In this document: positions 1-64,000 of the stretch, one piece after another
How the letters are laid out: each line of letters begins with the position of its first letter
How positions within the stretch are numbered: the first letter of the stretch is position 1
Source: Chlorobiota bacterium
Lineage (GTDB): Bacteria; Bacteroidota; Ignavibacteria; Kapaibacteriales; UBA961
Reading direction: 5' to 3'
DNA length: 64,000 nt
Assembly (NCBI GenBank): GCA_039810485.1
Contig: JBDHXA010000005.1
Coordinates: forward strand, 1,192-65,191
The notes under the pieces: model-generated
The model's input: the letters and a program-made list of their open reading frames with translations, nothing else
Databases searched by the model: none
What the model was told of the DNA's origin: nothing
Translations under genes and position numbers: made by a program

Positions 1-2598
1 TATTGCAGTGAGAGAAGCGTCGAAATTTTTTCGTTCATTAAGCTGTAAAAAACGTGAAGCAAAGTACTTGTACGGACACTCGGCATACGTTTCCAAGTCG
101 GTGATAGAATAGGATTTTGTCGAGTATTGTTTAAGAAGGTCAAAAATATCGGCAGGCAGTTCATTCGACAATTTTTCGTTCGCTTTGCCCTTGTTGTCGA
201 GATAAAAATCACAGTATTGCAATGTATCAATAATATGTTTTGGCAAAGACAAATTCATTGTTTTTGCTTGATTTGCGTATAGTGTCATTTCAACTGAGGA
301 CGTTATTGCAGCGAGCCAAGAGCATTGCTGCTTGTCGTTTGAGCAGTTACCTACAATAGATGCCGCACGAATTTGATTGATGGAAAAAATGCGCCCGTCT
401 TCCTTTAGTGTAGAAATTTTAAGCAAAGCATCAATAAAAGGAGAGCGAACAATTTGCTCGCCTTCGTTTTGCGTGCAATAAGAAAGATAAATATGCCGCT
501 CTGGCATATTGTTGCGTTCAAGAATGCTGGATAAAATTTGATAGAACTGCATTCGTTCGGCGCGAATATATCTGTCTTCTGTTTCTGGAAGATCTTTCCC
601 AAGAAATGAGTCGGGGATGTAAGCGGCGGGGAACTCTCCGTCATTCAAGCCGCAGCAAATAATTATTTGAAAGGGTATTCCGCGTGTCTGCTCCAAAGTT
701 GTTACGGTAATTCCATGCCCAGATTTTTCGCGGACTTGATATTTTGCACCTATAACAGCCGTTCGAAATTTTTCTGTAAAATCTTGAAAACTAATTTTTC
801 TCTCGCCAAATCTCTGCTCTTGAATTCCTGCAATTTCATCAAGAAGATTGAGGACTGCCGAAAGCGCTCTTGCGTCCTTTTCTATTTCGGAAAAGATATG
901 CGACCGCTCTGTCGACGATGTAAAAACACGCTCGGTTGCGTGACGATAAAAACTCTCAATAGATTCCTGAATTTTGAATTTTTCAATGATAGCTCGCTTG
1001 ATTAAAAGAGCAATTTCCGACGGCAGGCCGGCAATGTGCAAGTCAGGCAGATTCTCGCAAATTGCTGCAAAATCTAACGCGGCAGTTTGGGCTGAATGAA
1101 GCTCTCTTTCGGCGCGTAGAATGTCGTGCCGATCGGCAAAAGTGTCGTTTTGAAGCCGTTCGAGGCGAATTTGAGTGCGTTTTATCTCATTTTCAAGAGC
1201 GGTTTTCCAACCTTTTTTGCCTCCGTATCGCACGCCGCCCATCAAACGCAAACGCTCGGCTGTGCCGTAAAGATTAGCACTGTCAATCGGTTCTTGATTT
1301 CCATTGCGGACAAATTGCAAATAAGGGTTGTGAATTGCGCGATGCACATCATGTTTGTAAAAACCGCTTAGAATTACATCCAAGATAGAAAATATGGCTG
1401 CGACTACAGGTGATTTAGAAAGTAAAAAGCGGTCGGTTACGTTTGCCGGAATATTATGGACGTCAAATATTTCACGAATTGCATCTGCATAGAGATCAAT
1501 TTGCCTTGTAGCAACACAAATTTTAGATGGATGAATTTTTTCTTCGATAATTAAATGCCTTACGAGTTTGGAAATAGTTATAATTTCGTCAATGCGGTTG
1601 CCTGCAGCCAAAACAGTTATATAATTCGATAGATCTTTGTTGAAAATTTGCCGTTCTGTGTTGAAAAGCCAGCGCCGCAAATACGCGCCGAGGGGTGAGA
1701 ATATGCGGCTATGCAATGATAATTCATCGTTGAATCGAGGTGTTTCATCAAGTTCTTTGATGAATAATCCATTGACGCCAAAGCTTGCAAGGGTATCGGC
1801 AAGATTGCCGAAGAGCGGTCCGTTTTCGCTTGAATAGTCCAAATGAATGGCAATCGGAATATTTGTTTTGGCTAAAGCAATAATAAATTGCGCTTCCGGT
1901 TGCTTAAACTCAGTAAATCCTTCGAAAAAAATTATTGTACGAGGATTGAGGGCGACGGCTTGCGACAAATCGTTCTGTCGAATCAAGCATTCAGTAGTGC
2001 GTTGAAGTATTGCCGGCTTGTCCAACAAATTGTCGCCTAACAATTTCTCGTATTCAGAATATAATGCTGCCAAATCTTCTAGTTTAGGCGCATCTATTGA
2101 GTCTGCGTCGTTAGTTGAAACGCTTTTTTGATTGTCGCCGGCAGTTTTTATATCCTCAAATAAATGATGAGGGGTTATGCCGTCTTCTTTCAAGCCAAAA
2201 ATTACAGATGACAGGCGTTGCAATGCAATCGGCGAAAGCTGCTCTTTTTTTCGACGGAAAAAATGTAAATCAGCATTTTCGCCTGCCTCTTCAAATAGAG
2301 CCAGCCTATAAGCGTCGGAAATAATGCGAAATTTATCAGAATTAGGCGTTAAGCGAAAAAGTTTCAGCACAAGCTGCTCAAAATTGCAAGCTTGTACAGG
2401 AGCAATCGGAGCAGAAGTTTGGGCAAAAATTTCACGCACTATTCGACGCTGCAAGAGTCGCGCTAAACGGCTTGTTGGAACAACCGGAATGAAAGAATCG
2501 AGCCGGTTCAATCTGACTGTTTCTTCAAAAGCAAGTTCAAGCGTTGCTGCCTTCAAACCGGATTCACGATAAGCGTGATTAATTATAAAATAGGACAT
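1..2598 (-). CDS. AddB/RexB-like PD-(D/E)XK helicase-nuclease subunit, partial (3' end runs off the window start)
   Basis: Manual translation of the - strand from the ATG at 2598-2596 gives an uninterrupted, protein-like frame to position 1 (MSYFIINHAYRESGLKAATLE...ETYAECPYKYFASRFLQLNE...). It is missing from the ORF track presumably because there is no stop codon inside the window. The C-terminal end enters a Cys-containing CPYKYF motif typical of RecB-family nuclease domains with an Fe-S cluster. The start lies 1 nt after the stop of the upstream permease gene. Confidence 0.55.
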   Translation of the reverse strand, partial: MSYFIINHAYRESGLKAATLELAFEETVRLNRLDSFIPVVPTSRLARLLQRRIVREIFAQTSAPIAPVQACNFEQLVLKLFRLTPNSDKFRIISDAYRLALFEEAGENADLHFFRRKKEQLSPIALQRLSSVIFGLKEDGITPHHLFEDIKTAGDNQKSVSTNDADSIDAPKLEDLAALYSEYEKLLGDNLLDKPAILQRTTECLIRQNDLSQAVALNPRTIIFFEGFTEFKQPEAQFIIALAKTNIPIAIHLDYSSENGPLFGNLADTLASFGVNGLFIKELDETPRFNDELSLHSRIFSPLGAYLRRWLFNTERQIFNKDLSNYITVLAAGNRIDEIITISKLVRHLIIEEKIHPSKICVATRQIDLYADAIREIFDVHNIPANVTDRFLLSKSPVVAAIFSILDVILSGFYKHDVHRAIHNPYLQFVRNGNQEPIDSANLYGTAERLRLMGGVRYGGKKGWKTALENEIKRTQIRLERLQNDTFADRHDILRAERELHSAQTAALDFAAICENLPDLHIAGLPSEIALLIKRAIIEKFKIQESIESFYRHATERVFTSSTERSHIFSEIEKDARALSAVLNLLDEIAGIQEQRFGERKISFQDFTEKFRTAVIGAKYQVREKSGHGITVTTLEQTRGIPFQIIICCGLNDGEFPAAYIPDSFLGKDLPETEDRYIRAERMQFYQILSSILERNNMPERHIYLSYCTQNEGEQIVRSPFIDALLKISTLKEDGRIFSINQIRAASIVGNCSNDKQQCSWLAAITSSVEMTLYANQAKTMNLSLPKHIIDTLQYCDFYLDNKGKANEKLSNELPADIFDLLKQYSTKSYSITDLETYAECPYKYFASRFLQLNERKNFDASLTAI

Positions 2599-2599
2599 A

Positions 2600-4174
2600 T
2601 CATTTGTTTTTGCCGAGCGAAGTGCGCAGCCGGCGCTCGAGGCGACGTGAAATATAGACGAAAGGCAGCCCAATCAAAAGGTAAATAATTGCAACCTGAA
2701 TGCCTATGCCGAAATAATCATCGAAATATGTTGTGCGCAAACCAGTATATGTTTGCGTCAGTTCGGTGAGGGTTATCATTGAAACTAATGATGAATCTTT
2801 CATTAATGCAATGAAATCATTGGTTACCGGTGGCATGACAATGCGCGCTGCCTGAGGAAGTATCACATGACGAAGCGTTTGCCAATTTGTCATGCCAAGA
2901 GCGATTGCCGCCTCGCTCTGTCCTTTTGGAATGGCCATTAGTCCTGCGCGGTAATTTTCTGCCTCGGAAGCTGCATAGTTTAGTCCGAGTCCAAGCCATC
3001 CGGCAAGAAATGGATTGAGCGCAATGCCAATGCTTGGCAGACCGTAAAAAATTATGAGCAACTGAATGAGCAGGGGAGTGCCACGAATAATCTCGATATA
3101 TGAAACAGCGATAAACTGTATAGGCGGAGGTCCGTAAATACGTAAAACTGCAAGAATTAGACCTAAAATTATGGCAAGTCCCATTGATGAAATTGACACT
3201 GTCATTGTCATGCCAGCCGCTTTGGAGAATAGCGGCATAAACGACCAATACCGCTGCAATCTCTCCCAAAAAGTAAGTGAGGAATGAAGGGAAGACATAT
3301 ATTCTTTGTATTCGGAAGGCGGTATGGCTGAAGGATTGTGATCGCTTAGATAATCAGCCATTGAAGTATTCCATAAATTCCATCTCTCAAGTATCTTGCG
3401 TAGTTTCCCGGAACGTTGAAGAGCAAATATCGCCTCATTAATTTGCTCTATAAGCTTGACATTGTTCTTTTCAACAGCAATGCCGTAGCGAATTGTATCC
3501 AATGGCTGCTCAAGCATGCGCAGTCCGGTTATTGCAGGCACATAATACATTGCCACCGGCTGATCTATCACAAATCCGTCAATTCTGCCAAGCATCAAAT
3601 CTTTGTATCCGTCAATTTCTTGATCATATTGCTTTATGTTGAGATTGTTAGTTTTATTCAAATAGTCCAACGCTTCTGAGCCGGTTAGCGTTCCGACGTA
3701 TTTGTCTCTGCGGCCCTGAATATCGGCGAGCGAATGTATTGTAGTGTCGGCATTGCGAATGACAAGACAGTAGCTGGAGAAATAGTACGGCGCTGAAAAC
3801 AGCGCACCTTCTTGATGCTCTGGAGTAATGACAACGCCGTCAATGACGACATCGTACATATTGCGGTCCAATCCCGGTATTAGTCCGTCCCAAGTATTCT
3901 GCACGTGCTCGGCTTTTATATGCAATTGCTCGGCAATCGCCTCGATAACATCAACATCAAAACCCTTAATGTGTGAAGGATCTTTACGATCGGCAAAACA
4001 GTATGGAGCTCCGCTGCTTGCGTCTGCCCCGAATCGCAAAACTGAAATGCCAAGCTCCTTGTTTGGAGAAAGAGAGGGAGGATTTTCGGCTAAGGCGCTG
4101 CCGCAATGGATATACCAAATGAAAATGGCAGCGACAACAGACACGATAGCGCGAAGAAAGGAATCAGTATTCAT
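2600..4174 (-). CDS. Fused periplasmic substrate-binding domain / permease of a polar amino-acid ABC transporter (GlnH-GlnP/HisM-like)
   Basis: 524 aa. N-terminal signal peptide followed by a family-3 solute-binding region. The C-terminal half is hydrophobic and carries an ABC permease EAA-like region (AASEAENYRAGLMAIPKGQSEAA). Confidence 0.8.
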   Translation of the reverse strand: MNTDSFLRAIVSVVAAIFIWYIHCGSALAENPPSLSPNKELGISVLRFGADASSGAPYCFADRKDPSHIKGFDVDVIEAIAEQLHIKAEHVQNTWDGLIPGLDRNMYDVVIDGVVITPEHQEGALFSAPYYFSSYCLVIRNADTTIHSLADIQGRRDKYVGTLTGSEALDYLNKTNNLNIKQYDQEIDGYKDLMLGRIDGFVIDQPVAMYYVPAITGLRMLEQPLDTIRYGIAVEKNNVKLIEQINEAIFALQRSGKLRKILERWNLWNTSMADYLSDHNPSAIPPSEYKEYMSSLHSSLTFWERLQRYWSFMPLFSKAAGMTMTVSISSMGLAIILGLILAVLRIYGPPPIQFIAVSYIEIIRGTPLLIQLLIIFYGLPSIGIALNPFLAGWLGLGLNYAASEAENYRAGLMAIPKGQSEAAIALGMTNWQTLRHVILPQAARIVMPPVTNDFIALMKDSSLVSMITLTELTQTYTGLRTTYFDDYFGIGIQVAIIYLLIGLPFVYISRRLERRLRTSLGKNK

Positions 4175-4183
4175 AGGCGAAGA

Positions 4184-4975
4184 TTATTTAATGTTTACTC
4201 GCTTCAGAAAACGGCGTGTTCGTTCATCTTTCGGATTTTCAAAGTGTATATCTTCTTCGATGATTTCGATTATTTCGCCTTTGTCCATAAAAATTATATA
4301 GTCCGATGCTTCGCGAGCAAATTGCATTTCGTGCGTTACGACAATCTGCGTCATATTTTCGTGATCAAGCTCGCGCATGACATCTAGTACTTCGCCTACA
4401 AGTTCGGGGTCGAGAGCTGAAGTTGGCTCGTCATATAGCAATACACTAGGCGACATTGCAAGAGCGCGTGCAATTGCAGCGCGTTGTTTTTGACCACCGG
4501 ATAGAGATTCTGGATAGCGGTCTGCAAATTTTCCAAGCCCTACTTTGTCAAGAAATGCCATTGCTTTAGCGCGAGCTTGCTCTGGGCTAAGACCTTGCAC
4601 CGCAACTGGGGCAAGCATAACATTGGCTATTACGGTCTTATGCGGAAAAAGATTGAAATTCTGAAAGACCATGCCAACTTGCTGTCGCAAACGATGAGCT
4701 TTCGACGAAAATTCGTTGGAGAGCTTTTGATATTTGTCGTTGCGCGACAGATTAATATTGTTGATCGTTATCGAGCCCGAGTCGAGAATTTCAAGACAAT
4801 TCATACAGCGCAGAAAGGTTGATTTGCCGCAGCCAGACGGTCCAATAATAGACACCATGTCGCCGCGATGTATCGTAAGCGAGATATTGCGAAGCACAAC
4901 TGTATCGTCAAAACTCTTGACTAAATTTTCGATAGTGATGATTGCCGAAGAACCATTTTGCTGATGGCGTTTCAT
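4184..4975 (-). CDS. ABC transporter ATP-binding protein, polar amino-acid uptake type (GlnQ-like)
   Basis: 263 aa with Walker A GPSGCGKST, ABC signature LSGGQKQR and Walker B LLYDEPTSALD. Immediately upstream, on the same strand, of the SBP-permease gene. Confidence 0.9.
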   Translation of the reverse strand: MKRHQQNGSSAIITIENLVKSFDDTVVLRNISLTIHRGDMVSIIGPSGCGKSTFLRCMNCLEILDSGSITINNINLSRNDKYQKLSNEFSSKAHRLRQQVGMVFQNFNLFPHKTVIANVMLAPVAVQGLSPEQARAKAMAFLDKVGLGKFADRYPESLSGGQKQRAAIARALAMSPSVLLYDEPTSALDPELVGEVLDVMRELDHENMTQIVVTHEMQFAREASDYIIFMDKGEIIEIIEEDIHFENPKDERTRRFLKRVNIK

Positions 4976-5155
4976 AACAGAGCGCCGATGTTAATAATTC
5001 TGATAGCAAATTATGAATAATTTCCGATTTATTCTGCTTCATTGTTCATATTATCTGTATAGTTGCACAAAGCCGTGAGCGAATAAGCAACAACAAAACG
5101 AAGGCAACGATAAAAATCTGTAATTTTGCAACCGCTATTTCTATGATTTTATCTT

Positions 5156-8100
5156 TTGAATATGAAATTTCGCATAGCATTATATGTTGTCTTCTTTCTT
5201 TCCATGCTTATTTCTCCAAAAGTCAAAGCCAATATACATCCGTCGGCTGACGCGCAGATAGACGCTGCGTGGGATGCATGGAATCAAGGCAAAATACAAC
5301 AATCTGAAAAACAGTTTCGAGAAGCTGCAGCATTAAGCCCAAAATCCTTCCGCGCTTTGGCAAGCTTATATGAATTATTGATATATAGGCAAAAATATAG
5401 TGAAGCTCAATCACTTCTTACTCAAATAACCAATCTTGACGAAGATGCTGTTTATCCTTTCTTATTTGCAGTGTGGAATGGATTGTCGTTGACCAACGAA
5501 GATAATATGCCAAATGCAGATGTGATTAATATCATTAAATCACTTTCAGAAGGAGGAAAAAGCGATAAATTAGGAATATTGCGCTCTCTTGCTCTCGAAA
5601 AGTTCGGCACGTACTCATTGCAAATTGGCGATACAGTGAAATCGTCGTCTTCGTTCAATAATCTTGGCGCAATTGACGCTTGGGCTGTAATTGGCCCGTT
5701 TGAGAATATTTCAGAATCCGGCTATGAACGAGTATTTCCTCCGGAAGGAAAATTCGACTTTGCCGCTGTGTTTCAAGGCAAAAATAATATACCTGTTCGA
5801 TGGTTTGACATTCCTGCAATTCGACGAGATAAATGGATTGACTATGAATATTATTATTCTGTGGGTTCTGATATCTACTATGCCAATTCCTATGTGTACA
5901 GTCCGGTGCAACAGTCGGCATATTTTCGCATTGGCGTTTCCGGATCATTGAAAGTATTTCTTAACGACGCTCTAATAATTCAAGATGAAGATGAAAAAAA
6001 CAATGGTTATGACACATATATTGCGCCTATAACACTTAATGTCGGCTGGAATCGTGTGCTTATCAAAACCGGAAGCGGAGAAGTTTCCCGCAACAATTTT
6101 GCCGTTCGCATTACCGATATTGCCGGATACCCTTTGGAAGGACTTCGCATCGAAACCAAACAACAATCATACAAACCAAGCACATCTAATCAAAGCCCGT
6201 CTCTTATTCCTAATTTTGCTGAAGAATATTTTCGTAAATATCAGCGCAAATATGCAAACGATCCGCTTGCCGTTATGCTGCTTGCAAGCACTTATATACT
6301 TAATGACAAGCATGCTGAGGCAGAAACGATTTTGCTCGAAGGTCTTAAAGCTCGGCCAAATGCTCCATTCTATTTGTCGCTATTAACAGAAGCGTACTCT
6401 CGAGCGAACAAAACAGATGAATTGCAATCAACTCGGGACAAGCTGTACAAAACCGATTCGCTCAATGCAAACGGCATAATTACAAGATTTGTAGAGAAAT
6501 TGCAAAATTCTGAATTTGATGCTGCTGAAACTCTTCTCCGGAATTATGAAGCAATCTATGGTGTAAATCCAACTAATTTTGCCCTACAAATACAATTATA
6601 TGGAAAGAAATCACAAAAAGACAAATCAACTGATGCTATTGAAAAAGCTTACAGTCATTTTCCGCATGTTTGGGAATTTGTATCTGCATTCGCCAATATT
6701 GTGATGGAACGCTCGCATGATCGGGACAGCGTGCTCTCGATTTTAAACCATGCTTTGCTCCAAAATGCAACAGCCGAACATTATTGGGATATTGCAGCCA
6801 TAAATTTGTCTTTTTCGGATGTCAAGAAATGGGATGAATGTGTGCGTAAATCATTAGATGTACAGCCGGTTGCATGCGGATATTATCAGGCGGCCGCAGA
6901 GCAGTATTTAACGATGCAGAAACCCGATAGCGCTTTGCCTTTCATACGACGCGCCTTAGAAATAAATCCGCAAGCGGGAAATTTTCATCTGACTCTTGGT
7001 CATGTTTATCGCGCAAAAAATGACACTTCGGCAGCAATAAAAGAGCTTCAAAAGGCTATTCTCTATAATCCTATAGATTTCGACACACGTGCCGAACTTC
7101 GCTCTTATCAGGGGAAACCCTCCTTGTTTTCTCACTTTAGTTCGGCAAAGACCGACAGCATTATACGCAATGCTCCTATTGCATCAGATTATCCAGACAA
7201 AGAATATGCGATTTTATTCGAAGAACAAAATCGAATTATTTACGAAAATGGCGCTTCAGAATACAAGATGGAAATGATAGCAAAAATGTTTACTTCCGAT
7301 GCGATAGACACATGGAAAGAATATTCTATCACTACATCAAACGCAAGCGACGGCTATTCAATAGAAAAAGCTGTGTCGATAAAATCTGATGGCACAGAGG
7401 TAAATGCCGATGTTTCAGGACAATACATTGTATTTAAGTCGCTAGAAATCGGCGACGTTATTCAAATACGCTGGAGAGTTCGGAGTTATAATGGCGGCAG
7501 ATTTTCTAATAAATTTTGGGATTCCTATATACTCAATGGCAATATACCAATTAAATACATCAGATTTGCCATGCTTGTAGCAGATTCAATGAAATTCGAT
7601 TACCGTGTTCGAAACTCTGGAATTGAGCCGAAAATTATCCGCACTGCCGACGGAACTTTATATGAATGGACTTTGCGAGAAGATGCGCCAATTGAAGATG
7701 AAATCGGCATGCCTTCATGGTATGAAATAGGAAAAGATCTTGAGTTCTCAAGTATTAGGTCTTGGAGCGATATTGTGCAATGGTATCTGGAGCTTACGCG
7801 CTCGCAAGTAAAATCGTCGCGTGAAGTGCGCGAACAAGCTAAGCTGATACGAGATTCTTTAGGGTCATCTGCAAATGAAAATGACATTATCGAAGCGATC
7901 TATACATATATTACCCAAAATATACGCTATAGCAGCATACCGTTTCGCCAATCTGCTTTTATTCCGCAAAAAGCACGCACTGTGCTTACTACAAAAATTG
8001 GCGATTGTAAAGACCTTTCCACGTTGTTTATAGCAATGGCCACAGAATTTGGAATAAAAGCTCATTATGTATTGGTGAACACATTTGACTTGGGTTATAC

Positions 8101-8956
8101 TCGGCAGAATCCATTGCCAACTCCTTGGGCTTTCGATCACTGTATTGTATCTGTTGAAATTTCGGGAAAAATATGGTATGTTGATTTAACGGCGCCTGAT
8201 TTTGCGTTGGGATCTGTTCCAGATGGTTTATTAGGCACTTTTGCATTAGTGATTCGAGATGGAGTTAACCAGCCGACAACCTTGTCAAGGTCGCTTTTTA
8301 TAAAAAACAATATCTATAGAAATACAAAAATTGATTTGGATGAAGATGGAAATGCAAACTTTACAGTAGTTTCGGAACGGAGCGGATGGCTTGCAGCAGG
8401 TATGAGAACTAATTATAGAGAAAAATCTCAAAAAGAGCGTGAGAAAATGTTGAGCGAAACTCTTTCGGAGATTTATCAAAATGTAGAGATGAGCGAACTC
8501 TCTTTTGACAATATTGCTAATACGCAAGAAAACTTGAAGTATTTGGCAAAATATGGAGTATCTGACTTAACAACCGAAGCAGGCAGCTTTTATGTGATGA
8601 AAATGCCTTGGTCAGAAGTGTGGTCGCCAAGTCCTGCTTTTACTCTTGAAAAGCGCATATATCCGTTAGATTACCCGATGGATGCCGACACTATCCAAGA
8701 AACACTTATCATCAAACTGCCAAAAGGTATGAGATTAATGGAAATTCCAAAAACGGTAAAAAAATCATCTCCTTTTGCAGATTATTCAGTGCAGTATTCC
8801 AATGCAAACGGTATATTTAAAGCGGAACGAACATTAGTGCAAAAAAGAGGATACATAAGACCGGAAGAATATCTTCAATTCAAAACTTTGTATAATTCTA
8901 TTGTCAAAGAAGATGGCAGACAAGTATTATTTAAAAATGCAAATGAAGGTAATTGA
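5156..8956 (+). CDS. Large secreted TPR-repeat protein with C-terminal transglutaminase-like cysteine-protease domain
   Basis: 1266 aa with an N-terminal signal peptide and multiple TPR-like helical repeats (residues ~30-650). Transglutaminase-core Cys motif IGDCKDLSTLFIAMATEFGIKAHYVLV lies near residue 950. Divergently arranged from the ABC operon. Confidence 0.7.
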   Translation: MNMKFRIALYVVFFLSMLISPKVKANIHPSADAQIDAAWDAWNQGKIQQSEKQFREAAALSPKSFRALASLYELLIYRQKYSEAQSLLTQITNLDEDAVYPFLFAVWNGLSLTNEDNMPNADVINIIKSLSEGGKSDKLGILRSLALEKFGTYSLQIGDTVKSSSSFNNLGAIDAWAVIGPFENISESGYERVFPPEGKFDFAAVFQGKNNIPVRWFDIPAIRRDKWIDYEYYYSVGSDIYYANSYVYSPVQQSAYFRIGVSGSLKVFLNDALIIQDEDEKNNGYDTYIAPITLNVGWNRVLIKTGSGEVSRNNFAVRITDIAGYPLEGLRIETKQQSYKPSTSNQSPSLIPNFAEEYFRKYQRKYANDPLAVMLLASTYILNDKHAEAETILLEGLKARPNAPFYLSLLTEAYSRANKTDELQSTRDKLYKTDSLNANGIITRFVEKLQNSEFDAAETLLRNYEAIYGVNPTNFALQIQLYGKKSQKDKSTDAIEKAYSHFPHVWEFVSAFANIVMERSHDRDSVLSILNHALLQNATAEHYWDIAAINLSFSDVKKWDECVRKSLDVQPVACGYYQAAAEQYLTMQKPDSALPFIRRALEINPQAGNFHLTLGHVYRAKNDTSAAIKELQKAILYNPIDFDTRAELRSYQGKPSLFSHFSSAKTDSIIRNAPIASDYPDKEYAILFEEQNRIIYENGASEYKMEMIAKMFTSDAIDTWKEYSITTSNASDGYSIEKAVSIKSDGTEVNADVSGQYIVFKSLEIGDVIQIRWRVRSYNGGRFSNKFWDSYILNGNIPIKYIRFAMLVADSMKFDYRVRNSGIEPKIIRTADGTLYEWTLREDAPIEDEIGMPSWYEIGKDLEFSSIRSWSDIVQWYLELTRSQVKSSREVREQAKLIRDSLGSSANENDIIEAIYTYITQNIRYSSIPFRQSAFIPQKARTVLTTKIGDCKDLSTLFIAMATEFGIKAHYVLVNTFDLGYTRQNPLPTPWAFDHCIVSVEISGKIWYVDLTAPDFALGSVPDGLLGTFALVIRDGVNQPTTLSRSLFIKNNIYRNTKIDLDEDGNANFTVVSERSGWLAAGMRTNYREKSQKEREKMLSETLSEIYQNVEMSELSFDNIANTQENLKYLAKYGVSDLTTEAGSFYVMKMPWSEVWSPSPAFTLEKRIYPLDYPMDADTIQETLIIKLPKGMRLMEIPKTVKKSSPFADYSVQYSNANGIFKAERTLVQKRGYIRPEEYLQFKTLYNSIVKEDGRQVLFKNANEGN

Positions 8957-9056
8957 TATATTTGCGCCATGTTATGCCAATATCAAGCAAGACAGCGATT
9001 GTATTTATACAATATAAAAGATTTAACCCAAGACATTAGAAATTAGGAGGAAACGC

Positions 9057-10832
9057 ATGAATTTCAGAAAACGAAGCGCGCATTGCGGAGAAATACGAGT
9101 TGAACATGTAGGAAAAATGGTAGTTCTCAATGGCTGGGCTGATTCGGTGCGCGACCACGGCGGAGTTATTTTTATAAATTTGCGCGATCGCTATGGCATA
9201 ACACAAGCAGTTGTTCTGCCGGATATTCAGCCAGAATTAGCGGTGCGCGCACGAGAGATAAGAGCAGAGTTTGTGCTTTGGGTTTCCGGCGAAATTCGGA
9301 TGCGCGAGAATCCAAATCCAAAAATTCCTACCGGCTTGGTAGAAATTGTTGTTGGCGAACTCGGCGTGATAAATGCTTCGGAAGTGCCTCCCTTTGAAAT
9401 TATGGATGAACAGCTTGCAAGCGAGGAAAACAGATTGCGATATCGTTATTTAGATTTGCGGCGACCCGGACTGCAAAAGAATTTCATTGTTCGCAGCAAG
9501 GTATATCAAATTGTTCGGCATTATTTTCACAATCATAATTTCATCGAAGCAGAAACGCCAATCCTTACAAAATCAACTCCTGAAGGAGCGCGTGATTATC
9601 TTGTGCCAAGCCGAATTCACAAGGGATCGTTTTATGCGCTGCCGCAATCTCCCCAAATTTATAAGCAACTCTTGATGATTGCAGGTTTTGACAGATATAT
9701 GCAAATTGTAAAATGCTTTCGCGATGAGGATTTGCGCTCTGACAGACAGCCAGAATTTACACAAATTGATCTTGAAATGTCTTTTATAACGCAAGATGAC
9801 ATTATCGCAGTTGCTGAAGGTATGATTGGTGAATTATGGAGAGAAATTCTTGGAATTACTATTGAATTGCCATTCCGCCGCATGAGTTTTCACGAGGCAA
9901 TGTCAAAATATGGCTCCGACAAGCCAGATTTGCGATTTGGCATGGAGCTTCATTCAATAACCGATATTGTGCGAAACTCCGAGTTTTCGGTATTTTCATC
10001 GGTTGCTGCTCAGGAAGGAAGTGCTATTATAGGAGTAAACGTAAAGGGCGGCGCTTCTTTATCGCGGAAATCGCTTGACGAGCTGACTGAATTTGCAAAA
10101 AAATATGGCGCAAAAGGTCTTGTGTGGATGAAATACGCCGATGGTACCGTACAGTCGCCAATTGCAAAATTCCTTACAGATCAAGAAATTGAAGCGTTAA
10201 AATCGGAATTCATGGCAGAAGATGGGGATTTAGCGCTCATAGCCGCCGACAGTTGGGAAAGATGCTGCTCTATCATGGGCGCAATTCGCGTGGAAACTGC
10301 GCGCAGAACAGGCATTCTTGAATCAGCACGTTCAACATTTTCTTTCCATTGGGTTACAGAATTTCCGCTTCTCGAGTATGCGGAAGAAGAAAAAAGATAT
10401 GTGGCGCGACATCATCCCTTTACTTCTCCAATGGTTGAAGATATAGATAAGTTAATAACCGATCCATTATCTGCTCGCGCTATTACTCACGATTTAGTTG
10501 TCAATGGTTATGAAGTAGCCGGCGGAAGCGTTAGAATCCACGACAACAGTGTTCAACAAACAATGTTTGATCTTTTAGGCATGAGCAAAGAGGAATCTGA
10601 AACAAAATTTGGCTTTTTGCTTTCAGCACTTCGTTATGGAGCGCCGCCGCATGGCGGCATTGCTTTTGGTTTTGACCGTCTTTGCATGCTTCTTTGCGGC
10701 ACAGAAAATATTCGCGATGTTATTGTTTTTCCAAAAACAACAAGTGCTTTGTCATTGATGGACGGCTGCCCATCTGATGTGTCGGAACACCAGCTAAAAG
10801 AACTTGGCATTAAGCTTGCGACAGCAAAATAA
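9057..10832 (+). CDS. aspS: Aspartyl-tRNA synthetase
   Basis: 591 aa. Class II aaRS motifs FRDEDLRSDRQPEFTQIDLEMSF and GGSVRIH...GAPPHGGIAFGFDRL. Strong AGGAGG ribosome-binding site 9 nt upstream. Confidence 0.95.
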   Translation: MNFRKRSAHCGEIRVEHVGKMVVLNGWADSVRDHGGVIFINLRDRYGITQAVVLPDIQPELAVRAREIRAEFVLWVSGEIRMRENPNPKIPTGLVEIVVGELGVINASEVPPFEIMDEQLASEENRLRYRYLDLRRPGLQKNFIVRSKVYQIVRHYFHNHNFIEAETPILTKSTPEGARDYLVPSRIHKGSFYALPQSPQIYKQLLMIAGFDRYMQIVKCFRDEDLRSDRQPEFTQIDLEMSFITQDDIIAVAEGMIGELWREILGITIELPFRRMSFHEAMSKYGSDKPDLRFGMELHSITDIVRNSEFSVFSSVAAQEGSAIIGVNVKGGASLSRKSLDELTEFAKKYGAKGLVWMKYADGTVQSPIAKFLTDQEIEALKSEFMAEDGDLALIAADSWERCCSIMGAIRVETARRTGILESARSTFSFHWVTEFPLLEYAEEEKRYVARHHPFTSPMVEDIDKLITDPLSARAITHDLVVNGYEVAGGSVRIHDNSVQQTMFDLLGMSKEESETKFGFLLSALRYGAPPHGGIAFGFDRLCMLLCGTENIRDVIVFPKTTSALSLMDGCPSDVSEHQLKELGIKLATAK

Positions 10833-10887
10833 TAATATATGGTCAACAGTGAACTTATTGTTTTATACAGAATATAATTTATAACTG

Positions 10888-11826
10888 ATGTCTAAAACAG
10901 AACCACCACAAATTGCTGCAAATTTAGAGCGGCGAGAATTTTTTCGTTTAGCAGCGGCTGCCGGAGCTTTTTTGATGTTCGGAAATATTGGTGCCGCGCA
11001 ACAAAAGAATAGATTGAACGCCACACAAAATGATACGGATAAAGAAGCAACAACTTGGTACATATTCGATCATATTATTACGTACGCAAGAGCTAATGGA
11101 TTTTCAGAATATCCAATCGGCGAATTAATGGGCAAGATAGGAAAGGTCTTTATTGCAACTCCTTATGTTGGCGGCACGCTCGAAGGATCTCCGGAAAAAT
11201 GCAGAATAGATCTCACAGGAATGGATTGCGTAACTTTTTTCGAGGATGTTCTCGGCATTTCTCGCATGTTAAAAAAGGGGCGATCAACATTCGATGATTT
11301 AACAAAGGAAATAACCTACTCGCGATATCGTAACGGTAAAATTGACGGCTATCTTTCACGGCTTCATTATACTTCTGATTGGTTCGCCGATAACGAAGTC
11401 AAAAAAATAGTTAAAAATATAACTCCATCTTTAGAAGGAGCAATAGATTTTCCGATCAATGTTTCTTATATGTCGCAACATCCTCATTTTTATCCTCCGC
11501 TTGATGCAGATCCTTCTTTGGTTCCTAAAGTAGCTGAAATAGAACGTAAAATCAATTCTGCAAAACATTGGTATGTGCCATCAGCAAATGTAAAAGCTAT
11601 TGAATCTCAATTAATGACAGGTGATATAATTGGAATTGCAACTAGCAAAGAAGGTCTTGATTATGCTCATACGGGTTTAATTTTTAGAGATGAACACAAT
11701 CGCTCTCGTTTCTTACACGCCTCATTAGATAAAAAACGCGTGTTTTTAGATAAGACGATTTCTGGCTATTTAAAGGGTATGCCAACCCATCTTGGCATTA
11801 CTGTAGTTCGACCGCTTAATGTCTAA
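10888..11826 (+). CDS. TAT-signal secreted protein, DUF1460-like (putative amidase-like fold)
   Basis: 312 aa. Twin-arginine-like N-terminus (ERREFFRLAAAAGAFL). The remainder resembles DUF1460-family proteins, and this family assignment is from memory only. Confidence 0.45.
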   Translation: MSKTEPPQIAANLERREFFRLAAAAGAFLMFGNIGAAQQKNRLNATQNDTDKEATTWYIFDHIITYARANGFSEYPIGELMGKIGKVFIATPYVGGTLEGSPEKCRIDLTGMDCVTFFEDVLGISRMLKKGRSTFDDLTKEITYSRYRNGKIDGYLSRLHYTSDWFADNEVKKIVKNITPSLEGAIDFPINVSYMSQHPHFYPPLDADPSLVPKVAEIERKINSAKHWYVPSANVKAIESQLMTGDIIGIATSKEGLDYAHTGLIFRDEHNRSRFLHASLDKKRVFLDKTISGYLKGMPTHLGITVVRPLNV

Positions 11827-11843
11827 CCAATGTACAAAGTATT

Positions 11844-11890
11844 GCCTCATATTGTAAATAGTTTATGTAATATGAGGCATTATTCTTTTC
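11844..11890 (+). terminator. Rho-independent terminator after the DUF1460-like gene
   Basis: Inverted repeat GCCTCATAT...ATATGAGGC (9-bp stem, ~17-nt loop) followed by ATTATTCTTTTC. Confidence 0.6.
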
Positions 11891-12012
11891 TAAACTTACG
11901 AACTTACTAAACCATTTCAACTTAGAAACATCGGCTATATTTTTCGTATATTACTTATATAAATTGCGACAAAAACAATCCGGTATTCAAACAAGAAATT
12001 AAGACTAAAAAA

Positions 12013-12126
12013 ATCGTATATTCGAACAGATAATCACGACAGATATTGTCGTATATTTTTAGAAGATTTACGACTTTTGTTGTCGGATATATCAGCGGTC
12101 AATCACGACATATCAAGTCAGATATA
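12013..12126. promoter_or_regulatory. Four direct repeats of a 9-bp motif (ATCGTATAT, GTCGTATAT, GTCGGATAT, GTCAGATAT) spaced 34-36 bp, in the 840-bp region upstream of the nar operon
   Basis: Read directly from the sequence at 12013, 12048, 12082 and 12118. The same motif occurs in reverse-complement form upstream of the bcr-like operon (30641-30775). Confidence 0.45.
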
Positions 12127-12666
12127 AATTTCATATTTATTATAAATATCAACAGGTTATATTATTGTGCTATATTTGAAAATTAAAGTTGCTCACTAAG
12201 AAAAATTTCTTGCTTTTACTCCGTTTAATTCGTAATTTGCATTATAAATTTTCAGAACAAATATAAAAGAACGCTATATTAAAGAGTGTCAACAAACCCT
12301 CAAAGAGTGCTGATGTGATAAGTAATTATTTCACAGATAAAAAGCTCGTTTCTTAAAGTTTTCTTTTACTCAAAATATTTTTTCGTTTCTTTAAATATAG
12401 TTCGAATTCAATTTTTGTTTCATCAATCGTGACATTAAATTCCTAAACTATTTGTTAGAATCGTAAAATCAGTTTCAATGTTGTTAAGGTTGAATACATA
12501 ATGTTAGGTCAAACTAGTTTTGAATAGAAGTTGTATCTACGATAAATTCAACTTTTTTTATAAACATCTAGAACAAAATAATGTTATTAGCATTGCTGGA
12601 AAAACTTGCACAAAAACCCAATTTGTTTGCTTAAACTAATATTGTCTATATAATTTGTAGAAAATC

Positions 12667-13530
12667 ATGAGGCATTTATCACTTTATTTTACGGCGTTCT
12701 TAATCTTAATAATTGGCTCTGCTACAGAAACGACAGCACAAAATGGCGAGGCGGTTTTTAATCAATATTGTAGCGCATGTCATAAGGTTGGAGGAGGCAG
12801 ATTAGTCGGTCCCGATCTCATGGGTATAACATCAAAAAGACCTGTAGATTGGTTGGTAAAATGGACACAATCTTCGCAAGCTCTTGTAAAGAGCGGAGAT
12901 CCTGAAGCAAAGAAAATTTTTGACGAGTTTAGTGGAATGATTATGCCCGATCAGAATATTCCTGAAGCTGATATAAAAAGCATATTTGCCTATATAGATA
13001 CTAAAAGTTCTTCATCTAATACTGCTTCTGCATCTGAAACTCCAAAAGCTCCTGCCTCGAATGCATCTGATAAAGCAACTCCTGAAGATATTGCAATAGG
13101 ACGAAGCATTTTTATCGGCTCACAACGATTAGCAAATGGCGGTCCTGCATGCATATCATGTCATAATGTTAATTACAAAGACGTATTGCAGGGTGGCTTG
13201 CTGGCAAAAGATTTAACAGACGTATTTAGCCGTATGGGCGGTGATGCCGGACTGCAAGGAATTCTGGGTGCTCCGCCATTTCCAGCTATGACACAAGCAT
13301 ATAAAGACAAGCATATAACAGATAAAGAATCTGCGTATCTGATAGCATTTCTAAATAAGGTTAATAAAGATACTGCAAATCAATCTGTAGCTTCTTATAA
13401 TATATTGCTCGTTGGAGGTGTTGGAGGAGCATGCGGACTCCTTTTGTTAATATTAGCGATTTGGCATGGAAGAAAAAGATTTGCCGTGAAAAAATCTATC
13501 TTTAACAGACAATTAAAATCATCTTTTTAA
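12667..13530 (+). CDS. Membrane-anchored dihaem c-type cytochrome (NarC-like) encoded immediately upstream of narG
   Basis: 287 aa. Signal peptide, two CxxCH motifs (CSACH, CISCH) and a C-terminal hydrophobic anchor (LLVGGVGGACGLLLLILAIW). Its position directly before narG parallels the Thermus narCGHJI arrangement. Confidence 0.75.
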   Translation: MRHLSLYFTAFLILIIGSATETTAQNGEAVFNQYCSACHKVGGGRLVGPDLMGITSKRPVDWLVKWTQSSQALVKSGDPEAKKIFDEFSGMIMPDQNIPEADIKSIFAYIDTKSSSSNTASASETPKAPASNASDKATPEDIAIGRSIFIGSQRLANGGPACISCHNVNYKDVLQGGLLAKDLTDVFSRMGGDAGLQGILGAPPFPAMTQAYKDKHITDKESAYLIAFLNKVNKDTANQSVASYNILLVGGVGGACGLLLLILAIWHGRKRFAVKKSIFNRQLKSSF

Positions 13531-13551
13531 TACATATTATATATAAAGAAT

Positions 13552-16500
13552 ATGAGTTGGATAGAAGACATTATCTCTCCACAAACAAGAAAGTGGGAAG
13601 AATTTTACCGCAACCGTTGGCAGTATGACAAAGTAGTGCGAAGCACTCACGGTGTAAACTGTACCGGTGGATGTTCCTGGAATATTCACGTGAAAGACGG
13701 TATCGTTGTTTGGGAAACTCAAGCCCTCGATTATCCGCTTTTGGAAAATACATTACCGCCTTACGAGCCGAGAGGTTGTCAGCGCGGTATTTCTTACTCA
13801 TGGTATTTATACAGTCCTATCCGTGTTAAGTATCCATTGATGCGTGGTGCTTTGATGGACTTGTTTAATAGTGAGAAAAAAGCTGTCGATGGCGATCCCG
13901 TTAAAGCATGGGAAAACCTTCAATCCAATCCTGAAAAACGCAAGCGTTATCAGAGAGCAAGAGGTAAAGGCGGTTTCAGACGCGCCAAGTGGGATGAAGT
14001 GCTCGAACTGATTGCAGCAGCAAATCTTTATACTATTAAGAAATACGGACCTGACAGAATCATCGGTTTCTCACCAATTCCTGCTATGTCTATGTTGAGT
14101 TATGCAGCAGGCGCTCGTTACCTTCAATTGATGGGTGGCGTAAACCTTAGTTTCTACGATTGGTATTGTGATCTTCCGAATGCATATCCTGAAATTTGGG
14201 GCGAGCAAACAGACGTGTGCGAAAGCGCTGACTGGTATAACTCTAAGTTCTGCGTTTCTATGGGTGCTAACCTTGGAATGACAAGAACTCCCGATATTCA
14301 CTTCTTCTCTGAATCAAAACATAACGGAACTAAAACCGTAGTAATGTCGCCTGACTTCAGCATGGTTGCAAAACACGCTGACCAGTGGATTCCTTGTCAT
14401 GCCGGCTCAGATGGCGCTTTCTGGATGGCAGTAACTCATGTTATCTTAAAAGAATATCATGCCGACAGACAAGTTCCTTATTTTATGGAATATGTTAAGC
14501 GTTACACCGATTGCCCGTTTCTTGTGGAACTTGAAAAAGTAGGAGACAATTATCGTCCGGGAAGAATGTTGCGCGCTAATCGTGTAGCTAAATATAAAGA
14601 CGTTGAAAATGGCGACTGGCAATTTTTGAATGTTGATTCTGCTTCAGGCAAATTAGTTTGTCCGAAAGGAACAATGGGTAGTCGTTGGGCAAAAGAAAAT
14701 AGCGGTAAATGGAATTTGAAATACGAAGATTTTCTTGACAATACCTCTTATGATCCATCATTGACTTTATTAAATAAGAGCGATGATGTGTATCAGGTTG
14801 AATTTGTTGAATATGGAATGGATAAAACTGCGCTTCGCGGAGTTCCTGTAAAAATGGTTGAAACAACAGACGGTAAAAAAGTTCCTGTTGCAACTATTTA
14901 TGACCTTACTATGGGTCAGTATGGCGTAGGCAGAGGATTGAAAGGCGAATATCCTTCTTCTTATGATGATGATAAACAGGCATACACTCCGGCATGGCAG
15001 GAAATTTTTACCGGTGTTGGAAGAAAGACCGTTCTCAAATTTGCTCATGAATGGGCTGATACTGCTGAAATCACTAAGGGAAAATGTATGGTGATTGTTG
15101 GCGCTGCCATCAACCATTGGTTCCATGGCAACCTGATGTATCGCGCTGCTATCATGGCTCAAATGCTGACAGGATGCAACGGTGTGAATGGCGGTGGAAT
15201 GAACCACTATGTAGGACAGGAAAAATTAGCTCCGGTTGATTCATGGGGAACAATCATGGCAGCAAAGGACTGGGTCCCTGCAAACCGCTTGCAACAAGGT
15301 CCTATCTGGCATTACATCAACTCCGACCAATGGAGATATGATAACAACCAGATGGACTACAACAGTGTTCCGAAAGACAATAAATTTTCACAGATGCACT
15401 CTGCCGACTGGACGGTTATGTCTGTTCGTAACGGATGGATGCCTTTCTATCCGCAATACAACAAGAGCAATCTGGATGTGGTAAAAGATGCTATGGCAGC
15501 AGGAGCTAATGATGATGACGCTATCAGAAAATATATTGTTGAGAAACTGAAATCGAAAGAATTATTGCACTCTGTGGCTGATCCTGATGCAGACGTAAAC
15601 TTCCCCCGTAACTGGTTTATATGGCGCGGAAATGCCTTGATGTCAAGTGCCAAAGGACATGAATACATGCTTGACCATTACCTCGGAACGCATACAAATA
15701 AAATTGCTGACGAAGTTGCTCAGGAGCATGTTCATGATATTATCTGGCGTGAAGCGCCTAAAGGCAAAATGGATTTAGTTGTGGATATTAATTTCCGCAT
15801 GGATACTTCTGCGCTTTATTCAGACATTGTGTTGCCAACAGCTTCATGGTATGAGAAAGCAGACTTAAACTCAACTGACTTACACTCATTCATTCACCCA
15901 CTTTCAGCAGCAGTTGCTCCTGTTTGGGAAGCAAAAAGCGATTGGCAGATATTCCAGGCAATAGCCAAGCGAGTAAGCGAGTTGGCTGTTACGCATCTTC
16001 CTAATCTAGTGAAGGACGTAATCAATGCGCCTTTGTCTCACGACTCTGCCGATGAAATTACTCAACCTCGTATGCTCGACTGGGCAAAAGGCGAGTGTGA
16101 ACCGGTTCCCGGAAAATCAATGCACAAGTTAGTGTTCGTGGAAAGAGATTATACGCAGATTTACAATAAATACATTTCACTCGGACCAAACATTAAAACC
16201 AATCAGTTAGGCGCACACGGAGTGTCTTACATGGCGGATGATGTTTATGCTGAAATGCTGGAAGACAAACGCCACGTTCAGAAAGTAAATGGAGTGGAAT
16301 ATCCTTCGGTAAAAGAAGACGTGGAAGCGGTAAATGCAGTATTAACACTCTCTACGCTTACCAACGGAATGTTGAATGACAGAGCATATAAAATCATGGA
16401 AAAGAAAACCGGATTGGTGCTTGCTGATTTAGGAGAAGGAAGTAAAGATGTACGTATTGATTATAAAGATTTACAAGCACAGCCAAGAAGATACAACACT

Positions 16501-17175
16501 TCGCCATTGTGGTCAGGGTTGATGAATAACGGTCGTGCTTATTGTGCATATACTTACAATGTGGACAGATTGGTTCCCTGGAGAACATTGACAGGTCGTC
16601 AGCATTTCTACTTAGATCATGACGGCTACATTGCCTTCGGAGAACATCTTGCAACATACAAACCATCTCCAACGCCTCAGGTTTATGGTGATTTGCGTAA
16701 AACAGTCAATGACGGAAAAGCAAGAATGTTGAATGTACTTACTCCTCACGGAAAATGGCATATTCACTCGACTTATGGCGATACACTGCGAATGTTAACG
16801 CTGTCGCGTGGTATTGAGCCTTGCTGGATGAGTGAAGAAGATGCAGCAGCACTGGGCATTAAAGACAACGACTGGGTAGAAGTATATAACGACCACGGAG
16901 TGTATTGCACACGCGCTTGTGTGAGTGCAAGGATTCCAAAAGGTGTTTGTATCGTTTATCACTCGCCTGAAAGAACTTATACTGTTCCTAAATCGCAGGT
17001 TAGAGGCAATAGGCGCGCAGGCGGACACAACAGTTTTACACGTGTACACCTGAAGCCAAATCTGATGACAGGAGGTTACGGACAGTTCTCCTATCACTTC
17101 AACTATTGGGGACCTGTTGGGGTAAATCGTGATACTCACGTTTTAGTAAGAAAAATGGAAAAAGTTATATTTTAA
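13552..17175 (+). CDS. narG: Respiratory nitrate reductase alpha subunit
   Basis: 1207 aa. N-terminal FS0 cluster motif [11 protein letters not shown] and length and content typical of NarG. No TAT signal, so the catalytic site faces the cytoplasm. Confidence 0.95.
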
Positions 17176-17187
17176 TACAAAAAAACT

Positions 17188-18678
17188 ATGGATATAAGAT
17201 CACAAGTTTCAATGGTTTTTCATCTCGATAAATGTATCGGATGCCACACATGTTCTATTGCTTGTAAAAATATCTGGACTGATCGCAAAGGTGCAGAATA
17301 TATGTGGTGGAACAATGTTGAAACAAAGCCGGGCACGGGTTATCCCACAAAGTGGGAAGACCAAGAAATTTACAGAGGCGGCTGGGAGAAAAATGGCGAC
17401 ACCGTGTCGCTCAAAGGTGCCGGTAAATTTAAAGGGTTGAAAAATATATTTCATAATCCGCATTTGCCTGTTCTCGATGACTACTATGAGCCATGGACCT
17501 ATAAGTATCAAGATCTATTTACAGCTCCGGAAGGTGATGACCAGCCGACTGCACGTCCTGTGTCTCTCATAACTGGAGAACATATAGAAGTGCAGGCTGG
17601 CCCAAATTGGGATGATGATTTAGGCGGCTCTCCTGATTATGCACGTCAAGACGTTAATTTGAATGAACTTTCTGCTGCTGAACAAGAAGCAATGTTTCAG
17701 CTTGAAAGGATGACATTCTTCTATCTGCCAAGAATATGCAATCATTGCCTCAATCCTGCTTGTGTGGCTTCCTGCCCTTCTGGAGCTATTTACAAACGAG
17801 GTGAAGATGGCGTTGTATTGATTAATCAAGAGCGTTGCCGTGCATGGAGAATGTGTGTAACTGCTTGCCCATATAAAAAGAGCTATTACAATTGGCATAC
17901 CGGCAAATCAGAAAAATGCGTTCTTTGCTATCCGCGTTTGGAATCTGGGCAAGCGCCTGCATGTTTCCACTCATGTGTGGGCAGGATTCGCTATTTGGGT
18001 GTTATGCTTTATGATGCTGACAGAATACAGCAAGTTGCATCGGTTCCCGAAGACCAATTAGTAGATGCGCAAATGGATATTTATTTAGACCCATTTGATC
18101 CGGTAGTAATCAAGCAAGCACGCTTAAATGGCATAGCAGATTCAACTATTGAAGCAGCTCAAAAATCACCTGTGTATAAATTCGTAAAAGAATGGAAGCT
18201 CGCTCTTCCGTTGCATCCGGAATTTAGGACTTTGCCTAATCTGTTCTATGTGCCTGCGCTATTGCCAACAATGGCAACAGTCAGCAATGGCGTATATGAT
18301 TCAACGAGTGCTTCGTTGTGGAATGGAGTTGAAAAAAATCGTTTGCCTATGAAATATCTTGCATCACTTTTTTCGGCAGGCAACACCGATAAAATCGTTG
18401 AAGTTATGAAACGCTTGATGGCTGTGCGGATGCATAGAAGAAGCACTACCGTTGGAGATGTGACCACAATGGAAGTCGCTTCATCATTGAAAGATGCTCA
18501 AATTGACGGAGAAATTGCTGATGCAATATTCCGACTAACATCATTGGCAACCTTCGACGAGCGATTTGTAATACCTCCAGCCCATCGTGAAGAGTCAATA
18601 GAAATGCTTGAAAACACTGCAGATGTAAAAGGAAATACCGGTTTCGGATTCAAAGAAAGACCCGCTCGAGGATTATAA
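17188..18678 (+). CDS. narH: Respiratory nitrate reductase beta subunit (Fe-S)
   Basis: 496 aa with several Cys clusters (CIGCHTCSIAC, CNHCLNPACVASCP, CRAWRMCVTACP). Translationally coupled to narG. Confidence 0.95.
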   Translation: MDIRSQVSMVFHLDKCIGCHTCSIACKNIWTDRKGAEYMWWNNVETKPGTGYPTKWEDQEIYRGGWEKNGDTVSLKGAGKFKGLKNIFHNPHLPVLDDYYEPWTYKYQDLFTAPEGDDQPTARPVSLITGEHIEVQAGPNWDDDLGGSPDYARQDVNLNELSAAEQEAMFQLERMTFFYLPRICNHCLNPACVASCPSGAIYKRGEDGVVLINQERCRAWRMCVTACPYKKSYYNWHTGKSEKCVLCYPRLESGQAPACFHSCVGRIRYLGVMLYDADRIQQVASVPEDQLVDAQMDIYLDPFDPVVIKQARLNGIADSTIEAAQKSPVYKFVKEWKLALPLHPEFRTLPNLFYVPALLPTMATVSNGVYDSTSASLWNGVEKNRLPMKYLASLFSAGNTDKIVEVMKRLMAVRMHRRSTTVGDVTTMEVASSLKDAQIDGEIADAIFRLTSLATFDERFVIPPAHREESIEMLENTADVKGNTGFGFKERPARGL

Positions 18679-19383
18679 ATGGATCAATATTATCATTATA
18701 ACATATTAGCTGATCTGTTCAGATATCCCGGCTCTAATTTTATCGAGATACTGAATAATTGCAAAGAAGTATTAGAAAATATAAGTTCAGAAGCATCGCA
18801 AGAATTTAAGGTGTATTACACCTATATGATTGAATGCACAGAAGATCAGCGCGAAGAATTATATACTAAAACTTTTGACGTTCAACCAATTTGTTATTTA
18901 GATTTAGGTTATGTTATTTTTGGCGAGGATTATAAACGCGGGGCTTTTCTGCTGAATATGCAGCAAGAACAACAAAAAGCAGGAAATGATTGCGGAACAG
19001 ATTTGCCTGATAATATTTGCAATGTTCTTACTTTTTTCTATAAAACAAACAACCAGCAAATTGTGAATGAATTGGCAGTCAAGATTCTTATTCCCGCAGT
19101 TGAAAAGATGATTGCAGAATTTGCGCAAGCACGGGTTGAATTGAAAGTCAATGTGTTAAAAAAGCTTCATAGCGCTATTATACAAGAAGAACTCAATCAG
19201 GGAAACGTCTATCAGAACGCATTTAAAGCGCTTTTGCAAGTCCTAAAAAAAGATTTCAAAGATGTTAGTTTTGAACAAGAACATGATACTATCATTAATC
19301 TTCAGCATCACAAATCATTCTTTGGAAAACAAAGCGTAAATATTGAGATAAACAATTTAGTTAGTAATTATCAACTTGATTAG
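18679..19383 (+). CDS. narJ: Nitrate reductase assembly chaperone (delta subunit)
   Basis: 234 aa acidic protein in the canonical position between narH and narI. Its start overlaps the narH stop. Confidence 0.8.
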   Translation: MDQYYHYNILADLFRYPGSNFIEILNNCKEVLENISSEASQEFKVYYTYMIECTEDQREELYTKTFDVQPICYLDLGYVIFGEDYKRGAFLLNMQQEQQKAGNDCGTDLPDNICNVLTFFYKTNNQQIVNELAVKILIPAVEKMIAEFAQARVELKVNVLKKLHSAIIQEELNQGNVYQNAFKALLQVLKKDFKDVSFEQEHDTIINLQHHKSFFGKQSVNIEINNLVSNYQLD

Positions 19384-19385
19384 CT

Positions 19386-20111
19386 ATGACAAATACTTTG
19401 CTGTTCATTGTTCTGCCTTATGCAGCGCTTCTAATTTTTTTGATTGGCTCAATATATCGCTATATGAGCAAACAATTTAGCGTGTCTTCTATTTCATCGC
19501 AATTTTTAGAGAGCAGGCGACTCTTTTGGGGCAGTCAGCCATTCCATTGGGGTTTATTTATATTATTTTTTGGACATTTAACGGCTTTTCTCTTTCCTCG
19601 GGCAGTATTGGCGTGGAATGGCGAACCAATGCGTCTACTTATATTGGAAATATCTGCTTTTTCCTTTGGTTTGCTATCGCTGATTGGAGTATTACTTCTA
19701 ATCCTTAGAAGATTCTCCAATAGTCGTGTTCAAATTGTTACTAGTAAGATGGACATTGTAGTTTATGTGATTTTACTCATACAAATAATATCGGGATTAT
19801 TGGTTGCTTATGACAATCGTTGGGGATCTTCTTGGTTTGCGGCGTTTGTAACTCCGTATCTTCGCTCAATATTTGTGTTTGATCCTCAAATGGAAGCAAT
19901 AGTCAGCGTAAATTCTCTGTCTCTTAAAATACATATTGTTTCGGCATTTACACTTATTGGCCTTATACCATTTACAAGGTTTATGCATTTCTTGGTTTAT
20001 CCTTTAGATTATTTGTGGAGAAATTATCAGCAAGTAATCTGGAATTGGGATAGAAAGAGAATTCGCACTTCGCGCTCTCATTCTGAGGGTCACGCATCTA
20101 TGAATAACTAA
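19386..20111 (+). CDS. narI: Respiratory nitrate reductase gamma subunit (dihaem b membrane anchor)
   Basis: 241 aa, five hydrophobic helices, conserved His in helices 2 and 5 (HWGLF, HFLVYP). Last gene of the narGHJI block. Confidence 0.85.
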   Translation: MTNTLLFIVLPYAALLIFLIGSIYRYMSKQFSVSSISSQFLESRRLFWGSQPFHWGLFILFFGHLTAFLFPRAVLAWNGEPMRLLILEISAFSFGLLSLIGVLLLILRRFSNSRVQIVTSKMDIVVYVILLIQIISGLLVAYDNRWGSSWFAAFVTPYLRSIFVFDPQMEAIVSVNSLSLKIHIVSAFTLIGLIPFTRFMHFLVYPLDYLWRNYQQVIWNWDRKRIRTSRSHSEGHASMNN

Positions 20112-20169
20112 AATTATTCTTACACGCTAATTATTATTGATTAAAATTCAAAGGTATTAAATATAGATT

Positions 20170-20838
20170 ATGGTTAATCTTAAAGAGTTAGCCAAAACGG
20201 ATCCTATTAAACGAAATGCAGAAAAAGGACTTGAACAAGTTGAAAACTCACCTATGGATCCACCTTCGGCTTATGAACAACCGAGAGTATTGAAAAATGA
20301 TTCTGAAAATATGGGAAATGCATTGCAGATTTTGATGGACGAGCATAAAAATGCTTTGACTAAAATTGAAAGTTTTGAGAAGGCTTTAGTAGAATTCAAA
20401 TCAAGTGGATATAAACTTGACAAGAAAATGAACGAAATATTCAAGGAGTTCTTTAGTTTCCTTGACAATGGTTTATTTCCTCATAACAGCAAGGAAGAAA
20501 AAGCGCTTTTTCCCACTCTCCATAAAAAACTCATTGAAGTAGGAGAACATGGAATAGGAGAAAATCCAAGGACTGCCATTGACGTAATGGAAGATGATCA
20601 TATTAAGTTTATACAATTAGGAGCTTTAACATTTAATTTTCTTGGACTTGCCACTCGTATTAATGATGAGAAATCGCGCGTTTTTATATTGGACACTGCC
20701 TACGAGAATGGACGCGAATTAATTGAATTATTAAAGCTTCATATATTCCGAGAGGACTACACTCTTTTTCCGCTCGCGCAAAAACATCTGTCGAAAGAGG
20801 AATTAGATAATATAGAAAAAGAAATGAAAAAATATTGA
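20170..20838 (+). CDS. Hemerythrin-like (HHE cation-binding) domain protein
   Basis: 222 aa with repeated H/HxxxE-type motifs (MDEHKNAL, FPHNSKEE, MEDDHIKF, HIFREDY). Sits between narI and narK. Confidence 0.55.
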   Translation: MVNLKELAKTDPIKRNAEKGLEQVENSPMDPPSAYEQPRVLKNDSENMGNALQILMDEHKNALTKIESFEKALVEFKSSGYKLDKKMNEIFKEFFSFLDNGLFPHNSKEEKALFPTLHKKLIEVGEHGIGENPRTAIDVMEDDHIKFIQLGALTFNFLGLATRINDEKSRVFILDTAYENGRELIELLKLHIFREDYTLFPLAQKHLSKEELDNIEKEMKKY

Positions 20839-20875
20839 TGAATTGCATATTGTTAAAGTAATTCATCAATTATGT

Positions 20876-21068
20876 ATGAGCCCACTCCGAAAAGTCGTGT
20901 AATATTTCAAATCAAAGAAAACATGGTGAAAAAGTACAGTTTTTACTCGTTTTCAAGTGAAAAACGTCAAAAAACGACTTTTTTAGCTCTTGAAAGATAA
21001 GTTTTTTTGAAAAATAGCGAATCTTTTGTCTGCAATTTTTATGAAATATCTTTTCGGAGTGGGCTCAT
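20876..21068 (+). mobile_element. MITE-like non-autonomous element, copy 1 (193 bp, 19-bp perfect terminal inverted repeats ATGAGCCCACTCCGAAAAG)
   Basis: Left end ATGAGCCCACTCCGAAAAG at 20876. Right end CTTTTCGGAGTGGGCTCAT ends at 21068. No ORF inside. A second copy, ~87% identical and in inverted orientation, lies at 59111-59302. Confidence 0.7.
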
Positions 21069-21131
21069 GTATAATAAATATAAAAGTTATAGCAGAAATT
21101 AATTTTCTTGAAATATGTCTTATTAATATGT

Positions 21132-21158
21132 AAAGTCCATAGCCGGTTAACAGAACCG
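21132..21158 (+). terminator. Rho-independent terminator
   Basis: GCCGGTT-AACAG-AACCGGC hairpin followed by TTTTTTTT. Confidence 0.65.
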
Positions 21159-21240
21159 GCTTTTTTTTACTGATAAAAATTATTTGCCTCTTTCTCATTG
21201 CGTTCATTATAATATTTATAAATAACTTAGTGGTTGTTTC

Positions 21241-22719
21241 GTGAAATCTTATCGTATTCTTATACTCAATTTACTTGCTTTTACCGTATGCTTTGCCGCA
21301 TGGATGATAAATGGCGTTTTAGTAACGTTTTTAACCAATAACGGCATATTTACTTGGAATGCAGAGCAAATTGGATGGCTACTAGGGGTGCCGGTTTTAG
21401 TTGGTTCAATACTTCGGCTTCCAGTGGGTATGCTGACAGATAAGTTTGGCGGCAAATGGGTAATGACTGCAATTCTGCTTCTGAGCGCAATTCCTATGTA
21501 TCTTTTATCCATTGCTAATAGTTACAGCTCGTTTCTATTGCTAAGTTTTGGCTTTGGATTGTCTGGAAGTTCTTTTGCCGCGGGAGTTGCGTATGTGTCA
21601 TTATGGTTTTCAAAGGATAAACAAGGTACTGCACTAGGAGTATTCGGCGCTGGAAATGTTGGAGCTGCACTAACAACTCTTTTTGCTCCAAGCATATTAG
21701 GATGGCTTACGCACAATGGGGCCAATCTTAACGAATGGCGAACACTCCCAAAACTTTATGCTCTTTTACTAGTGCTAACTGCAATTGTATTTTTTGTTTT
21801 TTCAAAAAATAAAAAGCCTGATGTAATTCGTTCTTTTAAGCAGCGTTTTGATCCATTGAAACAAGTGCGCGTTTGGCGTTTTGGATTGTATTATTTTTTC
21901 GTTTTTGGTAGTTTTGTTGCCTTAACGCAATGGCTTATTCCTTATTATGTTAACGTATATTCTATGACAATTGTTGCCGCTGGCTTTATGACTACCGCAT
22001 TCAATTTGCCTGCCGGATTATTGCGAATTGTTGGAGGTGTTTTAGCTGACAAAATTGGAGCAAGAGTAGTTCTATATTGGGTGTTGGGAATATGCATTGT
22101 ATGTCTTTTATTTCTTTTTCCGCCAAGAGTTGAAATTCAAACGCCTGGGCAAGGAATTATGGCTGGCAAATCAGGTGTTGTGAAAAGTGTCGCAGAAAAT
22201 GAAATTGTTTTGACCGACCCTAATAATCCTAACCAAAACACTGCGTATCCATTGCAGCCAAAAGAAGGTCCAATTGAAATTCGTTTTGGAATTCATCATA
22301 ACCAAGAGGGATTTTTACCTTTGCCTTCTACTGTTACTTGGCATGAGTCGCAAGTAACAGAAGGTGAAAAAGTATCCAAAGGACAATTGTTGGCAAAGGG
22401 TATAACTCATATTTATTTCCAAGCAAATAAATGGATTTTTACAACTTTTGTATTTATCATTGGCATTATGATGGGCATTGGCGGCGCCGCTGTATTTAAA
22501 CATATTTCAAGTTATTATCCTGGTGATGTAGGAACAGTAGGTGGAATTGTAGGAGTTATTGGCGGTTTGGGCGGTTTTATCGATCCAATAATTTTTGGAT
22601 ATCTATTGAAATTTACTGGAGTATGGACTTCTTCATGGCTTTTCCTATTTGTTTTAGCAGCCATTAGTATGGTTTGGATGCGTCTTACTATCAAGCATAT
22701 TATAGTTGACAAAGGTTAA
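21241..22719 (+). CDS. narK: MFS nitrate/nitrite transporter with an unusual ~100-aa hydrophilic insertion
   Basis: 492 aa. Twelve-helix MFS layout; the N-terminal half is typical of the NarK/NNP family (GMLTDKFGGKWV). Adjacent to the nar operon. Residues ~295-400 form a non-hydrophobic insert between helices. Confidence 0.8.
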   Translation: MKSYRILILNLLAFTVCFAAWMINGVLVTFLTNNGIFTWNAEQIGWLLGVPVLVGSILRLPVGMLTDKFGGKWVMTAILLLSAIPMYLLSIANSYSSFLLLSFGFGLSGSSFAAGVAYVSLWFSKDKQGTALGVFGAGNVGAALTTLFAPSILGWLTHNGANLNEWRTLPKLYALLLVLTAIVFFVFSKNKKPDVIRSFKQRFDPLKQVRVWRFGLYYFFVFGSFVALTQWLIPYYVNVYSMTIVAAGFMTTAFNLPAGLLRIVGGVLADKIGARVVLYWVLGICIVCLLFLFPPRVEIQTPGQGIMAGKSGVVKSVAENEIVLTDPNNPNQNTAYPLQPKEGPIEIRFGIHHNQEGFLPLPSTVTWHESQVTEGEKVSKGQLLAKGITHIYFQANKWIFTTFVFIIGIMMGIGGAAVFKHISSYYPGDVGTVGGIVGVIGGLGGFIDPIIFGYLLKFTGVWTSSWLFLFVLAAISMVWMRLTIKHIIVDKG

Positions 22720-23619
22720 GATATAATAATGAATATGCGATTAAAACATGAACTATCGCTTCGCTGACATTTGAAATTACAAAAGAACATAAATGATTGT
22801 AAAATAATCAAATGGTAATTATTATAATATTGCAAAACAAGCAGTTGAAAACATAATAATAAGTGATGAAATGATTGTTAAAACTAACCTACTACCTGAT
22901 AACTCCACTTTGAAATTAGTTGAGATAATTTTTAATTACACAGATAGTTATCAAGGAACAATAATTGATAAAATGAAAATATAGAAATATTGTCAGTGGT
23001 AAATTCTTTTTTTATGAGCACCCCAAATTAAATTAGAAAACTTATTTGTATCCGAGACAAAATGTTTTTTACTTCGATTTAAAAATTTTATATCAGTCTC
23101 ATAATCAAAAGAATCAGATTGATAGTTTTAAGTGTGATGTTGTGAAGAGTAAATAGGTATTTTTAAAGTGTTCGACAGGATCGAAAAGGAAGTTGTATTG
23201 GTTGAAGACGACAAACACTAAATTATATAATTCCAACCCTTATTGATGAAAATAAAGGAAACGATTGCTTAAAATACATTGCAATACCTATTGCTGTAAA
23301 ATTCAACAATAGGATGGTGAAGATTTTTATGAAGTTGCAAGGCTTTTTCACAAAATAATAGTTTCAGATGTTTTAATGGAAATAATTAGGTAAATAGAGA
23401 AATAAAATATTGTGAAATAACAATTGCATGTTTGTAAAGTACTCATATTTATTAGTTGTTATAAGCACTGTAAGCTCAATTGTCGATATGCAACCTTTTT
23501 CCAATTTCCATCCCATTATTTCGCCAAACCCCGATATTAAAAATAATTCCCTTCGTTGAATTAGACAAAATTTTGGAAATTTATTTTTCATCGTGAGATT
23601 TGCACTCAAATGATGTTAT

Positions 23620-24663
23620 ATGAGACAGCAGCTAATTGAGACAATTCGAGATCTTTCGCCTGCCTACTTTGCAATGGTGATGGCTACTGGTGTAGTATCT
23701 AGTGCCTCGTTTTTTATGGAAATGTATGCAATATCGTATCCATTATTTTGGATAAATATTTTCCTCTATTTATCACTTTGTGTTGCAACTGCCTTAAGAA
23801 TTTTAATGTTCCGCTCTTATGTTGTGCAAGATTTATTGGATCATGTAAGAGGCATGGGTTTTTTTACTATTGTTGCTGCAACGTCATTATTAGGCACACA
23901 GTTTATTCTTCTCGAGGGAAACTATCATATTGCTAAGATTTTATGGTTTGTTGCCATATTATTTTGGATAGTTATCACTTATTCTATTTTTACAAATCTA
24001 ACTATCAAAAAAGACAAACCATCGTTTTCAGATGGAATAAATGGATCATGGCTGTTGGCGGTTGTTTCTACCCAAAGTTTGGCAGTATTAAGCTCTAAAC
24101 TTTCGATGCATTTTGTAACCTATAAGCTTGTGCTCAATTTTTTTGCATTTGCTTTATGGCTTTGGGGTGGAATGCTCTATATTTGGATGATTTCTTTGAT
24201 ATTTTACCGCTATACTTTTTTTAAATTTTCTCCAAGCGATTTGACTCCACCGTATTGGATTAACATGGGAGCAATGGCAATATCAACTTTAGCCGGTTCC
24301 TTATTGATAATCAATACGCCGAATGCTCCTTTTCTGTTTTCAACACTGGCATTTCTAAAAGGATTTACTATATTCTACTGGGTAACGGGCACTTGGTGGA
24401 TACCGATGCTTTTTATTCTTGCTTTTTGGCGACACATTTACAAAAAATTTCCATTGCACTACGATCCATTATATTGGGGTGCTGTATTTCCGTTGGGAAT
24501 GTATACTGCTTGTACATTTGAGATGGCAAAAGCAATGGATCTTGAATTTTTGCTGCCAATACCTAAATATTTTATCTATATTGCATTATCAGCATGGACT
24601 GCAACGTTTGTGGGATTTGTTGTAAATGTGATTAAGAAATTCGTGCCAATTGCAAAAGCATAG
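23620..24663 (+). CDS. TDT/TehA-family (SLAC1-like) anion transporter
   Basis: 347 aa polytopic membrane protein (~10 helices). N-terminal region resembles tellurite-resistance/C4-dicarboxylate transporter family proteins. Confidence 0.45.
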   Translation: MRQQLIETIRDLSPAYFAMVMATGVVSSASFFMEMYAISYPLFWINIFLYLSLCVATALRILMFRSYVVQDLLDHVRGMGFFTIVAATSLLGTQFILLEGNYHIAKILWFVAILFWIVITYSIFTNLTIKKDKPSFSDGINGSWLLAVVSTQSLAVLSSKLSMHFVTYKLVLNFFAFALWLWGGMLYIWMISLIFYRYTFFKFSPSDLTPPYWINMGAMAISTLAGSLLIINTPNAPFLFSTLAFLKGFTIFYWVTGTWWIPMLFILAFWRHIYKKFPLHYDPLYWGAVFPLGMYTACTFEMAKAMDLEFLLPIPKYFIYIALSAWTATFVGFVVNVIKKFVPIAKA

Positions 24664-24742
24664 TTATCCAATATTGTAAAATTTGTGGCAGTGTAATTCG
24701 TTACTATTAGCTATAATTACCTAAAATTTGTAAATAGTTGAA

Positions 24743-25726
24743 ATGCTTATAGATTCTTATGGCAGGGCGCATGATTATCTGCGCATCTCAATCACCGATA
24801 AATGCAACCTTCGCTGTTCATATTGTATTCCATACGATTTGCCGCATGGATTCTATGCCAACTCTCAACGCCTTACACCCGAAGAAATATACACAATTGC
24901 AAAAGTATTCGTTGGATTGGGAGTTAAAAAAATACGAATAACAGGCGGAGAGCCGTTGGTGCGCAAAGAATGCAGGAGAATACTTCAGATTCTTTCCGAA
25001 TTGCCGGTCGAAATTGTTCTTTCAAGCAATGGAGTTCTGATAGATGAATTTCTTGATGATTTAATAAAGCATCGCATCAGTTCTGTAAATATCAGTTTAG
25101 ATTCGCTGAAAGAAGAAACTTTCAATGCTATTACTCGAAGAAATCAGCAAAAAAGGGTGCTGGCAAATATTAATTTGTTGCTTAAACATAATTTTCATGT
25201 TAAAATTAACACGGTTGCAATGCGAGGAGTTAATGATCATGAATTTGTAGATTTCGTAGCGATGACTCAAAACTCACCGCTCGACATTCGCTTTATTGAG
25301 TATATGCCTTTTATCGGAAATGGCTGGAGCAAGGAAAAAGTTATAACGAAAAATGAAATACTGGATATTATAAGCGATTCATTTTCTTATGATAAAATTG
25401 AAGATGCCGCGCACAGCACTTCAAAAAATTTCAGAGTGAAAAACGGGTCTGGAACTTTCGGAATTATAACAACAATGAGCGAGCCATTCTGTGGAGACTG
25501 CAATAGGTTGCGATTAACAGCCGATGGCAAAATAAAAAACTGCTTATTCGGAAAGGAAGAAATAGATCTGATGACAGCTTTGAGAAACGGCGAAGATATA
25601 ATATCTCTGATTTATCAATCAGTTAAAAATAAATATGCTGTTATGGGAGGCCAGTTCGATAAAGGATATCAATTAATAGAAACAGAAGATATTGTAAATC
25701 GCAGCATGATTGGAATAGGCGGATAA
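24743..25726 (+). CDS. moaA: GTP 3',8-cyclase (radical-SAM Moco biosynthesis protein A)
   Basis: 327 aa. Radical-SAM CNLRCSYC motif and C-terminal second Cys cluster CGDCNRLRLTADGKIKNC. Confidence 0.9.
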   Translation: MLIDSYGRAHDYLRISITDKCNLRCSYCIPYDLPHGFYANSQRLTPEEIYTIAKVFVGLGVKKIRITGGEPLVRKECRRILQILSELPVEIVLSSNGVLIDEFLDDLIKHRISSVNISLDSLKEETFNAITRRNQQKRVLANINLLLKHNFHVKINTVAMRGVNDHEFVDFVAMTQNSPLDIRFIEYMPFIGNGWSKEKVITKNEILDIISDSFSYDKIEDAAHSTSKNFRVKNGSGTFGIITTMSEPFCGDCNRLRLTADGKIKNCLFGKEEIDLMTALRNGEDIISLIYQSVKNKYAVMGGQFDKGYQLIETEDIVNRSMIGIGG

Positions 25727-25728
25727 AA

Positions 25729-26913
25729 ATGTTAACAATGCCAAGCGTAGCTGAAGCAAAAAAAATATTGTCGAGCAATATCATTACATTGCCCGATGAA
25801 GAATTGCCTATAATTGGAGCTCTCGGAAGAAACGTAAGTCAAGACATTTATGCGCCAATAGATGTGCCCTCATTCGATAATTCTGCAATGGATGGTTTTG
25901 CGCTTAATTATCAACAAGGAAATTCGAGCTATAAAATTATATCGCAAATTCAAGCTGGGGACAGTGCGCTTTATCGTCTTAATACCGATGAAACAGCTCG
26001 GATTTTTACTGGTGCGCCAATGCCGCAAGGCGCAGATACGGTCATTCAACAAGAATTAGTTGAAATTCATAATGATGAAATTTCCTTTGATGAAAATAAT
26101 ATTTTCAAAGGTGTCAATGTGCGTTTACGCGGCTCTCAATGCAAACAAGGCGATAAAATTCTACTGAGCGGAAGTAAAATTACTCCAGGTTCTGTAGCTT
26201 TGTTGAGTTCGGTTGGCATGAGAAAAATACGGGTGCATCAACAACCCAAAGTTGCACTTATAGTAACCGGAAACGAATTAATCGAGCCCGGAAAGACATT
26301 GCAACACGGTCAAATTTATAATTCTAATGAACCGGCTGTTCTATCATATCTTGCTTTATTGGGTATAACCAATACAATTTCGGTGCAAGTGCGAGATAAT
26401 CTTTTTGATGTGCAATATCAACTATCAAGAGCTTTGCAACAATGCGATGTGCTAATTATAACAGGCGGGATTTCCGTAGGTGAATACGACTTTGTATATC
26501 AAGCGCTTATCAATGAAAATGTGAAACCCCTATTTTACAAAGTAAAGCAAAAGCCCGGAAAACCGCTTTTTATCGGAATGAAAGAAAATAAACACATTTT
26601 TGCTTTGCCGGGTAATCCTGCCGCTGTCCTCAGTTGTATTAATCAATATGTAAAACCTTGTTTGCTCGGAATGCGCGGTGAAAAGGAGTCATTTCGCCCT
26701 TCTGTATTATTGCCTTTATCTCATAATTACACAAAAAAAACACCTTTGACAAATATCTTAAAGGCAAAAGTTTCACATAGTGAAGCAACAATTCTTAGCG
26801 GGCAAGATTCCTTTAATTTACAATCGTTTAGCGAGGTAAACGCTTTCGTCGTTCTCTACGAGGAAGATGCATCGAAGCAAAAGGGTGAAAAAGTAGAAGT
26901 ATATTATTTATAA
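25729..26913 (+). CDS. moeA: Molybdopterin molybdenumtransferase
   Basis: 394 aa. MoeA N-terminal and MoCF-binding domain (ITGGISVGEYDFV, ALPGNPAA). Confidence 0.9.
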   Translation: MLTMPSVAEAKKILSSNIITLPDEELPIIGALGRNVSQDIYAPIDVPSFDNSAMDGFALNYQQGNSSYKIISQIQAGDSALYRLNTDETARIFTGAPMPQGADTVIQQELVEIHNDEISFDENNIFKGVNVRLRGSQCKQGDKILLSGSKITPGSVALLSSVGMRKIRVHQQPKVALIVTGNELIEPGKTLQHGQIYNSNEPAVLSYLALLGITNTISVQVRDNLFDVQYQLSRALQQCDVLIITGGISVGEYDFVYQALINENVKPLFYKVKQKPGKPLFIGMKENKHIFALPGNPAAVLSCINQYVKPCLLGMRGEKESFRPSVLLPLSHNYTKKTPLTNILKAKVSHSEATILSGQDSFNLQSFSEVNAFVVLYEEDASKQKGEKVEVYYL

Positions 26914-26921
26914 TGTAAACG

Positions 26922-27656
26922 ATGGAACATCATCTGCAAATATTGCTGTTTATTTTGATGCCGCTTGCAGCTTTTCTCTATTCTTCTGTTGGGCATGGCG
27001 GCGCCAGCAGCTATATTGTGTTATTAACGTTATTCGGCTTTTTGCCAGCAGAAGTACGCCCCGCCGCATTGGTGTTAAATATTGGCGTTTCAGCCATCTC
27101 ATTTCTTACCTTCCATCGAAAATGCGATTTTCCTTACAAGTTTTTTTTAATTCTGATATTATTTTCAATTCCGGCAGCTTACTTGGGCGGGACATTTACC
27201 CTCGATGCAAAAGTATATCAAAAAATTCTTGGGCTGCTGCTTCTATTGCCGATTGCCAGATTGTTTAATCTTTTCAGAGTTAAAGAGGGCAAGCCCGTTC
27301 CTAAAAATTTTCTTCTGATAGCTTTTCTATCATTTTCTATTGGATTTATCTCGGGAATAATAGGAATAGGAGGCGGCATTTTACTGTCGCCCATATTAAT
27401 ATTCTTTGGTTGGGCAGATTTAAAACAAACTGCAGCTATAAGCGGTTTGTTTATATTCCTAAATTCTATTGCAGGTTTGCTGGGAACAGGAGCAACCAAT
27501 TTTTCATGGCTGCCACATTTTGAATTAATTATTCCGCTTACATTAGCAGGCGGAATTGCGGGCGGTTATTTAGGAGCAAATAAATATTCTCCGCCGGCTA
27601 TGAAATATGCGCTTGCAATAGTACTGTCTATAGCATCAGTAAAATTTCTGATTTAA
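26922..27656 (+). CDS. TauE/SafE-family (DUF81) anion exporter-like membrane protein embedded in the Moco operon
   Basis: 244 aa, ~8 helices, with duplicated Gly-rich motifs (VGHGGASSYIV, IGIGGGILLSP) typical of PF01925. Confidence 0.65.
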   Translation: MEHHLQILLFILMPLAAFLYSSVGHGGASSYIVLLTLFGFLPAEVRPAALVLNIGVSAISFLTFHRKCDFPYKFFLILILFSIPAAYLGGTFTLDAKVYQKILGLLLLLPIARLFNLFRVKEGKPVPKNFLLIAFLSFSIGFISGIIGIGGGILLSPILIFFGWADLKQTAAISGLFIFLNSIAGLLGTGATNFSWLPHFELIIPLTLAGGIAGGYLGANKYSPPAMKYALAIVLSIASVKFLI

Positions 27657-28255
27657 TGCCTGCAGACAACGTTGATATTTTTATTACTGCCGGCGGCAAA
27701 AGCTCGCGTATGGGGCAAGATAAAGGATTGGTGCACATAGCAGGTAAGCCAATGATTCTGCATATTGCCGACACATTAAAAGCACAGCATCATATTTTTA
27801 AGGTCATTGCAAATTCTGACGAATATAAAAAGTTAGGTTTGAACGTCGTGCCAGATATTGTGTGTGAAAAAGGTCCAATGGGAGCGCTTTATGCTGCGTA
27901 TTACTATTCTCAAAATGAATACGTAATGATTCTCGGTTGTGATACGCCTTTTATTCCATATTCTGCATTGCTGAGATTGATAAATAATACTAATACGAAT
28001 AGCATTACAGTTGCTGGCATTCACTCCAAGATCAATCCTCTTTTGGCGGTATACCCCGCATATTATAGACAAGAAGTAAAAAGGCGCATTGAAAAAAACA
28101 ATCTAAAGATGCAGGATTTTATAGATCACTCAAATTATCGTGTGATTGAAATGGATGACATTCTGCAAAAATTTCCTGACGGATTTTTTAATTTTAACGA
28201 AAAGAAAGATTTAGAGCAATGGAGCAACATGCAAACTCATCAAAAGTTAAAATAA
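27656..28255 (+). CDS. mobA: Molybdenum cofactor guanylyltransferase
   Basis: 199 aa. N-terminal NTP-transferase motif ITAGGKSSRMGQDKGL. Confidence 0.8.
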   Translation: MPADNVDIFITAGGKSSRMGQDKGLVHIAGKPMILHIADTLKAQHHIFKVIANSDEYKKLGLNVVPDIVCEKGPMGALYAAYYYSQNEYVMILGCDTPFIPYSALLRLINNTNTNSITVAGIHSKINPLLAVYPAYYRQEVKRRIEKNNLKMQDFIDHSNYRVIEMDDILQKFPDGFFNFNEKKDLEQWSNMQTHQKLK

Positions 28256-28479
28256 TTGCTTTTGGTATTGCTGCGGAAAAAATGAAAACCAATATTATGT
28301 ATGCCGACGGTATTCATGATATTCGTTCGCTTCGCTCATGGCTTGCCACACAATATCCGGCTTTAAAAGATTTGAACCTTTCAATTGCAATTAATAAAAA
28401 AATTGTTCAAGAATCTGTAGATATAAGCATACCTGAAAATGCCGAGATTGCTCTTTTGCCTCCATTTTCAGGCGGGTAA
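28219..28479 (+). CDS. moaD: Molybdopterin synthase sulfur-carrier subunit
   Basis: Small protein ending in the diagnostic C-terminal Gly-Gly (…LPPFSGG). The annotated ATG overlaps mobA by 37 nt, so the true start is uncertain. Confidence 0.7.
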   Translation: MEQHANSSKVKIIAFGIAAEKMKTNIMYADGIHDIRSLRSWLATQYPALKDLNLSIAINKKIVQESVDISIPENAEIALLPPFSGG

Positions 28480-28485
28480 TAAGAT

Positions 28486-29586
28486 ATGATGCAACGCTTT
28501 GAACGTCAGATAAATTTGCGCGGCTTCGGTGTTGAAGGTCAGCGGCGGCTCATGCAATCTTCTGCTTTGATTGTAGGAGTCGGAGGTCTTGGATGTCCGG
28601 CCTTATTATATTTGGCTGCAGCTGGAGTCAAAAGAATTGGTATAGCAGATGGCGATATCGTCAGCATGTCTAATCTTAACAGACAAGTGTTGTTTGGGAT
28701 AGGCGATAATCATAAAAAAAAGACAGAAACAGCAGCCATATTTATCCGCGAAAAATATGATGATGTTCAAATTGATGAATACTCATTTTATTTGGATGTG
28801 AGCAATTCGCTCGATATTATCTCGCAATACGATATTGTGCTTGATTGCACGGATAATTTTTCAGTGAGGTATATGGTAAATGATGCTTGCTTATTGCTGA
28901 ATAAGCCGGTTATTTATGGCGCTATTTACGAGTATGAAGGACAAGTGAGCGTTTTTAATATTCAAAATACTGACGGTTGTTCATATAATTATCGAGATTT
29001 GTTTCCTGATCCTCCTGACAGTTCACAAATTCCTAACTGCAATGAAACTGGAGTTCTTGGAGTTCTTCCTGGTATAATAGGCACGATGCAGGCAGCAGAG
29101 ACAATCAAAATTTTAAGCGGCATTGGAACTTCTCTTTCGGGGAAAGTATTGTACTATAATATCGAATATCAGCAGTTTTATGATATGGATATTATCAAGT
29201 CAGCAATTGGTTCGTGCAAAGCGCCGCAAAACATGGATGAGTTTTGCAATCATGATTATTCTCTCTCATGCTCTGTTACAAAATCTATTGACTGGAATGA
29301 AGCAAAAAAAATCTACAACGAGAAGCCAGACCAAACCATCTATATAGATGTGAGAGAATTGGATGAATTTCCCAAAGTTTCAGCAATTGAATGTCTCATA
29401 TTGCCTATGTCATTGCTTCCTGATGAATGTTATCGTTTATCGGAAGCATCTAATCTCTTAATATTTTGCAGAAGCGGTATAAGAAGCGAAAAAGCCGCTC
29501 AAATGCTTCAATCAAAATTCCCACAGAAAAGCATCTATTCAATAAAAGGCGGAGTTCTGAGCAAACTATCACCGATATATTCATAA
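28486..29586 (+). CDS. moeB: Molybdopterin-synthase adenylyltransferase (ThiF/MoeB E1-like) fused to a C-terminal rhodanese domain
   Basis: 366 aa. Nucleotide-binding GVGGLGCPALLYLAAAGV, a CxxC pair, and a C-terminal rhodanese active-site loop (FCRSGIRSEKAAQ). Confidence 0.85.
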   Translation: MMQRFERQINLRGFGVEGQRRLMQSSALIVGVGGLGCPALLYLAAAGVKRIGIADGDIVSMSNLNRQVLFGIGDNHKKKTETAAIFIREKYDDVQIDEYSFYLDVSNSLDIISQYDIVLDCTDNFSVRYMVNDACLLLNKPVIYGAIYEYEGQVSVFNIQNTDGCSYNYRDLFPDPPDSSQIPNCNETGVLGVLPGIIGTMQAAETIKILSGIGTSLSGKVLYYNIEYQQFYDMDIIKSAIGSCKAPQNMDEFCNHDYSLSCSVTKSIDWNEAKKIYNEKPDQTIYIDVRELDEFPKVSAIECLILPMSLLPDECYRLSEASNLLIFCRSGIRSEKAAQMLQSKFPQKSIYSIKGGVLSKLSPIYS

Positions 29587-29591
29587 TAAAA

Positions 29592-30032
29592 ATGCAACAC
29601 AAACCAAAAAATATATTTATACAAGGACCAATTACTGCTCAAAAAATAGCTGACAGCATTTCAGGGCATAGCACAAAAACAGATATTGGAGCACATAGCA
29701 TTTTTCTAGGTCAAGTGCGCGCCGATAGTAATGAGCAAGGAACTGTTGAGGCAATTGAATACACTGCATACGAAGAAATGGCGCTTGAAAGAGCGCATGA
29801 AATTCGCGAAGAAATCTTTGTAAGATTTGAATTGAATTGCATGCATATTTACCATAGCTTGGGAAAAGTTAAGGCAGGCGAAATTTCTCTCTTTGTTTTC
29901 ATTTCATCCAAGCATCGCAAAGCGGCTATTAAAGCGTGCGAGGAAGTCGTCGAGCGAATTAAAAAAACGTTGCCAATTTGGGGTAAAGAGATTATGCAAG
30001 GTAATAAATCTACGTGGAAAGAGAACAACTGA
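29592..30032 (+). CDS. moaE: Molybdopterin synthase catalytic subunit
   Basis: The ORF-track start at 29466 overlaps moeB. The internal Met at 29592 (MQHKPKNIFIQGPI…) gives a ~146-aa MoaE-sized product immediately after the moeB stop. Confidence 0.8.
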   Translation: MQHKPKNIFIQGPITAQKIADSISGHSTKTDIGAHSIFLGQVRADSNEQGTVEAIEYTAYEEMALERAHEIREEIFVRFELNCMHIYHSLGKVKAGEISLFVFISSKHRKAAIKACEEVVERIKKTLPIWGKEIMQGNKSTWKENN

Positions 30033-30640
30033 TTTCGAAGCAATGTTTGAAAAATTTGGCACAAAACAAACAATAACGCATGCAAGCAAACGAAAGATTG
30101 AACGTTTTTTTATTTCCGATGATGCTTTAAAATAAAATATCTGCTCAATTTGTAGCAATGATTGATTGAATAATTATTGAAAATATCGTAATCGGGCTAT
30201 TTTCTAAAAACCACAGAGCGCAAAGTCCATTCATTTTACAGCCATCCATTCAAATTCAAAACATCAAAGTTTGCCGTCTATTCTGACATCAAAATTGGAA
30301 GTTTTAGCTATACAGACACATCCAACAGACGAGATTTACTAAGATTCCTTCACAAAAATCTCAATCTAATAAGTAATTGTAAAAACTTACAAAATAAATG
30401 AATATTATTTCTTACTATGCAGCCAATTGTAATTTGTAAAATAATTTACCGATGTTTGACTCTCATATTTTCATTTAAGGATTGTAAAAATCGAATTAAA
30501 ACTGCATAAATAAATTGAATTGTTAGATCGAAAAATCTTATTTCAATTGCATCTTTTCTATAAAAAACATCATTTCTTATTTATAGAATTTTACCAGCCG
30601 ATCTATGAGTAAAGTTAAATATATTGTTAAAGTAAAGAAT

Positions 30641-30775
30641 ATATCCGACTATAAACAAAGTATAAGCGTTGCTCGGCATTATTTTAATATCCGACAAAAT
30701 AAAGCGTATAATAATTACTTGCAAAGATATAATAGCCGACAAAAGTAATCATGTTTTATATTTATAATATCTGAC
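30641..30775. promoter_or_regulatory. Four direct repeats of ATATCCGAC / ATATCCGAC / ATAGCCGAC / ATATCTGAC, spaced 46, 45 and 35 bp, in the 980-bp region upstream of the bcr-like operon
   Basis: Read directly at 30641, 30687, 30732 and 30767. Reverse complement of the GTCNGATAT repeats upstream of the nar operon. Confidence 0.45.
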
Positions 30776-31011
30776 TAGAAAAAGAGTATTTGCAAATCGT
30801 GTAAATTTATGAAAAACAAGGTGAAAGCAAAATATAAGTTAATGTTTGATTGCCTGTAAAAAATTGGAAAAATGAACTTTTTTCAATATCTTTATTTTAC
30901 TTTTTACACAAAATCATCGTTGTATAAGCAGAACTGAATAAAATATTGTGCTCTTTGAAATTCTCAATTGAGCAAAAAAAAACAAAAATGTGATACTTTT
31001 TTTCAAAAACA

Positions 31012-32202
31012 ATGTCTATGTATAATATTAATCAATTAATCAATCGTTGCGAAGAACTAGCATTTGATTTAGATTATAATTGTGCGAAAGAGTGGAAAAA
31101 CGAAGATCCATCTCGTGTACTAGTTGGATATATGCCTATTTATTTCCCGCGTGAAATTGTCCATGCAGCCGGCGGCATGACGGTAGGCATTTTTGGCGGC
31201 GGAGATAGAAAGCAAATTATTAAAGGCGACGCATATTATCAGTCATATATTTGTCATATTCCAAGAAGTATTATAGATATGGCGCTTGACAAACATTATG
31301 ACAGCTTCGACGGTTTTATCTTCCCTTCAATATGTGATGTACTGCGAAATCTATCAGGAATTTTCAGACAAAAAGGTTTTGGAAAGTTTGTAAAGTATAT
31401 GGATTTTCCTCAAAATTTTCTACCGGAAGTTGGCGGTGTCTACTATCAGGACGAGATGCGCCATGTACTGCATTATATCAAAGAAATTAACGGAGTGGAA
31501 GTTACAATTGAAAAACTAAACCGTTCAATAGAGTTATATAATAGAAATCGTCGTCTTATTGCATTAATTTACGACATTCGCCAGAAATATCCTTGGAGAT
31601 TGTCTATGAAGGATTGGTATCATATTTTGCGAGCAGGCACTGTCATTCCGGTAGAGGAACATAATGAAATACTACAGCAAATCGCAGATTATATTAGGGA
31701 TGAAGTAGGAAAACCACAGGATAAGATTAAAGTGGTGCTTTCTGGTGCTTTCTGCGAACAGCCTTCTGTCGGTCTTATTCGCTCGATTGAAGATGCTGGA
31801 TGCTACATTGTAGATGATGATTTGCAATTAGGTTCCAGAATGATTATCGGTGATATTGATGCCACAACAGACAGTCCGCTGGCTGCAATAGCTAATGCTT
31901 ATATCAGTCAGAGTCAATACTCTTCCTCAATATATGATGTAGAAAATCCTAAAGAATACCGATTAGCTAAAATTGTGGAGGACAGAGGAGCCGACGGAGT
32001 TATTTTTGCTTCTGCCAGCTTTTGTGATCCGAGTTTGCTCGATGCCCCAATTTTTCAAAATGCCTTTGATAAAATGGGCATTCGATACATTGCTTTCCAA
32101 TTCAGCGAAAACATTAATCAGTTTAAGGTAATCAAAGAACAAGTAGGCGCATTTTCCGATTCCATTAAATTATGGGAAGATGAACCTGTACCCGTTGAAT
32201 AA
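31012..32202 (+). CDS. 2-hydroxyacyl-CoA dehydratase/benzoyl-CoA reductase family subunit (BcrC/BadD-like by size and position)
   Basis: 396 aa HGD-D family protein. First of four genes in a C-B-A-D-like order. Confidence 0.7.
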   Translation: MSMYNINQLINRCEELAFDLDYNCAKEWKNEDPSRVLVGYMPIYFPREIVHAAGGMTVGIFGGGDRKQIIKGDAYYQSYICHIPRSIIDMALDKHYDSFDGFIFPSICDVLRNLSGIFRQKGFGKFVKYMDFPQNFLPEVGGVYYQDEMRHVLHYIKEINGVEVTIEKLNRSIELYNRNRRLIALIYDIRQKYPWRLSMKDWYHILRAGTVIPVEEHNEILQQIADYIRDEVGKPQDKIKVVLSGAFCEQPSVGLIRSIEDAGCYIVDDDLQLGSRMIIGDIDATTDSPLAAIANAYISQSQYSSSIYDVENPKEYRLAKIVEDRGADGVIFASASFCDPSLLDAPIFQNAFDKMGIRYIAFQFSENINQFKVIKEQVGAFSDSIKLWEDEPVPVE

Positions 32203-32236
32203 AACCAAGTTATGTATAATATATAAATAAAAAAAT

Positions 32237-33523
32237 ATGGCAAAGGAAGTTATAAAAGAAAGAAGCATGATCCTTCAAAAAGAAATGATTGAAGGTCTCT
32301 TTAACGATTTGGAAAAAGCCCATGAAACAGGAAAAAAAGTATGCTATACTTTTGTTCCGGGAAATCTTTCCGAACTGATAAGAACTTTTGATATGCTACC
32401 GGTGTATCCCGAAATTAATGCACTGCAAAGCGCAATGCGTAAAAAATCAGCCGCGTATATCAAGGAAGCCGAGCGCCACGCACATTCTGAAGACGTATGT
32501 ACGTATGTAAAATGCGACGTTGGGATGTTGATGAAAGGAAACATTGGACCTACCGGACAAAAACTTCCGCCACCAGATATTCTCTTGCTTAGCTACACTG
32601 GTTGTTTCACTTTTATGAAATGGTTTGAAACGCTCAAAAGAGAATATCCAAACGCTACAGTGGTAATGATTCATACGCCATATCAAGAGAGTGGCACAAT
32701 GACGCCCGAAATGATAAATTATATGGTGAAGCAAATGAACGAGGAAGTAATTCCAAAAATGGAACAGGTCTCCGGCGTAAAATACGACGAAGAAAAACTC
32801 AAAAGTATTTTGGAACATTCGAAAGAAGCAGAAGATTGGATTACTAAAATATTTGACACCACCAAACATAAACCATCACCGATAGACGCTTATTTTGCCG
32901 GAGTATATTACATCGGACCAATTAATATTGGTTTCAGAGGCACGCCTGAGGCAGTTGAATATTATAAAGAATTGTATAATGAAATTCAGGAAAGAATTAG
33001 ATTAGGATTGGGACCTGTTACCCCGGAAGGTGAAATGCACGAGGAAAAATATCGGCTTGTAGTAGAAGGACCGCCAAATTGGACAAGTTTCCGTGAGTTC
33101 TGGAAAATATTCTATGATATGGGAGCTGTAATTGTTGCTTCGTCCTACACAAAAGTTGGAGGAGTATATGATCTTGGGTGGCGACACGACCCAGAAAAGC
33201 CGCTTCAATCTCTAGCCGAATATTGCATGAATTGCTATACAAACTTAAATATTCCGCAGCGCATAGATTTACTTACAAAATGTATTACTGAATATCAGGC
33301 GGACGGATATGTAACAAATTCAATAAAAAGCTGCAATTCATTCTCGGCAGGCCAGTTGGCTATGATGCGAGAAATTGAAGACCGCTTGGATATTCCGGTT
33401 GGATTTATTGAATCTGATTTAGTTGATCCTCGATATTTCTCATATTCTAATATAAAAAATCGTTTAGAGTCCTATTTTCAAATGTTGGCGCAGCGTAAAA
33501 TGATGGAAGCGCAAGAAGCGTAA
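32237..33523 (+). CDS. 2-hydroxyacyl-CoA dehydratase/benzoyl-CoA reductase family subunit (BcrB/BadE-like by size and position)
   Basis: 428 aa HGD-D family protein with Cys-containing segments. Second gene of the block. Confidence 0.7.
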   Translation: MAKEVIKERSMILQKEMIEGLFNDLEKAHETGKKVCYTFVPGNLSELIRTFDMLPVYPEINALQSAMRKKSAAYIKEAERHAHSEDVCTYVKCDVGMLMKGNIGPTGQKLPPPDILLLSYTGCFTFMKWFETLKREYPNATVVMIHTPYQESGTMTPEMINYMVKQMNEEVIPKMEQVSGVKYDEEKLKSILEHSKEAEDWITKIFDTTKHKPSPIDAYFAGVYYIGPINIGFRGTPEAVEYYKELYNEIQERIRLGLGPVTPEGEMHEEKYRLVVEGPPNWTSFREFWKIFYDMGAVIVASSYTKVGGVYDLGWRHDPEKPLQSLAEYCMNCYTNLNIPQRIDLLTKCITEYQADGYVTNSIKSCNSFSAGQLAMMREIEDRLDIPVGFIESDLVDPRYFSYSNIKNRLESYFQMLAQRKMMEAQEA

Positions 33524-33547
33524 TATCTATTTAGAAAGTAAAAAATT

Positions 33548-34975
33548 ATGAAAAAATATTTTTTAGGAATTGATCTTGGCTCTACTACTTCGAAAGCAGT
33601 TATTGTCAACGAAGCCGATGAAATTGTTGGCAGAGGTATCACAAATACCAGAGCAAACTACAAAGTAGCCGCAGATATAGCTCGCGAGCAGGCAATCTAT
33701 GACGCTCGCTTCAATCTGATTGAAAAAAGGATGAAAGACAGCATTGCAGGCAGATCAGAATTTAAAACTTACATGAAGGATTTGCGAAGCGTGTTTCAAT
33801 ACTGTCAGTTCAGAAGAAGAATGGACAGTTTGGAAAATATGCTTATTAAAACCGCTTCTGAATCAACACATCCTGAACGAGACACTATTGTAGAACGCCT
33901 TAAATCCATTATTGGCATTATTCGGCCGCAAATGCGTCATGAATTTATTCATGAAGGACTTGGCAGTAAAAATCAATTTTTCAGAGATATTGTCAGTGAA
34001 AAATATAATACCGAAGTCAGCAAAATTGAACCGAAATATTATGAGCCGTTAATGCTGGCATTTGACAAGAGCATTACGCCAATTGAAAATGAAATGGTGG
34101 ATTATTCTTTCAAAGAATTGGTGCTTGAATCAATGAAGATTCTGGAAGAAAAGTACGAAGGATTGGCTGACGAAAGAGAAGACGGAGGGAAAGAGTCGTG
34201 GTATTATGATGAAATGAACGCAGTAAAAAACGAATATAAAAATATTGAGCACACTCTTCGCTCGCATATCGAAGAAATAGCTGACGAGGAGATTTATATT
34301 GCAAAGATGGTTGGAACAGGATACGGAAGAGCGTTGCTGCCTTTCCCGGAAGATTGCATCAAGTCGGAAATCCTTTGCCATGCCTTTGGCGCTCATGCTG
34401 TTTTCCCGGGAACAAGAACAGTGCTTGATATCGGAGGTCAGGATACAAAAGCCATTCAAGTGGATAAATATGGCTTGGTTACAAGCTTTCATATGAATGA
34501 CAGATGCGCTGCGGGATGCGGCAGATATTTAGGATACATTGCCGACGAATTCGGATTGTCGCTCAACGAGTTAGGACCAGAGGCAAACAAAGCAAAAAAA
34601 GAAACGACAATTTGTTCGACATGCACTGTTTTCGCCGGAGCTGAAATAAAGGAATTGCTGCACAACGGCGAACAAAAGCCAGATATTCTGGCTGGACTTC
34701 ACAAATCTATTGTTCAACGAGCAATGTCGCTCATTGCACGTTCGGGTGGAGTAAGAAACGAATTTACTTTTACTGGCGGAGTAGCAAGGAATGAAGCTGT
34801 ATTGAAGTACGTGAAAAAAATGGTGATTGACTCCTATGGCGAAGTAACGATGAATATTCATACTGATTCAATTTTTATGGGCGCTTTGGGCGGCGCTATG
34901 TTTGCACGCCGAAATATAAGCACCGAACTGCCAAAAGGCACTATGATTAGAGAAACTGGCGACGTTAATAATTAA
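33548..34975 (+). CDS. BadF/BadG/BcrA/BcrD-type ATPase, long form (BcrA/BadF-like)
   Basis: 475 aa. Acetate/sugar-kinase-fold phosphate-1 motif GIDLGSTTSKAV and Cys pair CAAGCGRYLG typical of Fe-S-bridged activase ATPases. Has a ~190-aa insertion after phosphate-1, as in the large ATPase subunit of class I benzoyl-CoA reductase. Confidence 0.7.
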   Translation: MKKYFLGIDLGSTTSKAVIVNEADEIVGRGITNTRANYKVAADIAREQAIYDARFNLIEKRMKDSIAGRSEFKTYMKDLRSVFQYCQFRRRMDSLENMLIKTASESTHPERDTIVERLKSIIGIIRPQMRHEFIHEGLGSKNQFFRDIVSEKYNTEVSKIEPKYYEPLMLAFDKSITPIENEMVDYSFKELVLESMKILEEKYEGLADEREDGGKESWYYDEMNAVKNEYKNIEHTLRSHIEEIADEEIYIAKMVGTGYGRALLPFPEDCIKSEILCHAFGAHAVFPGTRTVLDIGGQDTKAIQVDKYGLVTSFHMNDRCAAGCGRYLGYIADEFGLSLNELGPEANKAKKETTICSTCTVFAGAEIKELLHNGEQKPDILAGLHKSIVQRAMSLIARSGGVRNEFTFTGGVARNEAVLKYVKKMVIDSYGEVTMNIHTDSIFMGALGGAMFARRNISTELPKGTMIRETGDVNN

Positions 34976-34988
34976 AGGAAACAATACA

Positions 34989-35843
34989 ATGGAAAATTCA
35001 ATTTATACAATGGGCATTGATGTTGGCGGCAGTTATGTTAAAACTGTTCTTATGCGCTATAATAAAGAGAGCGGACAACATCAATTAGTAGACAAACAAA
35101 CAGAAAAAATCAGAAAAAGAAATCCTAAAGATGTGGCTCACGACTCCATCGAAATGATTCTAGAACGCAATAATCTCAATTATGACAAGGATATTGCCTA
35201 TTTAGCTTCGACTGGAGAAGGCGAAATGGTCGAGAGAAAAACAGGACATTTCTACAGCATGACAACTCACGCTCGTGGCGGTGTCTTTTTCCATCCCGGC
35301 TCAAAAACAGTTGTTGATATGGGCGGCTTGTATGTTCGCGCAATTAAAATTGACGAACGCGGCAAAGTTCTGGATTATAAAATGACCGGTCAATGCGCCT
35401 CTGGTTCCGGACAGTTCATTGAAAATATATCACGATATCTTGGTTTGGCGGTAGAGGAAGTAGGAGATATTTCCATGCAAGCCGACAATCCCGAAGTTCC
35501 ATCAGGCATTTGTGCTGTTTTAGCAGAGACCGATGTTATTAACATGGTGTCCAAAGGAGCTTCTACACCCAATATAATCAAAGGCATTAATATATCTATC
35601 GCGCAAAGAGTTGTTAAACTTTTAAGCTCTCTAAAAGCAGAGTCGCCGATTATGTTGGTTGGAGGCATGGGCATGAATAAAGGAATGATCCAAGCTATTG
35701 AAGAGGTTGCTTCAGAGAATAAAAAAAGCAAACTTGAGTTTGTGTCGCATCCCGATGCAATCTTTTCAGGGGCTATCGGAGCTGCATTGTGGGGCGGCTA
35801 TCGCTATTATGTGCTTAAAGAAAAAGAAAAGCAAGCAGCATAA
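34989..35843 (+). CDS. BadF/BadG/BcrA/BcrD-type ATPase, short form (BcrD/BadG-like)
   Basis: 284 aa with GIDVGGSYVKTVLM and CASGSGQFIE motifs. Confidence 0.7.
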   Translation: MENSIYTMGIDVGGSYVKTVLMRYNKESGQHQLVDKQTEKIRKRNPKDVAHDSIEMILERNNLNYDKDIAYLASTGEGEMVERKTGHFYSMTTHARGGVFFHPGSKTVVDMGGLYVRAIKIDERGKVLDYKMTGQCASGSGQFIENISRYLGLAVEEVGDISMQADNPEVPSGICAVLAETDVINMVSKGASTPNIIKGINISIAQRVVKLLSSLKAESPIMLVGGMGMNKGMIQAIEEVASENKKSKLEFVSHPDAIFSGAIGAALWGGYRYYVLKEKEKQAA

Positions 35844-35887
35844 GAAATGGCTGTTTTTTCATAAACTGACTATAATGACTGATTGTA

Positions 35888-37636
35888 ATGGTGAATACAC
35901 TGCAATCCGCAACAATTCCGGGCAAGGCAAGGCAGAATATAGCAGTAATGCTTTCGGAAAATGCTGAAAAATTTGCTGAAAAATTTATTTATTGTGAAAA
36001 AAATCAAAACAATGAATATAAAGGGATTTTGTGGAAATCGTTTTATAATGATGCCCTAAATATAGCATGGAATCTGAAACAATCTGGGATTAAGAAAGGA
36101 ACTAAAGTTGTTCTTTACTGTCCTAATTCTCTCAATATGCTACTTGCTGAATTGGCTATTATGTCAATAGGTGCTATAGCTGTTCCTATCTTTGCCTATT
36201 TCAAAAAAAATACGTCAGAATTGCTGATAAATCATTCTGATGCCGAGTTCGTAATTTTAGCTGGTCAGTTTCAACTCAATGAAATGAGTCATGATCTACC
36301 CAAAATAAAATTAGTGTGGTCATTTGATGATGTTGAGAATAATACTCCTTTTGCAGTTCAAAAATTTGCCGATTTATTAAAAGATCGAAACGACATTGAT
36401 TTTGCCTTAGATATTAAAGCGCAGCCGAATGAAATATGTCTGAATATGTACACTTCTGGCACTATGGGGATTCCCAAATGCGTGCAGCTTACACATCAGA
36501 ACATTCTTTCGCAGCAAGCATCAATTCACACGGTCTTAAATGTGACGGCAGACGACAGGTTCCTTTCCTATTTGCCTTGGCATCATAGCTTTGGCGGAAT
36601 TTTTGAATTATTCAGCGCATTACACAATGGAGCTACATATTATTTAGAGAGCAGCTTTGGAAAAGATGCCAAATCCATATTTGAAAATTGGAGAAAAGTT
36701 CTGCCAACAGTTTTCTTTAGCGTCCCAAAGGTTTATCAATCTCTTTTTGAGCTGGCCAAAGAAAGCATAGAGGCCGAAAATGTTTTTTTTAATTCAGGGC
36801 TCAAATTCATTTTTACAGCTGCTGCAGCATTGCCTCAGCGACTATCAGATGAGTTTGAAAAACGTGGCATTGCCGTAATCGAGGGATGGGGGCTTACAGA
36901 AACATCGCCTTGCTGCACTCTCACAAATCCTAAGCTAAAACGCGAATCTGGAGTGGTTGGCATGCCTATTCCCGGCGTGAAAGTTCGAATTGCCGACGAT
37001 GATGAGATTCAAGTAAGCGGTCCTAATGTGATGGCTGGTTATTACCAAAATCCAGAGGCAAATGCTGAAGCATTCACTGAAGACGGCTGGTATAGAACTG
37101 GTGACGTCGGCGCAATTACTGAAAATGGATTAAAGCTTGTTTCAAGAAAAGATCGAATTTTTAAACTGTCAAACGGAGAAAAAGTAATTCCGACAGACTT
37201 AGAAAAAGCTATTGAATTAAAATGTCATTATGTGCAATATGTTGTTGTTGCAGGAAGCGGCGAAGAATATCCCGTCGCTTTAATATTTCCGAATAGAAAA
37301 CTGCTTGAAAATCCTGATCTTACGTTAAATACAGAGCAACAATGCGCTTGTCCGCAAAATATTAGCGAAATGGGGCGCTGTTTGCCGACCTGTCTTCAAT
37401 TGGCAAATGATTCAATAGGACAAAAATTCGCAAAAGTCAAATCTGTTGCAATTATAGACGATGTGCTTTCACTAGACAATAACATGCTGACTCCTTCAAT
37501 GAAAGTTGCGCCTAAAAACGTTGTGGATAAGTATAAAACCCATTTAAAGAATCTTTATGGCGATAATGTGCCAACTGATGAAGAAGTGTATATCATTGAA
37601 TTAGAACCTAAAAACAATTTGAAGCGATGTATATAA
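35888..37636 (+). CDS. AMP-dependent acyl-CoA synthetase/ligase
   Basis: 582 aa with AMP-binding signature YTSGTMGIPKCVQLTHQN. Substrate unknown; an aromatic or alicyclic acid is plausible from context. Confidence 0.85.
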   Translation: MVNTLQSATIPGKARQNIAVMLSENAEKFAEKFIYCEKNQNNEYKGILWKSFYNDALNIAWNLKQSGIKKGTKVVLYCPNSLNMLLAELAIMSIGAIAVPIFAYFKKNTSELLINHSDAEFVILAGQFQLNEMSHDLPKIKLVWSFDDVENNTPFAVQKFADLLKDRNDIDFALDIKAQPNEICLNMYTSGTMGIPKCVQLTHQNILSQQASIHTVLNVTADDRFLSYLPWHHSFGGIFELFSALHNGATYYLESSFGKDAKSIFENWRKVLPTVFFSVPKVYQSLFELAKESIEAENVFFNSGLKFIFTAAAALPQRLSDEFEKRGIAVIEGWGLTETSPCCTLTNPKLKRESGVVGMPIPGVKVRIADDDEIQVSGPNVMAGYYQNPEANAEAFTEDGWYRTGDVGAITENGLKLVSRKDRIFKLSNGEKVIPTDLEKAIELKCHYVQYVVVAGSGEEYPVALIFPNRKLLENPDLTLNTEQQCACPQNISEMGRCLPTCLQLANDSIGQKFAKVKSVAIIDDVLSLDNNMLTPSMKVAPKNVVDKYKTHLKNLYGDNVPTDEEVYIIELEPKNNLKRCI

Positions 37637-38838
37637 TCAAATCAACAGATAAAATGAAAACAATAATGGGCGAATATTTTCGCTCATTAGAAACAGGTGA
37701 AAAGAAGATTGCTTGGTGCACCAGCGTCGGACCTGCCGAACTTCTGCGATCATTTGGATTTGAAGTGTATTTTCCGGAAAATCACGGAGCATTGTTGGGA
37801 GCGACACGCACAGCTATGGATGTAATTCCAGAAGCAGTAAAAAGCGGATATTCTGGTCATGTATGCTCATATACAACTGCTGATATTGGCTCATATTTAA
37901 GAAATGAAACACCGCTAAAAAAGCACTATGGTCTGAAAGGACATCCCAAGCCAGACATAATCGCTTTCAACACCAATCAGTGCAGAGAAGTTCAAGATTG
38001 GTTTTATTTCTTTGCTAACGAGTTTGACTGTCCAATTGTAGGCATCACACCTCCGCGTCATTTGGAAGAAGTTAATCAAAAAGAAGTGGATTTGGTGGTT
38101 GAACAGTTCAAAGAAATGATACCGACTTGCGAGCATGTAAGCGGGCAGAAATATGACGAGGACAAATTCAAGGAAACTGTTCGCTTAAGCAAAGAAGCAA
38201 CGCTGTTGTGGCAAAAGGTTCTGAAAACTTCTACAGCCATGAACGCCCCAATCAGCTTCTTTGACGGCACAATCCACATGGGTCCGATTGTAGTGCTTCG
38301 TGGAACCCAGATTGCCAAAGATTATTACGCTGAATTGCTTGCCGAGCTTGAAGAAAATGTAAAAAATAATATTGGATTTCTGCTTAAAGCGAGAACGCGA
38401 ATCTTCTGGGAAGGAATGCCAATTTGGGGCAAACTTCGTATGCTGAGCGATTTATTTAATTCTAACGGAGCCGCAGTTGTTGCTTCAACCTATTGCAGTA
38501 GCTGGGTGTTCGATAAATTTGACGAGAACGATCCATGGAATTCGACTGCCAGAGCATACACGGAAATTTTTATCAATCGCGGCGAGAAGGCTAAAATGAA
38601 AATGCTGGGCGACTGGTTCAAGGAATACAGCATTGACGGCATTGTGTATCACGATTCAAAAACATGCTTTAATAATTCCAATGCCAAGTTTGGCATGCCG
38701 CAGCGCTTGAAAGAAATAACAGGAATTCCGGCGTTAGTTATTGAAGGTGATCTATGCGATTTAAGATTCTTCAGCGAGGGTCAAAGCATTACAAAAATTG
38801 AAACCTTTTTAGAACAGCTTGAAGAAAGCAAAGTATAA
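37627..38838 (+). CDS. Third 2-hydroxyacyl-CoA dehydratase-family (HGD-D) subunit
   Basis: 403 aa. N-terminal region WCTSVGPAELLRSFGFEVYFPENHGA is typical of the family. It has no partner second subunit directly adjacent and precedes the reductase-activase fusion. Confidence 0.7.
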   Translation: MYIIKSTDKMKTIMGEYFRSLETGEKKIAWCTSVGPAELLRSFGFEVYFPENHGALLGATRTAMDVIPEAVKSGYSGHVCSYTTADIGSYLRNETPLKKHYGLKGHPKPDIIAFNTNQCREVQDWFYFFANEFDCPIVGITPPRHLEEVNQKEVDLVVEQFKEMIPTCEHVSGQKYDEDKFKETVRLSKEATLLWQKVLKTSTAMNAPISFFDGTIHMGPIVVLRGTQIAKDYYAELLAELEENVKNNIGFLLKARTRIFWEGMPIWGKLRMLSDLFNSNGAAVVASTYCSSWVFDKFDENDPWNSTARAYTEIFINRGEKAKMKMLGDWFKEYSIDGIVYHDSKTCFNNSNAKFGMPQRLKEITGIPALVIEGDLCDLRFFSEGQSITKIETFLEQLEESKV

Positions 38839-38840
38839 AA

Positions 38841-40685
38841 ATGAACAACAATCATAAAATACGGGTCGGCATTATTGGCTTAGGTCCTGTCGGAATGATT
38901 TTGGCTGTCAAACTTCAACAGGCGGGCTGTGAAGTTGCTTTGTGCATTCGAAACGAAATAAAGCGTATCAAAATTATTAATGAAGGCATAAAACTTGAAA
39001 ATGTCTTTAATGATACGGCATGTTTCTCTCATGTTTATAGCAATATTGAAGATTTTGCGCAGTTAGATCTTGATTACCTCATATTTGCTGTAAAATCCTA
39101 TCACGTACCAGCTTTGCTTGGCGCTGCTTCTGCTCTAATCACCGAGAAACTCTCCATAATTGTCGCGCAAAATGGCATTGACACCGAACAGCTCTATGTG
39201 CATACATTCGGAGAAAGCAAATTAATCCGCATGGTGATAAATTTTGCTGGCAATCAAATCAATCCAAATACGGTAAAGGTAAGTTTTTTTACTCCGCCAA
39301 ATTATTTAGGCTCAATTAATGACAACCGTAGAAAAGAAGCTGACTTGCTTGCTGAAATGCTAACATCGGCTAATTTAACAACCGAAGCAATAAGCGCTTT
39401 TGACTTAGTTAAAAAAGTTTGGCAAAAAACAATTCTTAACTCTTCGCTAAGCGCTTTGTGCGGCGTTGGCAGATTAACGATGGCTGAGGCAATGTCTGAT
39501 CCGGATACTGTAGAATTGATAGAGCAAACGATCAATGAAGCAGTATTGGTGGCAGAAACCGAGAAAATCAAATTCGATGATAATTTTATCAGAGAATGTA
39601 TGCGCTATCTAAAAAAAGGAGGCGATCACTTCCCTTCGTTAGCACTCGATTTGATAAACGGCAGAGAAACCGAAATTGAATTTTTTAATGGAAAAATCGT
39701 TGAATACGGCCGCAAACATTATGTGCGCGCCTCTCTAAATCTGTCATTTACCAATATGGTAAATGCGATGACTAATAAGAATATTATTTCGAGAATGCCC
39801 GGTATTACCAATGACGTCAATAAAAAAATTCTCAAAAAGGGGCTGACAGTCAGCAGTGAATCTCTCAATCAGTATAAAAGGTCGGATTGTTTCCTAGGTA
39901 TTGACTTAGGCTCTGCTTACACCAAATTTACTGTAATAGATGACAATGGCAGTGCATTGTTCAGATATTTTCTTCCGACGCTAAATAGCGACAAGCAGGC
40001 GTTCAAAAACGTAATGCAAACAATAAGCTCCAATTTTAACATCAGTTATAGTTGTGCCACCGGCTATGGACGCAAGCATTTTAATTTGTCGGATATTGTC
40101 AAAACAGAAATAAACTGTGCATCGGCAGGAGTGTCGTTCGCTCATCATGGTGAAAAAAACATAATTGATATTGGCGGTGAGGACATCAAGATAATTCGCT
40201 GTGATAATGATAATAATGTGCAAAACTTTTACATGAACGATAAATGCGCCGCCGGAACCGGCGCATTTCTTTCAGAAATCGCCGAGCGTGCCGCAATTAA
40301 CATTGCAGAAATGAGCGCTCTTGCCTCTTTGTCAAGTTACGAGAAGGAACTTAATAGTTTTTGCACAGTTTTTGCCAAAACCGAAATTATGAATTGGATT
40401 TTTGAAGGTATGTCCCTTGAGGATATTTCAAGAGGCGTCTATAATTCTATTGCCAATAAAATTGCCAAAATGAGAATAGATCCCGGAATTCCAACATTCA
40501 TGATCGGCGGAGTAATTGCCCATCATCCATATCTGAAACATATCTTAGCCGAAAAATTTAATCTTAAAATAAATATTGTGGAAGCTCCGCAATACGTTGT
40601 GTCATATGGTGCTGCAGTTATTGCGGCAAAAATGTACAATAAAAAAGAAAAAGCAGAATTGGAATTAATTGAAGCAGAAAGTTAA
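38841..40685 (+). CDS. Fusion protein: N-terminal ketopantoate-reductase (PanE/ApbA)-like NAD(P)-dependent 2-oxoacid reductase domain + C-terminal BadF/BcrA/HgdC-type activase ATPase domain
   Basis: 614 aa. Residues 1-~320 carry a Rossmann motif (VGIIGLGPVGMILAVKL) and a PanE-like C-terminal domain. Residues ~345-614 carry GIDLGSAYTKFTVID and CAAGTGAFLSEIAE, the activase hallmarks. Confidence 0.65.
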   Translation: MNNNHKIRVGIIGLGPVGMILAVKLQQAGCEVALCIRNEIKRIKIINEGIKLENVFNDTACFSHVYSNIEDFAQLDLDYLIFAVKSYHVPALLGAASALITEKLSIIVAQNGIDTEQLYVHTFGESKLIRMVINFAGNQINPNTVKVSFFTPPNYLGSINDNRRKEADLLAEMLTSANLTTEAISAFDLVKKVWQKTILNSSLSALCGVGRLTMAEAMSDPDTVELIEQTINEAVLVAETEKIKFDDNFIRECMRYLKKGGDHFPSLALDLINGRETEIEFFNGKIVEYGRKHYVRASLNLSFTNMVNAMTNKNIISRMPGITNDVNKKILKKGLTVSSESLNQYKRSDCFLGIDLGSAYTKFTVIDDNGSALFRYFLPTLNSDKQAFKNVMQTISSNFNISYSCATGYGRKHFNLSDIVKTEINCASAGVSFAHHGEKNIIDIGGEDIKIIRCDNDNNVQNFYMNDKCAAGTGAFLSEIAERAAINIAEMSALASLSSYEKELNSFCTVFAKTEIMNWIFEGMSLEDISRGVYNSIANKIAKMRIDPGIPTFMIGGVIAHHPYLKHILAEKFNLKINIVEAPQYVVSYGAAVIAAKMYNKKEKAELELIEAES

Positions 40686-40688
40686 CAA

Positions 40689-41885
40689 ATGAAAAAAGCG
40701 AATTCATTAACACAAGAAGCAAGAATACCTTATGGAACATGGGGCGCAAGCTATTTTCCAGCTTGGCAGAGTTCTCCCTTAGCCGAGGTGAATATAGGCC
40801 AGTTTGCTGGTGAATCTATGGCGCGAATTTTATCCAAGAGAAGAGTTTCCACTTCGCATTTGGATTATCTGATGATAGGTTCAACCGTGCCTTGGCATTT
40901 CAAATTTTGGAATGCGACGGTTGTGGCTAATTGTATGGGAAGAAGGATTCCGGGTTTCCATATTGAGCAAGCTTGCGCAACGGGTTTGCAGGCTGTAGTG
41001 TTGGCTGCTATGCAAGTACAGTCTGGAGCAAGCGAAACAGTAGGAGTTTTGACATTCGACAGAACGAGTGATTCGCCTGCAAGCGTTTTCCCTGAAAGAA
41101 GGGCTTATCGCAGAACAGAAGTAATGAGTGATGTGTGGGACAATTTCGGCTTTGACCCTTCTACCGAAAATGCTATGATTAGTTCGGCAGGTAATGTTGC
41201 AAGGAAATATAAAATTGACAGAAAAGAAACTGATGAACTCACTGCATATCGTTACCAGCAATACTTTGAGGGGAAAGAAAACGGATTCCTTAACCGTGTA
41301 GCTATGCCCTTAGAAATATTGAATGTGCAAGGGAAATCAATGGGTATTATTAGCGAAGATGTGGGCGTGAGAAAAATTTCTCTTGATTCCCTTCGTGCCA
41401 TGAAAGACCTTGATACTTGCGTAACAAGTGGCACACAAACTCATGCCGCCGATGGAATGGCAACTTTGCTTGTAACATCAGTAGATAAAGCGAAGGAAAT
41501 CAGCCCAAGACCTGAAATTAATATAAGTTTTGTGGCAAAAACAGAAGTTCGCGTGCTGCCATCATGCATGCCGGAAGCTCCCGCTTTTGCTGTCAAAAAA
41601 TTATTAGATAAAACAGGGCTTAATTTGGAAGATATGGCCGTTGTAAAAGATCATAATCCTTTTGCAGTCAATGATGCAGTATTCTCAAAAGTGATGAATT
41701 ACGACTGGAAAAAAATGAATAACAACGGAAGCCCTTTAGTCTGGGGACATCCGCAAGGCCCTACGCTAACACGAGTTATCATTGAAGCTTTGGAAGAGGC
41801 GGTTGATCTTGGGGGCGGCTATGTTTTAGTGTTTGGCTGTGCTGCCGGCGATGTGGGAATTGCTTCAATTTTTAAGGTAAACTGA
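40689..41885 (+). CDS. Thiolase-family acyl-CoA C-acyltransferase-like protein
   Basis: 398 aa. Active-site Cys region ACATGLQAVVLAAMQVQSGA and C-terminal thiolase-like GSPLVWGHPQGPTLTR. Confidence 0.55.
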   Translation: MKKANSLTQEARIPYGTWGASYFPAWQSSPLAEVNIGQFAGESMARILSKRRVSTSHLDYLMIGSTVPWHFKFWNATVVANCMGRRIPGFHIEQACATGLQAVVLAAMQVQSGASETVGVLTFDRTSDSPASVFPERRAYRRTEVMSDVWDNFGFDPSTENAMISSAGNVARKYKIDRKETDELTAYRYQQYFEGKENGFLNRVAMPLEILNVQGKSMGIISEDVGVRKISLDSLRAMKDLDTCVTSGTQTHAADGMATLLVTSVDKAKEISPRPEINISFVAKTEVRVLPSCMPEAPAFAVKKLLDKTGLNLEDMAVVKDHNPFAVNDAVFSKVMNYDWKKMNNNGSPLVWGHPQGPTLTRVIIEALEEAVDLGGGYVLVFGCAAGDVGIASIFKVN

Positions 41886-41895
41886 CAAAAACGAT

Positions 41896-43986
41896 ATGAA
41901 GAAATCAATAAGAAAATCAACACTTGAAGCCCTTGGATTGGGAACAGTTTCGGATATATTCAATAATGGGAAACTGCCTATTTCTTTAGAAGAAATGGTT
42001 GATAAGGTTTTTGGAGATAAAAATAATAGAGGTGCAATGGTCATTTCCGGTGCCGGTGGAATTGTTGGTGCCGGAAAAGTGATGCAATTCGCTTCAAGGC
42101 TTATGGAGTTTGATGTTCCAATCATTGCATTGGATTTACCGGGTGCGCCTGACGGAATTGCAAAACAGTACAAGGGTTTGCAGGCTTCTTTTGGAACGGA
42201 AGGAGCTAACAATATCATGAAGAACATTATTAAATTGAATTATGATGGAAGTACATTGCCTACAACTTTAAAGCAATACAACCCTAAGTTTTTACTTGAA
42301 GCCATTCCCGAAAAATTAGAACTGAAAAAAGCACATTATGCTTTGTTTAGAAAGGAGTTTCCTGATATTCATATTTGGTCTGTAACTTCAGGTTTTCCTT
42401 CCAAGGAATTAGGCGTTGGCATTGCTCATCCTGCATTTCCGCATGAGATAAACAAAATTTTTGAAATTGTTGAAGAAAAGCCGTCGGTACACACGCATCT
42501 GTTGTGGGCGATGGGTTTGATCCCCATGCAGGTTAGCGATGATTGGTCTTTTGTGCTTGATGTCTTTTTCTGCGGTTTGTTGCAGGCAAGCATCCAATTT
42601 TGTAACTATACCAATACACCATATTGGAAAGCTGATAAATATATTCGCCAAATTCTTGGACCAAATCCTTTTAGAGCGCATGATGTGATTGGCGCAAAAG
42701 GGTCTAATTTCCTGACATGGTCATGTTTATATCATCTGGGAAAAGAATATGGAGAACTCTTTGACCCAACAGCAGAGCTTACAGAAAGAAAAGACAGTGG
42801 ACAAAATTGGTATCCCGCCAATCATTTAAGACCACTAGTAAACTGGCATTTGGATGGCGAACAGAGCGAAGAACTCAAAATCATTGTATATGGCGCATTG
42901 ATACAGATGACAACTATCATGCTGCATGAGAATCGCTCTGATCTAAGCACAATGTCGGCAATCGGCGAATTATGCGCCCAATTTACAAAAGGAGTGCCGG
43001 CTGTTATCCGCAAAATGGGAACAGAAAAGGCATTGGATTTAGTGGAAAAATATCATCGCCTTGTGCCTTTGGCTGCCAAAACAAAATGGTATCCCGATAC
43101 TTTGCAGAATCTGAACACGGCAGAATGGCAGCAGTTGTATGTAAACGCAGAGCATGACGGCACAAATGGTTATGTCTGCATTAGCAGAGAAAGCTACAAC
43201 TATGATGTAAATGAAGAACTCAACCGTGCCATTGACTGGTTACATAAGGAAGGAATCAAAAAGGTGGTTCTAACTTCTGACTTCCATTTCTCGACACAGA
43301 TGGTGGGAGCGGATACCACAGAGTTCTTCCCTGCTGTAACCAACAGCGATATTGGAGAAAAAATATCTTCGGATTGGTCAAAAACAGCTCGAAGATTTTA
43401 CAATGAGTTTGAAACATCCATAGGTTTTGTGAATGGCAAGAGATGTATGGGTGGAATGTTGGAACTGATGATGCACTGCCAATATCTTATTGCACCTGAA
43501 CAAGTAAAATTTGCAATGCCGGAAGTAACACTGCCGGTGATTCCCGGAATGGAGGGCTGTCATTGGGTCTTTAGAAAAACAAGCAAAGAAAATCAAGCCA
43601 AAATGCTCGATTTGCTTCTGAACGGAAAGCAAATTAATGCGAAGCAAGCGCAAGGTTTTCTTGTAGATTACACAAGCTCGCTTAATGATTGTTTGGCAAT
43701 GGCAAAGAATATTCTCGAAAATGGCGAAGCCTCATTGCCAAAGCGAAAAATTACAGAAGATGCAATTCCCGAAATTGCATCTGAAATAGAGAAAATAACA
43801 TTGTCAGATAATCCGCAATTTTTGTCAGCACAAAAAGAGATAGCCAATTGCATTATTGCTTCCTGCAATACAACCGCAGAAGAAGCGCTGCAAATTCAAG
43901 CGAAAATATCGGCTAAATTTATGTCCGACCAATTATTTCGCAAAGGGAAAATAGGGGTTGAATATGATAAACTCAATCAAAACTAA
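41896..43986 (+). CDS. 3-hydroxyacyl-CoA dehydrogenase / enoyl-CoA hydratase-like fusion protein
   Basis: 696 aa. N-terminal Gly-rich dinucleotide fold (MVISGAGGIVGAGKV) and C-terminal crotonase-like segment (GKRCMGGMLELMMHCQYLIA). Domain order is inferred without alignment. Confidence 0.5.
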   Translation: MKKSIRKSTLEALGLGTVSDIFNNGKLPISLEEMVDKVFGDKNNRGAMVISGAGGIVGAGKVMQFASRLMEFDVPIIALDLPGAPDGIAKQYKGLQASFGTEGANNIMKNIIKLNYDGSTLPTTLKQYNPKFLLEAIPEKLELKKAHYALFRKEFPDIHIWSVTSGFPSKELGVGIAHPAFPHEINKIFEIVEEKPSVHTHLLWAMGLIPMQVSDDWSFVLDVFFCGLLQASIQFCNYTNTPYWKADKYIRQILGPNPFRAHDVIGAKGSNFLTWSCLYHLGKEYGELFDPTAELTERKDSGQNWYPANHLRPLVNWHLDGEQSEELKIIVYGALIQMTTIMLHENRSDLSTMSAIGELCAQFTKGVPAVIRKMGTEKALDLVEKYHRLVPLAAKTKWYPDTLQNLNTAEWQQLYVNAEHDGTNGYVCISRESYNYDVNEELNRAIDWLHKEGIKKVVLTSDFHFSTQMVGADTTEFFPAVTNSDIGEKISSDWSKTARRFYNEFETSIGFVNGKRCMGGMLELMMHCQYLIAPEQVKFAMPEVTLPVIPGMEGCHWVFRKTSKENQAKMLDLLLNGKQINAKQAQGFLVDYTSSLNDCLAMAKNILENGEASLPKRKITEDAIPEIASEIEKITLSDNPQFLSAQKEIANCIIASCNTTAEEALQIQAKISAKFMSDQLFRKGKIGVEYDKLNQN

Positions 43987-43992
43987 AACGCA

Positions 43993-45051
43993 ATGAAAAA
44001 ATTACAACAATGGCAAATGACTGAACTGAAAGCTGACTTCAAGTTGGTTGAGTCAGAAATACCTTCGCTTAAAGAAGGCGAAGCTTTGATAAAAGTGGCC
44101 GGATGCGGCGTATGTCATACCGATCTAAGCTTTTGGCACGACGGAGTGCGAACAAAGAAAGAAATGCCTTTGACCCTAGGGCATGAAATCAGCGGAACTG
44201 TCATTGACGGTCCTAACCATTTGAAAGATAAGAATGTTATCATTCCCGCCGTGCTGCCTTGCGGCGACTGCGAACTATGCAATAAAGGCAGGAGCAATAT
44301 GTGTCAGAATCAATTAATGCCGGGCAATGACTTCCACGGAGGTTTCGCATCGCATATCGTGGTGCCGCACAAATTTTTGTGCCCTGTTCCTGATGCTGTT
44401 TTGCAGAAATATAAATTAGAGGAATTGGCTGTAATAGCCGACGCCATTTCAACTCCGTATCAGGTTTTAAAAAAATCAGAATTAGAAAAAGGTGATTTAG
44501 CTATATGTATTGGTGTTGGTGGTGTAGGAGTGTATGGTGCTCTGATAGCAAAAATCATGGGTGCAAAAGTGTTGGCTATTGACATCAACGATGAAAAGTT
44601 AGAGAAGGCAAAGAACAACGGTATTCATGCCACTCTCAATTCAAAAGGAATGGATACCAAGGAAGTTAAAGCCAAAGTAAAAGAAATTGCGAAAGAATTG
44701 GGCGCACCGAAGTATGGCTGGAAAATTTTTGAATTTTCTGGCACAACACCAGGCCAAGAACTAGCGTTCAATCTTTTAGCCTTTACATCAACTCTAAGTA
44801 TAGTTGGCTTCACAATGAGTAAATTAGAGCTCAGATTAAGCAACCTTATGGCTTTTGATGCGAAAATTATCGGTACTTGGGGTTGCAAGCCCGAACTCTA
44901 CGCAGAAGTTGTTGATTTGATTTCATCAGGCAAATTGGATATTAAAGATTTCGTACAAATATTTCCTATGAGTAAAATCAATGAAGTATTTCAAAACACT
45001 TTAGCACATAAATACACCAAGCGTTCTGTATTAATTCCAGATTTCAATTAA
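43993..45051 (+). CDS. Zinc-dependent medium-chain alcohol dehydrogenase (Had-like candidate)
   Basis: 352 aa with GCGVCHTDLSFW and GHEISG Zn-ligand motifs and a Rossmann GVGGVGVYG motif. Confidence 0.85.
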   Translation: MKKLQQWQMTELKADFKLVESEIPSLKEGEALIKVAGCGVCHTDLSFWHDGVRTKKEMPLTLGHEISGTVIDGPNHLKDKNVIIPAVLPCGDCELCNKGRSNMCQNQLMPGNDFHGGFASHIVVPHKFLCPVPDAVLQKYKLEELAVIADAISTPYQVLKKSELEKGDLAICIGVGGVGVYGALIAKIMGAKVLAIDINDEKLEKAKNNGIHATLNSKGMDTKEVKAKVKEIAKELGAPKYGWKIFEFSGTTPGQELAFNLLAFTSTLSIVGFTMSKLELRLSNLMAFDAKIIGTWGCKPELYAEVVDLISSGKLDIKDFVQIFPMSKINEVFQNTLAHKYTKRSVLIPDFN

Positions 45052-45074
45052 ATAAAAAATATTAAACAATAGAA

Positions 45075-46178
45075 ATGGAAGCACTAAAAAATCATAACAT
45101 AGTAGAAGGGTATCAATACACCGACATTCTTTTTGAAAAAAGACCTTGTTTAAGCACAGATGGAACACATGTTGAAGGTTTATACAATGCTTGGATTATC
45201 ATCAATAATCCCAAGCAATATAACTCTTATACCACCAAGGCGGTAAAAGAAGTAATTCTTGCCTTTGGCGAAGCATCCAATGACAGAAGCGTGGTTGCAG
45301 TCGTATTTACCGGCGCGGAGGACAAAGCATTTTGCACAGGTGGAAATACAAAGGAATATGCAGAATATTATTCCGGCAATCCGCAGGAATATTCGCAATA
45401 CATGCGTTTATTCAACGATATGGTATCGGCTATTCTGAAATGTGAAAAGCCGGTAATCGCTCGTGTAAACGGGATGAGAATTGGTGGCGGTCAAGAAATT
45501 GGGATGGCTTGTGATTTTACGGTAGCAAGTGATTTGGCTCGTTTTGGTCAAGCAGGACCGAAGCACGGAAGTGCCGCTATTGGCGGAGCAACAGACTTTC
45601 TGCATTTGTTTGTCGGGGTGGAAAGGGCAATGTATTCGCTCTCTTTGTGTGAGCCATGGACAGCCCATCAAGCTTTGAACTTTGGATTGATTACAGACAT
45701 TGCACCTGCATTGAAAGTGGATGGAAAATTTATTCCGAATCCATTGGTAAACATTGAAAAATATGCTGATGAATATGGCAGGGTAATTTTTGGAACAATG
45801 AAAATAGGCGATGAATTAGCAAAAGGAAAAGAGTTGATGGCAAAAGGTGAAATTGATTTGTCTAAACTAGATGAAGTTGTAAATCAGTTGATTGCCAAAC
45901 TGTTGCATACTTTTCCGAATTGTTTGAGTAAAACACTTTCAGAGGTTCGTAAGAAAAAATTAGAGCATTGGGACAAAAACAAAGAAAGTAGTCGTGAATG
46001 GCTTGCATTGAATATGATGTCAGAAGCGAAGGCAGGATTCAGAGCCTTCAATTACGGACCCAAAAATGATAGAGAAGTGGACTTCATAAAACTTCGTCAG
46101 TTGTTGGCAGAAGGACACGAATGGAATGATGATTTGCACCACGCTATTTCTCCACAATTTAAAACAGAAAACGTATAA
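45075..46178 (+). CDS. Long crotonase-family enzyme (enoyl-CoA hydratase/hydrolase; Oah/BamA-like by size)
   Basis: 367 aa. Crotonase fold (VVAVVFTGAEDKAFCTGGN) with a ~100-aa C-terminal extension. Confidence 0.6.
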   Translation: MEALKNHNIVEGYQYTDILFEKRPCLSTDGTHVEGLYNAWIIINNPKQYNSYTTKAVKEVILAFGEASNDRSVVAVVFTGAEDKAFCTGGNTKEYAEYYSGNPQEYSQYMRLFNDMVSAILKCEKPVIARVNGMRIGGGQEIGMACDFTVASDLARFGQAGPKHGSAAIGGATDFLHLFVGVERAMYSLSLCEPWTAHQALNFGLITDIAPALKVDGKFIPNPLVNIEKYADEYGRVIFGTMKIGDELAKGKELMAKGEIDLSKLDEVVNQLIAKLLHTFPNCLSKTLSEVRKKKLEHWDKNKESSREWLALNMMSEAKAGFRAFNYGPKNDREVDFIKLRQLLAEGHEWNDDLHHAISPQFKTENV

Positions 46179-46180
46179 TT

Positions 46181-46954
46181 ATGGAAAAGATTAAACTTAG
46201 TTATTCGCATAATAATACGGTTGCCAATATTGTTTTGAATGACGGTAAAGGCAATGTCTTGGACAATATAATGATGTTAGAACTATTGGATTGTTTTGAG
46301 GAGTTTAAAAAGAACAAAAACCTAAAATTAATTACTTTTCAGGGCGAAGGCAAACATTTTTCTTTTGGTGCAAGCGTGGAAGAGCATACTAAAGAAAATG
46401 CGGGAATGATGTTGAAAACTTTCCATAAAATATTTTTTACATTGATGGATCTCAATATTCCAACAATGGCAAAAATTTCCGGTCAGTGTTTGGGAGGCGG
46501 TATGGAATTAGCTGTTTTCTGTCATTTTTTATTTGCCGATAAAACAGCCAAAATGGGACAGCCGGAGATTGTTTTAGGAGTTTTTCCGCCGCCGGCATCC
46601 ATCATTTTGCCAGAAAAAATTGGTTTGTCGAGAGCAGAAGAACTATTGCTTACAGGCAGAAGCATAAATGCAGAAGAAGCGCTAAGATTTGGCTTGGTTC
46701 ACAATGTATTCGATGACAAAGAAACGTTAAACAACGGAGCTAACGAATGGATCGAAAAGAATATTCTGCCAAAAAGCGCGTCTACGATTCAATTTGGAGT
46801 GAAGGCGGCTCGTACAAAATTTAATGATATTTTATCCAAAAATTTACCAAAATTAGAACAGATCTATACCCACGAGTTGATGGAAACCAAAGATGCCAAC
46901 GAAGGCATCAGCGCATTTTTGGAGAAAAGACAGCCGGCTTGGGTGAATGAATAA
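46181..46954 (+). CDS. Enoyl-CoA hydratase (crotonase family; Dch-like by size)
   Basis: 257 aa with the oxyanion-hole region GQCLGGGMELAVFCHFLFADKTAKMGQPE. Confidence 0.75.
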   Translation: MEKIKLSYSHNNTVANIVLNDGKGNVLDNIMMLELLDCFEEFKKNKNLKLITFQGEGKHFSFGASVEEHTKENAGMMLKTFHKIFFTLMDLNIPTMAKISGQCLGGGMELAVFCHFLFADKTAKMGQPEIVLGVFPPPASIILPEKIGLSRAEELLLTGRSINAEEALRFGLVHNVFDDKETLNNGANEWIEKNILPKSASTIQFGVKAARTKFNDILSKNLPKLEQIYTHELMETKDANEGISAFLEKRQPAWVNE

Positions 46955-46969
46955 TAGCAATTCTGAAAA

Positions 46970-48796
46970 ATGATTATAGATAGCGCAGTTATAAAATTTG
47001 CAGGCGATTCCGGCGACGGAATGCAATTGGCAGGTACATTATTTACTGACAATGTTGCACAAATGGGCAATGCCATCGCAACATTCCCCGATTTTCCTTC
47101 TGAAATAAGAGCGCCGCAAGGAACATTAGCCGGTGTATCCGGCTTTCAGATCCATTTTGGCGCAACAAACGTGCATAGTCCAGGCGATGCGCCAGATGTA
47201 TTGGTTGCCATGAATCCTGCCGCATTGAAAGCTAATATTCATAATTTGAAAGCGAATTGCTTAGTATTGGTTGATGGCGATTCATTTGGCAAAAGAGATG
47301 TTGAAAAAGCTGGCTTTACAAGCAACCCATTGGAAGATAACTCGCTTAGCGGATACAAGACTGTTGCTGCACCAATAACATCGCTTACGAAAACGGCGGT
47401 GGCCGATTTAGGGCTTGACAATAAATCAGCCGACAGATGCAAGAATATGTTTACACTCGGCATGATTCTATGGCTTTTCAATGAACCGCTCGACTATACA
47501 GTCAATTTTTTTGAGCAGAAGTTTAAAAAAAATCAGATTATTGGCGAGGCAAATAAAAGAGCATTAAAGGCGGGATATAATTATGCTTTGACAGCCGAAA
47601 TCATAAAATCGTCATATAAGGTGATGCCGGCGCAAAAAACTCCAGGAACGTATCGGAATATGACGGGAAATCAGGCGGCAGCATGGGGATTCATGGCTGC
47701 GGCCGAAAAAGCAGGAAAGCTGCTGTTTCTTGGTTCTTATCCGATTACGCCAGCAACGGACATAATGCAAGAAATTGCTAAGCATAAATGGTCTGGCGCA
47801 AGAGTATTTCAAGCGGAAGATGAAATAGCTGGAATTTGTTCTGCCATCGGCGCTGCTTTTGCAGGAAACATCGCTATAACCACCACTTCCGGTCCTGGCA
47901 TGGCTCTCAAAACTGAAGCTATTGGCTTGGCAGTAATGACAGAAATGCCAATCGTAATTGTGAATGTGCAAAGAGGCGGGCCGAGTACTGGCTTGCCAAC
48001 CAAAACCGAGCAAAGCGATTTAATGCAGGCAGTATGGGGAAGAAACGGCGAAAGCCCTGTGGCTGTATTGGCTGCAAGCACTCCTTCGGATTGCTTTGAT
48101 TTCGCTTATGAAGCTGTCCGTATAGCTGTGGAACACATGACGCCGGTAATACTATTGAGCGAGGGTTATCTTGGCAATGGTGCTGAGCCATGGAAAATAA
48201 AGAAATTGGCAGAATTGCAGGAAATTAAGCCTCGAACTATTGAAACTTACGTTCCTGACTGGAAACCGTATAATCGCGAAGCCGATAAACTTGCGCGTTA
48301 TTGGGTTGCGCCCGGAGTTGCCGGAATGCAGCATCGCATCGGCGGATTGGAAAAAGACGAATTTACAAGTGGCGTATCGCACAACCCCAAAAACCATGAA
48401 AATATGGTAAGTATAAGGCAGGAAAAAATTAATAAAATAGCAGATTATATTCCGTTGCAGAAAATAAAAGGAAAAAATGCAAAAAAACTGCTTGTTATCG
48501 GCTGGGGAGGGCAATTCGGAATTTTACTTGGTGCCGTAAAAGAATTGCAAAATGAAGGGCTGGATATTGCGCTTGCTCATTTTAATTATATTAATCCTCT
48601 GCCAAAAAATACGGCAGAAATATTTGGAAAATTTGAAAAAATTCTCGTTTGTGAATTAAACAAAGGTCAGTTTGCCAATTATTTGCGGGCAGTGTTGCCA
48701 CAGTTTGCATACGAGCAATATAATAAAGTTCAGGGGTTGCCTTTTACTATAAAAGAATTAAAAGAAAAGTTTACAAAAATACTATCTGAAATATAG
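46970..48796 (+). CDS. korA: 2-oxoacid:ferredoxin oxidoreductase, fused gamma/alpha subunit
   Basis: 608 aa. N-terminal gamma-domain motif AGDSGDGMQLAG, followed by an alpha domain. Confidence 0.85.
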   Translation: MIIDSAVIKFAGDSGDGMQLAGTLFTDNVAQMGNAIATFPDFPSEIRAPQGTLAGVSGFQIHFGATNVHSPGDAPDVLVAMNPAALKANIHNLKANCLVLVDGDSFGKRDVEKAGFTSNPLEDNSLSGYKTVAAPITSLTKTAVADLGLDNKSADRCKNMFTLGMILWLFNEPLDYTVNFFEQKFKKNQIIGEANKRALKAGYNYALTAEIIKSSYKVMPAQKTPGTYRNMTGNQAAAWGFMAAAEKAGKLLFLGSYPITPATDIMQEIAKHKWSGARVFQAEDEIAGICSAIGAAFAGNIAITTTSGPGMALKTEAIGLAVMTEMPIVIVNVQRGGPSTGLPTKTEQSDLMQAVWGRNGESPVAVLAASTPSDCFDFAYEAVRIAVEHMTPVILLSEGYLGNGAEPWKIKKLAELQEIKPRTIETYVPDWKPYNREADKLARYWVAPGVAGMQHRIGGLEKDEFTSGVSHNPKNHENMVSIRQEKINKIADYIPLQKIKGKNAKKLLVIGWGGQFGILLGAVKELQNEGLDIALAHFNYINPLPKNTAEIFGKFEKILVCELNKGQFANYLRAVLPQFAYEQYNKVQGLPFTIKELKEKFTKILSEI

Positions 48797-48797
48797 A

Positions 48798-49817
48798 ATG
48801 GAAACTGTATCATACTCGTACAAACCAAAGGATTATGCGAGTGATCAAGAAGTTAAATGGTGCCCGGGTTGCGGGGATTATGCCATTATTAATGCTGTGC
48901 AAAAAGCATTTTCTGAATTAAATTTAAAAAAAGAAGACACAGCGATTATTTCAGGTATAGGATGCTCGTCAAGATTTCCATATTATATGGATACATTCGG
49001 TTTCCATACTATTCACGGTAGGCCTGCCGCTGTTGCAACCGGCGTCAAATTGGCAAATCCTCGTTTAGATGTATGGATTGTCAGCGGCGATGGAGATTCT
49101 CTCGCAATAGGAGGAAATCATTTTATACATTTGATAAGAAGAAATATAAATGTAAATTTATTGCTGTTTAATAATGAAATATATGGATTAACCAAAGGGC
49201 AGCACTCGCCAACAACTAAAAAAGATGTTTTAACAAAATCTGCACCATTTGGAACAATTGAAACCCCGTTTAATGTGGGTGAGCTAACGCTTGGAGCGCA
49301 AGGACAATTTTTTGCGCGCGTTCCTGACACCGATGTGAAATTAATGACCAAAGTATTCGTAGAAGCCGAAAAACATAAAGGAACATCCATCGTGGAAGTG
49401 CTACAAAATTGCGTGATATTTAATGACAACACTCACGAGTTTATAACGGCCAAAGAAAACCGCTTGGATAATCAAATAATTCTGGAACATGGCAAACCCA
49501 TGCTTTTCGGAGCAAACAACAGCAAAGGGCTTCGGTTGAACGGACTTGAAATTGAAGTCGTAACAATTGGAGAAAATGGCATTGTTGAAGAAGATTTGCT
49601 TGTGCATGACGCTTATGCAAAATCTTCTGCATTGCATAGAATGTTAATACAAATGAAAGCGCCAGAGTTCCCTGTTGCAATGGGCGTTATCAGAAATACT
49701 TCTGCACCGGTTTTTGACGAAGATTTTCACGAACAAATAAATCAAGGAAAAAATACGCCAAAAATTCATTCTGTAGATGACATGTTTTTTAGTGGAAATA
49801 CATTTGAAGTTAAATAA
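48798..49817 (+). CDS. korB: 2-oxoacid:ferredoxin oxidoreductase beta subunit (TPP/Fe-S)
   Basis: 339 aa. CPGCGDY motif and TPP-binding GDGD region. Confidence 0.9.
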   Translation: METVSYSYKPKDYASDQEVKWCPGCGDYAIINAVQKAFSELNLKKEDTAIISGIGCSSRFPYYMDTFGFHTIHGRPAAVATGVKLANPRLDVWIVSGDGDSLAIGGNHFIHLIRRNINVNLLLFNNEIYGLTKGQHSPTTKKDVLTKSAPFGTIETPFNVGELTLGAQGQFFARVPDTDVKLMTKVFVEAEKHKGTSIVEVLQNCVIFNDNTHEFITAKENRLDNQIILEHGKPMLFGANNSKGLRLNGLEIEVVTIGENGIVEEDLLVHDAYAKSSALHRMLIQMKAPEFPVAMGVIRNTSAPVFDEDFHEQINQGKNTPKIHSVDDMFFSGNTFEVK

Positions 49818-49831
49818 ATTGGAACACTACA

Positions 49832-50179
49832 ATGGCTATTAAAATCACTGACGACTGTATCAACTGCGGAGCTTGCGAGCCCGAATGTCCAAACAATGCT
49901 ATCTATGCAAATGCCGAACCTTGGACAATGGCAGAAGGAACAAATATCACATCCGATTTTACTTTGTTTACTGGTAAAACGATTGATGCTTTTGAAGAAC
50001 AAGAGCCAATATCTGACGAGTTTTATTACATCGTAACAGATAAGTGCACAGAATGTGTAGGTTTTCACGATGAACCGCAATGTGCTACAGTTTGCCCGGT
50101 AGATTGTTGTTTGCCTGATCCTGATCATCAAGAAACAAGAGAAAAATTGGAAGAAAAGCAGCGGCGACTGCATGAATAA
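49832..50179 (+). CDS. 2[4Fe-4S] ferredoxin with internal insertion
   Basis: 115 aa. CINCGACEPECP and CTECVGFHDEPQCATVCP cluster motifs. Confidence 0.85.
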   Translation: MAIKITDDCINCGACEPECPNNAIYANAEPWTMAEGTNITSDFTLFTGKTIDAFEEQEPISDEFYYIVTDKCTECVGFHDEPQCATVCPVDCCLPDPDHQETREKLEEKQRRLHE

Positions 50180-50199
50180 AATTATTTTTAAACTGCAAT

Positions 50200-50802
50200 A
50201 TGAATAATGCTGCTGTTGTAATTTTAGCCGGCGGGCAATCCCAAAGAATGGGATTCCCTAAATTGCTTCTACCATTCAGCTGTAATAATAATTTTATTGA
50301 ACAAATCGTTTCAATTTACCTGCAAGTTATACGGGAAGATATATTTATTATTTTGAATGAAACAGTGAAAAATAATAATGCGAATTATTTTTCTCAGATG
50401 CAAGGTGTAAATATAATACTTAATTCTTCTCCAGAACTCGGCAGAACATTCTCCATTAAATTAGGATTAGAAAGAATAAATGCAAACAAGATATTTATTC
50501 AAAATACGGATAATCCATTTGTAACCAAGAAATTATTGTACGCTTTAATTTCTCAGCGGACTGAAAACGGCTATGTGTCACCTTTAATAAACGGCAAAGG
50601 TGCGCATCCGATTTTGCTTTGCGGCGAAGCAATTGAAACAGTCAAAAATGCCTCAAATGAACTTAGTTTAAAAGATGTTTTAAGTTCTTGTTATCGTAAG
50701 AATATTACAGTGAATAATGCGTTGTTTACTGTAAATATTGACACACCAGAGATATACAAACAATATTTTCCTGATTTGCAATTTCCATTGCAGTATATAT
50801 AA
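50200..50802 (+). CDS. mocA: MobA-like NTP transferase; candidate molybdenum cofactor cytidylyltransferase
   Basis: 200 aa with ILAGGQSQRMGFPKLLL. Adjacent to XdhC and the XDH-family enzyme. It is a second MobA-type gene, separate from the one in the Moco operon. Confidence 0.65.
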   Translation: MNNAAVVILAGGQSQRMGFPKLLLPFSCNNNFIEQIVSIYLQVIREDIFIILNETVKNNNANYFSQMQGVNIILNSSPELGRTFSIKLGLERINANKIFIQNTDNPFVTKKLLYALISQRTENGYVSPLINGKGAHPILLCGEAIETVKNASNELSLKDVLSSCYRKNITVNNALFTVNIDTPEIYKQYFPDLQFPLQYI

Positions 50803-50804
50803 TA

Positions 50805-51611
50805 ATGGAAAATGAAAATTCGCATAATGTGCAAAGAATTAAATCGGCTCTTTGCATCATTGTAGAAACAAAAGGTTCAACGCCTCGCAAAGCGGGAACT
50901 AAAATGCGAGTATACGAAAATCGTAAAATTGAAGGGAGCATTGGCGGCGGAGCATTCGAAAAAAAAGTTGTAGAAAACGCCGTTATTCAAATCGAAAAAG
51001 GAATTCCCTGTTTGTTTGAGCATCATTTATTGCAAGAGCATGAGATGTGTTGCGGAGGAAGCGTAAAAGTGTATATTGAACCAGAACTGCAAAAAAATCA
51101 TTTAATCATTTTTGGCGCAGGTCATGTTGGACAGGAATTGGCGAAACAGGCTTTGGGAGCAGAGTTTGAAGTGAGTGTCTATGATGATAGAGAAGAATTC
51201 ATTCAGCAAATTACAGATGTAAAAATTGATATTCAATGCTTGGATTTTGCTGATGCTTTGAAACAAATTTCATTTAATGAAAACACGTATATAGCTATCC
51301 TCACTTACCGACACGATATAGACAGGGCGTTACTTCGATATTGTTTGCGAAAAGATAGAGCCTATCTCGGATTTATTGGTAGCCAACGAAAGATATTAGT
51401 TACAAGGAAAATGATGCTACAAGAAGGCATTGCAAGTGAAGAAGAATTGGATAAAGTGGATATGCCGATAGGGTTGAACATTGGTGCTGAAACGCCTTTT
51501 GAAATTGCTGTGAGTATCATTGCTAAAATGATAGCAGTAAAAAATAAAGAGCGAGTGAATACGATAAATCAAATTAAAGACATAGAACAATGCATAAAAG
51601 AACAGCCATAA
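50805..51611 (+). CDS. xdhC: XdhC/CoxI-family Moco-insertion accessory protein
   Basis: 268 aa. Rossmann-like IIFGAGHVGQELAK. Confidence 0.75.
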   Translation: MENENSHNVQRIKSALCIIVETKGSTPRKAGTKMRVYENRKIEGSIGGGAFEKKVVENAVIQIEKGIPCLFEHHLLQEHEMCCGGSVKVYIEPELQKNHLIIFGAGHVGQELAKQALGAEFEVSVYDDREEFIQQITDVKIDIQCLDFADALKQISFNENTYIAILTYRHDIDRALLRYCLRKDRAYLGFIGSQRKILVTRKMMLQEGIASEEELDKVDMPIGLNIGAETPFEIAVSIIAKMIAVKNKERVNTINQIKDIEQCIKEQP

Positions 51612-52312
51612 TCACAGGAGCAGCAAAGGGAATCGGAAAATCCATTGCACAAAGGCTTTCACAAGAAGGCTACTATTGTGTGTTGGTGGATGTGGATGAA
51701 GCGAATGGAAAAATGCTCGCTCAGGAATTAGGAAATAATGCTTCTTATTACAAATGTGATATCAGTAATGAAACAGAAGTGAAAGCACTTTTTGCTTCTT
51801 TGGAAAGTGTAGATGTTTTGGTCAATAATGCAGGTATCATTCGTGATAATATGATATGGAAAATGTCGGTAGAAGATTTTGATTTGGTTACAGACATTAA
51901 CCTGAAAGGAACATGGATGATGTGTCGTGAAGCAGCAATAAAAATGAAAGAACAAAAGAGTGGGAGAATTGTAAACATTGCTTCACGTGCTTGGTTAGGA
52001 AATCCGGGTCAGTCTAACTATGCGGCTTCAAAAGCCGGTGTGGTAAGCCTTACAAGGGTTTTAGCTTTGGAGTTAGGGAAATATGGTGTTTTGGTCAATG
52101 CCATTGCACCCGGTTTGATAGACACTCCTTTGGCACAAGGGTTAGCCAATGAAGTGAGAGAAAAACTCATTCAGGCGCAGCCGACAAAAAGCATGGGGAC
52201 ACCCGAAGATGTGGCGCAGGTTGTCGCTTTTCTTTGTGATGTAAAGACACAATTCATAACAGGCCAAACGATTTATGTGGACGGAGGAAAAAGTATAGGT
52301 GCCGGATTATAA
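51590..52312 (+). CDS. Short-chain dehydrogenase/reductase (FabG-like)
   Basis: 240 aa. TGAAKGIGKSIA cofactor motif and catalytic YAASKAG. Confidence 0.85.
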   Translation: MHKRTAIITGAAKGIGKSIAQRLSQEGYYCVLVDVDEANGKMLAQELGNNASYYKCDISNETEVKALFASLESVDVLVNNAGIIRDNMIWKMSVEDFDLVTDINLKGTWMMCREAAIKMKEQKSGRIVNIASRAWLGNPGQSNYAASKAGVVSLTRVLALELGKYGVLVNAIAPGLIDTPLAQGLANEVREKLIQAQPTKSMGTPEDVAQVVAFLCDVKTQFITGQTIYVDGGKSIGAGL

Positions 52313-52323
52313 AATGAAAAACC

Positions 52324-55116
52324 ATGAGAAAGATAAATTTAAAAATCAACAATAAACCCTTTACGTTTCTGGCAGAAGATTCAGAAATGCTATCTCATGT
52401 AATACGTGAGCGTGCAGGGCTTACAGGAACTAAAGTAGGATGCAGTCAAGGTAGTTGCGGTGCGTGTACGGTCATTGCAGATGGTGAACCTGTGCTGAGT
52501 TGCATCACGCCTGCATTCCGATTTGATAATGCTGAAATACAAACAGTAGAAGGTCTTGCAGAAAATGGAACTCCTGATTTATTACAGGAATTATTTGTAC
52601 AAAAAGGTGCTATCCAATGTGGTTTTTGTACTCCCGGAATGGTATTGACTGCTAAAGATTTTGTGGATAAGAACCCCGATGCATCTACGCAAGATATTAA
52701 AGAGGCTTTATCAGGAAACCTTTGCCGTTGCACCGGTTACAAGAAAATTATTGAAGCCGTAACAGAATATACCGAACTTAAAAAACAAGGAGTTGAACAT
52801 TTACCGCCTGTTGAAGAAAACAGTAAAATTATCGGTATTGGCAGACCCTATATTGAAGCAGAAAAGAAGGTATTGGGCAAAGCACTTTATGCAGATGATT
52901 TGCAATTTAGAAATCTACTTTACTGCAAATTTTTAAGAAGTACACACGCTCATGCACTCATCGAAAACATTGATATTTCAGAAGCAAAGGCAATGGAAGG
53001 TGTAGTTTATGTTGCGATAGGAAATGATTTGCCGGAGAAGTTTGGTGTGTTGCCGGTATCTCATGATGAAACCGCTATGGCTATTGAAAAGACACGCTAT
53101 TTTGGAGAAATAGTGGCAGCCGTAGCAGCAGAAAGTTTTGAAATTGCCGAAGCTGCTTGCAAGAAAATAAAAGTAAAATACCAACCTCTCAGAACCTATT
53201 TCAACATTGAAGATTCAATTCATGATGTGGGAGATAATGCTAAGATTCATGAGCATTGCAAGTTCAACAATAACATTCATAAAAAGGCAGAATTGCGTTT
53301 TGGAAATCAAGAAGAAGCTTTTAAAAATTCGGATATTATTTCTGAAATGGAATTTGATGTAGAAGGCGTTTCACATGCTTTTACAGAACCCCATTCAGCA
53401 ACAGCCTATTGGGACGAAAATGGATTAACGATTCATACGGCTACACAAGTTCCACATTATTTGCATAGAGCCTTAGCCAAAGTAATGCAAGTGCCTTTGA
53501 GTAGAGTGCGTGTTATTAAACCCTATGTGGGTGGCGGTTTTGGTGGTAAGAGTGATCCTTTTCCTCACGAAATGATTATTTCTCACATTGCCCGAAAAAC
53601 AGGCAGACCGGTTCGTTCTACCTTTACAAGAGAAGAAGTTTTTTTGAGTAACCATGGAAGGCATCCTTCTAAGTTCAAAATGAAAATCGGTGCTGACAGC
53701 AATGGTATGTTGAAAGTGTTAGATGCTGATGTAGCTATTGATGGCGGTGCTTATGGCAGTTTTGGAGTAGTTACTTCCTACTACAATGGCGTGCTATTGC
53801 AAGCTCCTTATGAGATAAAAGATTTTGGTTTTAAAACCTATCGTGTTTATACCAACAAACCTCAATGCGGTGCAATGCGTGGGCATGGTGCGGTGAATAC
53901 ACGCTTTGCAGCCGAGTCGTTGATAGATGATATTGCACATCGCTTGAACATAGACCCTTGCGAGATACGGTTAAAAAATTTCTACAAAGAAAATGTGATT
54001 ACCATCGGGCATTTCAGAATCACATCCAACGGCAGTAGAATGGCGTTGCAGCAAGTGATGGAGCGTTCCGGTTGGAAAGAAAAAAGAGGAAATCTTCCTG
54101 CAGGGCGAGGCATTGGTGTGGGTTGTGGCTTCTTTATAAGCGGCAGTGCATTGCCTATTATTTGGAATGAATATCCGCAAACTGTGGTGCATTTGAAATT
54201 GGATTTTGATGGTCGGATTTTGATTTCTTCCGGTGCAAGTGATATTGGTCAAGGAAGCGATACGATGCTGGCAATGGTTGTGGCTGAAACAATGGGAATT
54301 GATATGCAAAAAGTGTTTGTGTTGGCTGCCGATACTTTACTCACACCTGTTGATTTGGGAAGCTATTCCAGTCGGGTAACTTTTATGTGTGGCAATGCAG
54401 CAAAGCAAGCAGCAGAGAAACTAAGAGCAGAAATTTTAGAAGCTGTCTCCAAGCGAAAAGAAATGGCAATAGAAGAATTATACATCGAAAATAGCCGTGT
54501 TCGTTCTAATGATAATAGTGTTAATCTGGAATGGTTAGAAGCGGTTGATATGGCAACGGCTCATCGAGGTGCATTGACGGTAAGTGGCAATTATATTTCA
54601 CCCAAATTAGGAGGAGATTTCAAAGGCTCTGGAGCGGGTTTAAGTCCTTCCTACAGCTTTGGTGCTTGCATTGCAGAAGTGAATGTAAACAAACAAACCG
54701 GACAAGTGGAAGTGCTAAATGTTTGGGGTGCGCATGACTGCGGAAAAGCCCTGAATCCATTGGCAGTGGAAGGACAATTAGAAGGTTCATGGCACATGGG
54801 AATAGGGCAGGCATTGAGCGAAGAAATGAAATATTATGATGGACTTCTGCTTAATAATAATTTCTGCGATTATAAAATTCCTACCACTTTAGACACACCC
54901 GAAATTGATACTAATATCATTGAGTCAGGCGACCCTGAAGGACCTTATGGAGCAAAAGAATGTGGTGAAGGTGCGCTGCATCCGGTCATTCCGGCTATTG
55001 CTAATGCTATCTTTAATGCTTGTGGAGTGAGGATAACAAAATTGCCAATTAAAGCAGATGAAGTGTTAGCACAGATAAAATCTAATATGAAAACACAAAT
55101 GAATAAGGTTGATTAA
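52324..55116 (+). CDS. Xanthine-dehydrogenase-family molybdoenzyme, fused [2Fe-2S] (gamma-like) + molybdopterin-binding (alpha-like) subunit; 4-hydroxybenzoyl-CoA reductase HcrC-HcrA-like
   Basis: 930 aa. N-terminal ~160 aa carry two 2Fe-2S motifs (GCSQGSCGACTV, CGFCTPGM, CRCTGY). The remainder is an aldehyde-oxidase/XDH large-subunit region with the Moco motif GGGFGGK. Confidence 0.85.
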   Translation: MRKINLKINNKPFTFLAEDSEMLSHVIRERAGLTGTKVGCSQGSCGACTVIADGEPVLSCITPAFRFDNAEIQTVEGLAENGTPDLLQELFVQKGAIQCGFCTPGMVLTAKDFVDKNPDASTQDIKEALSGNLCRCTGYKKIIEAVTEYTELKKQGVEHLPPVEENSKIIGIGRPYIEAEKKVLGKALYADDLQFRNLLYCKFLRSTHAHALIENIDISEAKAMEGVVYVAIGNDLPEKFGVLPVSHDETAMAIEKTRYFGEIVAAVAAESFEIAEAACKKIKVKYQPLRTYFNIEDSIHDVGDNAKIHEHCKFNNNIHKKAELRFGNQEEAFKNSDIISEMEFDVEGVSHAFTEPHSATAYWDENGLTIHTATQVPHYLHRALAKVMQVPLSRVRVIKPYVGGGFGGKSDPFPHEMIISHIARKTGRPVRSTFTREEVFLSNHGRHPSKFKMKIGADSNGMLKVLDADVAIDGGAYGSFGVVTSYYNGVLLQAPYEIKDFGFKTYRVYTNKPQCGAMRGHGAVNTRFAAESLIDDIAHRLNIDPCEIRLKNFYKENVITIGHFRITSNGSRMALQQVMERSGWKEKRGNLPAGRGIGVGCGFFISGSALPIIWNEYPQTVVHLKLDFDGRILISSGASDIGQGSDTMLAMVVAETMGIDMQKVFVLAADTLLTPVDLGSYSSRVTFMCGNAAKQAAEKLRAEILEAVSKRKEMAIEELYIENSRVRSNDNSVNLEWLEAVDMATAHRGALTVSGNYISPKLGGDFKGSGAGLSPSYSFGACIAEVNVNKQTGQVEVLNVWGAHDCGKALNPLAVEGQLEGSWHMGIGQALSEEMKYYDGLLLNNNFCDYKIPTTLDTPEIDTNIIESGDPEGPYGAKECGEGALHPVIPAIANAIFNACGVRITKLPIKADEVLAQIKSNMKTQMNKVD

Positions 55117-56065
55117 AATTAAAATTATGGAAACATTGCAAGCAACATATATCAAAGTGAAGTCGGTAGCAGAAGCTATTGAAAAAATAAATGAGATACC
55201 CAATACCATTTTTGTGGCAGGTGGTACCGATGTGTTTGTCAATAAGCAGCAAGGAAATATTGATGCAGACTGTTATCTTGATATTTCCGGAATAGACGAA
55301 TTGAAAACTGTAACTATTCACTCTGACAGATTAGAAATTGGTGCGACTGTAACTTTAGAAAAGATTTCAAAATCAAAAGATGTAGAAAAATATTTCCCGA
55401 CATTAATAGAAGCGGCATTGGCAGTAGCAACTCCTGTCATCCGTAAGACTGCAACTATTGGAGGCAATATTTTGTGCGAAAATCGTTGTTTCTATTATAA
55501 TCAAAGCGACTGGTGGCGTGAGTCTGTTGGGCATTGCCTGAAATGCAACGGAGATATTTGTATCGCATCCGGAGGAAAGAAAAACTGCTTTTCAAAATTA
55601 GTAAGTGATACGGCACCCGTTTTAATAGCTTATGGTGCTTCCGTAAATTTAATTAACGCAAGTGGAGAAAGGAAAGTGCCTTTAGAAAGCTTATACACCG
55701 GTGATGGCGTGGACTCTGTCAATTTAGATAAAAGGACTTTAGTAAAATCTATCGAGATTCCTTTTAGCGATAAGAAAGTAATTTTTAAAAAACTCAGACC
55801 CAGAAAAACATTAGATTTTACTTCATTGACAACAGCAGTTTCCCACAATGCCAATGATAATTTGAGAATTGTTGTTGGTGGTGTTGATCCAAAGCCAATA
55901 ATTGTTGAAGGCAATTTGAAAGAAATAGCAGTAGATACATTAGTAACAACAGCAGTGAAAAAACCTAAGGCAGTAGAGAATGATTTTTATTCACGCACTT
56001 ACAGAAAAGAAATGATTAGAGTATTTGTGGAAGAAAGCCTTTTTCTATTAAAAATTAAAAATTAA
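55109..56065 (+). CDS. FAD-binding subunit of the XDH-family enzyme with a Cys-rich insertion (HcrB-like)
   Basis: 318 aa. CO-dehydrogenase-flavoprotein-like FAD domain (FVAGGTDVFV). Insertion CENRCFYYNQSDWWRESVGHCLKCNGDIC has five Cys, reminiscent of the extra [4Fe-4S] loop of the 4-hydroxybenzoyl-CoA reductase beta subunit. The start may instead be Met at 55127. Confidence 0.8.
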   Translation: MIKIKIMETLQATYIKVKSVAEAIEKINEIPNTIFVAGGTDVFVNKQQGNIDADCYLDISGIDELKTVTIHSDRLEIGATVTLEKISKSKDVEKYFPTLIEAALAVATPVIRKTATIGGNILCENRCFYYNQSDWWRESVGHCLKCNGDICIASGGKKNCFSKLVSDTAPVLIAYGASVNLINASGERKVPLESLYTGDGVDSVNLDKRTLVKSIEIPFSDKKVIFKKLRPRKTLDFTSLTTAVSHNANDNLRIVVGGVDPKPIIVEGNLKEIAVDTLVTTAVKKPKAVENDFYSRTYRKEMIRVFVEESLFLLKIKN

Positions 56066-56075
56066 AAATTAAAAA
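56047..56075. repeat. Short tandem heptamer repeat (AAAAATT)x4 at the 3' end of the flavoprotein gene
   Basis: Read directly: aaaattaaaaattaaaaattaaaaatta. Confidence 0.5.
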
Positions 56076-56122
56076 TTACGAATTAAGAATTGGAAATTTT
56101 AAAAAAATAAAAACTAATAATT

Positions 56123-56632
56123 ATGAACAAAGTAGTAGAAGTATTAACTCAAGAACACGAAAACATTAAACGAGTAATTGACAATACACACAAGCTTGTT
56201 GCAGATATACTTTCAGGAAATGCAGAATTAAATGTAATGCATGAGCGTATTGAATTTTTTAGAAAATATGCAGATGGTTATCATCATCACAAAGAAGAAG
56301 AAGTGTTGTTTCCTGAAATGATAAAAAGGAATGAAATACTTGAATTTGGCGTTATCCATGAGATGCTTCAAAACCACGAGGACTTTAGAGAGATGCTGGC
56401 AGAGTTAGAAGAATTAGTAAATGACGGAGATGCTGAAGGTGCAAAGAAAAAATTTGAAGCTTATGCAGAAGCCTTATTGGAGCATATTGCTGTAGAAGAC
56501 GAAGAAGTATTTCAAATAGCTGAAACCATTATGAGCGAAGACGAATTGCTTACTGTTTTATATCGTTTTGAAGACTGCGACAGAGAGTTGGGAATGGATG
56601 AAAAAAAGGAGTGGGAGGAAAAGATAGAGTAA
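56123..56632 (+). CDS. Hemerythrin-like domain protein
   Basis: 169 aa with HENIKR, YHHHKEEE, HEMLQNHEDFRE and EHIAVEDEE metal-ligand-like motifs. Confidence 0.55.
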   Translation: MNKVVEVLTQEHENIKRVIDNTHKLVADILSGNAELNVMHERIEFFRKYADGYHHHKEEEVLFPEMIKRNEILEFGVIHEMLQNHEDFREMLAELEELVNDGDAEGAKKKFEAYAEALLEHIAVEDEEVFQIAETIMSEDELLTVLYRFEDCDRELGMDEKKEWEEKIE

Positions 56633-56689
56633 AAAAGATCGTTAAATGTTAAAGAAAATAGTATTGCTACAATCTAACCTTATTATCTT

Positions 56690-57598
56690 GTGATTAATAT
56701 AACTCATAAAAGCCCAACACTACGTAAAGCAACAGCGCAAGCGATTGTGAAAGTTAGTAAGGAAGAAACTATCCAAGCGATTGTTGAAAAGCGCGTGCCA
56801 AAGGGCGATGTTTTTGAAATGGCAAAGACTGCTGGTCTGTTCGCCGTTAAGCGCACCAGCGATATAATTCCCGATTGTCATCCATTGCCAATCGAATTTA
56901 CTGCTGTACGCTATGAAATCAAAGAATTAGAATTGCATATAGAGATGGAAGTGCACACTATTTACAAAACAGGCGTTGAAGTCGAGGCAATGCATGGCGC
57001 TTCTGTTGTAGCTCTCACTATATATGATATGCTCAAACCCATTGACAAAGGCATTGAAATAAACTCCATAAAGCTAATAAAAAAATCAGGCGGAAAATCC
57101 GATTTTATCGACAAATTCAGGAAAGATCTGAAAGCTGCAGTAATCGTATGCTCTGATAGTATTTCTGCAGGGCAAAAAGAAGATAAAGCAGGCAGGGCAA
57201 TTATAGAAAAGCTCAATAGTTGCGATATAGCAGTTTCGGATTATATCGTAATACCGGACGATTTGGATGAAATTAAAAATAGAGTTATATCTCTGGCGCC
57301 TCAGAACGATATTATTATCCTTACCGGAGGAACTGGTCTTTCGCCGCGCGATATGACGCCTGAAGCACTGAAACCGCTGTTAGACAGAGAAATACCCGGG
57401 GTGATGGAAGCAGCAAGAAATTATGGACAAGAACGAACTCCTTATTCCATGTTGTCAAGAGGAGTTGCAGGGCTGATAGGAAATACTTTAACGCTCGCTT
57501 TGCCCGGATCAACAAAAGGCGCACAAGAGTCAATGAATGCTTTATTTCCGGCAATTTTGCATATTTTTAAAGTTATAAACGGGAGACGACACGAATAA
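56690..57598 (+). CDS. Bifunctional MoaC (cyclic pyranopterin monophosphate synthase) / MogA-MoaB-like protein
   Basis: 302 aa. N-terminal MoaC-like half. C-terminal MoCF-binding domain with TGGTG motif ([13 protein letters not shown]). Confidence 0.8.
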
Positions 57599-57640
57599 TC
57601 TATTTTCTTAGTTATTGAACCACATTAGTTAAACATAAAA

Positions 57641-58024
57641 ATGATTGCAACGAATTTTGGCGAGAATTACCTTTTATATGAAAATATGGAAATTTGGGAA
57701 GTAAAATCATTCCCTGAATTTTTTAAAGCTCATGAAAATTTATTAGAAATATTTGAATCTGAATACGGTTTTCCTTTTGATAAAATTGATGCGCAAAAAA
57801 ACTTTGACGAACCCGATATTATGATTATTTCAAAATTATTGGATTATTTCGGCGATAAACATTTCTTTGTGTTTTCATATAATGATGCAAATCATAATGA
57901 GTTGAAAAAATTACAAGATCAAAAAATAATTAACTTCGGAATGGATATTTATGTTATTCATCCTTCAAGAATTTATGTTTTAGAGATGGATAAGACAAAA
58001 GATATGCGCATGTATGACCGCTAA
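57641..58024 (+). CDS. Hypothetical protein
   Basis: 127 aa ORF with no recognisable motif. Codon usage is similar to its neighbours. Confidence 0.35.
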   Translation: MIATNFGENYLLYENMEIWEVKSFPEFFKAHENLLEIFESEYGFPFDKIDAQKNFDEPDIMIISKLLDYFGDKHFFVFSYNDANHNELKKLQDQKIINFGMDIYVIHPSRIYVLEMDKTKDMRMYDR

Positions 58025-58039
58025 TTCAGTGGGGTTGCT

Positions 58040-58441
58040 ATGTCTATGCTAGATATTTTTCAAAAAAAAAATCTACGGTATTATCGCCTTGTCATTTATG
58101 CTGTTGTATTGACTTATATTTGGGTGCAGTATAAATTCAGTTCTGACGACTTGACCTACGATAATGGACAAATAAAAATAGTTGGACAGCACGTAAACGG
58201 AAAAGATGAAGGAACTTGGACTTGGTTCTATGAAAATGGGAATAAGCGAATGCAAGGAGATTTTCTGCATGGCAAGCGTCAAGGCGTTTGGACTATTTGG
58301 GATTCAAACGGCATAAAACTGACGGAGAGCACATATCATAACGATAAATTAAACGGCAAGTTTATTCGCTGGGATGCGCAAGGAAATAAAATCAGCGAAG
58401 AAATATATCAAGACGATAAATTAGCCGGTTCGAAAAATTAA
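58040..58441 (+). CDS. MORN-variant repeat (YwqK-like) protein
   Basis: 133 aa. N-terminal helix, then repeated G-x-W / NG-K repeats (GTWTWFYENGNK, GVWTIWDSNGIK, GKFIRWDAQGNK). Confidence 0.5.
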   Translation: MSMLDIFQKKNLRYYRLVIYAVVLTYIWVQYKFSSDDLTYDNGQIKIVGQHVNGKDEGTWTWFYENGNKRMQGDFLHGKRQGVWTIWDSNGIKLTESTYHNDKLNGKFIRWDAQGNKISEEIYQDDKLAGSKN

Positions 58442-58770
58442 GTAAATAAGAACAAAGAACAATTCGATTGTAATATATCTGAAATTGACAAGCATGAATA
58501 AATGATGCAATAGGTTGAAATATAAACTATGACACGATAAGCATTAAAGAGCAGCAATTGAACTCTATGACTGAAGAATTCATGTTGTCTACCTATATAC
58601 ACCAGTTATGCGTCACCCTATCCTACCACTCGTATAACCATCCACATTAAAATAATTTGACAAAACCTTCTTAAATGATTTGTCCGATAAAAATTATATC
58701 GTAATATTGCATTATTAAAATTAAAGAGATTGTCGGAGCAACTAAAACAGACCATTTTACACATAAATAA

Positions 58771-59058
58771 AATCAAATCGCTACAATAGCAAAAGCGTTG
58801 GGACACCCTACAATGATTGCAATTATTGAGTATTTGATGAAAGTAAATGCTTGTATTTGTGGCTAAATTGTAAACGAACTACCATTAGCACAGCCAACCG
58901 TTTCGCAACATTTAAAAGAACTCAAAAACGTGGGACTGATAAAGGGTAACATTGAAGGCAATGCAATTTGTTACTGCATTGATGAAAAAACTTTCAATGT
59001 ACTGAAAGAATATTTTTCAAAAATCATCTTAACCGTAACCAATCAAAAATGCTTTTAA
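58771..59058 (+). pseudogene. ArsR/SmtB-family transcriptional regulator, disrupted (no ATG at the conserved N-terminus; in-frame TAA at 58864-58866 inside the CxC metal-site motif)
   Basis: The frame translates to …[53 protein letters not shown]…, which matches the ArsR HTH signature [11 protein letters not shown]. Confidence 0.55.
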
Positions 59059-59110
59059 AAGTTATATACTTTCCATAATCGCAATATTGCAATAAAACAG
59101 AATAAATCAA

Positions 59111-59302
59111 AGAGCACACTCCGAAAAGGTGTTTTATAAAAATTGCAGACGAAAGATTCGCTGTTTTTCAAAAAACATATCTTTTAAGAGCTATAAAAGT
59201 CGCTTTTTTGCCGTTTTTCTCTTATAAAATGAGTAAAAACTGTACTTTTTCACCATATTTTCTTTGATTTGAAATATATCCGACTTTTCGGAGTGGGCTC
59301 AT
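59111..59302 (-). mobile_element. MITE-like element, copy 2 (192 bp; inverted relative to copy 1; one terminal inverted repeat is degenerate)
   Basis: AGAGCACACTCCGAAAAG at 59111-59128 and CTTTTCGGAGTGGGCTCAT at 59284-59302. The interior is the reverse complement of copy 1 at ~87% identity. Confidence 0.7.
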
Positions 59303-59339
59303 AAATGATTTTACAAAAACAAACCTTTCATCCAAAGAT

Positions 59340-59558
59340 ATGGCATTATGCGAATTTGCCAAGATTCAGACAATACACCCTCAAAAAAATATTGAAATAA
59401 TTAGTGCATTGAGAAATAATGGATTTAACGACAGAGAAATATTAGATGCTACTTTAGTTGTTTCATATTTCAATTTTGTAAATAGAATTGTTCTAAGTTT
59501 GGGTTTAGAAGTTAATATAGATGAAACAAAAGGATATCATTATGAAGCTAGCATTTAA
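59340..59558 (+). pseudogene. C-terminal fragment of a carboxymuconolactone-decarboxylase/AhpD-family protein
   Basis: 72-aa ORF (…REILDATLVVSYFNFVNRIVLSLGLEVN…) resembling only the last third of AhpD/CMD-family proteins. Starts 37 bp after MITE copy 2. Confidence 0.45.
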
Positions 59559-61074
59559 AATAAGTCTTAGTATAAAAATTGCAATTTTAACAGGAATAAC
59601 TTTTATGCTCCTTTTCGAGTTTTTGATTTCATTTTTTAAAAACAAAAATATTGATGATTTTAAAAGGTATTCTCAATCTCGACTTGTCGAAAATGCTAAA
59701 TTAATTGCTGCAAATATAGATGGAGATGACCATAGAAAGGCAATTATGATTGATGATTCAGCAAAAATTTACTATACTAAAATTCAAAATATTTTAAATA
59801 AAAGTAAAATATCTTTAGGAATTAAAGAAGAAATTGCTTCTATCTTTCTTCATAATGAAAGCACATCTTGCTATGGAGTAATGTCTAATGTAGACACAAT
59901 TGCAAGGCAAGGATGCTCTTTCAGGGATACAAGTTTAAAATTTGTTTTTAAGGAATCTTTCAAAAAAAATAAGCCAATTTCATCAGACATTTATAGCGAT
60001 AGAGACGGAACTTGGCTGTCTGGATTTGCGCCTATCATAGATAAAAAAGGGAATGTCGTTGCTGTTTTAGAATTAGATCTATCCTTCAATGAATATAATG
60101 ATAAATTAAAAGAATTTACAAGTTGGACAATATATTTTAGAATATTTGGAATTATTATATCAATCATTATTGGAATTTTACTCGGATTATTTATTGGTAA
60201 ACCTTTGTCCAACTTATCAAAGAAAATGAGTTTACTCGCAAATGAAGAAAAAGCAGAAGAATATAAAGTGCCAATACTTAAAAAAATCTTTCCTGATGAA
60301 AGTACTTCATTAATACATAGCTTTAATTATATGTCTTCAAAATTGAGTAAATTACTTTTTGAACTACATAAAGCCAATGAGCAGTTAAAAGAATTAGATA
60401 AGTCTAAATCAGTTTTTCTTTCTTTAATTTCTCACGAACTACGTACTCCTCTTACCGGTTTAGGTTTTATAGATTTATTGCATCGTGATAACAGTTTTAA
60501 TCAGGACGATTTTGAATTAATAGAGAATATCAGAGATAGTTATCTAAGGATTAAAGATTTTTCTTTGTCTGCAGAAAATTACATTAAAGCTCTGAATTAT
60601 AGGGCTATGATTGAAGATAAAACTAATTTATTTTTTGTTATTACGGAAATATTGCAAAACGTCAGATTAAAATACACACGAGAAATAACTCTTCAAGATT
60701 TTGTTGAGGATATTGTAATTTATTTTAATGACTTCATTTTTGAAGAGATTTTGACAAAAGTAATTGAAAATGCTATAAAATATTCTGAACAAACAGCAGA
60801 GATAGTTGTTAAATTGAAAATAATAGATGACTATTTCATAAAAATATACATAATTGACAAAGGAATCGGTATTAAATTTGAAAATTTGCACAAAATTTTT
60901 GAGCCATATTTTGTAAATGATATTGATTCTCATTCTCAGGGTTCAGGAGTAAGTTTAGCAATATGTAAAGCTTACATTAACAAATACGATGGGGATATTT
61001 CAGTCCATAGTGATGGTATGAATCAAGGCTCTACTTTTGTTATTAAATTAAAAAGAGTAAATACGGGGAATTAA
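59521..61074 (+). CDS. Sensor histidine kinase with periplasmic sensing domain
   Basis: 517 aa. Two transmembrane helices flank a ~150-aa extracytoplasmic domain. HisKA H-box LISHELRTPLTGL and HATPase_c G-boxes (GIGIKFENLHKIFEPYF, GSGVSLAICKAY). The start may be at 59542. Confidence 0.8.
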   Translation: MKQKDIIMKLAFKISLSIKIAILTGITFMLLFEFLISFFKNKNIDDFKRYSQSRLVENAKLIAANIDGDDHRKAIMIDDSAKIYYTKIQNILNKSKISLGIKEEIASIFLHNESTSCYGVMSNVDTIARQGCSFRDTSLKFVFKESFKKNKPISSDIYSDRDGTWLSGFAPIIDKKGNVVAVLELDLSFNEYNDKLKEFTSWTIYFRIFGIIISIIIGILLGLFIGKPLSNLSKKMSLLANEEKAEEYKVPILKKIFPDESTSLIHSFNYMSSKLSKLLFELHKANEQLKELDKSKSVFLSLISHELRTPLTGLGFIDLLHRDNSFNQDDFELIENIRDSYLRIKDFSLSAENYIKALNYRAMIEDKTNLFFVITEILQNVRLKYTREITLQDFVEDIVIYFNDFIFEEILTKVIENAIKYSEQTAEIVVKLKIIDDYFIKIYIIDKGIGIKFENLHKIFEPYFVNDIDSHSQGSGVSLAICKAYINKYDGDISVHSDGMNQGSTFVIKLKRVNTGN

Positions 61075-61076
61075 AA

Positions 61077-61664
61077 ATGGATTTCTTTCAATCAAAAGAA
61101 CATATAATTACTGAATGGATTGAAAATTATTCCGATTCTCTCTATTCGTGGGCTTTTTATAAAACTTCACATAGGGAAACAGCAGAAGATTTGGTTCAGG
61201 AAACTTTTATCTCTGCTTTCCAGGGAATTGATAAATTTGAAAATAAAAGTAATCCAAAAACTTGGCTTTTTTCAATACTTAATAATAAAATCTACGACCA
61301 TCACCGACAAAAATTTAGAAATCAATTATCAAATAATTACGAAAAAGAATTTAAAACAGAAGAAAATATTTTCAACGATTTTTTTGATGAAAATGATAAA
61401 TGGATTAGAGAAAAAAGACCTCAAACTTGGGACGAAACACAGAATTTACTTGATGATAATGATTTTTTAAATGTTTTGAATTACTGCATGGAAAATTTAC
61501 CTGAAACATGGTATTCTTCTATTCAGGCAAAGTATTTAACTGAAAAAGACAGCAAGGAAATCTGTAAGGATTTGGGAATTACTCCGTCTAATTACTGGCA
61601 GATATTGCATAGAGCCAAGCTACAATTGAGACAATGTATAGAACAGAATTGGTTCAGGAGATAA
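61077..61664 (+). CDS. ECF-type RNA polymerase sigma-70 factor
   Basis: 195 aa. Region 2 (AEDLVQETFISAFQ) and region 4 HTH (SKEICKDLGITPSNYWQILHRAK). Confidence 0.85.
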   Translation: MDFFQSKEHIITEWIENYSDSLYSWAFYKTSHRETAEDLVQETFISAFQGIDKFENKSNPKTWLFSILNNKIYDHHRQKFRNQLSNNYEKEFKTEENIFNDFFDENDKWIREKRPQTWDETQNLLDDNDFLNVLNYCMENLPETWYSSIQAKYLTEKDSKEICKDLGITPSNYWQILHRAKLQLRQCIEQNWFRR

Positions 61665-61665
61665 A

Positions 61666-61956
61666 ATGAAAAAAATGATGATAAAAATAATGAATTTACT
61701 TATGCTTTCTTGTAGAAAAGCAACAGAACTGATTGATAAAAAAATACACTTCAAGTTATCAACAAAAGAAAATTTTCAGTTAGTGCTTCATAAGAGTATG
61801 TGTGATGCCTGCACAGCTTACGAAAAGCAAAGCTTAATTATTGACAGAGTTTTGAAACAAGAAAAAGAGATAGATCAGCATATCATAAAACATAAACCCA
61901 CAGAGCAATTTAAAACAAATCTTATCAATAAATTTAAAAATAAAAAAGGAAAATAA
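61666..61956 (+). CDS. Putative anti-sigma factor (small, HxxxCxxC zinc-type motif)
   Basis: 96 aa, translationally coupled to the ECF sigma gene. Contains LHKSMCDACTAY. Assigned from context. Confidence 0.4.
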   Translation: MKKMMIKIMNLLMLSCRKATELIDKKIHFKLSTKENFQLVLHKSMCDACTAYEKQSLIIDRVLKQEKEIDQHIIKHKPTEQFKTNLINKFKNKKGK

Positions 61957-61958
61957 TA

Positions 61959-62312
61959 ATGAAAATACTTTTAGTTATCAATGATGCACCCTATGGGAAC
62001 GAAAAAGCGTATAATGCTCTTCGTCTTGCGATGACCTAGCAAAAGGAACATTCAGAAATAGAAGTAAGAATTTTCTTAATGGCAGATGCAGTATTATGTG
62101 CCTTACCAAATAACAATACACCAAATGGTTATTATAATATTGAACGAATGATGAAGAGCGTATTAAGCAAGGGCGGTAAAGTTAAAGCTTGTGGCACTTG
62201 TGCTCAAGCTCGTGGTGTTTTCGATTTAGTCTTTATTGAAAGCATAGAAAGAAGTAATATGATTGAATATACGAATTGGGTTGTTGAATCCGAAAAAGTA
62301 ATAAATTTTTAA
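61959..62312 (+). pseudogene. DsrE/YchN-like family protein interrupted by an in-frame TAG (62037-62039)
   Basis: MKILLVINDAPYGNEKAYNALRLAMT*QKEHSEIEVRIFLMADAVLCALPNN…KACGTCAQARG. The TAG falls where family members have an ordinary sense codon. The ORF track reports only the downstream 77-aa part. Confidence 0.5.
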
Positions 62313-62336
62313 AAGAAATTCTTTAAATGATAGATG

Positions 62337-62363
62337 AGCCCTTCCATTCCGAAGGGCTTTTTT
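62337..62363 (+). terminator. Rho-independent terminator
   Basis: AGCCCTTC-CATTC-CGAAGGGCT hairpin followed by TTTTTT. Confidence 0.7.
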
Positions 62364-62463
62364 AATTTTATAAAAATATTTTTCAACTCTTTGTCAGGTT
62401 TTAAAAATCTCAACGACTATTCCAGAAATAATTGATTTGTATAATTTTTTTTGGAGAATTGAG

Positions 62464-62922
62464 ATGAATAACAAACTAACAAAAACACTCACCGCAGGTG
62501 TAATAGCAACTGTTGCAATGACAATGGTTATGTTTATGGCTCCTCTTATGGGATTGCCAAAAATGAATGCGGCAGCAATGTTGTCAATGATGCTCGGAGT
62601 TCCTGTAATTGTCGGATGGCTCATGCACTTTATGATTGGGATTATTTTTGCCTTTGGATACTCATTCTTGTTTGCCAAAGTTCTAAGTAAGGTCTCAAAT
62701 ACAATCCTAAAGGGAGTAATTTATGGTTTTGTAGTTTTCGTTTTTGCTCAAATTATGATGCTTGCAATGGGTTTAATACTTCCAATGCCACAAAGTAATG
62801 ATAATATGGGCTTATTGATGTTAGGTAGTATTATAGGACATATTGTCTTTGGAATAGGAATAACTGAAGTGTTAACTGCAAGAAAATCATTAAGTAACAT
62901 AAATTTAGCAAATTCTAAATAG
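62464..62922 (+). CDS. Small integral membrane protein, unknown function
   Basis: Four predicted transmembrane helices. GGAGA ribosome-binding site 7 nt before the ATG at 62464, which is preferred over the track start at 62437. Confidence 0.4.
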   Translation: MNNKLTKTLTAGVIATVAMTMVMFMAPLMGLPKMNAAAMLSMMLGVPVIVGWLMHFMIGIIFAFGYSFLFAKVLSKVSNTILKGVIYGFVVFVFAQIMMLAMGLILPMPQSNDNMGLLMLGSIIGHIVFGIGITEVLTARKSLSNINLANSK

Positions 62923-62931
62923 GAGAAAAAT

Positions 62932-63453
62932 ATGAAAACCACAATAATCATGGCATTAATCATTTTAGCAATTTCTGGATTCGGGCTAACTTCATGCTCA
63001 AAAGACAATGCTACTAATCCAACACCACAAGAATTTATTGCAAACGACAGCACTTTTAAAGATTTTATGAGTTGGACTTTAGTAAAAACAATTCAAGGTG
63101 TTGACCCATTCTTAGCGGCATCAGGAGCACATGCAGGAAACGATTCGACAGTAGTAAGAAAGGTATATGTTAAAAACAACCAGAACAGAGTAAATGGATT
63201 GTTTCCCGTAGGCACTATCCTTGTTAAACACTCAAGTAATCCTGCAGGGACAGTTAATGAATTTACTGGAATGGTAAAGAGAGGTAATAGTTTTAATCCT
63301 TCAGGAAATGACTGGGAATGGTTTATGCTAATGCCAGACGGAACGATTGCAACTCAAAATGGTATGAAAACAAGGGGTGCTAACTTAATGAATGGTATGT
63401 GTGTCGGTTGCCATAGCGGAAATAAAACTCAAGATTATGTTTTTTCTAAATAA
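62932..63453 (+). CDS. Lipoprotein with single C-terminal CxxCH haem-binding motif (cytochrome P460-like candidate)
   Basis: 173 aa. Lipobox LTSC, and CVGCH 17 residues from the C-terminus. AGGAGA ribosome-binding site upstream. Confidence 0.45.
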   Translation: MKTTIIMALIILAISGFGLTSCSKDNATNPTPQEFIANDSTFKDFMSWTLVKTIQGVDPFLAASGAHAGNDSTVVRKVYVKNNQNRVNGLFPVGTILVKHSSNPAGTVNEFTGMVKRGNSFNPSGNDWEWFMLMPDGTIATQNGMKTRGANLMNGMCVGCHSGNKTQDYVFSK

Positions 63454-63484
63454 TTTATTTATAATTTTTTAAAGGAGAATTTCT

Positions 63485-63802
63485 ATGAAAAAGGTAAAAT
63501 TTATAATAGCGATATTTGCAATAATGATATTAGTTGCAAAGCCACAATTAACAAAAGCCCAAGAAACAAAAGATTTAAAAGAGCATGTTTGCACAACTGC
63601 CTGTAAAAATGGTTGCGTTTATGCACATGGTGAAAAAGGTCATGTCTGCACTGATGCTTGTAAAAAAGCAATGACTAATAAAACAAACTCAACTAATACT
63701 TTAAAAGACCATGTATGCACTTCAGCTTGCAAAGACGGAAAATGTGTCTATGCTCATGGCGAAAAGGGGCATGTCTGTACAGAAGAATGTAAAAAGAAGT
63801 GA
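63485..63802 (+). CDS. Small secreted Cys/His-rich protein with two tandem ~38-aa repeats
   Basis: 105 aa with signal peptide. Repeat unit LK(E/D)HVCT(T/S)ACK(N/D)G(K)CVYAHGEKGHVCT(D/E)(A/E)CKK occurs twice. Good ribosome-binding site upstream. Confidence 0.5.
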   Translation: MKKVKFIIAIFAIMILVAKPQLTKAQETKDLKEHVCTTACKNGCVYAHGEKGHVCTDACKKAMTNKTNSTNTLKDHVCTSACKDGKCVYAHGEKGHVCTEECKKK

Positions 63803-63825
63803 TTATTAATAATTCTTTAGTTTAA

Positions 63826-63853
63826 AGCCCTATCTATTTTGGTAGGGCTTTTT
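63826..63853 (+). terminator. Rho-independent terminator
   Basis: AGCCCTATC…GTAGGGCT hairpin followed by TTTTT. Confidence 0.65.
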
Positions 63854-64000
63854 GATTTAATCAGATTCATATTTCAATTGTGCTGATATTTAATTTTCTA
63901 AAATTAATAAATAAAGATCTGAAACCTGTTTAAGCTTTCTTAAAGCTATACAAGTATCTGCTTCCGATTCTAATTCTAAATTTGATTTATATCTATTTTC

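Follow-up and report, generated by a model that had tools for sequence, protein, structure and literature searches.

Arrays of a shared bipartite repeat ahead of the nar and bcr operons of an uncultured Bacteroidota denitrifier, candidate binding sites of a common regulator

In the 64-kb stretch of DNA analysed here (the window), the intergenic regions upstream of the nar and the bcr operon each carry an array of four GTCGGATAT-like 9-mers, and the clustering of this shared word goes far beyond chance, also when a look-elsewhere control is included. The arrays are real, but features of this sort are fairly ordinary. Our preferred reading, which we hold with about as much confidence as doubt, is that they are groups of sites, specific to this lineage, to which a single DNA-binding protein binds, most likely regulating the transcription of nar and bcr.

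The positions of the repeat units are listed in Table 1. The first-pass annotation had described four direct repeats in array 1 and four reverse-complement copies in array 2. The latter were found exactly as described, with a spacing of 46/45/35 bp, and all four 9-mers of array 1 are present as well, but GTCAGATAT starts at 12117 and not at 12118, and the spacing is 35/34/35 bp rather than 34-36 bp. The repeat unit is longer than 9 bp; it comprises about 24-26 bp and is bipartite ([A/T]nAC-N10-GTC[G/A]GATAT), with an AC located exactly 10 nt 5' of the 9-mer in seven of the eight core units and an AT in the remaining one. In array 1, where AATYACGAC is present in all but one of the four core units, the unit forms an imperfect palindrome (ACGAC-N7-GTCG), and unit 2 contains the perfect palindrome ACGACA-N5-TGTCGT, both strands of which account for the only terminator-like calls in this array. 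The left half-site palindrome is absent from array 2. A repeat search detected array 1 as 35-nt units with 71% identity, and not a base of the array differs in an independent Logan assembly of SRR19427095. For array 2, an assembly check through the exact protein sequence of BcrC from the window returned no record.

Table 1 Repeat units, promoter elements and operons in the window, and corresponding features at the loci of related genomes.
Feature	Position or locus	Strand	Remarks
Array 1, weaker upstream units	11930..11986	+	35-bp register; ATCGGCTAT at 11930, TTCGTATAT at 11943
Array 1, weaker unit AATTGCGAC-N7-ATCCGGTAT	ends 11986	+	ATCCGGTAT at 11978
Array 1 unit 1, AAATTAAGAC-N7-ATCGTATAT	11996..12021	+	9-mer core 12013-12021
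Array 1 unit 2, TAATCACGAC-N7-GTCGTATAT	12031..12056	+	9-mer core 12048-12056
Array 1 unit 3, GATTTACGAC-N7-GTCGGATAT	12065..12090	+	9-mer core 12082-12090
Array 1 unit 4, CAATCACGAC-N7-GTCAGATAT	12100..12125	+	9-mer core 12117-12125
TATATTTG, perfect TAnnTTTG match	12171..12178	+	begins 46 bp past end of unit 4
TAGTTTTG, second TAnnTTTG match	12515		
narC-like cytochrome c, narG, narH, narJ-like, narI	12667..20111	+	operon 3' of array 1
Array 2 unit 4, ATAC-N10-GTCGGATAT	30641..30666	-	9-mer core 30641-30649
Array 2 unit 3, ATACGC-N8-GTCGGATAT	30687..30712	-	9-mer core 30687-30695
Array 2 unit 2, ACAT-N10-GTCGGCTAT	30732..30757	-	9-mer core 30732-30740
Array 2 unit 1, ATAC-N10-GTCAGATAT	30767..30792	-	9-mer core 30767-30775
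bcrC/bcrB-like (HGD-D) and bcrA/bcrD-like ATPase genes	31012..35843	+	start of aromatic-degradation operon, 3' of array 2
FNR-type boxes upstream of narC, relatives	L002, L003, L005, L008		
FNR-type boxes upstream of bcrC, relatives	L131, L133, L139, L141		
FNR-type boxes upstream of moaA, relatives	L131, L133		
crp/fnr gene directly upstream of narC, relatives	L003, L009/L010		
crp/fnr gene between moaE and bcrC, relatives	L133-L136		

Both arrays are located in promoter-bearing intergenic regions ahead of co-oriented anaerobic operons, at a distance of about 540 bp (nar) and 240 bp (bcr) from the start codon. The two arrays are inverted with respect to each other, and the nar-Moco block (narC...moaE) lies between them (12.0-30.8 kb). 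With 840 bp on the nar side and 979 bp on the bcr side, these regions are not the two longest intergenic regions, as had been stated, since 58442-59520 measures 1079 bp and 22720-23619 measures 900 bp; neither of these carries an array. The stretch 1-2599 is occupied by minus-strand coding sequence. TAnnTTTG is the consensus of the -7 promoter box in Bacteroidetes, and the perfect match TATATTTG downstream of array 1 is a candidate distal nar promoter. Sigma-70 promoter counts showed no excess over shuffles. The segment TATTGTGCTATATTTGAAAATT (12163-12184) resembles TATTGTGCTCTTTGAAATT (30944-30962), but judged by eye the pair would not score higher than alignments of shuffled sequences. An Rfam scan of the whole window revealed no RNA family, from which we conclude that the long leaders do not contain a Moco riboswitch. 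Candidates for a regulator are absent from the window except for a histidine kinase and an ECF-type sigma factor (59521-61664).

The degenerate word RTCRKATAT has 13 matches in the 64-kb window compared to 4.61 ± 2.15 expected, none of 100 shuffles reached 13 matches, and seven of the 13 sit in the two arrays (motif counts cover the window only, not the rest of the MAG). In a PWM scan of the window, seven of the 11 matches with at least 14 bits fall within about 250 bp. The look-elsewhere control compared the one-mismatch families of all 9-mers with at least four G/C in the two intergenic regions; the family of GTCGGATAT was the largest, with seven members, while 200 dinucleotide shuffles of both regions gave a mean of 3.8 (sd 0.7) and a maximum of 6. 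The other intergenic sequence of the window (about 4.3 kb) holds one isolated match, which lies inside a MITE; a similar density of the motif throughout AT-rich intergenic DNA, the outcome named beforehand as speaking against a shared operator, is thus not what the window contains. The suggestion that the MITE spreads a regulatory site was rejected and the match regarded as coincidental, because MITE copy 2 reads GTCGGATAT but copy 1 reads GTCGTGTAATAT at the matching position; both arrays are located outside any MITE.

Core identity amounts to 81-89% within and between the arrays compared to 20-45% in the flanks, and the best cross-array alignment spans the whole unit (ATTTACGACTTTTGTTGTCGGATAT vs ATTATACGCTTTATTTTGTCGGATAT). 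Since the core is conserved and the AC-N10 register holds in seven of the eight units although the units are spaced differently in the two arrays (35 bp and 45-46 bp), the arrays fit selection on binding sites and not the decay of tandem duplications. The regular 35-bp period of array 1 and the presence of several unusually long non-coding spacers in the genome would also be in line with non-functional arrays, which would be decayed tandem duplications of AT-rich spacer sharing the word by chance or descent. However, we consider this unlikely: the core is common to two arrays that are 18.6 kb apart, on opposite strands and of different periods, identity in the rest of the unit does not exceed the background, the family is larger than in any of the shuffles, and copies of the motif are missing from further long spacers (22720-23619, most of 58442-59520).

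In most of the related Bacteroidota genomes that were fetched, FNR-type boxes (ATGAY-N4-RTCAT) are found at the nar/bcr promoters, and in several relatives a crp/fnr gene occupies the exact positions that are held by the arrays here (Table 1). As the nar and bcr promoters of the relatives share an FNR-like box, we conclude that co-regulation of nar and bcr is the ancestral state, which indirectly supports the idea of a common regulator put forward in the first-pass annotation. The same annotation had reported no obvious FNR-type site, and indeed no match to ATGAYNNNNRTCAT within one mismatch was found upstream of nar (11827-12666), bcr (30033-31011) or moaA (24664-24742); the six exact TGAY-N4-RTCA matches of the window are all located within annotated coding ORFs. 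Neither a crp/fnr gene nor a remnant of one was detected in the window (tblastn with the Crp-like proteins of L133 and L009, best E 0.8), and the bcrC-proximal promoters of window and relatives aligned too ambiguously for a degenerate FNR remnant to be located. The arrays resemble FNR/CRP operators in occupying the narC and bcrC promoters of orthologous loci and in providing nar and bcr with a shared cis-element. However, an FNR/CRP operator of the TTGAT-N4-ATCAA class is a single 14-bp palindrome near the core promoter, whereas the arrays consist of four to six 26-bp units of unrelated sequence distributed over 105-195 bp, and the crp/fnr gene of the relatives is missing from the window. Because the arrays stand where relatives have the FNR-type box and often the crp/fnr gene, we read them as a probable regulatory replacement for FNR-type control, by which nar and bcr would stay under common control.

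According to the model of a common regulator, one sequence-specific DNA-binding protein encoded beyond the window would bind both arrays and most likely control the transcription of both operons. The left part of the array 1 unit is a true inverted half-site (ACGAC-N7-GTCG), as a dimer would need. With sites 34-46 bp apart, successive sites are turned by about one third of a helical turn, and sites 1 and 4 are in helical phase in both arrays (104 bp corresponding to 9.9 turns and 126 bp to 12.0 turns), a geometry suggesting that about 105-130 bp are occupied cooperatively and that the DNA may be wound around an oligomer. The binding of a protein, the identity of the regulation and its sign, and the winding of DNA are what we infer from the sequence. 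The proposal of a common regulator is supported as far as the non-random clustering of a word common to both upstream regions is concerned. The opposite orientation of the arrays and their unequal distances from the downstream genes count against the model, being at odds with a single simple activator geometry, and so do the missing left half-site palindrome of array 2 and the scarcity of candidate regulators in the window. A more far-reaching version, which appears conceivable but rather doubtful to us, is that the lineage discarded the FNR-box and crp/fnr module and that the four-site arrays serve an undescribed regulator of a new anaerobic/molybdenum-linked type, which would assemble on about 105-126 bp in an unusual wrapping architecture.

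The four evenly spaced sites, their rotation by about one third of a turn and the phasing of the first and the last one would also suit a non-transcriptional or architectural system, i.e. a nucleoid-associated or Lrp/AsnC-like wrapper, a partition protein, iterons or DnaA boxes. Regulatory regions of Lrp/AsnC proteins comprise multiple imperfect palindromes with a regular spacing of about three helical turns. The arrays are similar in having regularly spaced imperfect palindromes, and by analogy four sites could suit four dimers, but their sequence does not match the Lrp consensus, a spacing of 45-46 bp as in array 2 is atypical, and the window encodes no protein of this type. Moreover, DnaA boxes do not form a cluster (22 matches compared to 18.4 expected, none near the arrays), the GC skew is uniformly positive without a switch, rep and par genes are not present, and the iteron-like matches from the scans of the collections have unrelated sequences. 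Together with the position ahead of two functionally linked operons, which favours gene regulation, this makes an architectural role quite unlikely.

In a narrower version of the regulator model, the arrays would be Mo-box-like sites and the protein a molybdate-responsive winged-helix regulator of the ModE type, which would make nar, Moco biosynthesis and the Mo-dependent 4-hydroxybenzoyl-CoA reductase cluster dependent on the availability of molybdate. The consensus of E. coli ModE is ATCGNTATATA-N6-TATATANCGAT (PMC545781). The half-site ATCGTATAT / ATCGGCTATAT is similar to ATCGNTATATA, the E. coli half-site, in being CG-anchored and TATAT-rich, ModE sites vary widely across taxa, the genes around the arrays are mostly related to Mo and include those for Moco and nitrate reductase, and the nar/Moco clusters of relatives contain genes for single-domain ModE-N proteins (L008, 20286-20618, TIGR00637, E = 2.8e-24; L003, 7430-7744 on the minus strand). 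However, the palindrome geometry of the Mo-box is not that of the arrays: the best match to the E. coli-type palindrome with a spacer of N6(-8) reaches 13-14 of 20 specified positions compared to 13.9 ± 0.6 in shuffles, the constant AC-N10-GTCG spacing has the CG inside whereas the ModE arrangement has it outside, and array 2 lacks a second half-site. As a modE-like gene is also absent from the window and relatives with a ModE-N gene do not possess such arrays, we regard this version as improbable. A further system is known from the region upstream of E. coli narG, where clusters of NarL heptamers (TACYYMT, 7-2-7) form several sites over more than 100 bp. The arrays share with these clusters the presence of multiple sites across more than 100 bp ahead of a nar operon, but their sequence is unrelated, and the nar intergenic region contains only two isolated TACYYMT matches, without a 7-2-7 pair or any enrichment.

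At the borders of Tn7 (TnsB sites) and Mu (L1-3/R1-3), three to four direct repeats of about 22-26 bp are found per border, and the borders are inverted. The arrays share this layout, with four sites of about 22-26 bp at each end and the two sets in inverted orientation bracketing exactly narC...moaE, so that they might be taken for subterminal transposase- or recombinase-binding repeats of a mobile nar-Moco island of about 18.8 kb, similar to those of Tn7, Mu or Tn402; we rejected this as highly improbable, because transposase or integrase genes are found neither between nor next to the arrays (Pfam assigned all ORFs from 12.6 to 30.0 kb to respiratory, transport and Moco functions only), outside the units a terminal inverted repeat is missing (alignments score 28-31 vs 28 ± 3.2 in shuffles), as is a target-site duplication, and no similar array was found among the matches listed for the viral, plasmid and metagenome collections. 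In addition, the array-less relatives L131-L136 keep the order SLAC1...moaA-moeA-tauE-mobA-thiS-thiF-moaE-bcrC, and with moaE and bcrC adjacent in these genomes the right-hand junction is ancestral and older than the arrays.

A second example of the arrays was not found in any of the genome, viral, plasmid and metagenome collections searched. A search of genome contigs with the NarC-like protein yielded only three loci (48% identity) without an array, and NarC homologues, with at most 65% identity, had short upstream regions lacking arrays. BcrC homologues reached up to 87% identity, and none of the eight loci fetched, which come from about five genomes, had an array. A scan of metagenome contigs with the three-block pattern ATATCCGAC-N20-48-ATAKMYGAC-N20-48-ATAKMYGAY gave at least 120 matches, and all of those listed, whether perfect tandem repeats, satellites or plasmid-type iterons, bear no relation to the unit; the same pattern had five matches in viral contigs, all of them unrelated. 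A distant blastn search of plasmids with array 1 returned nothing relevant, and a literature search for the 9-mers retrieved primers and shRNAs only. The arrays, which thus have no phylogenetic footprint, are probably lineage-specific.

The reach of the finding is limited by the fact that multi-site operators are common and that a single genome carries these arrays among the collections searched. If the arrays are real operators, the 26-bp unit would provide a concrete probe for DNA pull-down or DAP-seq, with GAGCCATAT as the core-mutated counterpart of GTCGGATAT. The arrays would then define the recognition sequence of a regulator that couples nitrate respiration to anaerobic aromatic degradation in an uncultured Bacteroidota denitrifier, and they would represent a clean case of regulon rewiring, in which the gene order stayed the same while the FNR module was swapped for a different cis-element.

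Out of the eight 9-mers described in the first-pass annotation, four on the + strand ahead of the nar operon (array 1) and four on the − strand ahead of the bcr operon (array 2), all could be found, although GTCAGATAT starts at 12117 instead of 12118. Expressed as RTCRKATAT, the motif has 13 matches in the window compared to 4.6 ± 2.2 expected, with no shuffle getting to 13, and the two arrays hold seven of these matches. A PWM scan of the window placed seven of the 11 sites with at least 14 bits within about 250 bp, the remaining four being isolated (three coding, one in a MITE copy). As a control for the effect that any repeated word might have, we determined the largest one-mismatch family of 9-mers with at least four G/C in both array-holding spacers, which is GTCGGATAT with seven members; in two hundred dinucleotide shuffles of the two spacers the largest family had 3.8 ± 0.7 members (maximum 6). 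In the remaining long spacers, at 22720-23619, 20839-21240, 61665-62436 and over most of 58442-59520, the motif has no copies; it is therefore not equally dense in AT-rich intergenic DNA of the window, the finding by which the annotation would have given up its proposal. We conclude that the arrays are a real, statistically solid pair and binding-site-like.

The window (38% GC, nearly all genes on the + strand) belongs to an uncultured Bacteroidota genome, and a Logan contig from SRR19427095 is base-identical to it over 14.6 kb, array 1 included.

Features of the window and their positions
Feature	Position or length	Remark
Single long open frame (−)	1-2598	coding, not intergenic
aspS, AmiA-like gene	9057-11826	
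Spacer with array 1	840 bp	between AmiA-like and narC-like genes
Weaker units upstream of array 1	11930, 11943, 11978	
Array 1 (+)	12013, 12048, 12082, 12117	
Promoter-like string TATTGTGCTATATTTGAAAATT	12163-12184	past array 1
TAnnTTTG, perfect match	12171-12178	begins 46 bp past array 1
TAnnTTTG, another match	12515	
narC-like cytochrome c, narG, narH, narJ-like, narI	12667-20111	
Hemerythrin-domain (HHE) gene	20170-20838	nar operon end
MITE-like element, first copy	20868-21100	between hemerythrin gene and narK
narK (MFS)		
Spacer	22720-23619	900 bp, non-coding, 27% GC
SLAC1/TehA		
moaA, moeA, tauE, mobA, (thiS), thiF/moeB, moaE	to 30032	
Spacer with array 2	979 bp	between moaE and bcrC
Array 2 (−)	30641, 30687, 30732, 30767	
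Promoter-like string TATTGTGCTCTTTGAAATT	30944-30962	before bcrC
Class-I benzoyl-CoA reductase-like operon	start of 31012-56065 block	
Ring-cleavage, beta-oxidation and KGOR genes, 4-hydroxybenzoyl-CoA-reductase-like Mo-hydroxylase	within 31012-56065, downstream	
Tandem repeat (ATTAAAA) x 10.6	56047-56123	between Mo-hydroxylase FAD subunit and second hemerythrin-domain gene
Second hemerythrin (HHE) gene	56123-56632	aromatic cluster end
moaC/moaB, two small genes		after second hemerythrin gene
MITE-like element, second copy (inverted)	59112-59310	upstream of histidine-kinase gene
Histidine kinase, then directly ECF-type sigma factor	59521-61664	only regulatory genes within the window

The frame at 1-2598 is missing from the ORF listing because it runs off the window start. 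The spacer between narK and SLAC1/TehA, which corresponds to a gap of only 48 bp in the related locus L009, contains no ORF of more than 78 aa, no Rfam match and no motif copy. The two hemerythrin proteins may serve in O2/NO sensing or in repair; hemerythrin genes also adjoin nar in three related loci (L005, L008, L009).

Alignment of the eight sites revealed a conserved unit longer than nine bases. Seven of the eight sites have an AC at precisely 10 nt before the core 9-mer (AT in the eighth), and pairwise identity amounts to 0.81-0.89 in the core, 0.45-0.70 in the left part and 0.20-0.45 downstream of the core, the latter being roughly the base-composition expectation. When the two spacers are aligned locally, the top alignment corresponds to a single complete unit (ATTTACGACTTTTGTTGTCGGATAT vs ATTATACGCTTTATTTTGTCGGATAT). 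The left part reads AATYACGAC in three of array 1's four core units, which are therefore imperfect palindromes, ACGAC-N7-GTCG; unit 2 harbors a perfect ACGACA-N5-TGTCGT, and in array 2 the left half is reduced to ATAC. Since the unit-to-unit distance varies (35 bp vs 45-46 bp) but the AC-N10-core register does not, the conserved entity is the unit and not a 35-bp tandem repeat. The weaker units upstream of array 1 keep the same register, which extends this array to up to six periods. Sites 1 and 4 are 104 bp apart in array 1 (9.9 turns) and 126 bp in array 2 (12.0 turns), and from one site to the next the helical phase shifts by roughly one third of a turn. Neither array spacer contains an ORF of more than 53 aa, and no Rfam family matched anywhere in the window.

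TAnnTTTG is the Bacteroidetes-type -7 box consensus. Array 2 has the opposite orientation, and about 240 bp separate it from the start codon of bcrC downstream. The promoter-like strings past array 1 and before bcrC look alike and may point to related core promoters.

Next to nar and bcr, related Bacteroidota loci carry ATGAY-N4-RTCAT palindromes, which are FNR/CRP-type boxes. Of five related genomes fetched, four have them upstream of narC (L002, L003, L005-7, L008), and the fifth (L009/L010) has no box before narC but a crp/fnr gene directly upstream, as is also present in L003. Such boxes also precede bcrC (L131/132, L133-136, L139, L141) and moaA (L131, L133), and a crp/fnr-family gene lies between moaE and bcrC in L133-136; the crp/fnr genes of the relatives thus occupy the two positions of the arrays. 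In L139 and L141 the box before bcrC is present as two tandem copies. The relatives apparently share an FNR-type regulon covering nar, bcr and Moco-biosynthesis operons, often with an adjacent crp/fnr gene, and since the same box type or a crp/fnr gene occurs at both nar and bcr, co-regulation of the two by one factor appears to be ancestral. In the window, no ATGAY-N4-RTCAT within one mismatch was detected upstream of nar, bcr or moaA, and there is no trace of a crp/fnr gene. The lineage of the window appears to have exchanged the cis-element at nar and bcr.

Regarding the protein that might bind the arrays, a ModE-type regulator is a lead. The E. coli ModE consensus is ATCGNTATATA-N6-TATATANCGAT (PMC545781), and the half-site resembles ATCGTATAT; it is known that ModE has different sites in different taxa, and single-domain ModE-N proteins of 105-110 aa are encoded in nar/Moco clusters of two relatives (L008, 20286-20618, TIGR00637; L003, 7430-7744 on the − strand, Pfam HTH_1). 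However, the full ModE palindrome matched no better than in shuffled DNA, the constant spacing of the units puts CG dinucleotides inside and not outside as in the ModE arrangement, and the window contains no modE gene. Neither NarL heptamers nor DnaA boxes are enriched, and a GC-skew switch is absent from the window. Such an array is a familiar kind of feature; none of the known regulators tested was matched by the motif and its four-site, third-of-a-turn architecture. The ECF-type sigma factor of the window is TIGR02943-like (151 bits vs a cutoff of 162), and no response regulator or anti-sigma gene is visible beside the kinase/sigma pair.

The arrays are mutually inverted and bracket exactly the nar-Moco block, a likeness to the multi-site ends of Tn7 and Mu. 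A mobile island with the arrays as its ends was rejected, because no transposase or integrase is located inside or beside the block, the flanks are unalike beyond the units (alignment scores at shuffled-sequence level) and the right-hand junction is older: in genomes whose BcrC is 87% identical, the order SLAC1...moaA-moeA-tauE-mobA-thiS-thiF-moaE-bcrC is retained with no array, and moaE-bcrC therefore predates the arrays. The suggestion that the MITE-like element spreads the motif fails. Its two copies have 20-bp terminal inverted repeats (TATGAGCCCACTCCGAAAAG ... CTTTTCGGAGTGGGCTCAT) and agree at most positions of the ~200 bp that they share, but it is just at the motif that they diverge (GTCGTGTAATAT vs GTCGGATAT), and the match is therefore coincidental.

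The matches listed from pattern scans of metagenome and viral collections were all perfect tandem repeats or iterons unrelated to the array, and blastn against a plasmid collection and a literature search gave nothing on the array, which has so far been found in this genome alone. As to function, we infer from sequence features that the arrays most probably serve as operators or as upstream activating sites of a single regulator that replaced FNR-type control of nar and bcr in this lineage.

Follow-up and report, generated by a model that had tools for sequence, protein, structure and literature searches.

Two inverted repeats of just under 200 bp lie on either side of a 38-kb region for nitrate transport, Moco biosynthesis, and aromatic degradation in a Chlorobiota bacterium, which raises the question whether they delimit this region as a single mobile or invertible unit or ended up there independently. 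We addressed this in the window, i.e., the whole analyzed stretch of 64,000 nucleotides (contig JBDHXA010000005.1, positions 1,192 to 65,191). MITEs are short transposable elements without coding capacity, reduced to the ends that their transposase recognises. Very probably, the two repeats inserted separately and belong to a single MITE subfamily of 189 bp, whose ends (GAGCCCACTCCGAAAAG[T], 17-18 nt) are those of IS1182-like ISs. The intervening 38 kb is ordinary chromosomal DNA, lying between two insertions by chance.

A preliminary description of this DNA had placed two inverted copies of ~193 bp at 20876-21068 and 59111-59302. Both are real, and their borders could be refined to 189 bp each (Table 1). 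Copy 1 had also been given a perfect 19-bp terminal repeat; the pairing is indeed perfect, but the core is 17 nt long (GAGCCCACTCCGAAAAG), since the 2 additional nucleotides (AT) fall in the target-site duplication ATGTAT. For copy 2, the reverse-complement orientation and the one degenerate end, with a single mismatch, stand as described, whereas its identity to copy 1 is ~90% rather than 87% (89.5% over 189 bp each in inverted orientation vs 60% in direct orientation). The longest exact run common to both copies is an interior block of 26 nt. Allowing up to three mismatches, the 17-mer has four matches in the window, at 20878 and 59112 on the + strand and at 21050 and 59284 on the - strand, against a mean of 0.08 in shuffled sequence.

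Neither copy has coding capacity, in line with the preliminary description: none of their ORFs exceeds 46 aa or is meaningful, and no transposase gene is present. Copy 1 folds into a long hairpin (-44.2 kcal/mol as DNA, z = -8.5). With Rfam, the whole window yielded no family at either copy at the gathering threshold, and copy 1 with its surroundings (20800-21250) gave only chance-level, sub-threshold matches at a permissive one.

Table 1. Features at the two repeat copies and in their immediate surroundings (window coordinates).
Feature	Position	Strand	Description
Left target-site duplication of copy 1	20872-20877		ATGTAT, identical to 21067-21072; fits the 6-bp family consensus
MITE copy 1	20878-21066	+	189 bp; 17-nt terminal inverted repeats 20878-20894 / 21050-21066, perfectly paired
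Right target-site duplication of copy 1	21067-21072		ATGTAT
Terminator-like hairpin, then T-run	21141-21171	+	Between copy 1 and narK; context, not part of the element
ArsR-family pseudogene	58771-59058	+	Pfam HTH_5, E = 2.5e-10; in-frame TAA at 58864-58866
Flank of copy 2	59106-59111		ATCAAA; 4/6 identity with 59301-59306
MITE copy 2	59112-59300	-	189 bp; inverted relative to copy 1; 89.5% identical
Ends of copy 2	59112-59128; 59284-59300		First with one mismatch (GAGCACAC...); second perfect
Flank of copy 2	59301-59306		ATAAAT; matches the family target consensus
AhpD-like (peroxidase-related enzyme) 3' fragment	59304-59558	+	TIGR01926, E = 2.3e-11; cut at the edge of copy 2

The repeats had been called MITE-like mobile DNA, a reading that would weaken if no IS with matching ends existed anywhere; such ISs, full-length and encoding a transposase, do occur in other genomes. 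Scanning one genome per species with the 17-mer, we found the same ends in at least 100 stretches, nearly all in Bacteroidota MAGs; as ~70 chance matches are expected for a 17-mer in a collection of this size, some single-end matches outside Bacteroidota may be noise. Among the matches listed, the MAGs often carry the ends on several contigs, and often at contig ends. Likewise among the matches listed, ~45 short paired elements have these ends; they measure 130-270 bp (mode ~141 bp) and fall into many subfamilies, whose interiors are wholly different while the ends are conserved.

The full-length ISs with these ends (loci L004, L052, L096, L112-L116, and L117-L120 in other genomes) are 1830-1866 bp long and contain a single transposase ORF of 532-566 aa. 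Each transposase matches Pfam DUF772 and, weakly, DDE_Tnp_1 or DDE_Tnp_1_6, and D169, D365, and E470 are invariant among them, forming a DDE triad. Their best NCBIfam match is the IS1182 model NF033551 (E = 1e-29 to 1e-30, positions 37-487 of 488), at 101-106 bits. Since this is well under the 270-bit cutoff of that model, we only use the name 'IS1182-like'. The parent ISs agree with the IS1182 family in having one ORF, the DDE triad, terminal inverted repeats, and a length of 1830-1866 bp (the ISfinder range for the family being ~1.3-1.95 kb). An identical 558-aa transposase is found within the same ends in at least five distinct contexts, and a second IS of 1845 bp is flanked by an exact AAAATT duplication. 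A fourth full-length candidate (L080:1948-3737) was rejected, as it consists of two unrelated ends around a CorA-like gene.

More than 2,713 homologs of the transposase were found, most of them on lone contigs of 1.85-2.3 kb, and the sources label the protein merely 'transposase' or 'hypothetical protein'. The plasmid collection holds no named IS that matches it; the nearest plasmid-borne relatives there are archaeal and Microvirga proteins only, with at most 34% identity. Neither was the end sequence found in the literature searched. The parent ISs form a large, apparently unnamed clade, mostly from Bacteroidota, that is distantly IS1182-like.

Mobility is also written in the flanks. Of 46 elements from the whole family, 21 are flanked by exactly matching 6-bp sequences and 10 more agree at five of the six positions, against 0.9% exact agreement in permuted flank pairs and nothing above 4/6 in shifted controls. 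(The IS copies of P0200, in which the flanks of L112 and L114 are reciprocally swapped, were not used as evidence on duplications, and their mismatch was attributed to assembler chimerism over the 1.9-kb repeat.) The family thus makes a 6-bp duplication at the consensus target A-A/T-N-N-T/A-T. Because the ends match those of ISs and the duplications occur far above chance, we infer that the repeats are MITEs that an IS1182-like transposase mobilises in trans. The exact duplication around copy 1, being intact and its own, indicates that this copy inserted alone and has not recombined with copy 2 since. At copy 2, ATAAAT is probably the surviving half of the duplication, and the mismatched flanks would fit the loss of the original flank through an adjacent deletion.

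Further copies, together with an autonomous parent, are likely to be present in the source genome. The independent k-mer (Logan) assembly of the source sample, SRR19427095, breaks 28-35 nt inside the element ends, whereas the four ends in the window have exact words of at most 23 nt in common; the two window copies alone cannot explain these breaks, which implies additional ones. Within the window itself there is neither an autonomous IS nor a third copy. In a comparison with 100 loci, 46 short elements, and 5 full-length ISs, the window element resembles these at its ~20-nt ends and along an AT-rich subterminal stretch, but its interior has no further match, and nothing indicates that it derived by deletion from any of the ISs compared. 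In the metagenome collection, a conserved 21-mer from the interior matched only twice, both times by chance and away from any element ends.

The two copies landed in rather different surroundings. Copy 1 sits within the nitrate cluster, with narGHJI-hemerythrin on one side and narK on the other. Owing to the terminator-like hairpin at 21141-21171, it can be placed more precisely between the stop codon of the hemerythrin-like gene (20838) and the terminator, and it is probably neutral there. Around copy 2, insertional damage had been suggested for both an ArsR and an AhpD-like gene. This holds for the latter, which is cut exactly at the element edge: the fragment spans only positions 106-176 of the 178 in TIGR01926, and upstream of copy 2, on its other side, the ~105 codons for the N-terminus are missing. 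It does not hold for the ArsR pseudogene, which carries a nonsense codon and stops 53 bp short of the element. A histidine kinase gene also adjoins copy 2.

From these observations, the following course of events can be proposed. A transposase from an autonomous copy elsewhere in the genome would bind both MITE ends and insert the element at A-A/T-N-N-T/A-T sites with cuts staggered by 6 bp, the repair of which would yield the 6-bp duplication. Copy 1 would have entered the 3' untranslated region of the hemerythrin-like gene in the nar cluster, upstream of its terminator and of the narK upstream region. Copy 2, older or more decayed, would have inserted into the AhpD-like gene downstream of the ArsR regulator. 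A later deletion ending at the element end may then have removed the 5' half of the AhpD-like gene along with one copy of the duplication, after which the ArsR gene, by then useless, could have picked up its nonsense codon. Both the adjacent deletion and this order of events at copy 2 are reconstructed from the present state of the locus.

The opposite orientation of the copies had been taken for the arrangement of a composite or invertible segment, but the intact duplication of copy 1, the differing outer flanks, and the split nar cluster speak against this. In a composite transposon, the MITE pair would serve as the two ends and would move narK, the Moco genes, and the aromatic-degradation block together as one unit of 38 kb. 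The region is indeed bracketed by two related elements whose outer ends are intact, and MITE-flanked composite units are known, such as the integron units reported in Acinetobacter and Enterobacter. Such an origin is nevertheless extremely improbable here, as copy 1 inserted alone, the outer flanks of the pair (ATGTAT and ATAAAT) differ at both unconstrained central positions and agree only at the four constrained by the consensus, the copies are merely 89.5% identical, and copy 1 leaves narGHJI outside the bracket and narK inside. The closest relatives (73-76% protein identity) have a rearranged gene order, and their homologs of the hemerythrin-like gene offer no orthologous intergenic site at which to look for an empty site. 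They contain the nar, narK, and Moco genes without any element ends. A synteny comparison had been proposed to see whether the bracketed region is present or absent as a unit; what varies between window and relatives is an internal ~26-kb aromatic-degradation block, not the 38-kb bracket. Alternatively, homologous or site-specific recombination between the copies could have flipped the 38 kb, either in the past or as an ongoing switch. These are inverted repeats of 189 bp with 89.5% identity, and the Moco operon of the relatives runs opposite to narK-SLAC1-moaA, which means that the region has undergone inversions during evolution. The rearrangement breakpoints, however, coincide with neither element, and any odd number of inversions through the copies would have parted the ATGTAT flanks of copy 1, which are intact. 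Moreover, the annotated ORFs inside the bracket and on both sides of it are all on the + strand, the sole exception being the pair of ABC-transporter genes found ~16 kb upstream of copy 1 (2600-4975), and the GC skew is positive throughout, both copies included; both patterns run unbroken over the two junctions. A longest exact run of 26 nt within 10% divergence is, by the established threshold, a poor substrate for RecA, and the 48 window ORFs scanned include no recombinase, integrase, invertase, or transposase domains. We thus regard an invertible segment as very improbable.

It is also unlikely, to a high degree, that the repeats are not mobile DNA at all and were instead selected by the host for a structural or regulatory role, whether as REP-like hairpins, as stabilisers or terminators of RNA, or as a small RNA. 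The very stable long hairpin (z = -8.5), the location of copy 1 in a 3' untranslated region ahead of a terminator, and the 26-nt interior block identical in both copies would suit such a role. On the other hand, the ends are common to transposase-bearing ISs, the 6-bp duplications are far above chance, interiors differ wholly between subfamilies that conserve the ends, no Rfam family matches, and copy 2 sits in decayed DNA, where it truncates a gene. A regulatory effect of copy 1 may still exist as a secondary one. One could go further and suppose that the MITE pair flips the 38 kb at low frequency in a subpopulation, or that the RNA hairpin of copy 1 has been co-opted to tune nar transcript stability upstream of narK, and, separately, that the parent ISs are a distinct, undescribed Bacteroidota group whose 17-nt ends are unusually conserved and whose 6-bp palindromic target is strict. 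This combined proposal is a long shot, although a true flip or hairpin tuning would mean that a selfish element has joined the regulation of anaerobic respiration.

Two separate MITE insertions, by contrast with these alternatives, leave the nitrate/Moco/aromatic-degradation region neither delimited nor mobilised by the repeats. What does vary as a unit is the ~26-kb benzoyl-CoA-type block, which is inserted within the Moco operon. Up to now, both the 189-bp repeats and the IS group with the same ends have been unannotated. Yet such repeats break metagenome assemblies at predictable places and can pass for island boundaries, of which the present locus is an example. For masking or cataloguing the family in Bacteroidota MAGs, a simple signature is available in its ends GAGCCCACTCCGAAAAGT together with the 6-bp A-A/T-N-N-T/A-T target.

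Several known systems resemble the elements described here. MITECca01 of Cardinium, derived from the IS982-family ISCca4 (PMC9769881), is likewise a Bacteroidota MITE that contributes to pseudogenisation, and it is maintained by intact parental IS copies. Its parent belongs to IS982, and parent and MITE occur in the same genome, whereas the ISs whose ends match our elements are known from other genomes. Porphyromonas gingivalis, a member of the same phylum, harbors the MITEs MITEPgRS/MITE464, MITE239, and BrickBuilt, which stem from the IS5 family (PMC4596501). They are also short, AT-rich, and non-coding, have only the terminal repeats in common with full-length ISs while the interiors are unrelated, and in both cases the ends begin with GAG(A/C)C. 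Differences lie in their 12-nt repeats (GAGACCTTTGCA-like), their IS5 parent, and their variable duplications, as well as in the internal minisatellite of BrickBuilt, which is absent here.

MITEs derived from IS1182 elements have a precedent in the ISMac2-derived ones (160-169 bp) of Methanosarcina acetivorans (PMC3852290). For these, duplications of 4 or 0 bp are listed (PMC3852290), unlike the 6 bp at A-A/T-N-N-T/A-T found here. Our family also departs from IS1182 in its transposase score (~105 vs 270 bits) and in its mostly Bacteroidota hosts. Still, the parents match the IS1182 pattern of a ~1.85-kb element that is bounded by terminal inverted repeats and whose one DDE ORF has an N-terminal DUF772, and the short non-coding derivatives (140-270 bp), with their IS ends and short target duplications, are much like IS1182-family MITEs.

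Two repeats lie in inverted orientation where the preliminary description had placed them, and they align inverted and over their full length (89.5% identity, against 60% on the same strand). Each copy of the element proper measures 189 bp, and the longest exact run common to both is 26 nt. The terminal 17-mer, GAGCCCACTCCGAAAAG, occurs with up to three mismatches at four sites in the window, where shuffles predict 0.08, and these sites are the ends of the two copies. The element folds as DNA into a long hairpin (-44.2 kcal/mol, z = -8.5); no meaningful ORF was found within it and no Rfam match, even when copy 1 was also scanned permissively.

To delimit the element, one genome per species was scanned with the 17-mer, yielding at least 100 loci, and boundaries were set by joining the matches into inverted pairs and then aligning their flanks. 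The conserved element thereby starts at GAGCCC, not at ATGAGCCC, and is bordered by a 6-bp direct repeat. This duplication is exact (6/6) in 21 of the 46 paired elements and 5/6 in a further 10, whereas permuted left and right flank pairs gave 0.9% exact matches and flanks shifted by 6 bp gave 4/6 at most. The exact duplications define the target consensus A-A/T-N-N-T/A-T. Copy 1 has such an exact duplication, ATGTAT (20872-20877 and 21067-21072), while the flanks of copy 2, ATCAAA and ATAAAT, match at 4/6 positions. The 19-bp terminal repeat described earlier is hence a genuine inverted repeat given too long, as two of its bases belong to the near-palindromic ATGTAT duplication.

Among the matches listed, nearly all 17-mer loci are in Bacteroidota MAGs (Bacteroidales, Prolixibacteraceae including Maribellus, Mariniphaga, and Draconibacterium, Saprospiraceae, Balneolaceae, Chitinophagales, and others), frequently on several contigs per MAG and with the 17-mer close to a contig end. 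In most loci the end match reaches 20-22 nt. Since about 70 chance 17-mer matches are expected in 596 Gb, matches to a single end that stand alone in other phyla could be noise. Element ends are likewise present in some MAGs outside Bacteroidota, namely L084 (Treponema sp.), L092 (Chlorobiota), L010 (Latescibacterota), L054 (Lentisphaeria), and L085 (Anaerolinea); the explanation is either transfer of the family across phyla or mis-binning of the contigs concerned. Chance is excluded for the Treponema MAG, where a single contig contains three paired short elements. The family motif is also found on two viral contigs. On one, classed viral (IMGVR_UViG_3300012931_000090, L111:1562-1670), it forms a 109-bp MITE whose 17-nt ends are perfect and whose TTATAT duplication is exact, so the family may also reach phage or prophage DNA.

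About 45 of the paired elements among the matches listed span 130-270 bp, most commonly about 141 bp. A further three (L004, L052, and L096) span 1830-1866 bp and contain one ORF of 532-566 aa each. In Pfam, their protein shows a DUF772 domain and matches DDE_Tnp_1 or DDE_Tnp_1_6 weakly; D169, D365, and E470 are invariant in seven members (motifs RMDSKL, DGAY, and RNNVE). Among NCBIfam models, that of the IS1182 family matches best (E = 1e-29 to 1e-30, positions 37-487 of 488), with the IS5 and ISNCY models far behind. Because the score stays well under the 270-bit cutoff, the parents appear to form a distant IS1182-like clade that has not been described. More than 2,713 transposase homologues were found at E <= 1e-10, chiefly on lone 1.85-2.3-kb contigs, in keeping with a repeat that assemblers fail to place; where annotated at source, they are called only "transposase" or "hypothetical protein". 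In sequenced plasmids the group was not found, the sole matches being archaeal and Microvirga transposases at <=34% identity. One and the same 558-aa protein, enclosed by family ends in an IS of 1865 bp, recurs in five or more genomic contexts, and a different IS (1845 bp) is flanked by an exact duplication, AAAATT. For the identical 1865-bp IS at L112:1335-3199 and L114:1138-3002 (also L113 and L116), in different metagenome assemblies, the 6-bp flanks are reciprocally swapped (ATATTT...ACTATT in L112, ACTATT...ATATTT in L114); assembler chimerism across the 1.9-kb repeat is the most likely cause, genuine recombination among the IS copies being less likely.

When clustered without their 17-nt cores, the short elements fall into many subfamilies defined by their interiors, the largest (n = 12) being spread over several MAGs. 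In this clustering, copies 1 and 2 form a separate subfamily with no other members. Compared with the other short elements and five full-length ISs, the window element is alike only over about 20 nt and an AT-rich subterminal stretch, and an interior 21-mer gave just two chance matches in the metagenome collection. As for copy number in the source, the window is part of an NCBI contig of 65,279 bp, and its DNA is also contained in an independent Logan assembly of run SRR19427095, whose contig boundaries lie at 20905 (stop), 21039 (start), and 59146 (stop), i.e., 28-35 nt within the element ends. Exact words common to the four ends reach 23 nt at most, too short to branch a k = 31 graph such as Logan uses. 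Contigs nevertheless break inside the ends, and thus more copies with identical ends probably exist in this sample.

Features around the two MITE copies (window numbering)
Feature	Position	Strand	Remarks
Cytochrome c	12667-13530	+	nitrate cluster, upstream of narG
narG	13552-17175	+	
narH, narJ		+	between narG and narI
narI	19386-20111	+	
Hemerythrin-like gene	20170-20838	+	directly upstream of copy 1
17-mer site	20878	+	copy 1 end
17-mer site	21050	-	copy 1 end
Terminator-like hairpin	21141-21161 plus T-run		between copy 1 and narK
narK	21241-22719	+	MFS nitrate transporter
MoaE	29466-30032	+	before block; directly before MoaC/MoCF in relatives
AT-rich non-coding stretch, ~980 bp	30033-31011		start of block, before its genes
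Second hemerythrin-like gene	56123-56632	+	between block and MoaC/MoCF
MoaC/MoCF	56690-57598	+	after block and second hemerythrin-like gene
ArsR-type HTH reading frame	58771-59058	+	Pfam HTH_5, E = 2.5e-10; in-frame TAA at 58864; upstream of copy 2
17-mer site	59112	+	copy 2 end, one mismatch
17-mer site	59284	-	copy 2 end

Judged by gene order, copy 1 occupies the hemerythrin-like gene's 3' untranslated region, within the nitrate-respiration cluster and not at an island edge. The two hemerythrin-domain genes accompany the nitrate reductase and Moco genes, and the 222-aa hemerythrin protein (865 homologues at E <= 1e-20) adjoins nar/Moco genes in hundreds of Bacteroidota contigs. This conservation suggests a function devoted to nitrate respiration and not yet characterised, perhaps sensing of, or protection against, NO or O2. 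The cluster is otherwise tightly packed, but a gap of about 900 bp (22720-23619) with no ORF of at least 90 aa separates narK from the gene for the SLAC1-type anion channel, compared to a spacing of about 50-70 bp in relatives; this gap may contain a decayed gene or a regulatory region.

The inverted arrangement had been taken to indicate that the copies made the roughly 38 kb between them a composite or invertible segment. This is not supported. Copy 1 has its own exact duplication and therefore inserted alone; as an inversion through both copies would have parted its still matching flanks, no odd number of such inversions has occurred since. The outer flanks of the bracketed segment, ATGTAT and ATAAAT, are alike only at the four positions that the target consensus constrains. 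All ORFs annotated from 5156 to the window end are on the + strand; only two ABC-transporter genes at 2600-4975, some 16 kb before copy 1, differ. In 2-kb bins, GC skew does not reverse at either junction and is positive throughout except at 6-8 kb (about -0.015), well outside the segment. None of the 48 window ORFs scanned has a recombinase, integrase, or transposase domain, and with 10% divergence and no exact run above 26 nt the copies are poorly suited to homologous recombination. Rare flipping is at most a remote possibility.

The closest relatives found (73-76% protein identity; e.g., GCA_009612915.1) point the same way: the nar and Moco genes occur there, no element end lies within 16 kb of them, and the relatives' gene order differs in several ways, with breakpoints elsewhere than at the copies. 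Most clearly, the relatives' contiguous operon TauE-MobA-ThiS-ThiF-MoaE-MoaC/MoCF-129aa-MORN is parted in the window between MoaE and MoaC by a block of about 26 kb (30033-56122). What varies therefore lies inside the bracketed segment and has nothing to do with the repeats; neither repeats nor mobile-element genes were seen at the edges of the block. This block places genes for anaerobic aromatic (benzoyl-CoA-type) degradation inside a Moco biosynthesis operon: benzoyl-CoA-reductase-like and 2-hydroxyacyl-CoA-dehydratase-like subunits, a CoA ligase, a thiolase, enoyl-CoA hydratases, a 2-oxoacid:ferredoxin oxidoreductase, XdhC, and a xanthine-dehydrogenase-family molybdoenzyme.

At copy 2, the suggested insertional damage holds for the AhpD-like gene and not for the ArsR gene. 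The AhpD-like gene is truncated at copy 2: the ORF fragment right after it covers only positions 106-176 of 178 of the peroxidase-related model TIGR01926. The absent ~105 codons are not found across copy 2, where the ArsR stop codon is only 53 bp away. These missing codons and the mismatched flanks fit a history in which copy 2 inserted into the AhpD-like gene and a later deletion removed DNA exactly up to the end of copy 2. Transposase-mediated adjacent deletion or recombination with another copy could have been the source of this loss, and the orphaned ArsR regulator would then have decayed.

The MITE reading is borne out: parent ISs with matching ends are identified, the target duplication is defined at 6 bp, and the range of hosts is wide. 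Functionally the repeats are textbook MITEs. The main value of recognizing them lies in annotation and in guarding against reading such repeats as island boundaries. The end sequence was not found in the searchable literature; related systems are described, with IS1182-derived MITEs in Methanosarcina (PMC3852290) and, among Bacteroidota, a MITE from an IS982 parent in Cardinium (PMC9769881) and MITEs from IS5-family parents in Porphyromonas gingivalis. Like the window pair, the latter have only their ends in common with the parent IS (PMC4596501), and such ends-only likeness is the usual MITE picture.

Follow-up and report, generated by a model that had tools for sequence, protein, structure and literature searches.

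A predicted Thauera-type benzoyl-CoA degradation array in an uncultured member of the Bacteroidota with an inserted, conserved module around a predicted second radical enzyme

Which reactions are encoded by a gene array that combines the signature of anaerobic benzoyl-CoA degradation with an additional radical-enzyme gene set in its middle? This question is raised by a stretch of 64,000 nt of DNA (the window) from an uncultured, AT-rich (38% GC) member of the Bacteroidota. With a probability of roughly three in four, we read the array as a predicted Thauera-type anaerobic benzoyl-CoA pathway together with a second radical-enzyme module. The benzoyl-CoA pathway itself is already annotated in related genomes; the new part is the inserted module, which is conserved and uncharacterised and through which aromatic 2-oxo or 2-hydroxy acids may enter that pathway.

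Positions 31012–57598 of the plus strand constitute one operon-like array of ~26.6 kb, comprising 23 genes with gaps of no more than 57 nt. Upstream of the array, narGHJI, cytochrome c, and Moco biosynthesis genes are located; the host is a nitrate-respiring member of the Bacteroidota. The open reading frames named in the original prediction (396, 428, 475, 284, 582, 398, 696, 352, 367, 257, 608, 339, 115, 930, and 318 aa) are real, lie on the plus strand at the positions given below and have the domains described. Its inventory was incomplete, as it passed over two genes (37627–38838 and 38841–40685) that separate the ligase from the thiolase, did not mention the MocA, XdhC, and SDR genes (50200–52312), and stopped at 56065, past which the co-directional array goes on to its end at 57598. 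From 5′ to 3′, the features are:

30033–31011 (+): presumed promoter/regulatory region 5′ of bcrC, AT-rich, 979 bp (sequence inspection)
31012–32202 (+): BcrC, β-like HGD-D subunit of a class I benzoyl-CoA reductase, 396 aa (TIGR02263)
32237–33523 (+): BcrB, α-like active-site HGD-D subunit, 428 aa (TIGR02260)
33548–34975 (+): BcrA, long ATPase subunit, 475 aa (TIGR02259)
34989–35843 (+): BcrD, short ATPase subunit, 284 aa (TIGR02261)
35888–37636 (+): AMP-forming acyl-CoA ligase, 582 aa (profile matches to AMP-binding and AMP-binding_C_3)
37627–38838 (+): HGD3, third HGD-D protein, single, α-type, BCR/HAD radical-enzyme family, 403 aa (HadB model)
38841–40685 (+): PanE/ApbA-type NAD(P)H 2-oxoacid reductase fused to a HAD-type activase ATPase, 614 aa (PanE/ApbA and BcrAD_BadFG domains)
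40689–41885 (+): divergent thiolase, 398 aa (Thiolase_N 67 bits, Thiolase_C 61 bits)
41896–43986 (+): divergent 3-hydroxyacyl-CoA dehydrogenase/enoyl-CoA hydratase fusion, 696 aa (weak 3HCDH_N and ECH matches)
43993–45051 (+): Had, 6-hydroxycyclohex-1-ene-1-carbonyl-CoA dehydrogenase, 352 aa (TIGR03201, 451.4 bits; cutoff 338.65)
45075–46178 (+): Oah, ring-opening 6-oxocyclohex-1-ene-1-carbonyl-CoA hydrolase, 367 aa (TIGR03200, 595.2 bits; cutoff 464.45)
46181–46954 (+): Dch-like cyclohexa-1,5-dienecarbonyl-CoA hydratase, 257 aa (TIGR03189)
46970–49817 (+): KorA (608 aa) and KorB (339 aa), two-subunit 2-oxoacid:ferredoxin oxidoreductase (TIGR03710, TIGR02177)
49832–50179 (+): 2[4Fe-4S] ferredoxin of the YfhL/Alvin type with a ~40-aa insert, 115 aa (NF033683, 100.6 bits; cutoff 86)
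50200–52312 (+): MocA-like cytidylyltransferase, XdhC-like maturation factor, and FabG-like SDR (profile matches)
52324–56065 (+): 4-hydroxybenzoyl-CoA reductase-like molybdoenzyme, γ-α subunit of 930 aa and β subunit of 318 aa (TIGR03194, TIGR03195)
56123–57598 (+): hemerythrin-domain protein and MoaC-MoaB/Mog fusion (co-directional, gaps 57 nt)

The first four genes had been proposed to follow the bcrCBAD/badDEFG layout, and the curated profiles agree. In Pfam/NCBIfam terms, the order C-B-A-D is made up of two HGD-D proteins and two different BcrAD_BadFG ATPases. Among the equivalog models (TIGR02259–02263), BcrB (661.4 bits; cutoff 486.55) and BcrD (323.3 bits; cutoff 312.85) pass, BcrC is marginally under its cutoff (417.1 versus 421.15 bits), and BcrA, which covers the full profile, is below (408.9 versus 578 bits). 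The competing models score much lower, with 180 bits for HadB on BcrB, 172 for HadC on BcrC, and 184 for the generic activase model on BcrA. Orthologues of BcrB (84–95% identity) carry the name “benzoyl-CoA reductase subunit B”. As judged by these profiles, the four genes are a Bcr-type class I reductase of the Thauera/Bcr subtype, not of the dehydratase type.

The putative metal sites are consistent with this assignment. In BcrB, Cys88, Cys123, Cys366, and the Glu of the “YPE” motif align with MbdO, HadB, and BzdO, predicting an active-site [4Fe-4S] cluster with three Cys ligands and a catalytic Glu (reference for both: PMC11971306). BcrC is predicted to hold a Cys-rich cluster site; its six Cys residues, invariant in 45 orthologues, are compatible with a BzdN-like [8Fe-9S] cluster. 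The Cys pairs of BcrA (Cys320/Cys359) and BcrD (Cys136/Cys175) are each 39 residues apart, a spacing as in activase cluster ligands, and a bridging-cluster pair is present in all three ATPases of the array, including the PanE-fused activase. Of the solved structures, MbdO from the 3-methylbenzoyl-CoA reductase MbdONQP (PDB 9g87/9gai) is the best relative of BcrB (214 bits), with the three-Cys active-site cluster and the Glu kept, whereas BzdO of BzdNOPQ (PDB 8s02; PMC11971306) is a distant match (70 bits), whose His131 is Phe in BcrB here and in MbdO. The long-plus-short ATPase pair, initially taken to separate benzoyl-CoA reductases from 2-hydroxyacyl-CoA dehydratases, is present; it marks the Thauera subtype only, since both Mbd ATPases are short (MbdQ 269 aa, MbdP 273 aa).

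Further downstream, Had and Oah at equivalog level, together with Dch, for which TIGR03189 is the best match despite a score below the cutoff (223.9 versus 292.5 bits), are located near the reductase, pointing to a benzoyl-CoA lower pathway; the three genes are found side by side in about 50 related loci. BcrCBAD would convert benzoyl-CoA to the 1,5-dienoyl-CoA at the expense of ATP and reduced ferredoxin, followed by hydration, oxidation, and ring opening to 3-hydroxypimelyl-CoA by Dch, Had, and Oah. The dehydrogenase/hydratase fusion, which has clear 668-aa equivalents in 40 related loci, and the thiolase, whose slot is taken by a standard 419-aa thiolase in most relatives, are candidates for the onward β-oxidation of 3-hydroxypimelyl-CoA.

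Low-potential electrons would be regenerated by KorAB and the 2[4Fe-4S] ferredoxin. KorA clearly exceeds its cutoff (637.9 versus 482.75 bits), KorB is marginally below (251.6 versus 261.9 bits), and the ferredoxin has both motifs, CxxCxxCxxxCP and CxxCx8CxxxCP, so that the predicted set resembles the Thauera-type electron supply. The 4-hydroxybenzoyl-CoA reductase, equipped with its own cofactor-maturation genes, would reduce 4-hydroxybenzoyl-CoA to benzoyl-CoA. Its γ ([2Fe-2S] ×2), α, and β parts are all under the NCBIfam equivalog cutoffs (TIGR03194, 818 versus 995 bits; TIGR03195, 214 versus 405 bits). The solved structure closest to α is 1rm6_A, from the T. aromatica enzyme HcrCAB (PDB 1rm6), with 603 bits and the runner-up at 321 bits; β scores 142 bits against the same enzyme, and the Cys-rich [4Fe-4S] loop of the β subunit (6 Cys) aligns with 1rm6_B residue for residue. 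This loop is kept in relatives and is missing from generic Xdh-type neighbours; the combination of Xdh-family subunits with an extra [4Fe-4S]-binding loop argues for an HcrCAB-type enzyme, unlike HcrCAB in that γ is fused to the N-terminus of α. In its core, the original proposal holds.

The match to the pathway of T. aromatica (bcrCBAD, dch, had, oah, fdx, korAB) comprises the C-B-A-D order, the size difference between long BcrA and short BcrD, equivalog-level Had and Oah, a KorAB of two subunits, a 2[4Fe-4S] ferredoxin of the Alvin type, and nitrate respiration. Unlike Thauera, the host here is an AT-rich (38% GC) member of the Bacteroidota, no ligase of the benzoate-CoA-ligase type is present, the hcr genes, with γ fused to α, reside in the same operon, BcrA and BcrC are below their equivalog cutoffs, and a ligase/HGD3/PanE-activase module is inserted between bcrD and the lower-pathway genes. 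To our knowledge, this module is no part of proteobacterial benzoyl-CoA clusters. The pathway assignments, i.e., predicted activities, are based on profile matches at equivalog level and on the conservation of gene order. The E-values of the pathway-specific NCBIfam models (1e-63 to 1e-246) are far beyond chance, and the gene order is found again in dozens of independent contigs; against the main reading, BcrA, BcrC, Dch, HcrA, and HcrB remain below curated equivalog cutoffs.

A complete pathway of this kind had been expected to be unusual for such a genome. In a survey of GTDB species-representative genomes, 165 matching places were found, and nearly all of the best 80 of these are in Bacteroidota MAGs. 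Their conserved order, again among the best 80 of 165, is BcrCBAD, the AMP-forming ligase or an ADP-forming synthetase, HGD3, PanE/activase, thiolase, Had, Oah, and Dch. As PGAP already names the reductase subunits, the pathway can be assigned securely, yet it is no rarity, and the cluster is unusual only in that no carrier organism has been studied.

The two overlooked genes bring dehydratase-type parts into the cluster, namely an HGD-D protein resembling dehydratase subunits and an activase of the homodimer type. Both are conserved core members, with HGD3 found in 74 of 76 related loci. HGD3 scores 216 bits on the HadB model versus 161 on BcrB (249 versus 160 bits in a separate comparison) and aligns full-length with HadB (3o3m_A). 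Its Cys80, Cys119, Cys347, and Glu51 line up with the cluster ligands and Glu55 of HadB, the three cluster Cys and the putative catalytic Glu being shared with BzdO as well (PMC11971306), and do not vary even in relatives of only 36% identity; these residues and Cys31 are invariant across the wider family, in which only four Cys are invariant. Bacteroidota HGD3 proteins have six invariant Cys. Cys31 occupies a position common to MbdO and BcrB and absent from HadB, hinting at chemistry unlike that of HadB.

In the 614-aa fusion, PanE spans residues 1 to about 315 and the activase residues about 350 to 600, an architecture shared by orthologues of 63–87% identity. The PanE domain aligns full-length with the KPR/D-2-hydroxyacid dehydrogenase family, with the Rossmann motif, K196/N200/S266/D270/E278, and the substrate-site motifs kept. 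The activase domain scores 175.8 bits on TIGR00241 (cutoff 125.4), is closest to HadI (133 bits), and contains Cys469, Cys508, and a DLGS motif, all invariant, suggesting a dedicated activase of the homodimer type, complete with an ATP site and the Cys pair for a bridging cluster.

The original prediction placed an acyl-CoA ligase downstream of the reductase; the gene is real, but its product is not of the benzoate-CoA-ligase type and belongs with the HGD3 module. It is 36% identical to a ligase adjoining an HGD-D/activase pair in a Bcr-less contig, where PanE is also found, and in another context without Bcr genes nearby, an ADP-forming ligase takes its place. The label of a pathway entry ligase is doubtful, because the ligase accompanies the HGD-D/activase pair even without Bcr genes. 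In other phyla, ligase, HGD-D, PanE, and activase co-occur in Bcr-free settings, sometimes with PanE fused to HGD-D instead, e.g., in a Myxococcota MAG with a separate activase (53% and 35% identity); a second such fusion was found elsewhere. This Bcr-free co-occurrence and the alternative fusions indicate that the four functions make up one functional unit. Unfused, reshuffled versions occur inside other benzoyl-CoA clusters (L122, L142, L144), and at one locus (L094) PanE, dehydrogenase/hydratase, HGD3, activase, ligase, two crotonases, and a Cys-loop 4-HBCR are neighbours, and the 17 kb examined there contain no Bcr genes. In several further lineages, the neighbours of the module are Xdh-family enzymes without the 4-HBCR loop, or nothing recognisable is nearby, so the module's substrate need not be aromatic everywhere.

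Among characterised systems, HadBC/HadI of C. difficile, the (R)-2-hydroxyisocaproyl-CoA dehydratase and its activator (PDB 3o3m, 4eht), comes closest: HGD3 shares the three cluster Cys and the Glu55 equivalent of HadB, the activase domain, most similar to HadI, has both bridging Cys, and a 2-oxoacid reductase and a CoA-activating enzyme accompany the dehydratase-type proteins. The phenyllactate dehydratase FldABC/FldI is presumably an analogous system. The differences are that HGD3 lacks a β (HadC-like) subunit and has the extra invariant Cys31, that the reductase belongs to the PanE/KPR family instead of the 2-hydroxyacid dehydrogenase (2-Hacid_dh) family and has the activase or, in other lineages, HGD-D as its fusion partner, that an ATP-dependent ligase (AMP- or ADP-forming) replaces the CoA-transferase, and that the module resides in a respiratory benzoyl-CoA operon, not in amino-acid fermentation. 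In this array, as in all Bcr-free contexts examined, HGD3 is the module's only HGD-D gene; given this single gene without an α/β pair, it would work like a canonical HAD but is not filed as one. All characterised 2-hydroxyacyl-CoA dehydratases we know of are α/β heterodimers. The double-cubane cluster protein DCCP with its ATP-dependent reductase (PDB 7yyl, 6eno) likewise combines a single HGD-D-type protein with one activase-type ATPase, and one of the six invariant Cys of Bacteroidota HGD3 (Cys290) aligns with a DCCP Cys; yet the similarity is weak (39 bits, C-terminal half only), and HGD3 reaches 73 bits on NF040772 (cutoff 350).

As the best, albeit tentative, inference, the module leads from arylpyruvate or aryl-lactate via cinnamoyl-CoA or coumaroyl-CoA to (4-hydroxy)benzoyl-CoA. 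Phenylpyruvate or 4-hydroxyphenylpyruvate, as the aryl-2-oxoacid, would be reduced by the PanE domain, and the ligase would convert the resulting (R)-2-hydroxy acid to its CoA ester. The activase, reduced by the same ferredoxin, would activate HGD3 in an ATP-driven one-electron step, and HGD3 would eliminate water to give cinnamoyl-CoA or 4-coumaroyl-CoA, from which the hydratase/dehydrogenase and the thiolase would form benzoyl-CoA or 4-hydroxybenzoyl-CoA. The β-oxidation genes do not discriminate between routes, because they are required for 3-hydroxypimelyl-CoA anyway; on this reading, no gene of the operon is left without a role. Counting against the overall reading, the window lacks genes for a glutaryl-CoA dehydrogenase, an aminotransferase, and an aromatic-acid transporter. 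That HGD3, PanE-activase, and ligase represent an undescribed single-subunit branch of the BCR/HAD family and a new anaerobic route from aromatic amino-acid-derived acids is possible but rather doubtful; the substrates would be phenylpyruvate/phenyllactate and 4-hydroxyphenylpyruvate/4-hydroxyphenyllactate, leading to benzoyl-CoA via cinnamoyl-CoA/coumaroyl-CoA. If true, complete oxidation of aromatic amino acids with nitrate by way of an ATP-dependent ring reductase would be a trait of many Bacteroidota and Ignavibacteria that are uncultured and proteolytic. A passage in PMC8099898 notes in passing that a Flavobacteriales MAG from a nitrate-reducing culture expresses benzoyl-CoA degradation genes, and that the same MAG also expresses peptidases and peptide uptake systems.

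It is less likely that the ligase is an ordinary entry enzyme for benzoate or 4-hydroxybenzoate, and HGD3 with PanE-activase a second ATP-dependent ketyl-radical reductase or dehydroxylase rather than an aryl-lactyl-CoA dehydratase. Suggested substrates are a substituted aryl-CoA or an alicyclic CoA ester, e.g., ortho-hydroxylated benzoyl-CoA. The cluster is without any other CoA ligase, the shared position of Cys31 and the six invariant Cys with the DCCP counterpart of Cys290 are in line with such an enzyme, and at least two subtypes of class I reductase clusters (L119, L122) are closely associated with the module. However, HGD3 scores better on HadB than on any reductase subunit and is without a β-like partner of its own, the ligase accompanies HGD-D and activase where no Bcr genes are nearby, and no role is left for PanE, which is fused to HGD-D or to the activase depending on the lineage.

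Quite improbable is a module for C5 dicarboxylates, in which 2-oxoglutarate, (R)-2-hydroxyglutarate, 2-hydroxyglutaryl-CoA, and glutaconyl-CoA would lead into the lower benzoyl-CoA pathway. It might act as a glutamate/2-oxoglutarate inlet or, in reverse, regenerate 2-oxoglutarate for KorAB 1:1 with benzoyl-CoA. The PanE, ligase, HGD-D, and activase functions fit the steps of a hydroxyglutarate pathway, KorAB and ferredoxin are in the same operon, an acyl-CoA dehydrogenase adjoins the module in some related loci, and reversible ADP-forming acyl-CoA synthetases occupy the ligase slot in 20 loci. In 45 loci, however, this slot is taken by an AMP-forming ligase, which favours the direction from acid to CoA ester and disfavours the reverse loop. 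Moreover, KorAB is within 10 kb in just 17–18 of 76 related loci while the module is nearly always present, it is not apparent why an organism that respires nitrate should require a hydroxyglutarate route, and the profile and structure comparisons made gave no specific similarity to HgdAB.

The refuting scenario named in the original prediction, namely a 2-hydroxyacyl-CoA dehydratase and two activators as the products of the first four genes, alongside crotonases that serve generic β-oxidation, is highly improbable: although all these proteins share the BCR/HAD superfamily (also PMC11971306) and BcrA, BcrC, and Dch are under equivalog cutoffs, Bcr models exceed Had models 2.4- to 3.7-fold in bits for both HGD-D subunits, BcrB and BcrD pass trusted cutoffs, as do Had and Oah, two enzymes specific to the metabolism of dearomatised rings, and the heterodimeric pair of a long and a short ATPase corresponds to BcrA and BcrD of Thauera.

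Finally, the presumed regulatory region upstream of bcrC contains a motif, ATAKCYGACWA, that is not kept at the related loci examined. Four direct copies are present in this region (at 30641, 30687, 30732, and 30767), and the pattern has 6 matches in the window versus 0.17 expected.

The cluster originally predicted at 31012–56065 comprises 20 closely spaced + strand ORFs, with intergenic distances between -22 and +44 nt. Every ORF named in that prediction is present with the size given there; its inventory omitted two genes between the acyl-CoA ligase and the thiolase, encoding a third HGD-D protein (HGD3) and a fusion of a PanE/ApbA reductase with an activase ATPase. Two more genes, for a hemerythrin and a MoaC-MoaB fusion and each preceded by a 57-nt gap, extend the array past 56065 to 57598; its 5′ side is bordered by a 979-bp non-coding AT-rich stretch. 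GC content is 39% in the cluster and 38% in the window. The coordinates needed in the following are:

31012–57598, + strand: complete array, starting with bcrC
35888–37636, + strand: acyl-CoA ligase (582 aa)
37627–38838, + strand: HGD3 (403 aa)
38841–40685, + strand: PanE/activase fusion (614 aa)

Pfam confirmed the domains of the listed genes, and the NCBIfam equivalog models clearly set the first four, predicted to encode BcrCBAD, apart from dehydratases. BcrC scored 417 bits on TIGR02263 (cutoff 421) versus 172 on HadC, BcrB 661 bits (cutoff 487) versus 180 on HadB, BcrA 409 bits on TIGR02259 with the whole profile covered (cutoff 578) versus 184 on the generic activase model, and BcrD 323 bits (cutoff 313). 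Since Azoarcus-type Bzd models gave only 22–147 bits, the enzyme is assigned to the Thauera/Bcr subtype; among solved structures, MbdO and MbdQ are the best relatives. The three active-site cluster cysteines of BcrB and the glutamate of its YPE motif, residues whose roles are described in PMC11971306, align with MbdO, HadB and BzdO. Six cysteines of BcrC are invariant among 45 orthologues, and the bridging-cluster cysteine pair, 39 residues apart, is kept in every ATPase of the cluster.

For the lower pathway, Had (451 bits, cutoff 339) and Oah (595, cutoff 464) exceeded their thresholds; for Dch, the corresponding model was the best match but stayed below threshold (224, cutoff 292). The grouping with dehydratases and generic crotonases that would have refuted the original prediction is thus not borne out for the listed genes. 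KorA exceeds the OAFO_sf cutoff (638 versus 483), and the 115-aa ferredoxin, above the YfhL model cutoff, carries CxxCxxCxxxCP and CxxCx8CxxxCP motifs flanking an insert of ~40 aa. The molybdoenzyme, in which the gamma subunit is fused to alpha, is nearest to the 4-hydroxybenzoyl-CoA reductase (4-HBCR) of T. aromatica (1rm6_A, 603 bits; next structure, 321 bits); a Cys-rich insertion in its FAD subunit corresponds in alignment to the 1rm6_B loop for [4Fe-4S], a loop that generic Xdh-family beta subunits lack. BcrCBAD would accordingly perform ATP-dependent ring reduction with electrons from KorAB and ferredoxin, Dch, Had and Oah would process the ring ahead of beta-oxidation, and the molybdoenzyme would dehydroxylate 4-hydroxybenzoyl-CoA. 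At the level of annotation, these assignments (ring reduction, ring processing, beta-oxidation and 4-hydroxybenzoyl-CoA dehydroxylation) are secure.

Directly upstream of the bcr operon, the window encodes narGHJI, a cytochrome c, a nitrate/nitrite-transporter-like MFS protein and molybdenum cofactor (Moco) genes:

12667–20111, + strand: respiratory nitrate reductase locus, immediately preceding the Moco genes and bcr operon, with cytochrome c (287 aa), NarG-like protein (1207 aa), NarH (496 aa, Nitr_red_bet_C), an ORF of 234 aa with zero Pfam matches in the place of NarJ, and NarI (241 aa)
20170–30032, + strand: hemerythrin-domain protein, MFS protein (possibly NarK-like), SLAC1/TehA-type anion channel, MoaA, MoeA, TauE, MobA-like protein, MoaD (ThiS), MoeB and MoaE
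20170–20838 and 56123–56632, + strand: hemerythrin-domain genes flanking the island

Together with nar and bcr, the genes at 20170–30032 make an "anaerobic lifestyle" island of ~45 kb. This arrangement fits the reported link of class I enzymes to facultative, nitrate-respiring hosts (PMC11971306). The hemerythrins, whose genes also adjoin the 4-HBCR (hcr) genes in nine related loci, may serve in O2 or NO sensing or protect oxygen-sensitive enzymes.

No RNA family, and thus no Moco or other riboswitch 5′ of bcrC, came up when the entire window was scanned with Rfam at its gathering thresholds, and a scan for sigma-70 promoters and terminators 3′ of the array gave none exceeding shuffled expectation. 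The motif ATAKCYGACWA matches six times in the window (0.17 expected), with four direct copies at 30641–30777 (spacing 46, 45 and 35 nt; 235–370 nt 5′ of bcrC) and a further intergenic copy upstream of the nar operon at 12080–12090 (- strand). As it was not seen 5′ of bcrC in related loci, including the closest one (L003), the repeat was set aside as supporting evidence.

To our knowledge, work on ATP-dependent benzoyl-CoA reductases has been confined almost entirely to a few Proteobacteria. The assignment of a benzoyl-CoA pathway is well supported here and represents a known system in a new host group. The original prediction had called such a pathway unusual in this kind of genome; it is less so than was supposed there, given that the genes are widespread and already auto-annotated: many BcrB orthologues with 84–95% identity, named benzoyl-CoA reductase subunit B by PGAP and IMG, are found in MAGs labelled Bacteroidia, Flavobacteriales, Vicingaceae, Saprospiraceae, Sphingobacteriaceae and others. 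When the PanE/activase fusion was searched for in one genome per GTDB species, 165 encoding places were obtained, the best 80 of which belong almost exclusively to Bacteroidota MAGs (a few labelled Ignavibacteria), with no evident cultured isolate among them. Wherever the contig was long enough, synteny analysis recovered the core order BcrCBAD-(ligase)-HGD3-PanE/activase-thiolase-Had-Oah-Dch. Among 76 loci, the fusion was present in 76, HGD3 in 74, BcrD in 63, BcrA and Had in 54 each, thiolase in 52, Oah in 51, BcrC and Dch in 48 each, the ligase in 45, the dehydrogenase/hydratase in 40 plus 9, and KorAB in 17–18. In many uncultured Bacteroidota of sediments, groundwater and wastewater, the complete Thauera-type pathway is conserved as an operon-like unit; this abundant group would then consume aromatic carbon directly under nitrate-reducing conditions, beyond mere scavenging.

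A 189-kb contig of 68% GC (L158, WBZY01000034.1) carries BcrCBAD-Lig-HGD3-PanE/activase-Had-Oah-Dch with 59–77% identity, so the cluster is not restricted to AT-rich genomes; either horizontal transfer or an unrecognised host group may account for this locus. Two loci (L046, 10001–13115, and L047) combine the fusion with a 419-aa thiolase and LytTR, PASTA and T9SS-tail proteins as neighbours; Bcr, HGD3, Had and Oah genes were not found within 10 kb. Either a remnant or a chimeric assembly would explain this, and both loci were treated as exceptions or assembly artefacts. In eight Bacteroidota loci (e.g., L051, 14070–16208; L023, 16311–17984; L042; L060), hydantoinase A/B genes of the acetophenone or acetone carboxylase/oxoprolinase family lie 3′ of the fusion, and in some a RidA, saccharopine-dehydrogenase-like or ACAD gene is found there; all these neighbours suggest variable peripheral routes.

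The two genes missing from the original inventory form a module with the ligase. HGD3 aligns end-to-end with HadB, scoring higher on the HadB model (216 bits) than on that of BcrB (161 bits), and equals BcrB in conservation, 172 of its 403 columns being at least 98% identical. The fusion exceeds the cutoffs of both TIGR00241 (175.8 bits, cutoff 125) and TIGR00745 (157.7, cutoff 141), identifying a 2-oxoacid reductase of the PanE/ApbA type joined to a dehydratase-type activase; its orthologues share 66–87% (protein search) or 62–86% (genome loci) identity and an identical architecture. From end to end, the PanE part can be aligned with structures of KPR/D-2-hydroxyacid dehydrogenases, and it keeps the motifs WxK...N, PS(L/M)xxD and TEI(E/D), which we take to mark the KPR active site. 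The ligase belongs with FadD-like AMP-binding_C_3 enzymes and not to the benzoate-CoA-ligase type; a PDB search retrieved only generic adenylate-forming enzymes (at most 114 bits) and is, hence, uninformative on its substrate. In 20 loci, the ligase slot is taken by an ADP-forming acyl-CoA synthetase that is not homologous to the ligase and is accompanied by a small AMP-binding_C_3-like ORF; this non-orthologous replacement indicates that conversion of an acid to its CoA ester is needed there.

Distant relatives of HGD3 (36–53% identity) occur in five kinds of gene context: in a Myxococcota MAG, a PanE-HGD-D fusion with a separate activase beside an Xdh-family enzyme; a second PanE-HGD-D fusion; HGD-D and activase with the same ligase type (36% identity) and PanE nearby; HGD-D and activase with an ADP-forming synthetase; and HGD-D and activase with nothing more. 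PanE is joined to the activase in one lineage but to HGD-D in another, and alternative fusions of this kind classically indicate joint function. A second, beta-type HGD-D gene of the module was not seen in any context examined; with its single HGD-D subunit, the module departs from the heterodimer of canonical 2-hydroxyacyl-CoA dehydratases. Use of BcrC as the beta subunit was rejected, because HGD3 stands alone where Bcr genes are missing. A metagenome scan also revealed unfused, reshuffled modules within other benzoyl-CoA clusters, such as BcrA-BcrD-ADP-forming synthetase-PanE-Had-Oah-Dch-HGD3-activase-thiolase-dehydrogenase-ACAD (L122), a module beside a distant class I-type reductase (L119), and PanE, dehydrogenase/hydratase, HGD3, activase, ligase, two crotonases and a 4-HBCR bearing the Cys loop, all encoded next to one another (L094). 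About one-third of the long loci tie the module to bona fide benzoyl-CoA genes; in the remainder, it occurs with loop-less Xdh-family enzymes or without a recognisable partner. Such loop-less molybdoenzymes recur beside HGD3/activase (L147, ~8001–11000; L083, 13019–18157; L113; L139; L152; L155), their genes lying between PanE and the activase in L147.

We propose that PanE would reduce a 2-oxoacid to the 2-hydroxy acid, which the ligase would convert into its CoA ester for dehydration to the enoyl-CoA by ATPase-activated HGD3. Given the location of the module inside benzoyl-CoA operons with hydratase/dehydrogenase, thiolase and 4-HBCR, phenylpyruvate/phenyllactate and their 4-hydroxy analogues are the simplest guess for the substrates; cinnamoyl-CoA or coumaroyl-CoA would result, leading to benzoyl-CoA or 4-hydroxybenzoyl-CoA. 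We hold this aryl-2-oxoacid/aryl-lactate route only tentatively, at a probability of roughly 0.35. It gives every operon gene a role and fits the finding that, in a nitrate-reducing benzene culture, a Flavobacteriales MAG is reported to express enzymes of benzoyl-CoA degradation along with peptidases and peptide uptake systems (PMC8099898). That the module is instead a second aryl-CoA reductase or dehydroxylase, for which an extra invariant cysteine of HGD3 (Cys31) common to MbdO and BcrB speaks, appears unlikely. A link to C5-dicarboxylates is less probable still, the reverse loop from glutaconyl-CoA to 2-oxoglutarate being disfavoured by the AMP-forming ligase in the slot of most loci. Transfer of NAD(P)H electrons from the PanE domain to the activase cluster was rejected, since the domain is without flavin and a hydride donor cannot supply a one-electron cluster, as was a mandelate/phenylglyoxylate route, mandelyl-CoA having no beta-hydrogen for HAD-type elimination.

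A module of single-subunit HGD-D, PanE-activase and ligase was not found in the papers searched, and the literature on Bacteroidota class I benzoyl-CoA reductases, on PanE with 2-hydroxyacyl-CoA dehydratase and on the MBR structure gave nothing specific beyond PMC8099898 and PMC11971306. As a lead that can be put to the test, the module may yield a new ketyl-radical enzyme as well as a so far overlooked peripheral entry to benzoyl-CoA. Its public names are a warning for annotators: the fusion is listed as "2-dehydropantoate 2-reductase" or, in IMG, "(R)-2-hydroxyacyl-CoA dehydratase activating ATPase", either of which covers only half of the protein, and HGD3 as "BcrC/BadD/HgdB" or "2-hydroxyacyl-CoA dehydratase family protein".

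The window further contains:

57641–64000: a 127-aa ORF with zero Pfam matches, a MORN-repeat protein, a ~1.1-kb non-coding gap (58441–59521), a histidine kinase, an ECF-type sigma factor, a DUF6789 protein and a cytochrome P460-like protein

At 5156–8956, unrelated to the cluster, a 1266-aa protein combines TPR repeats with a transglutaminase-like core and DUF3857/DUF3858.
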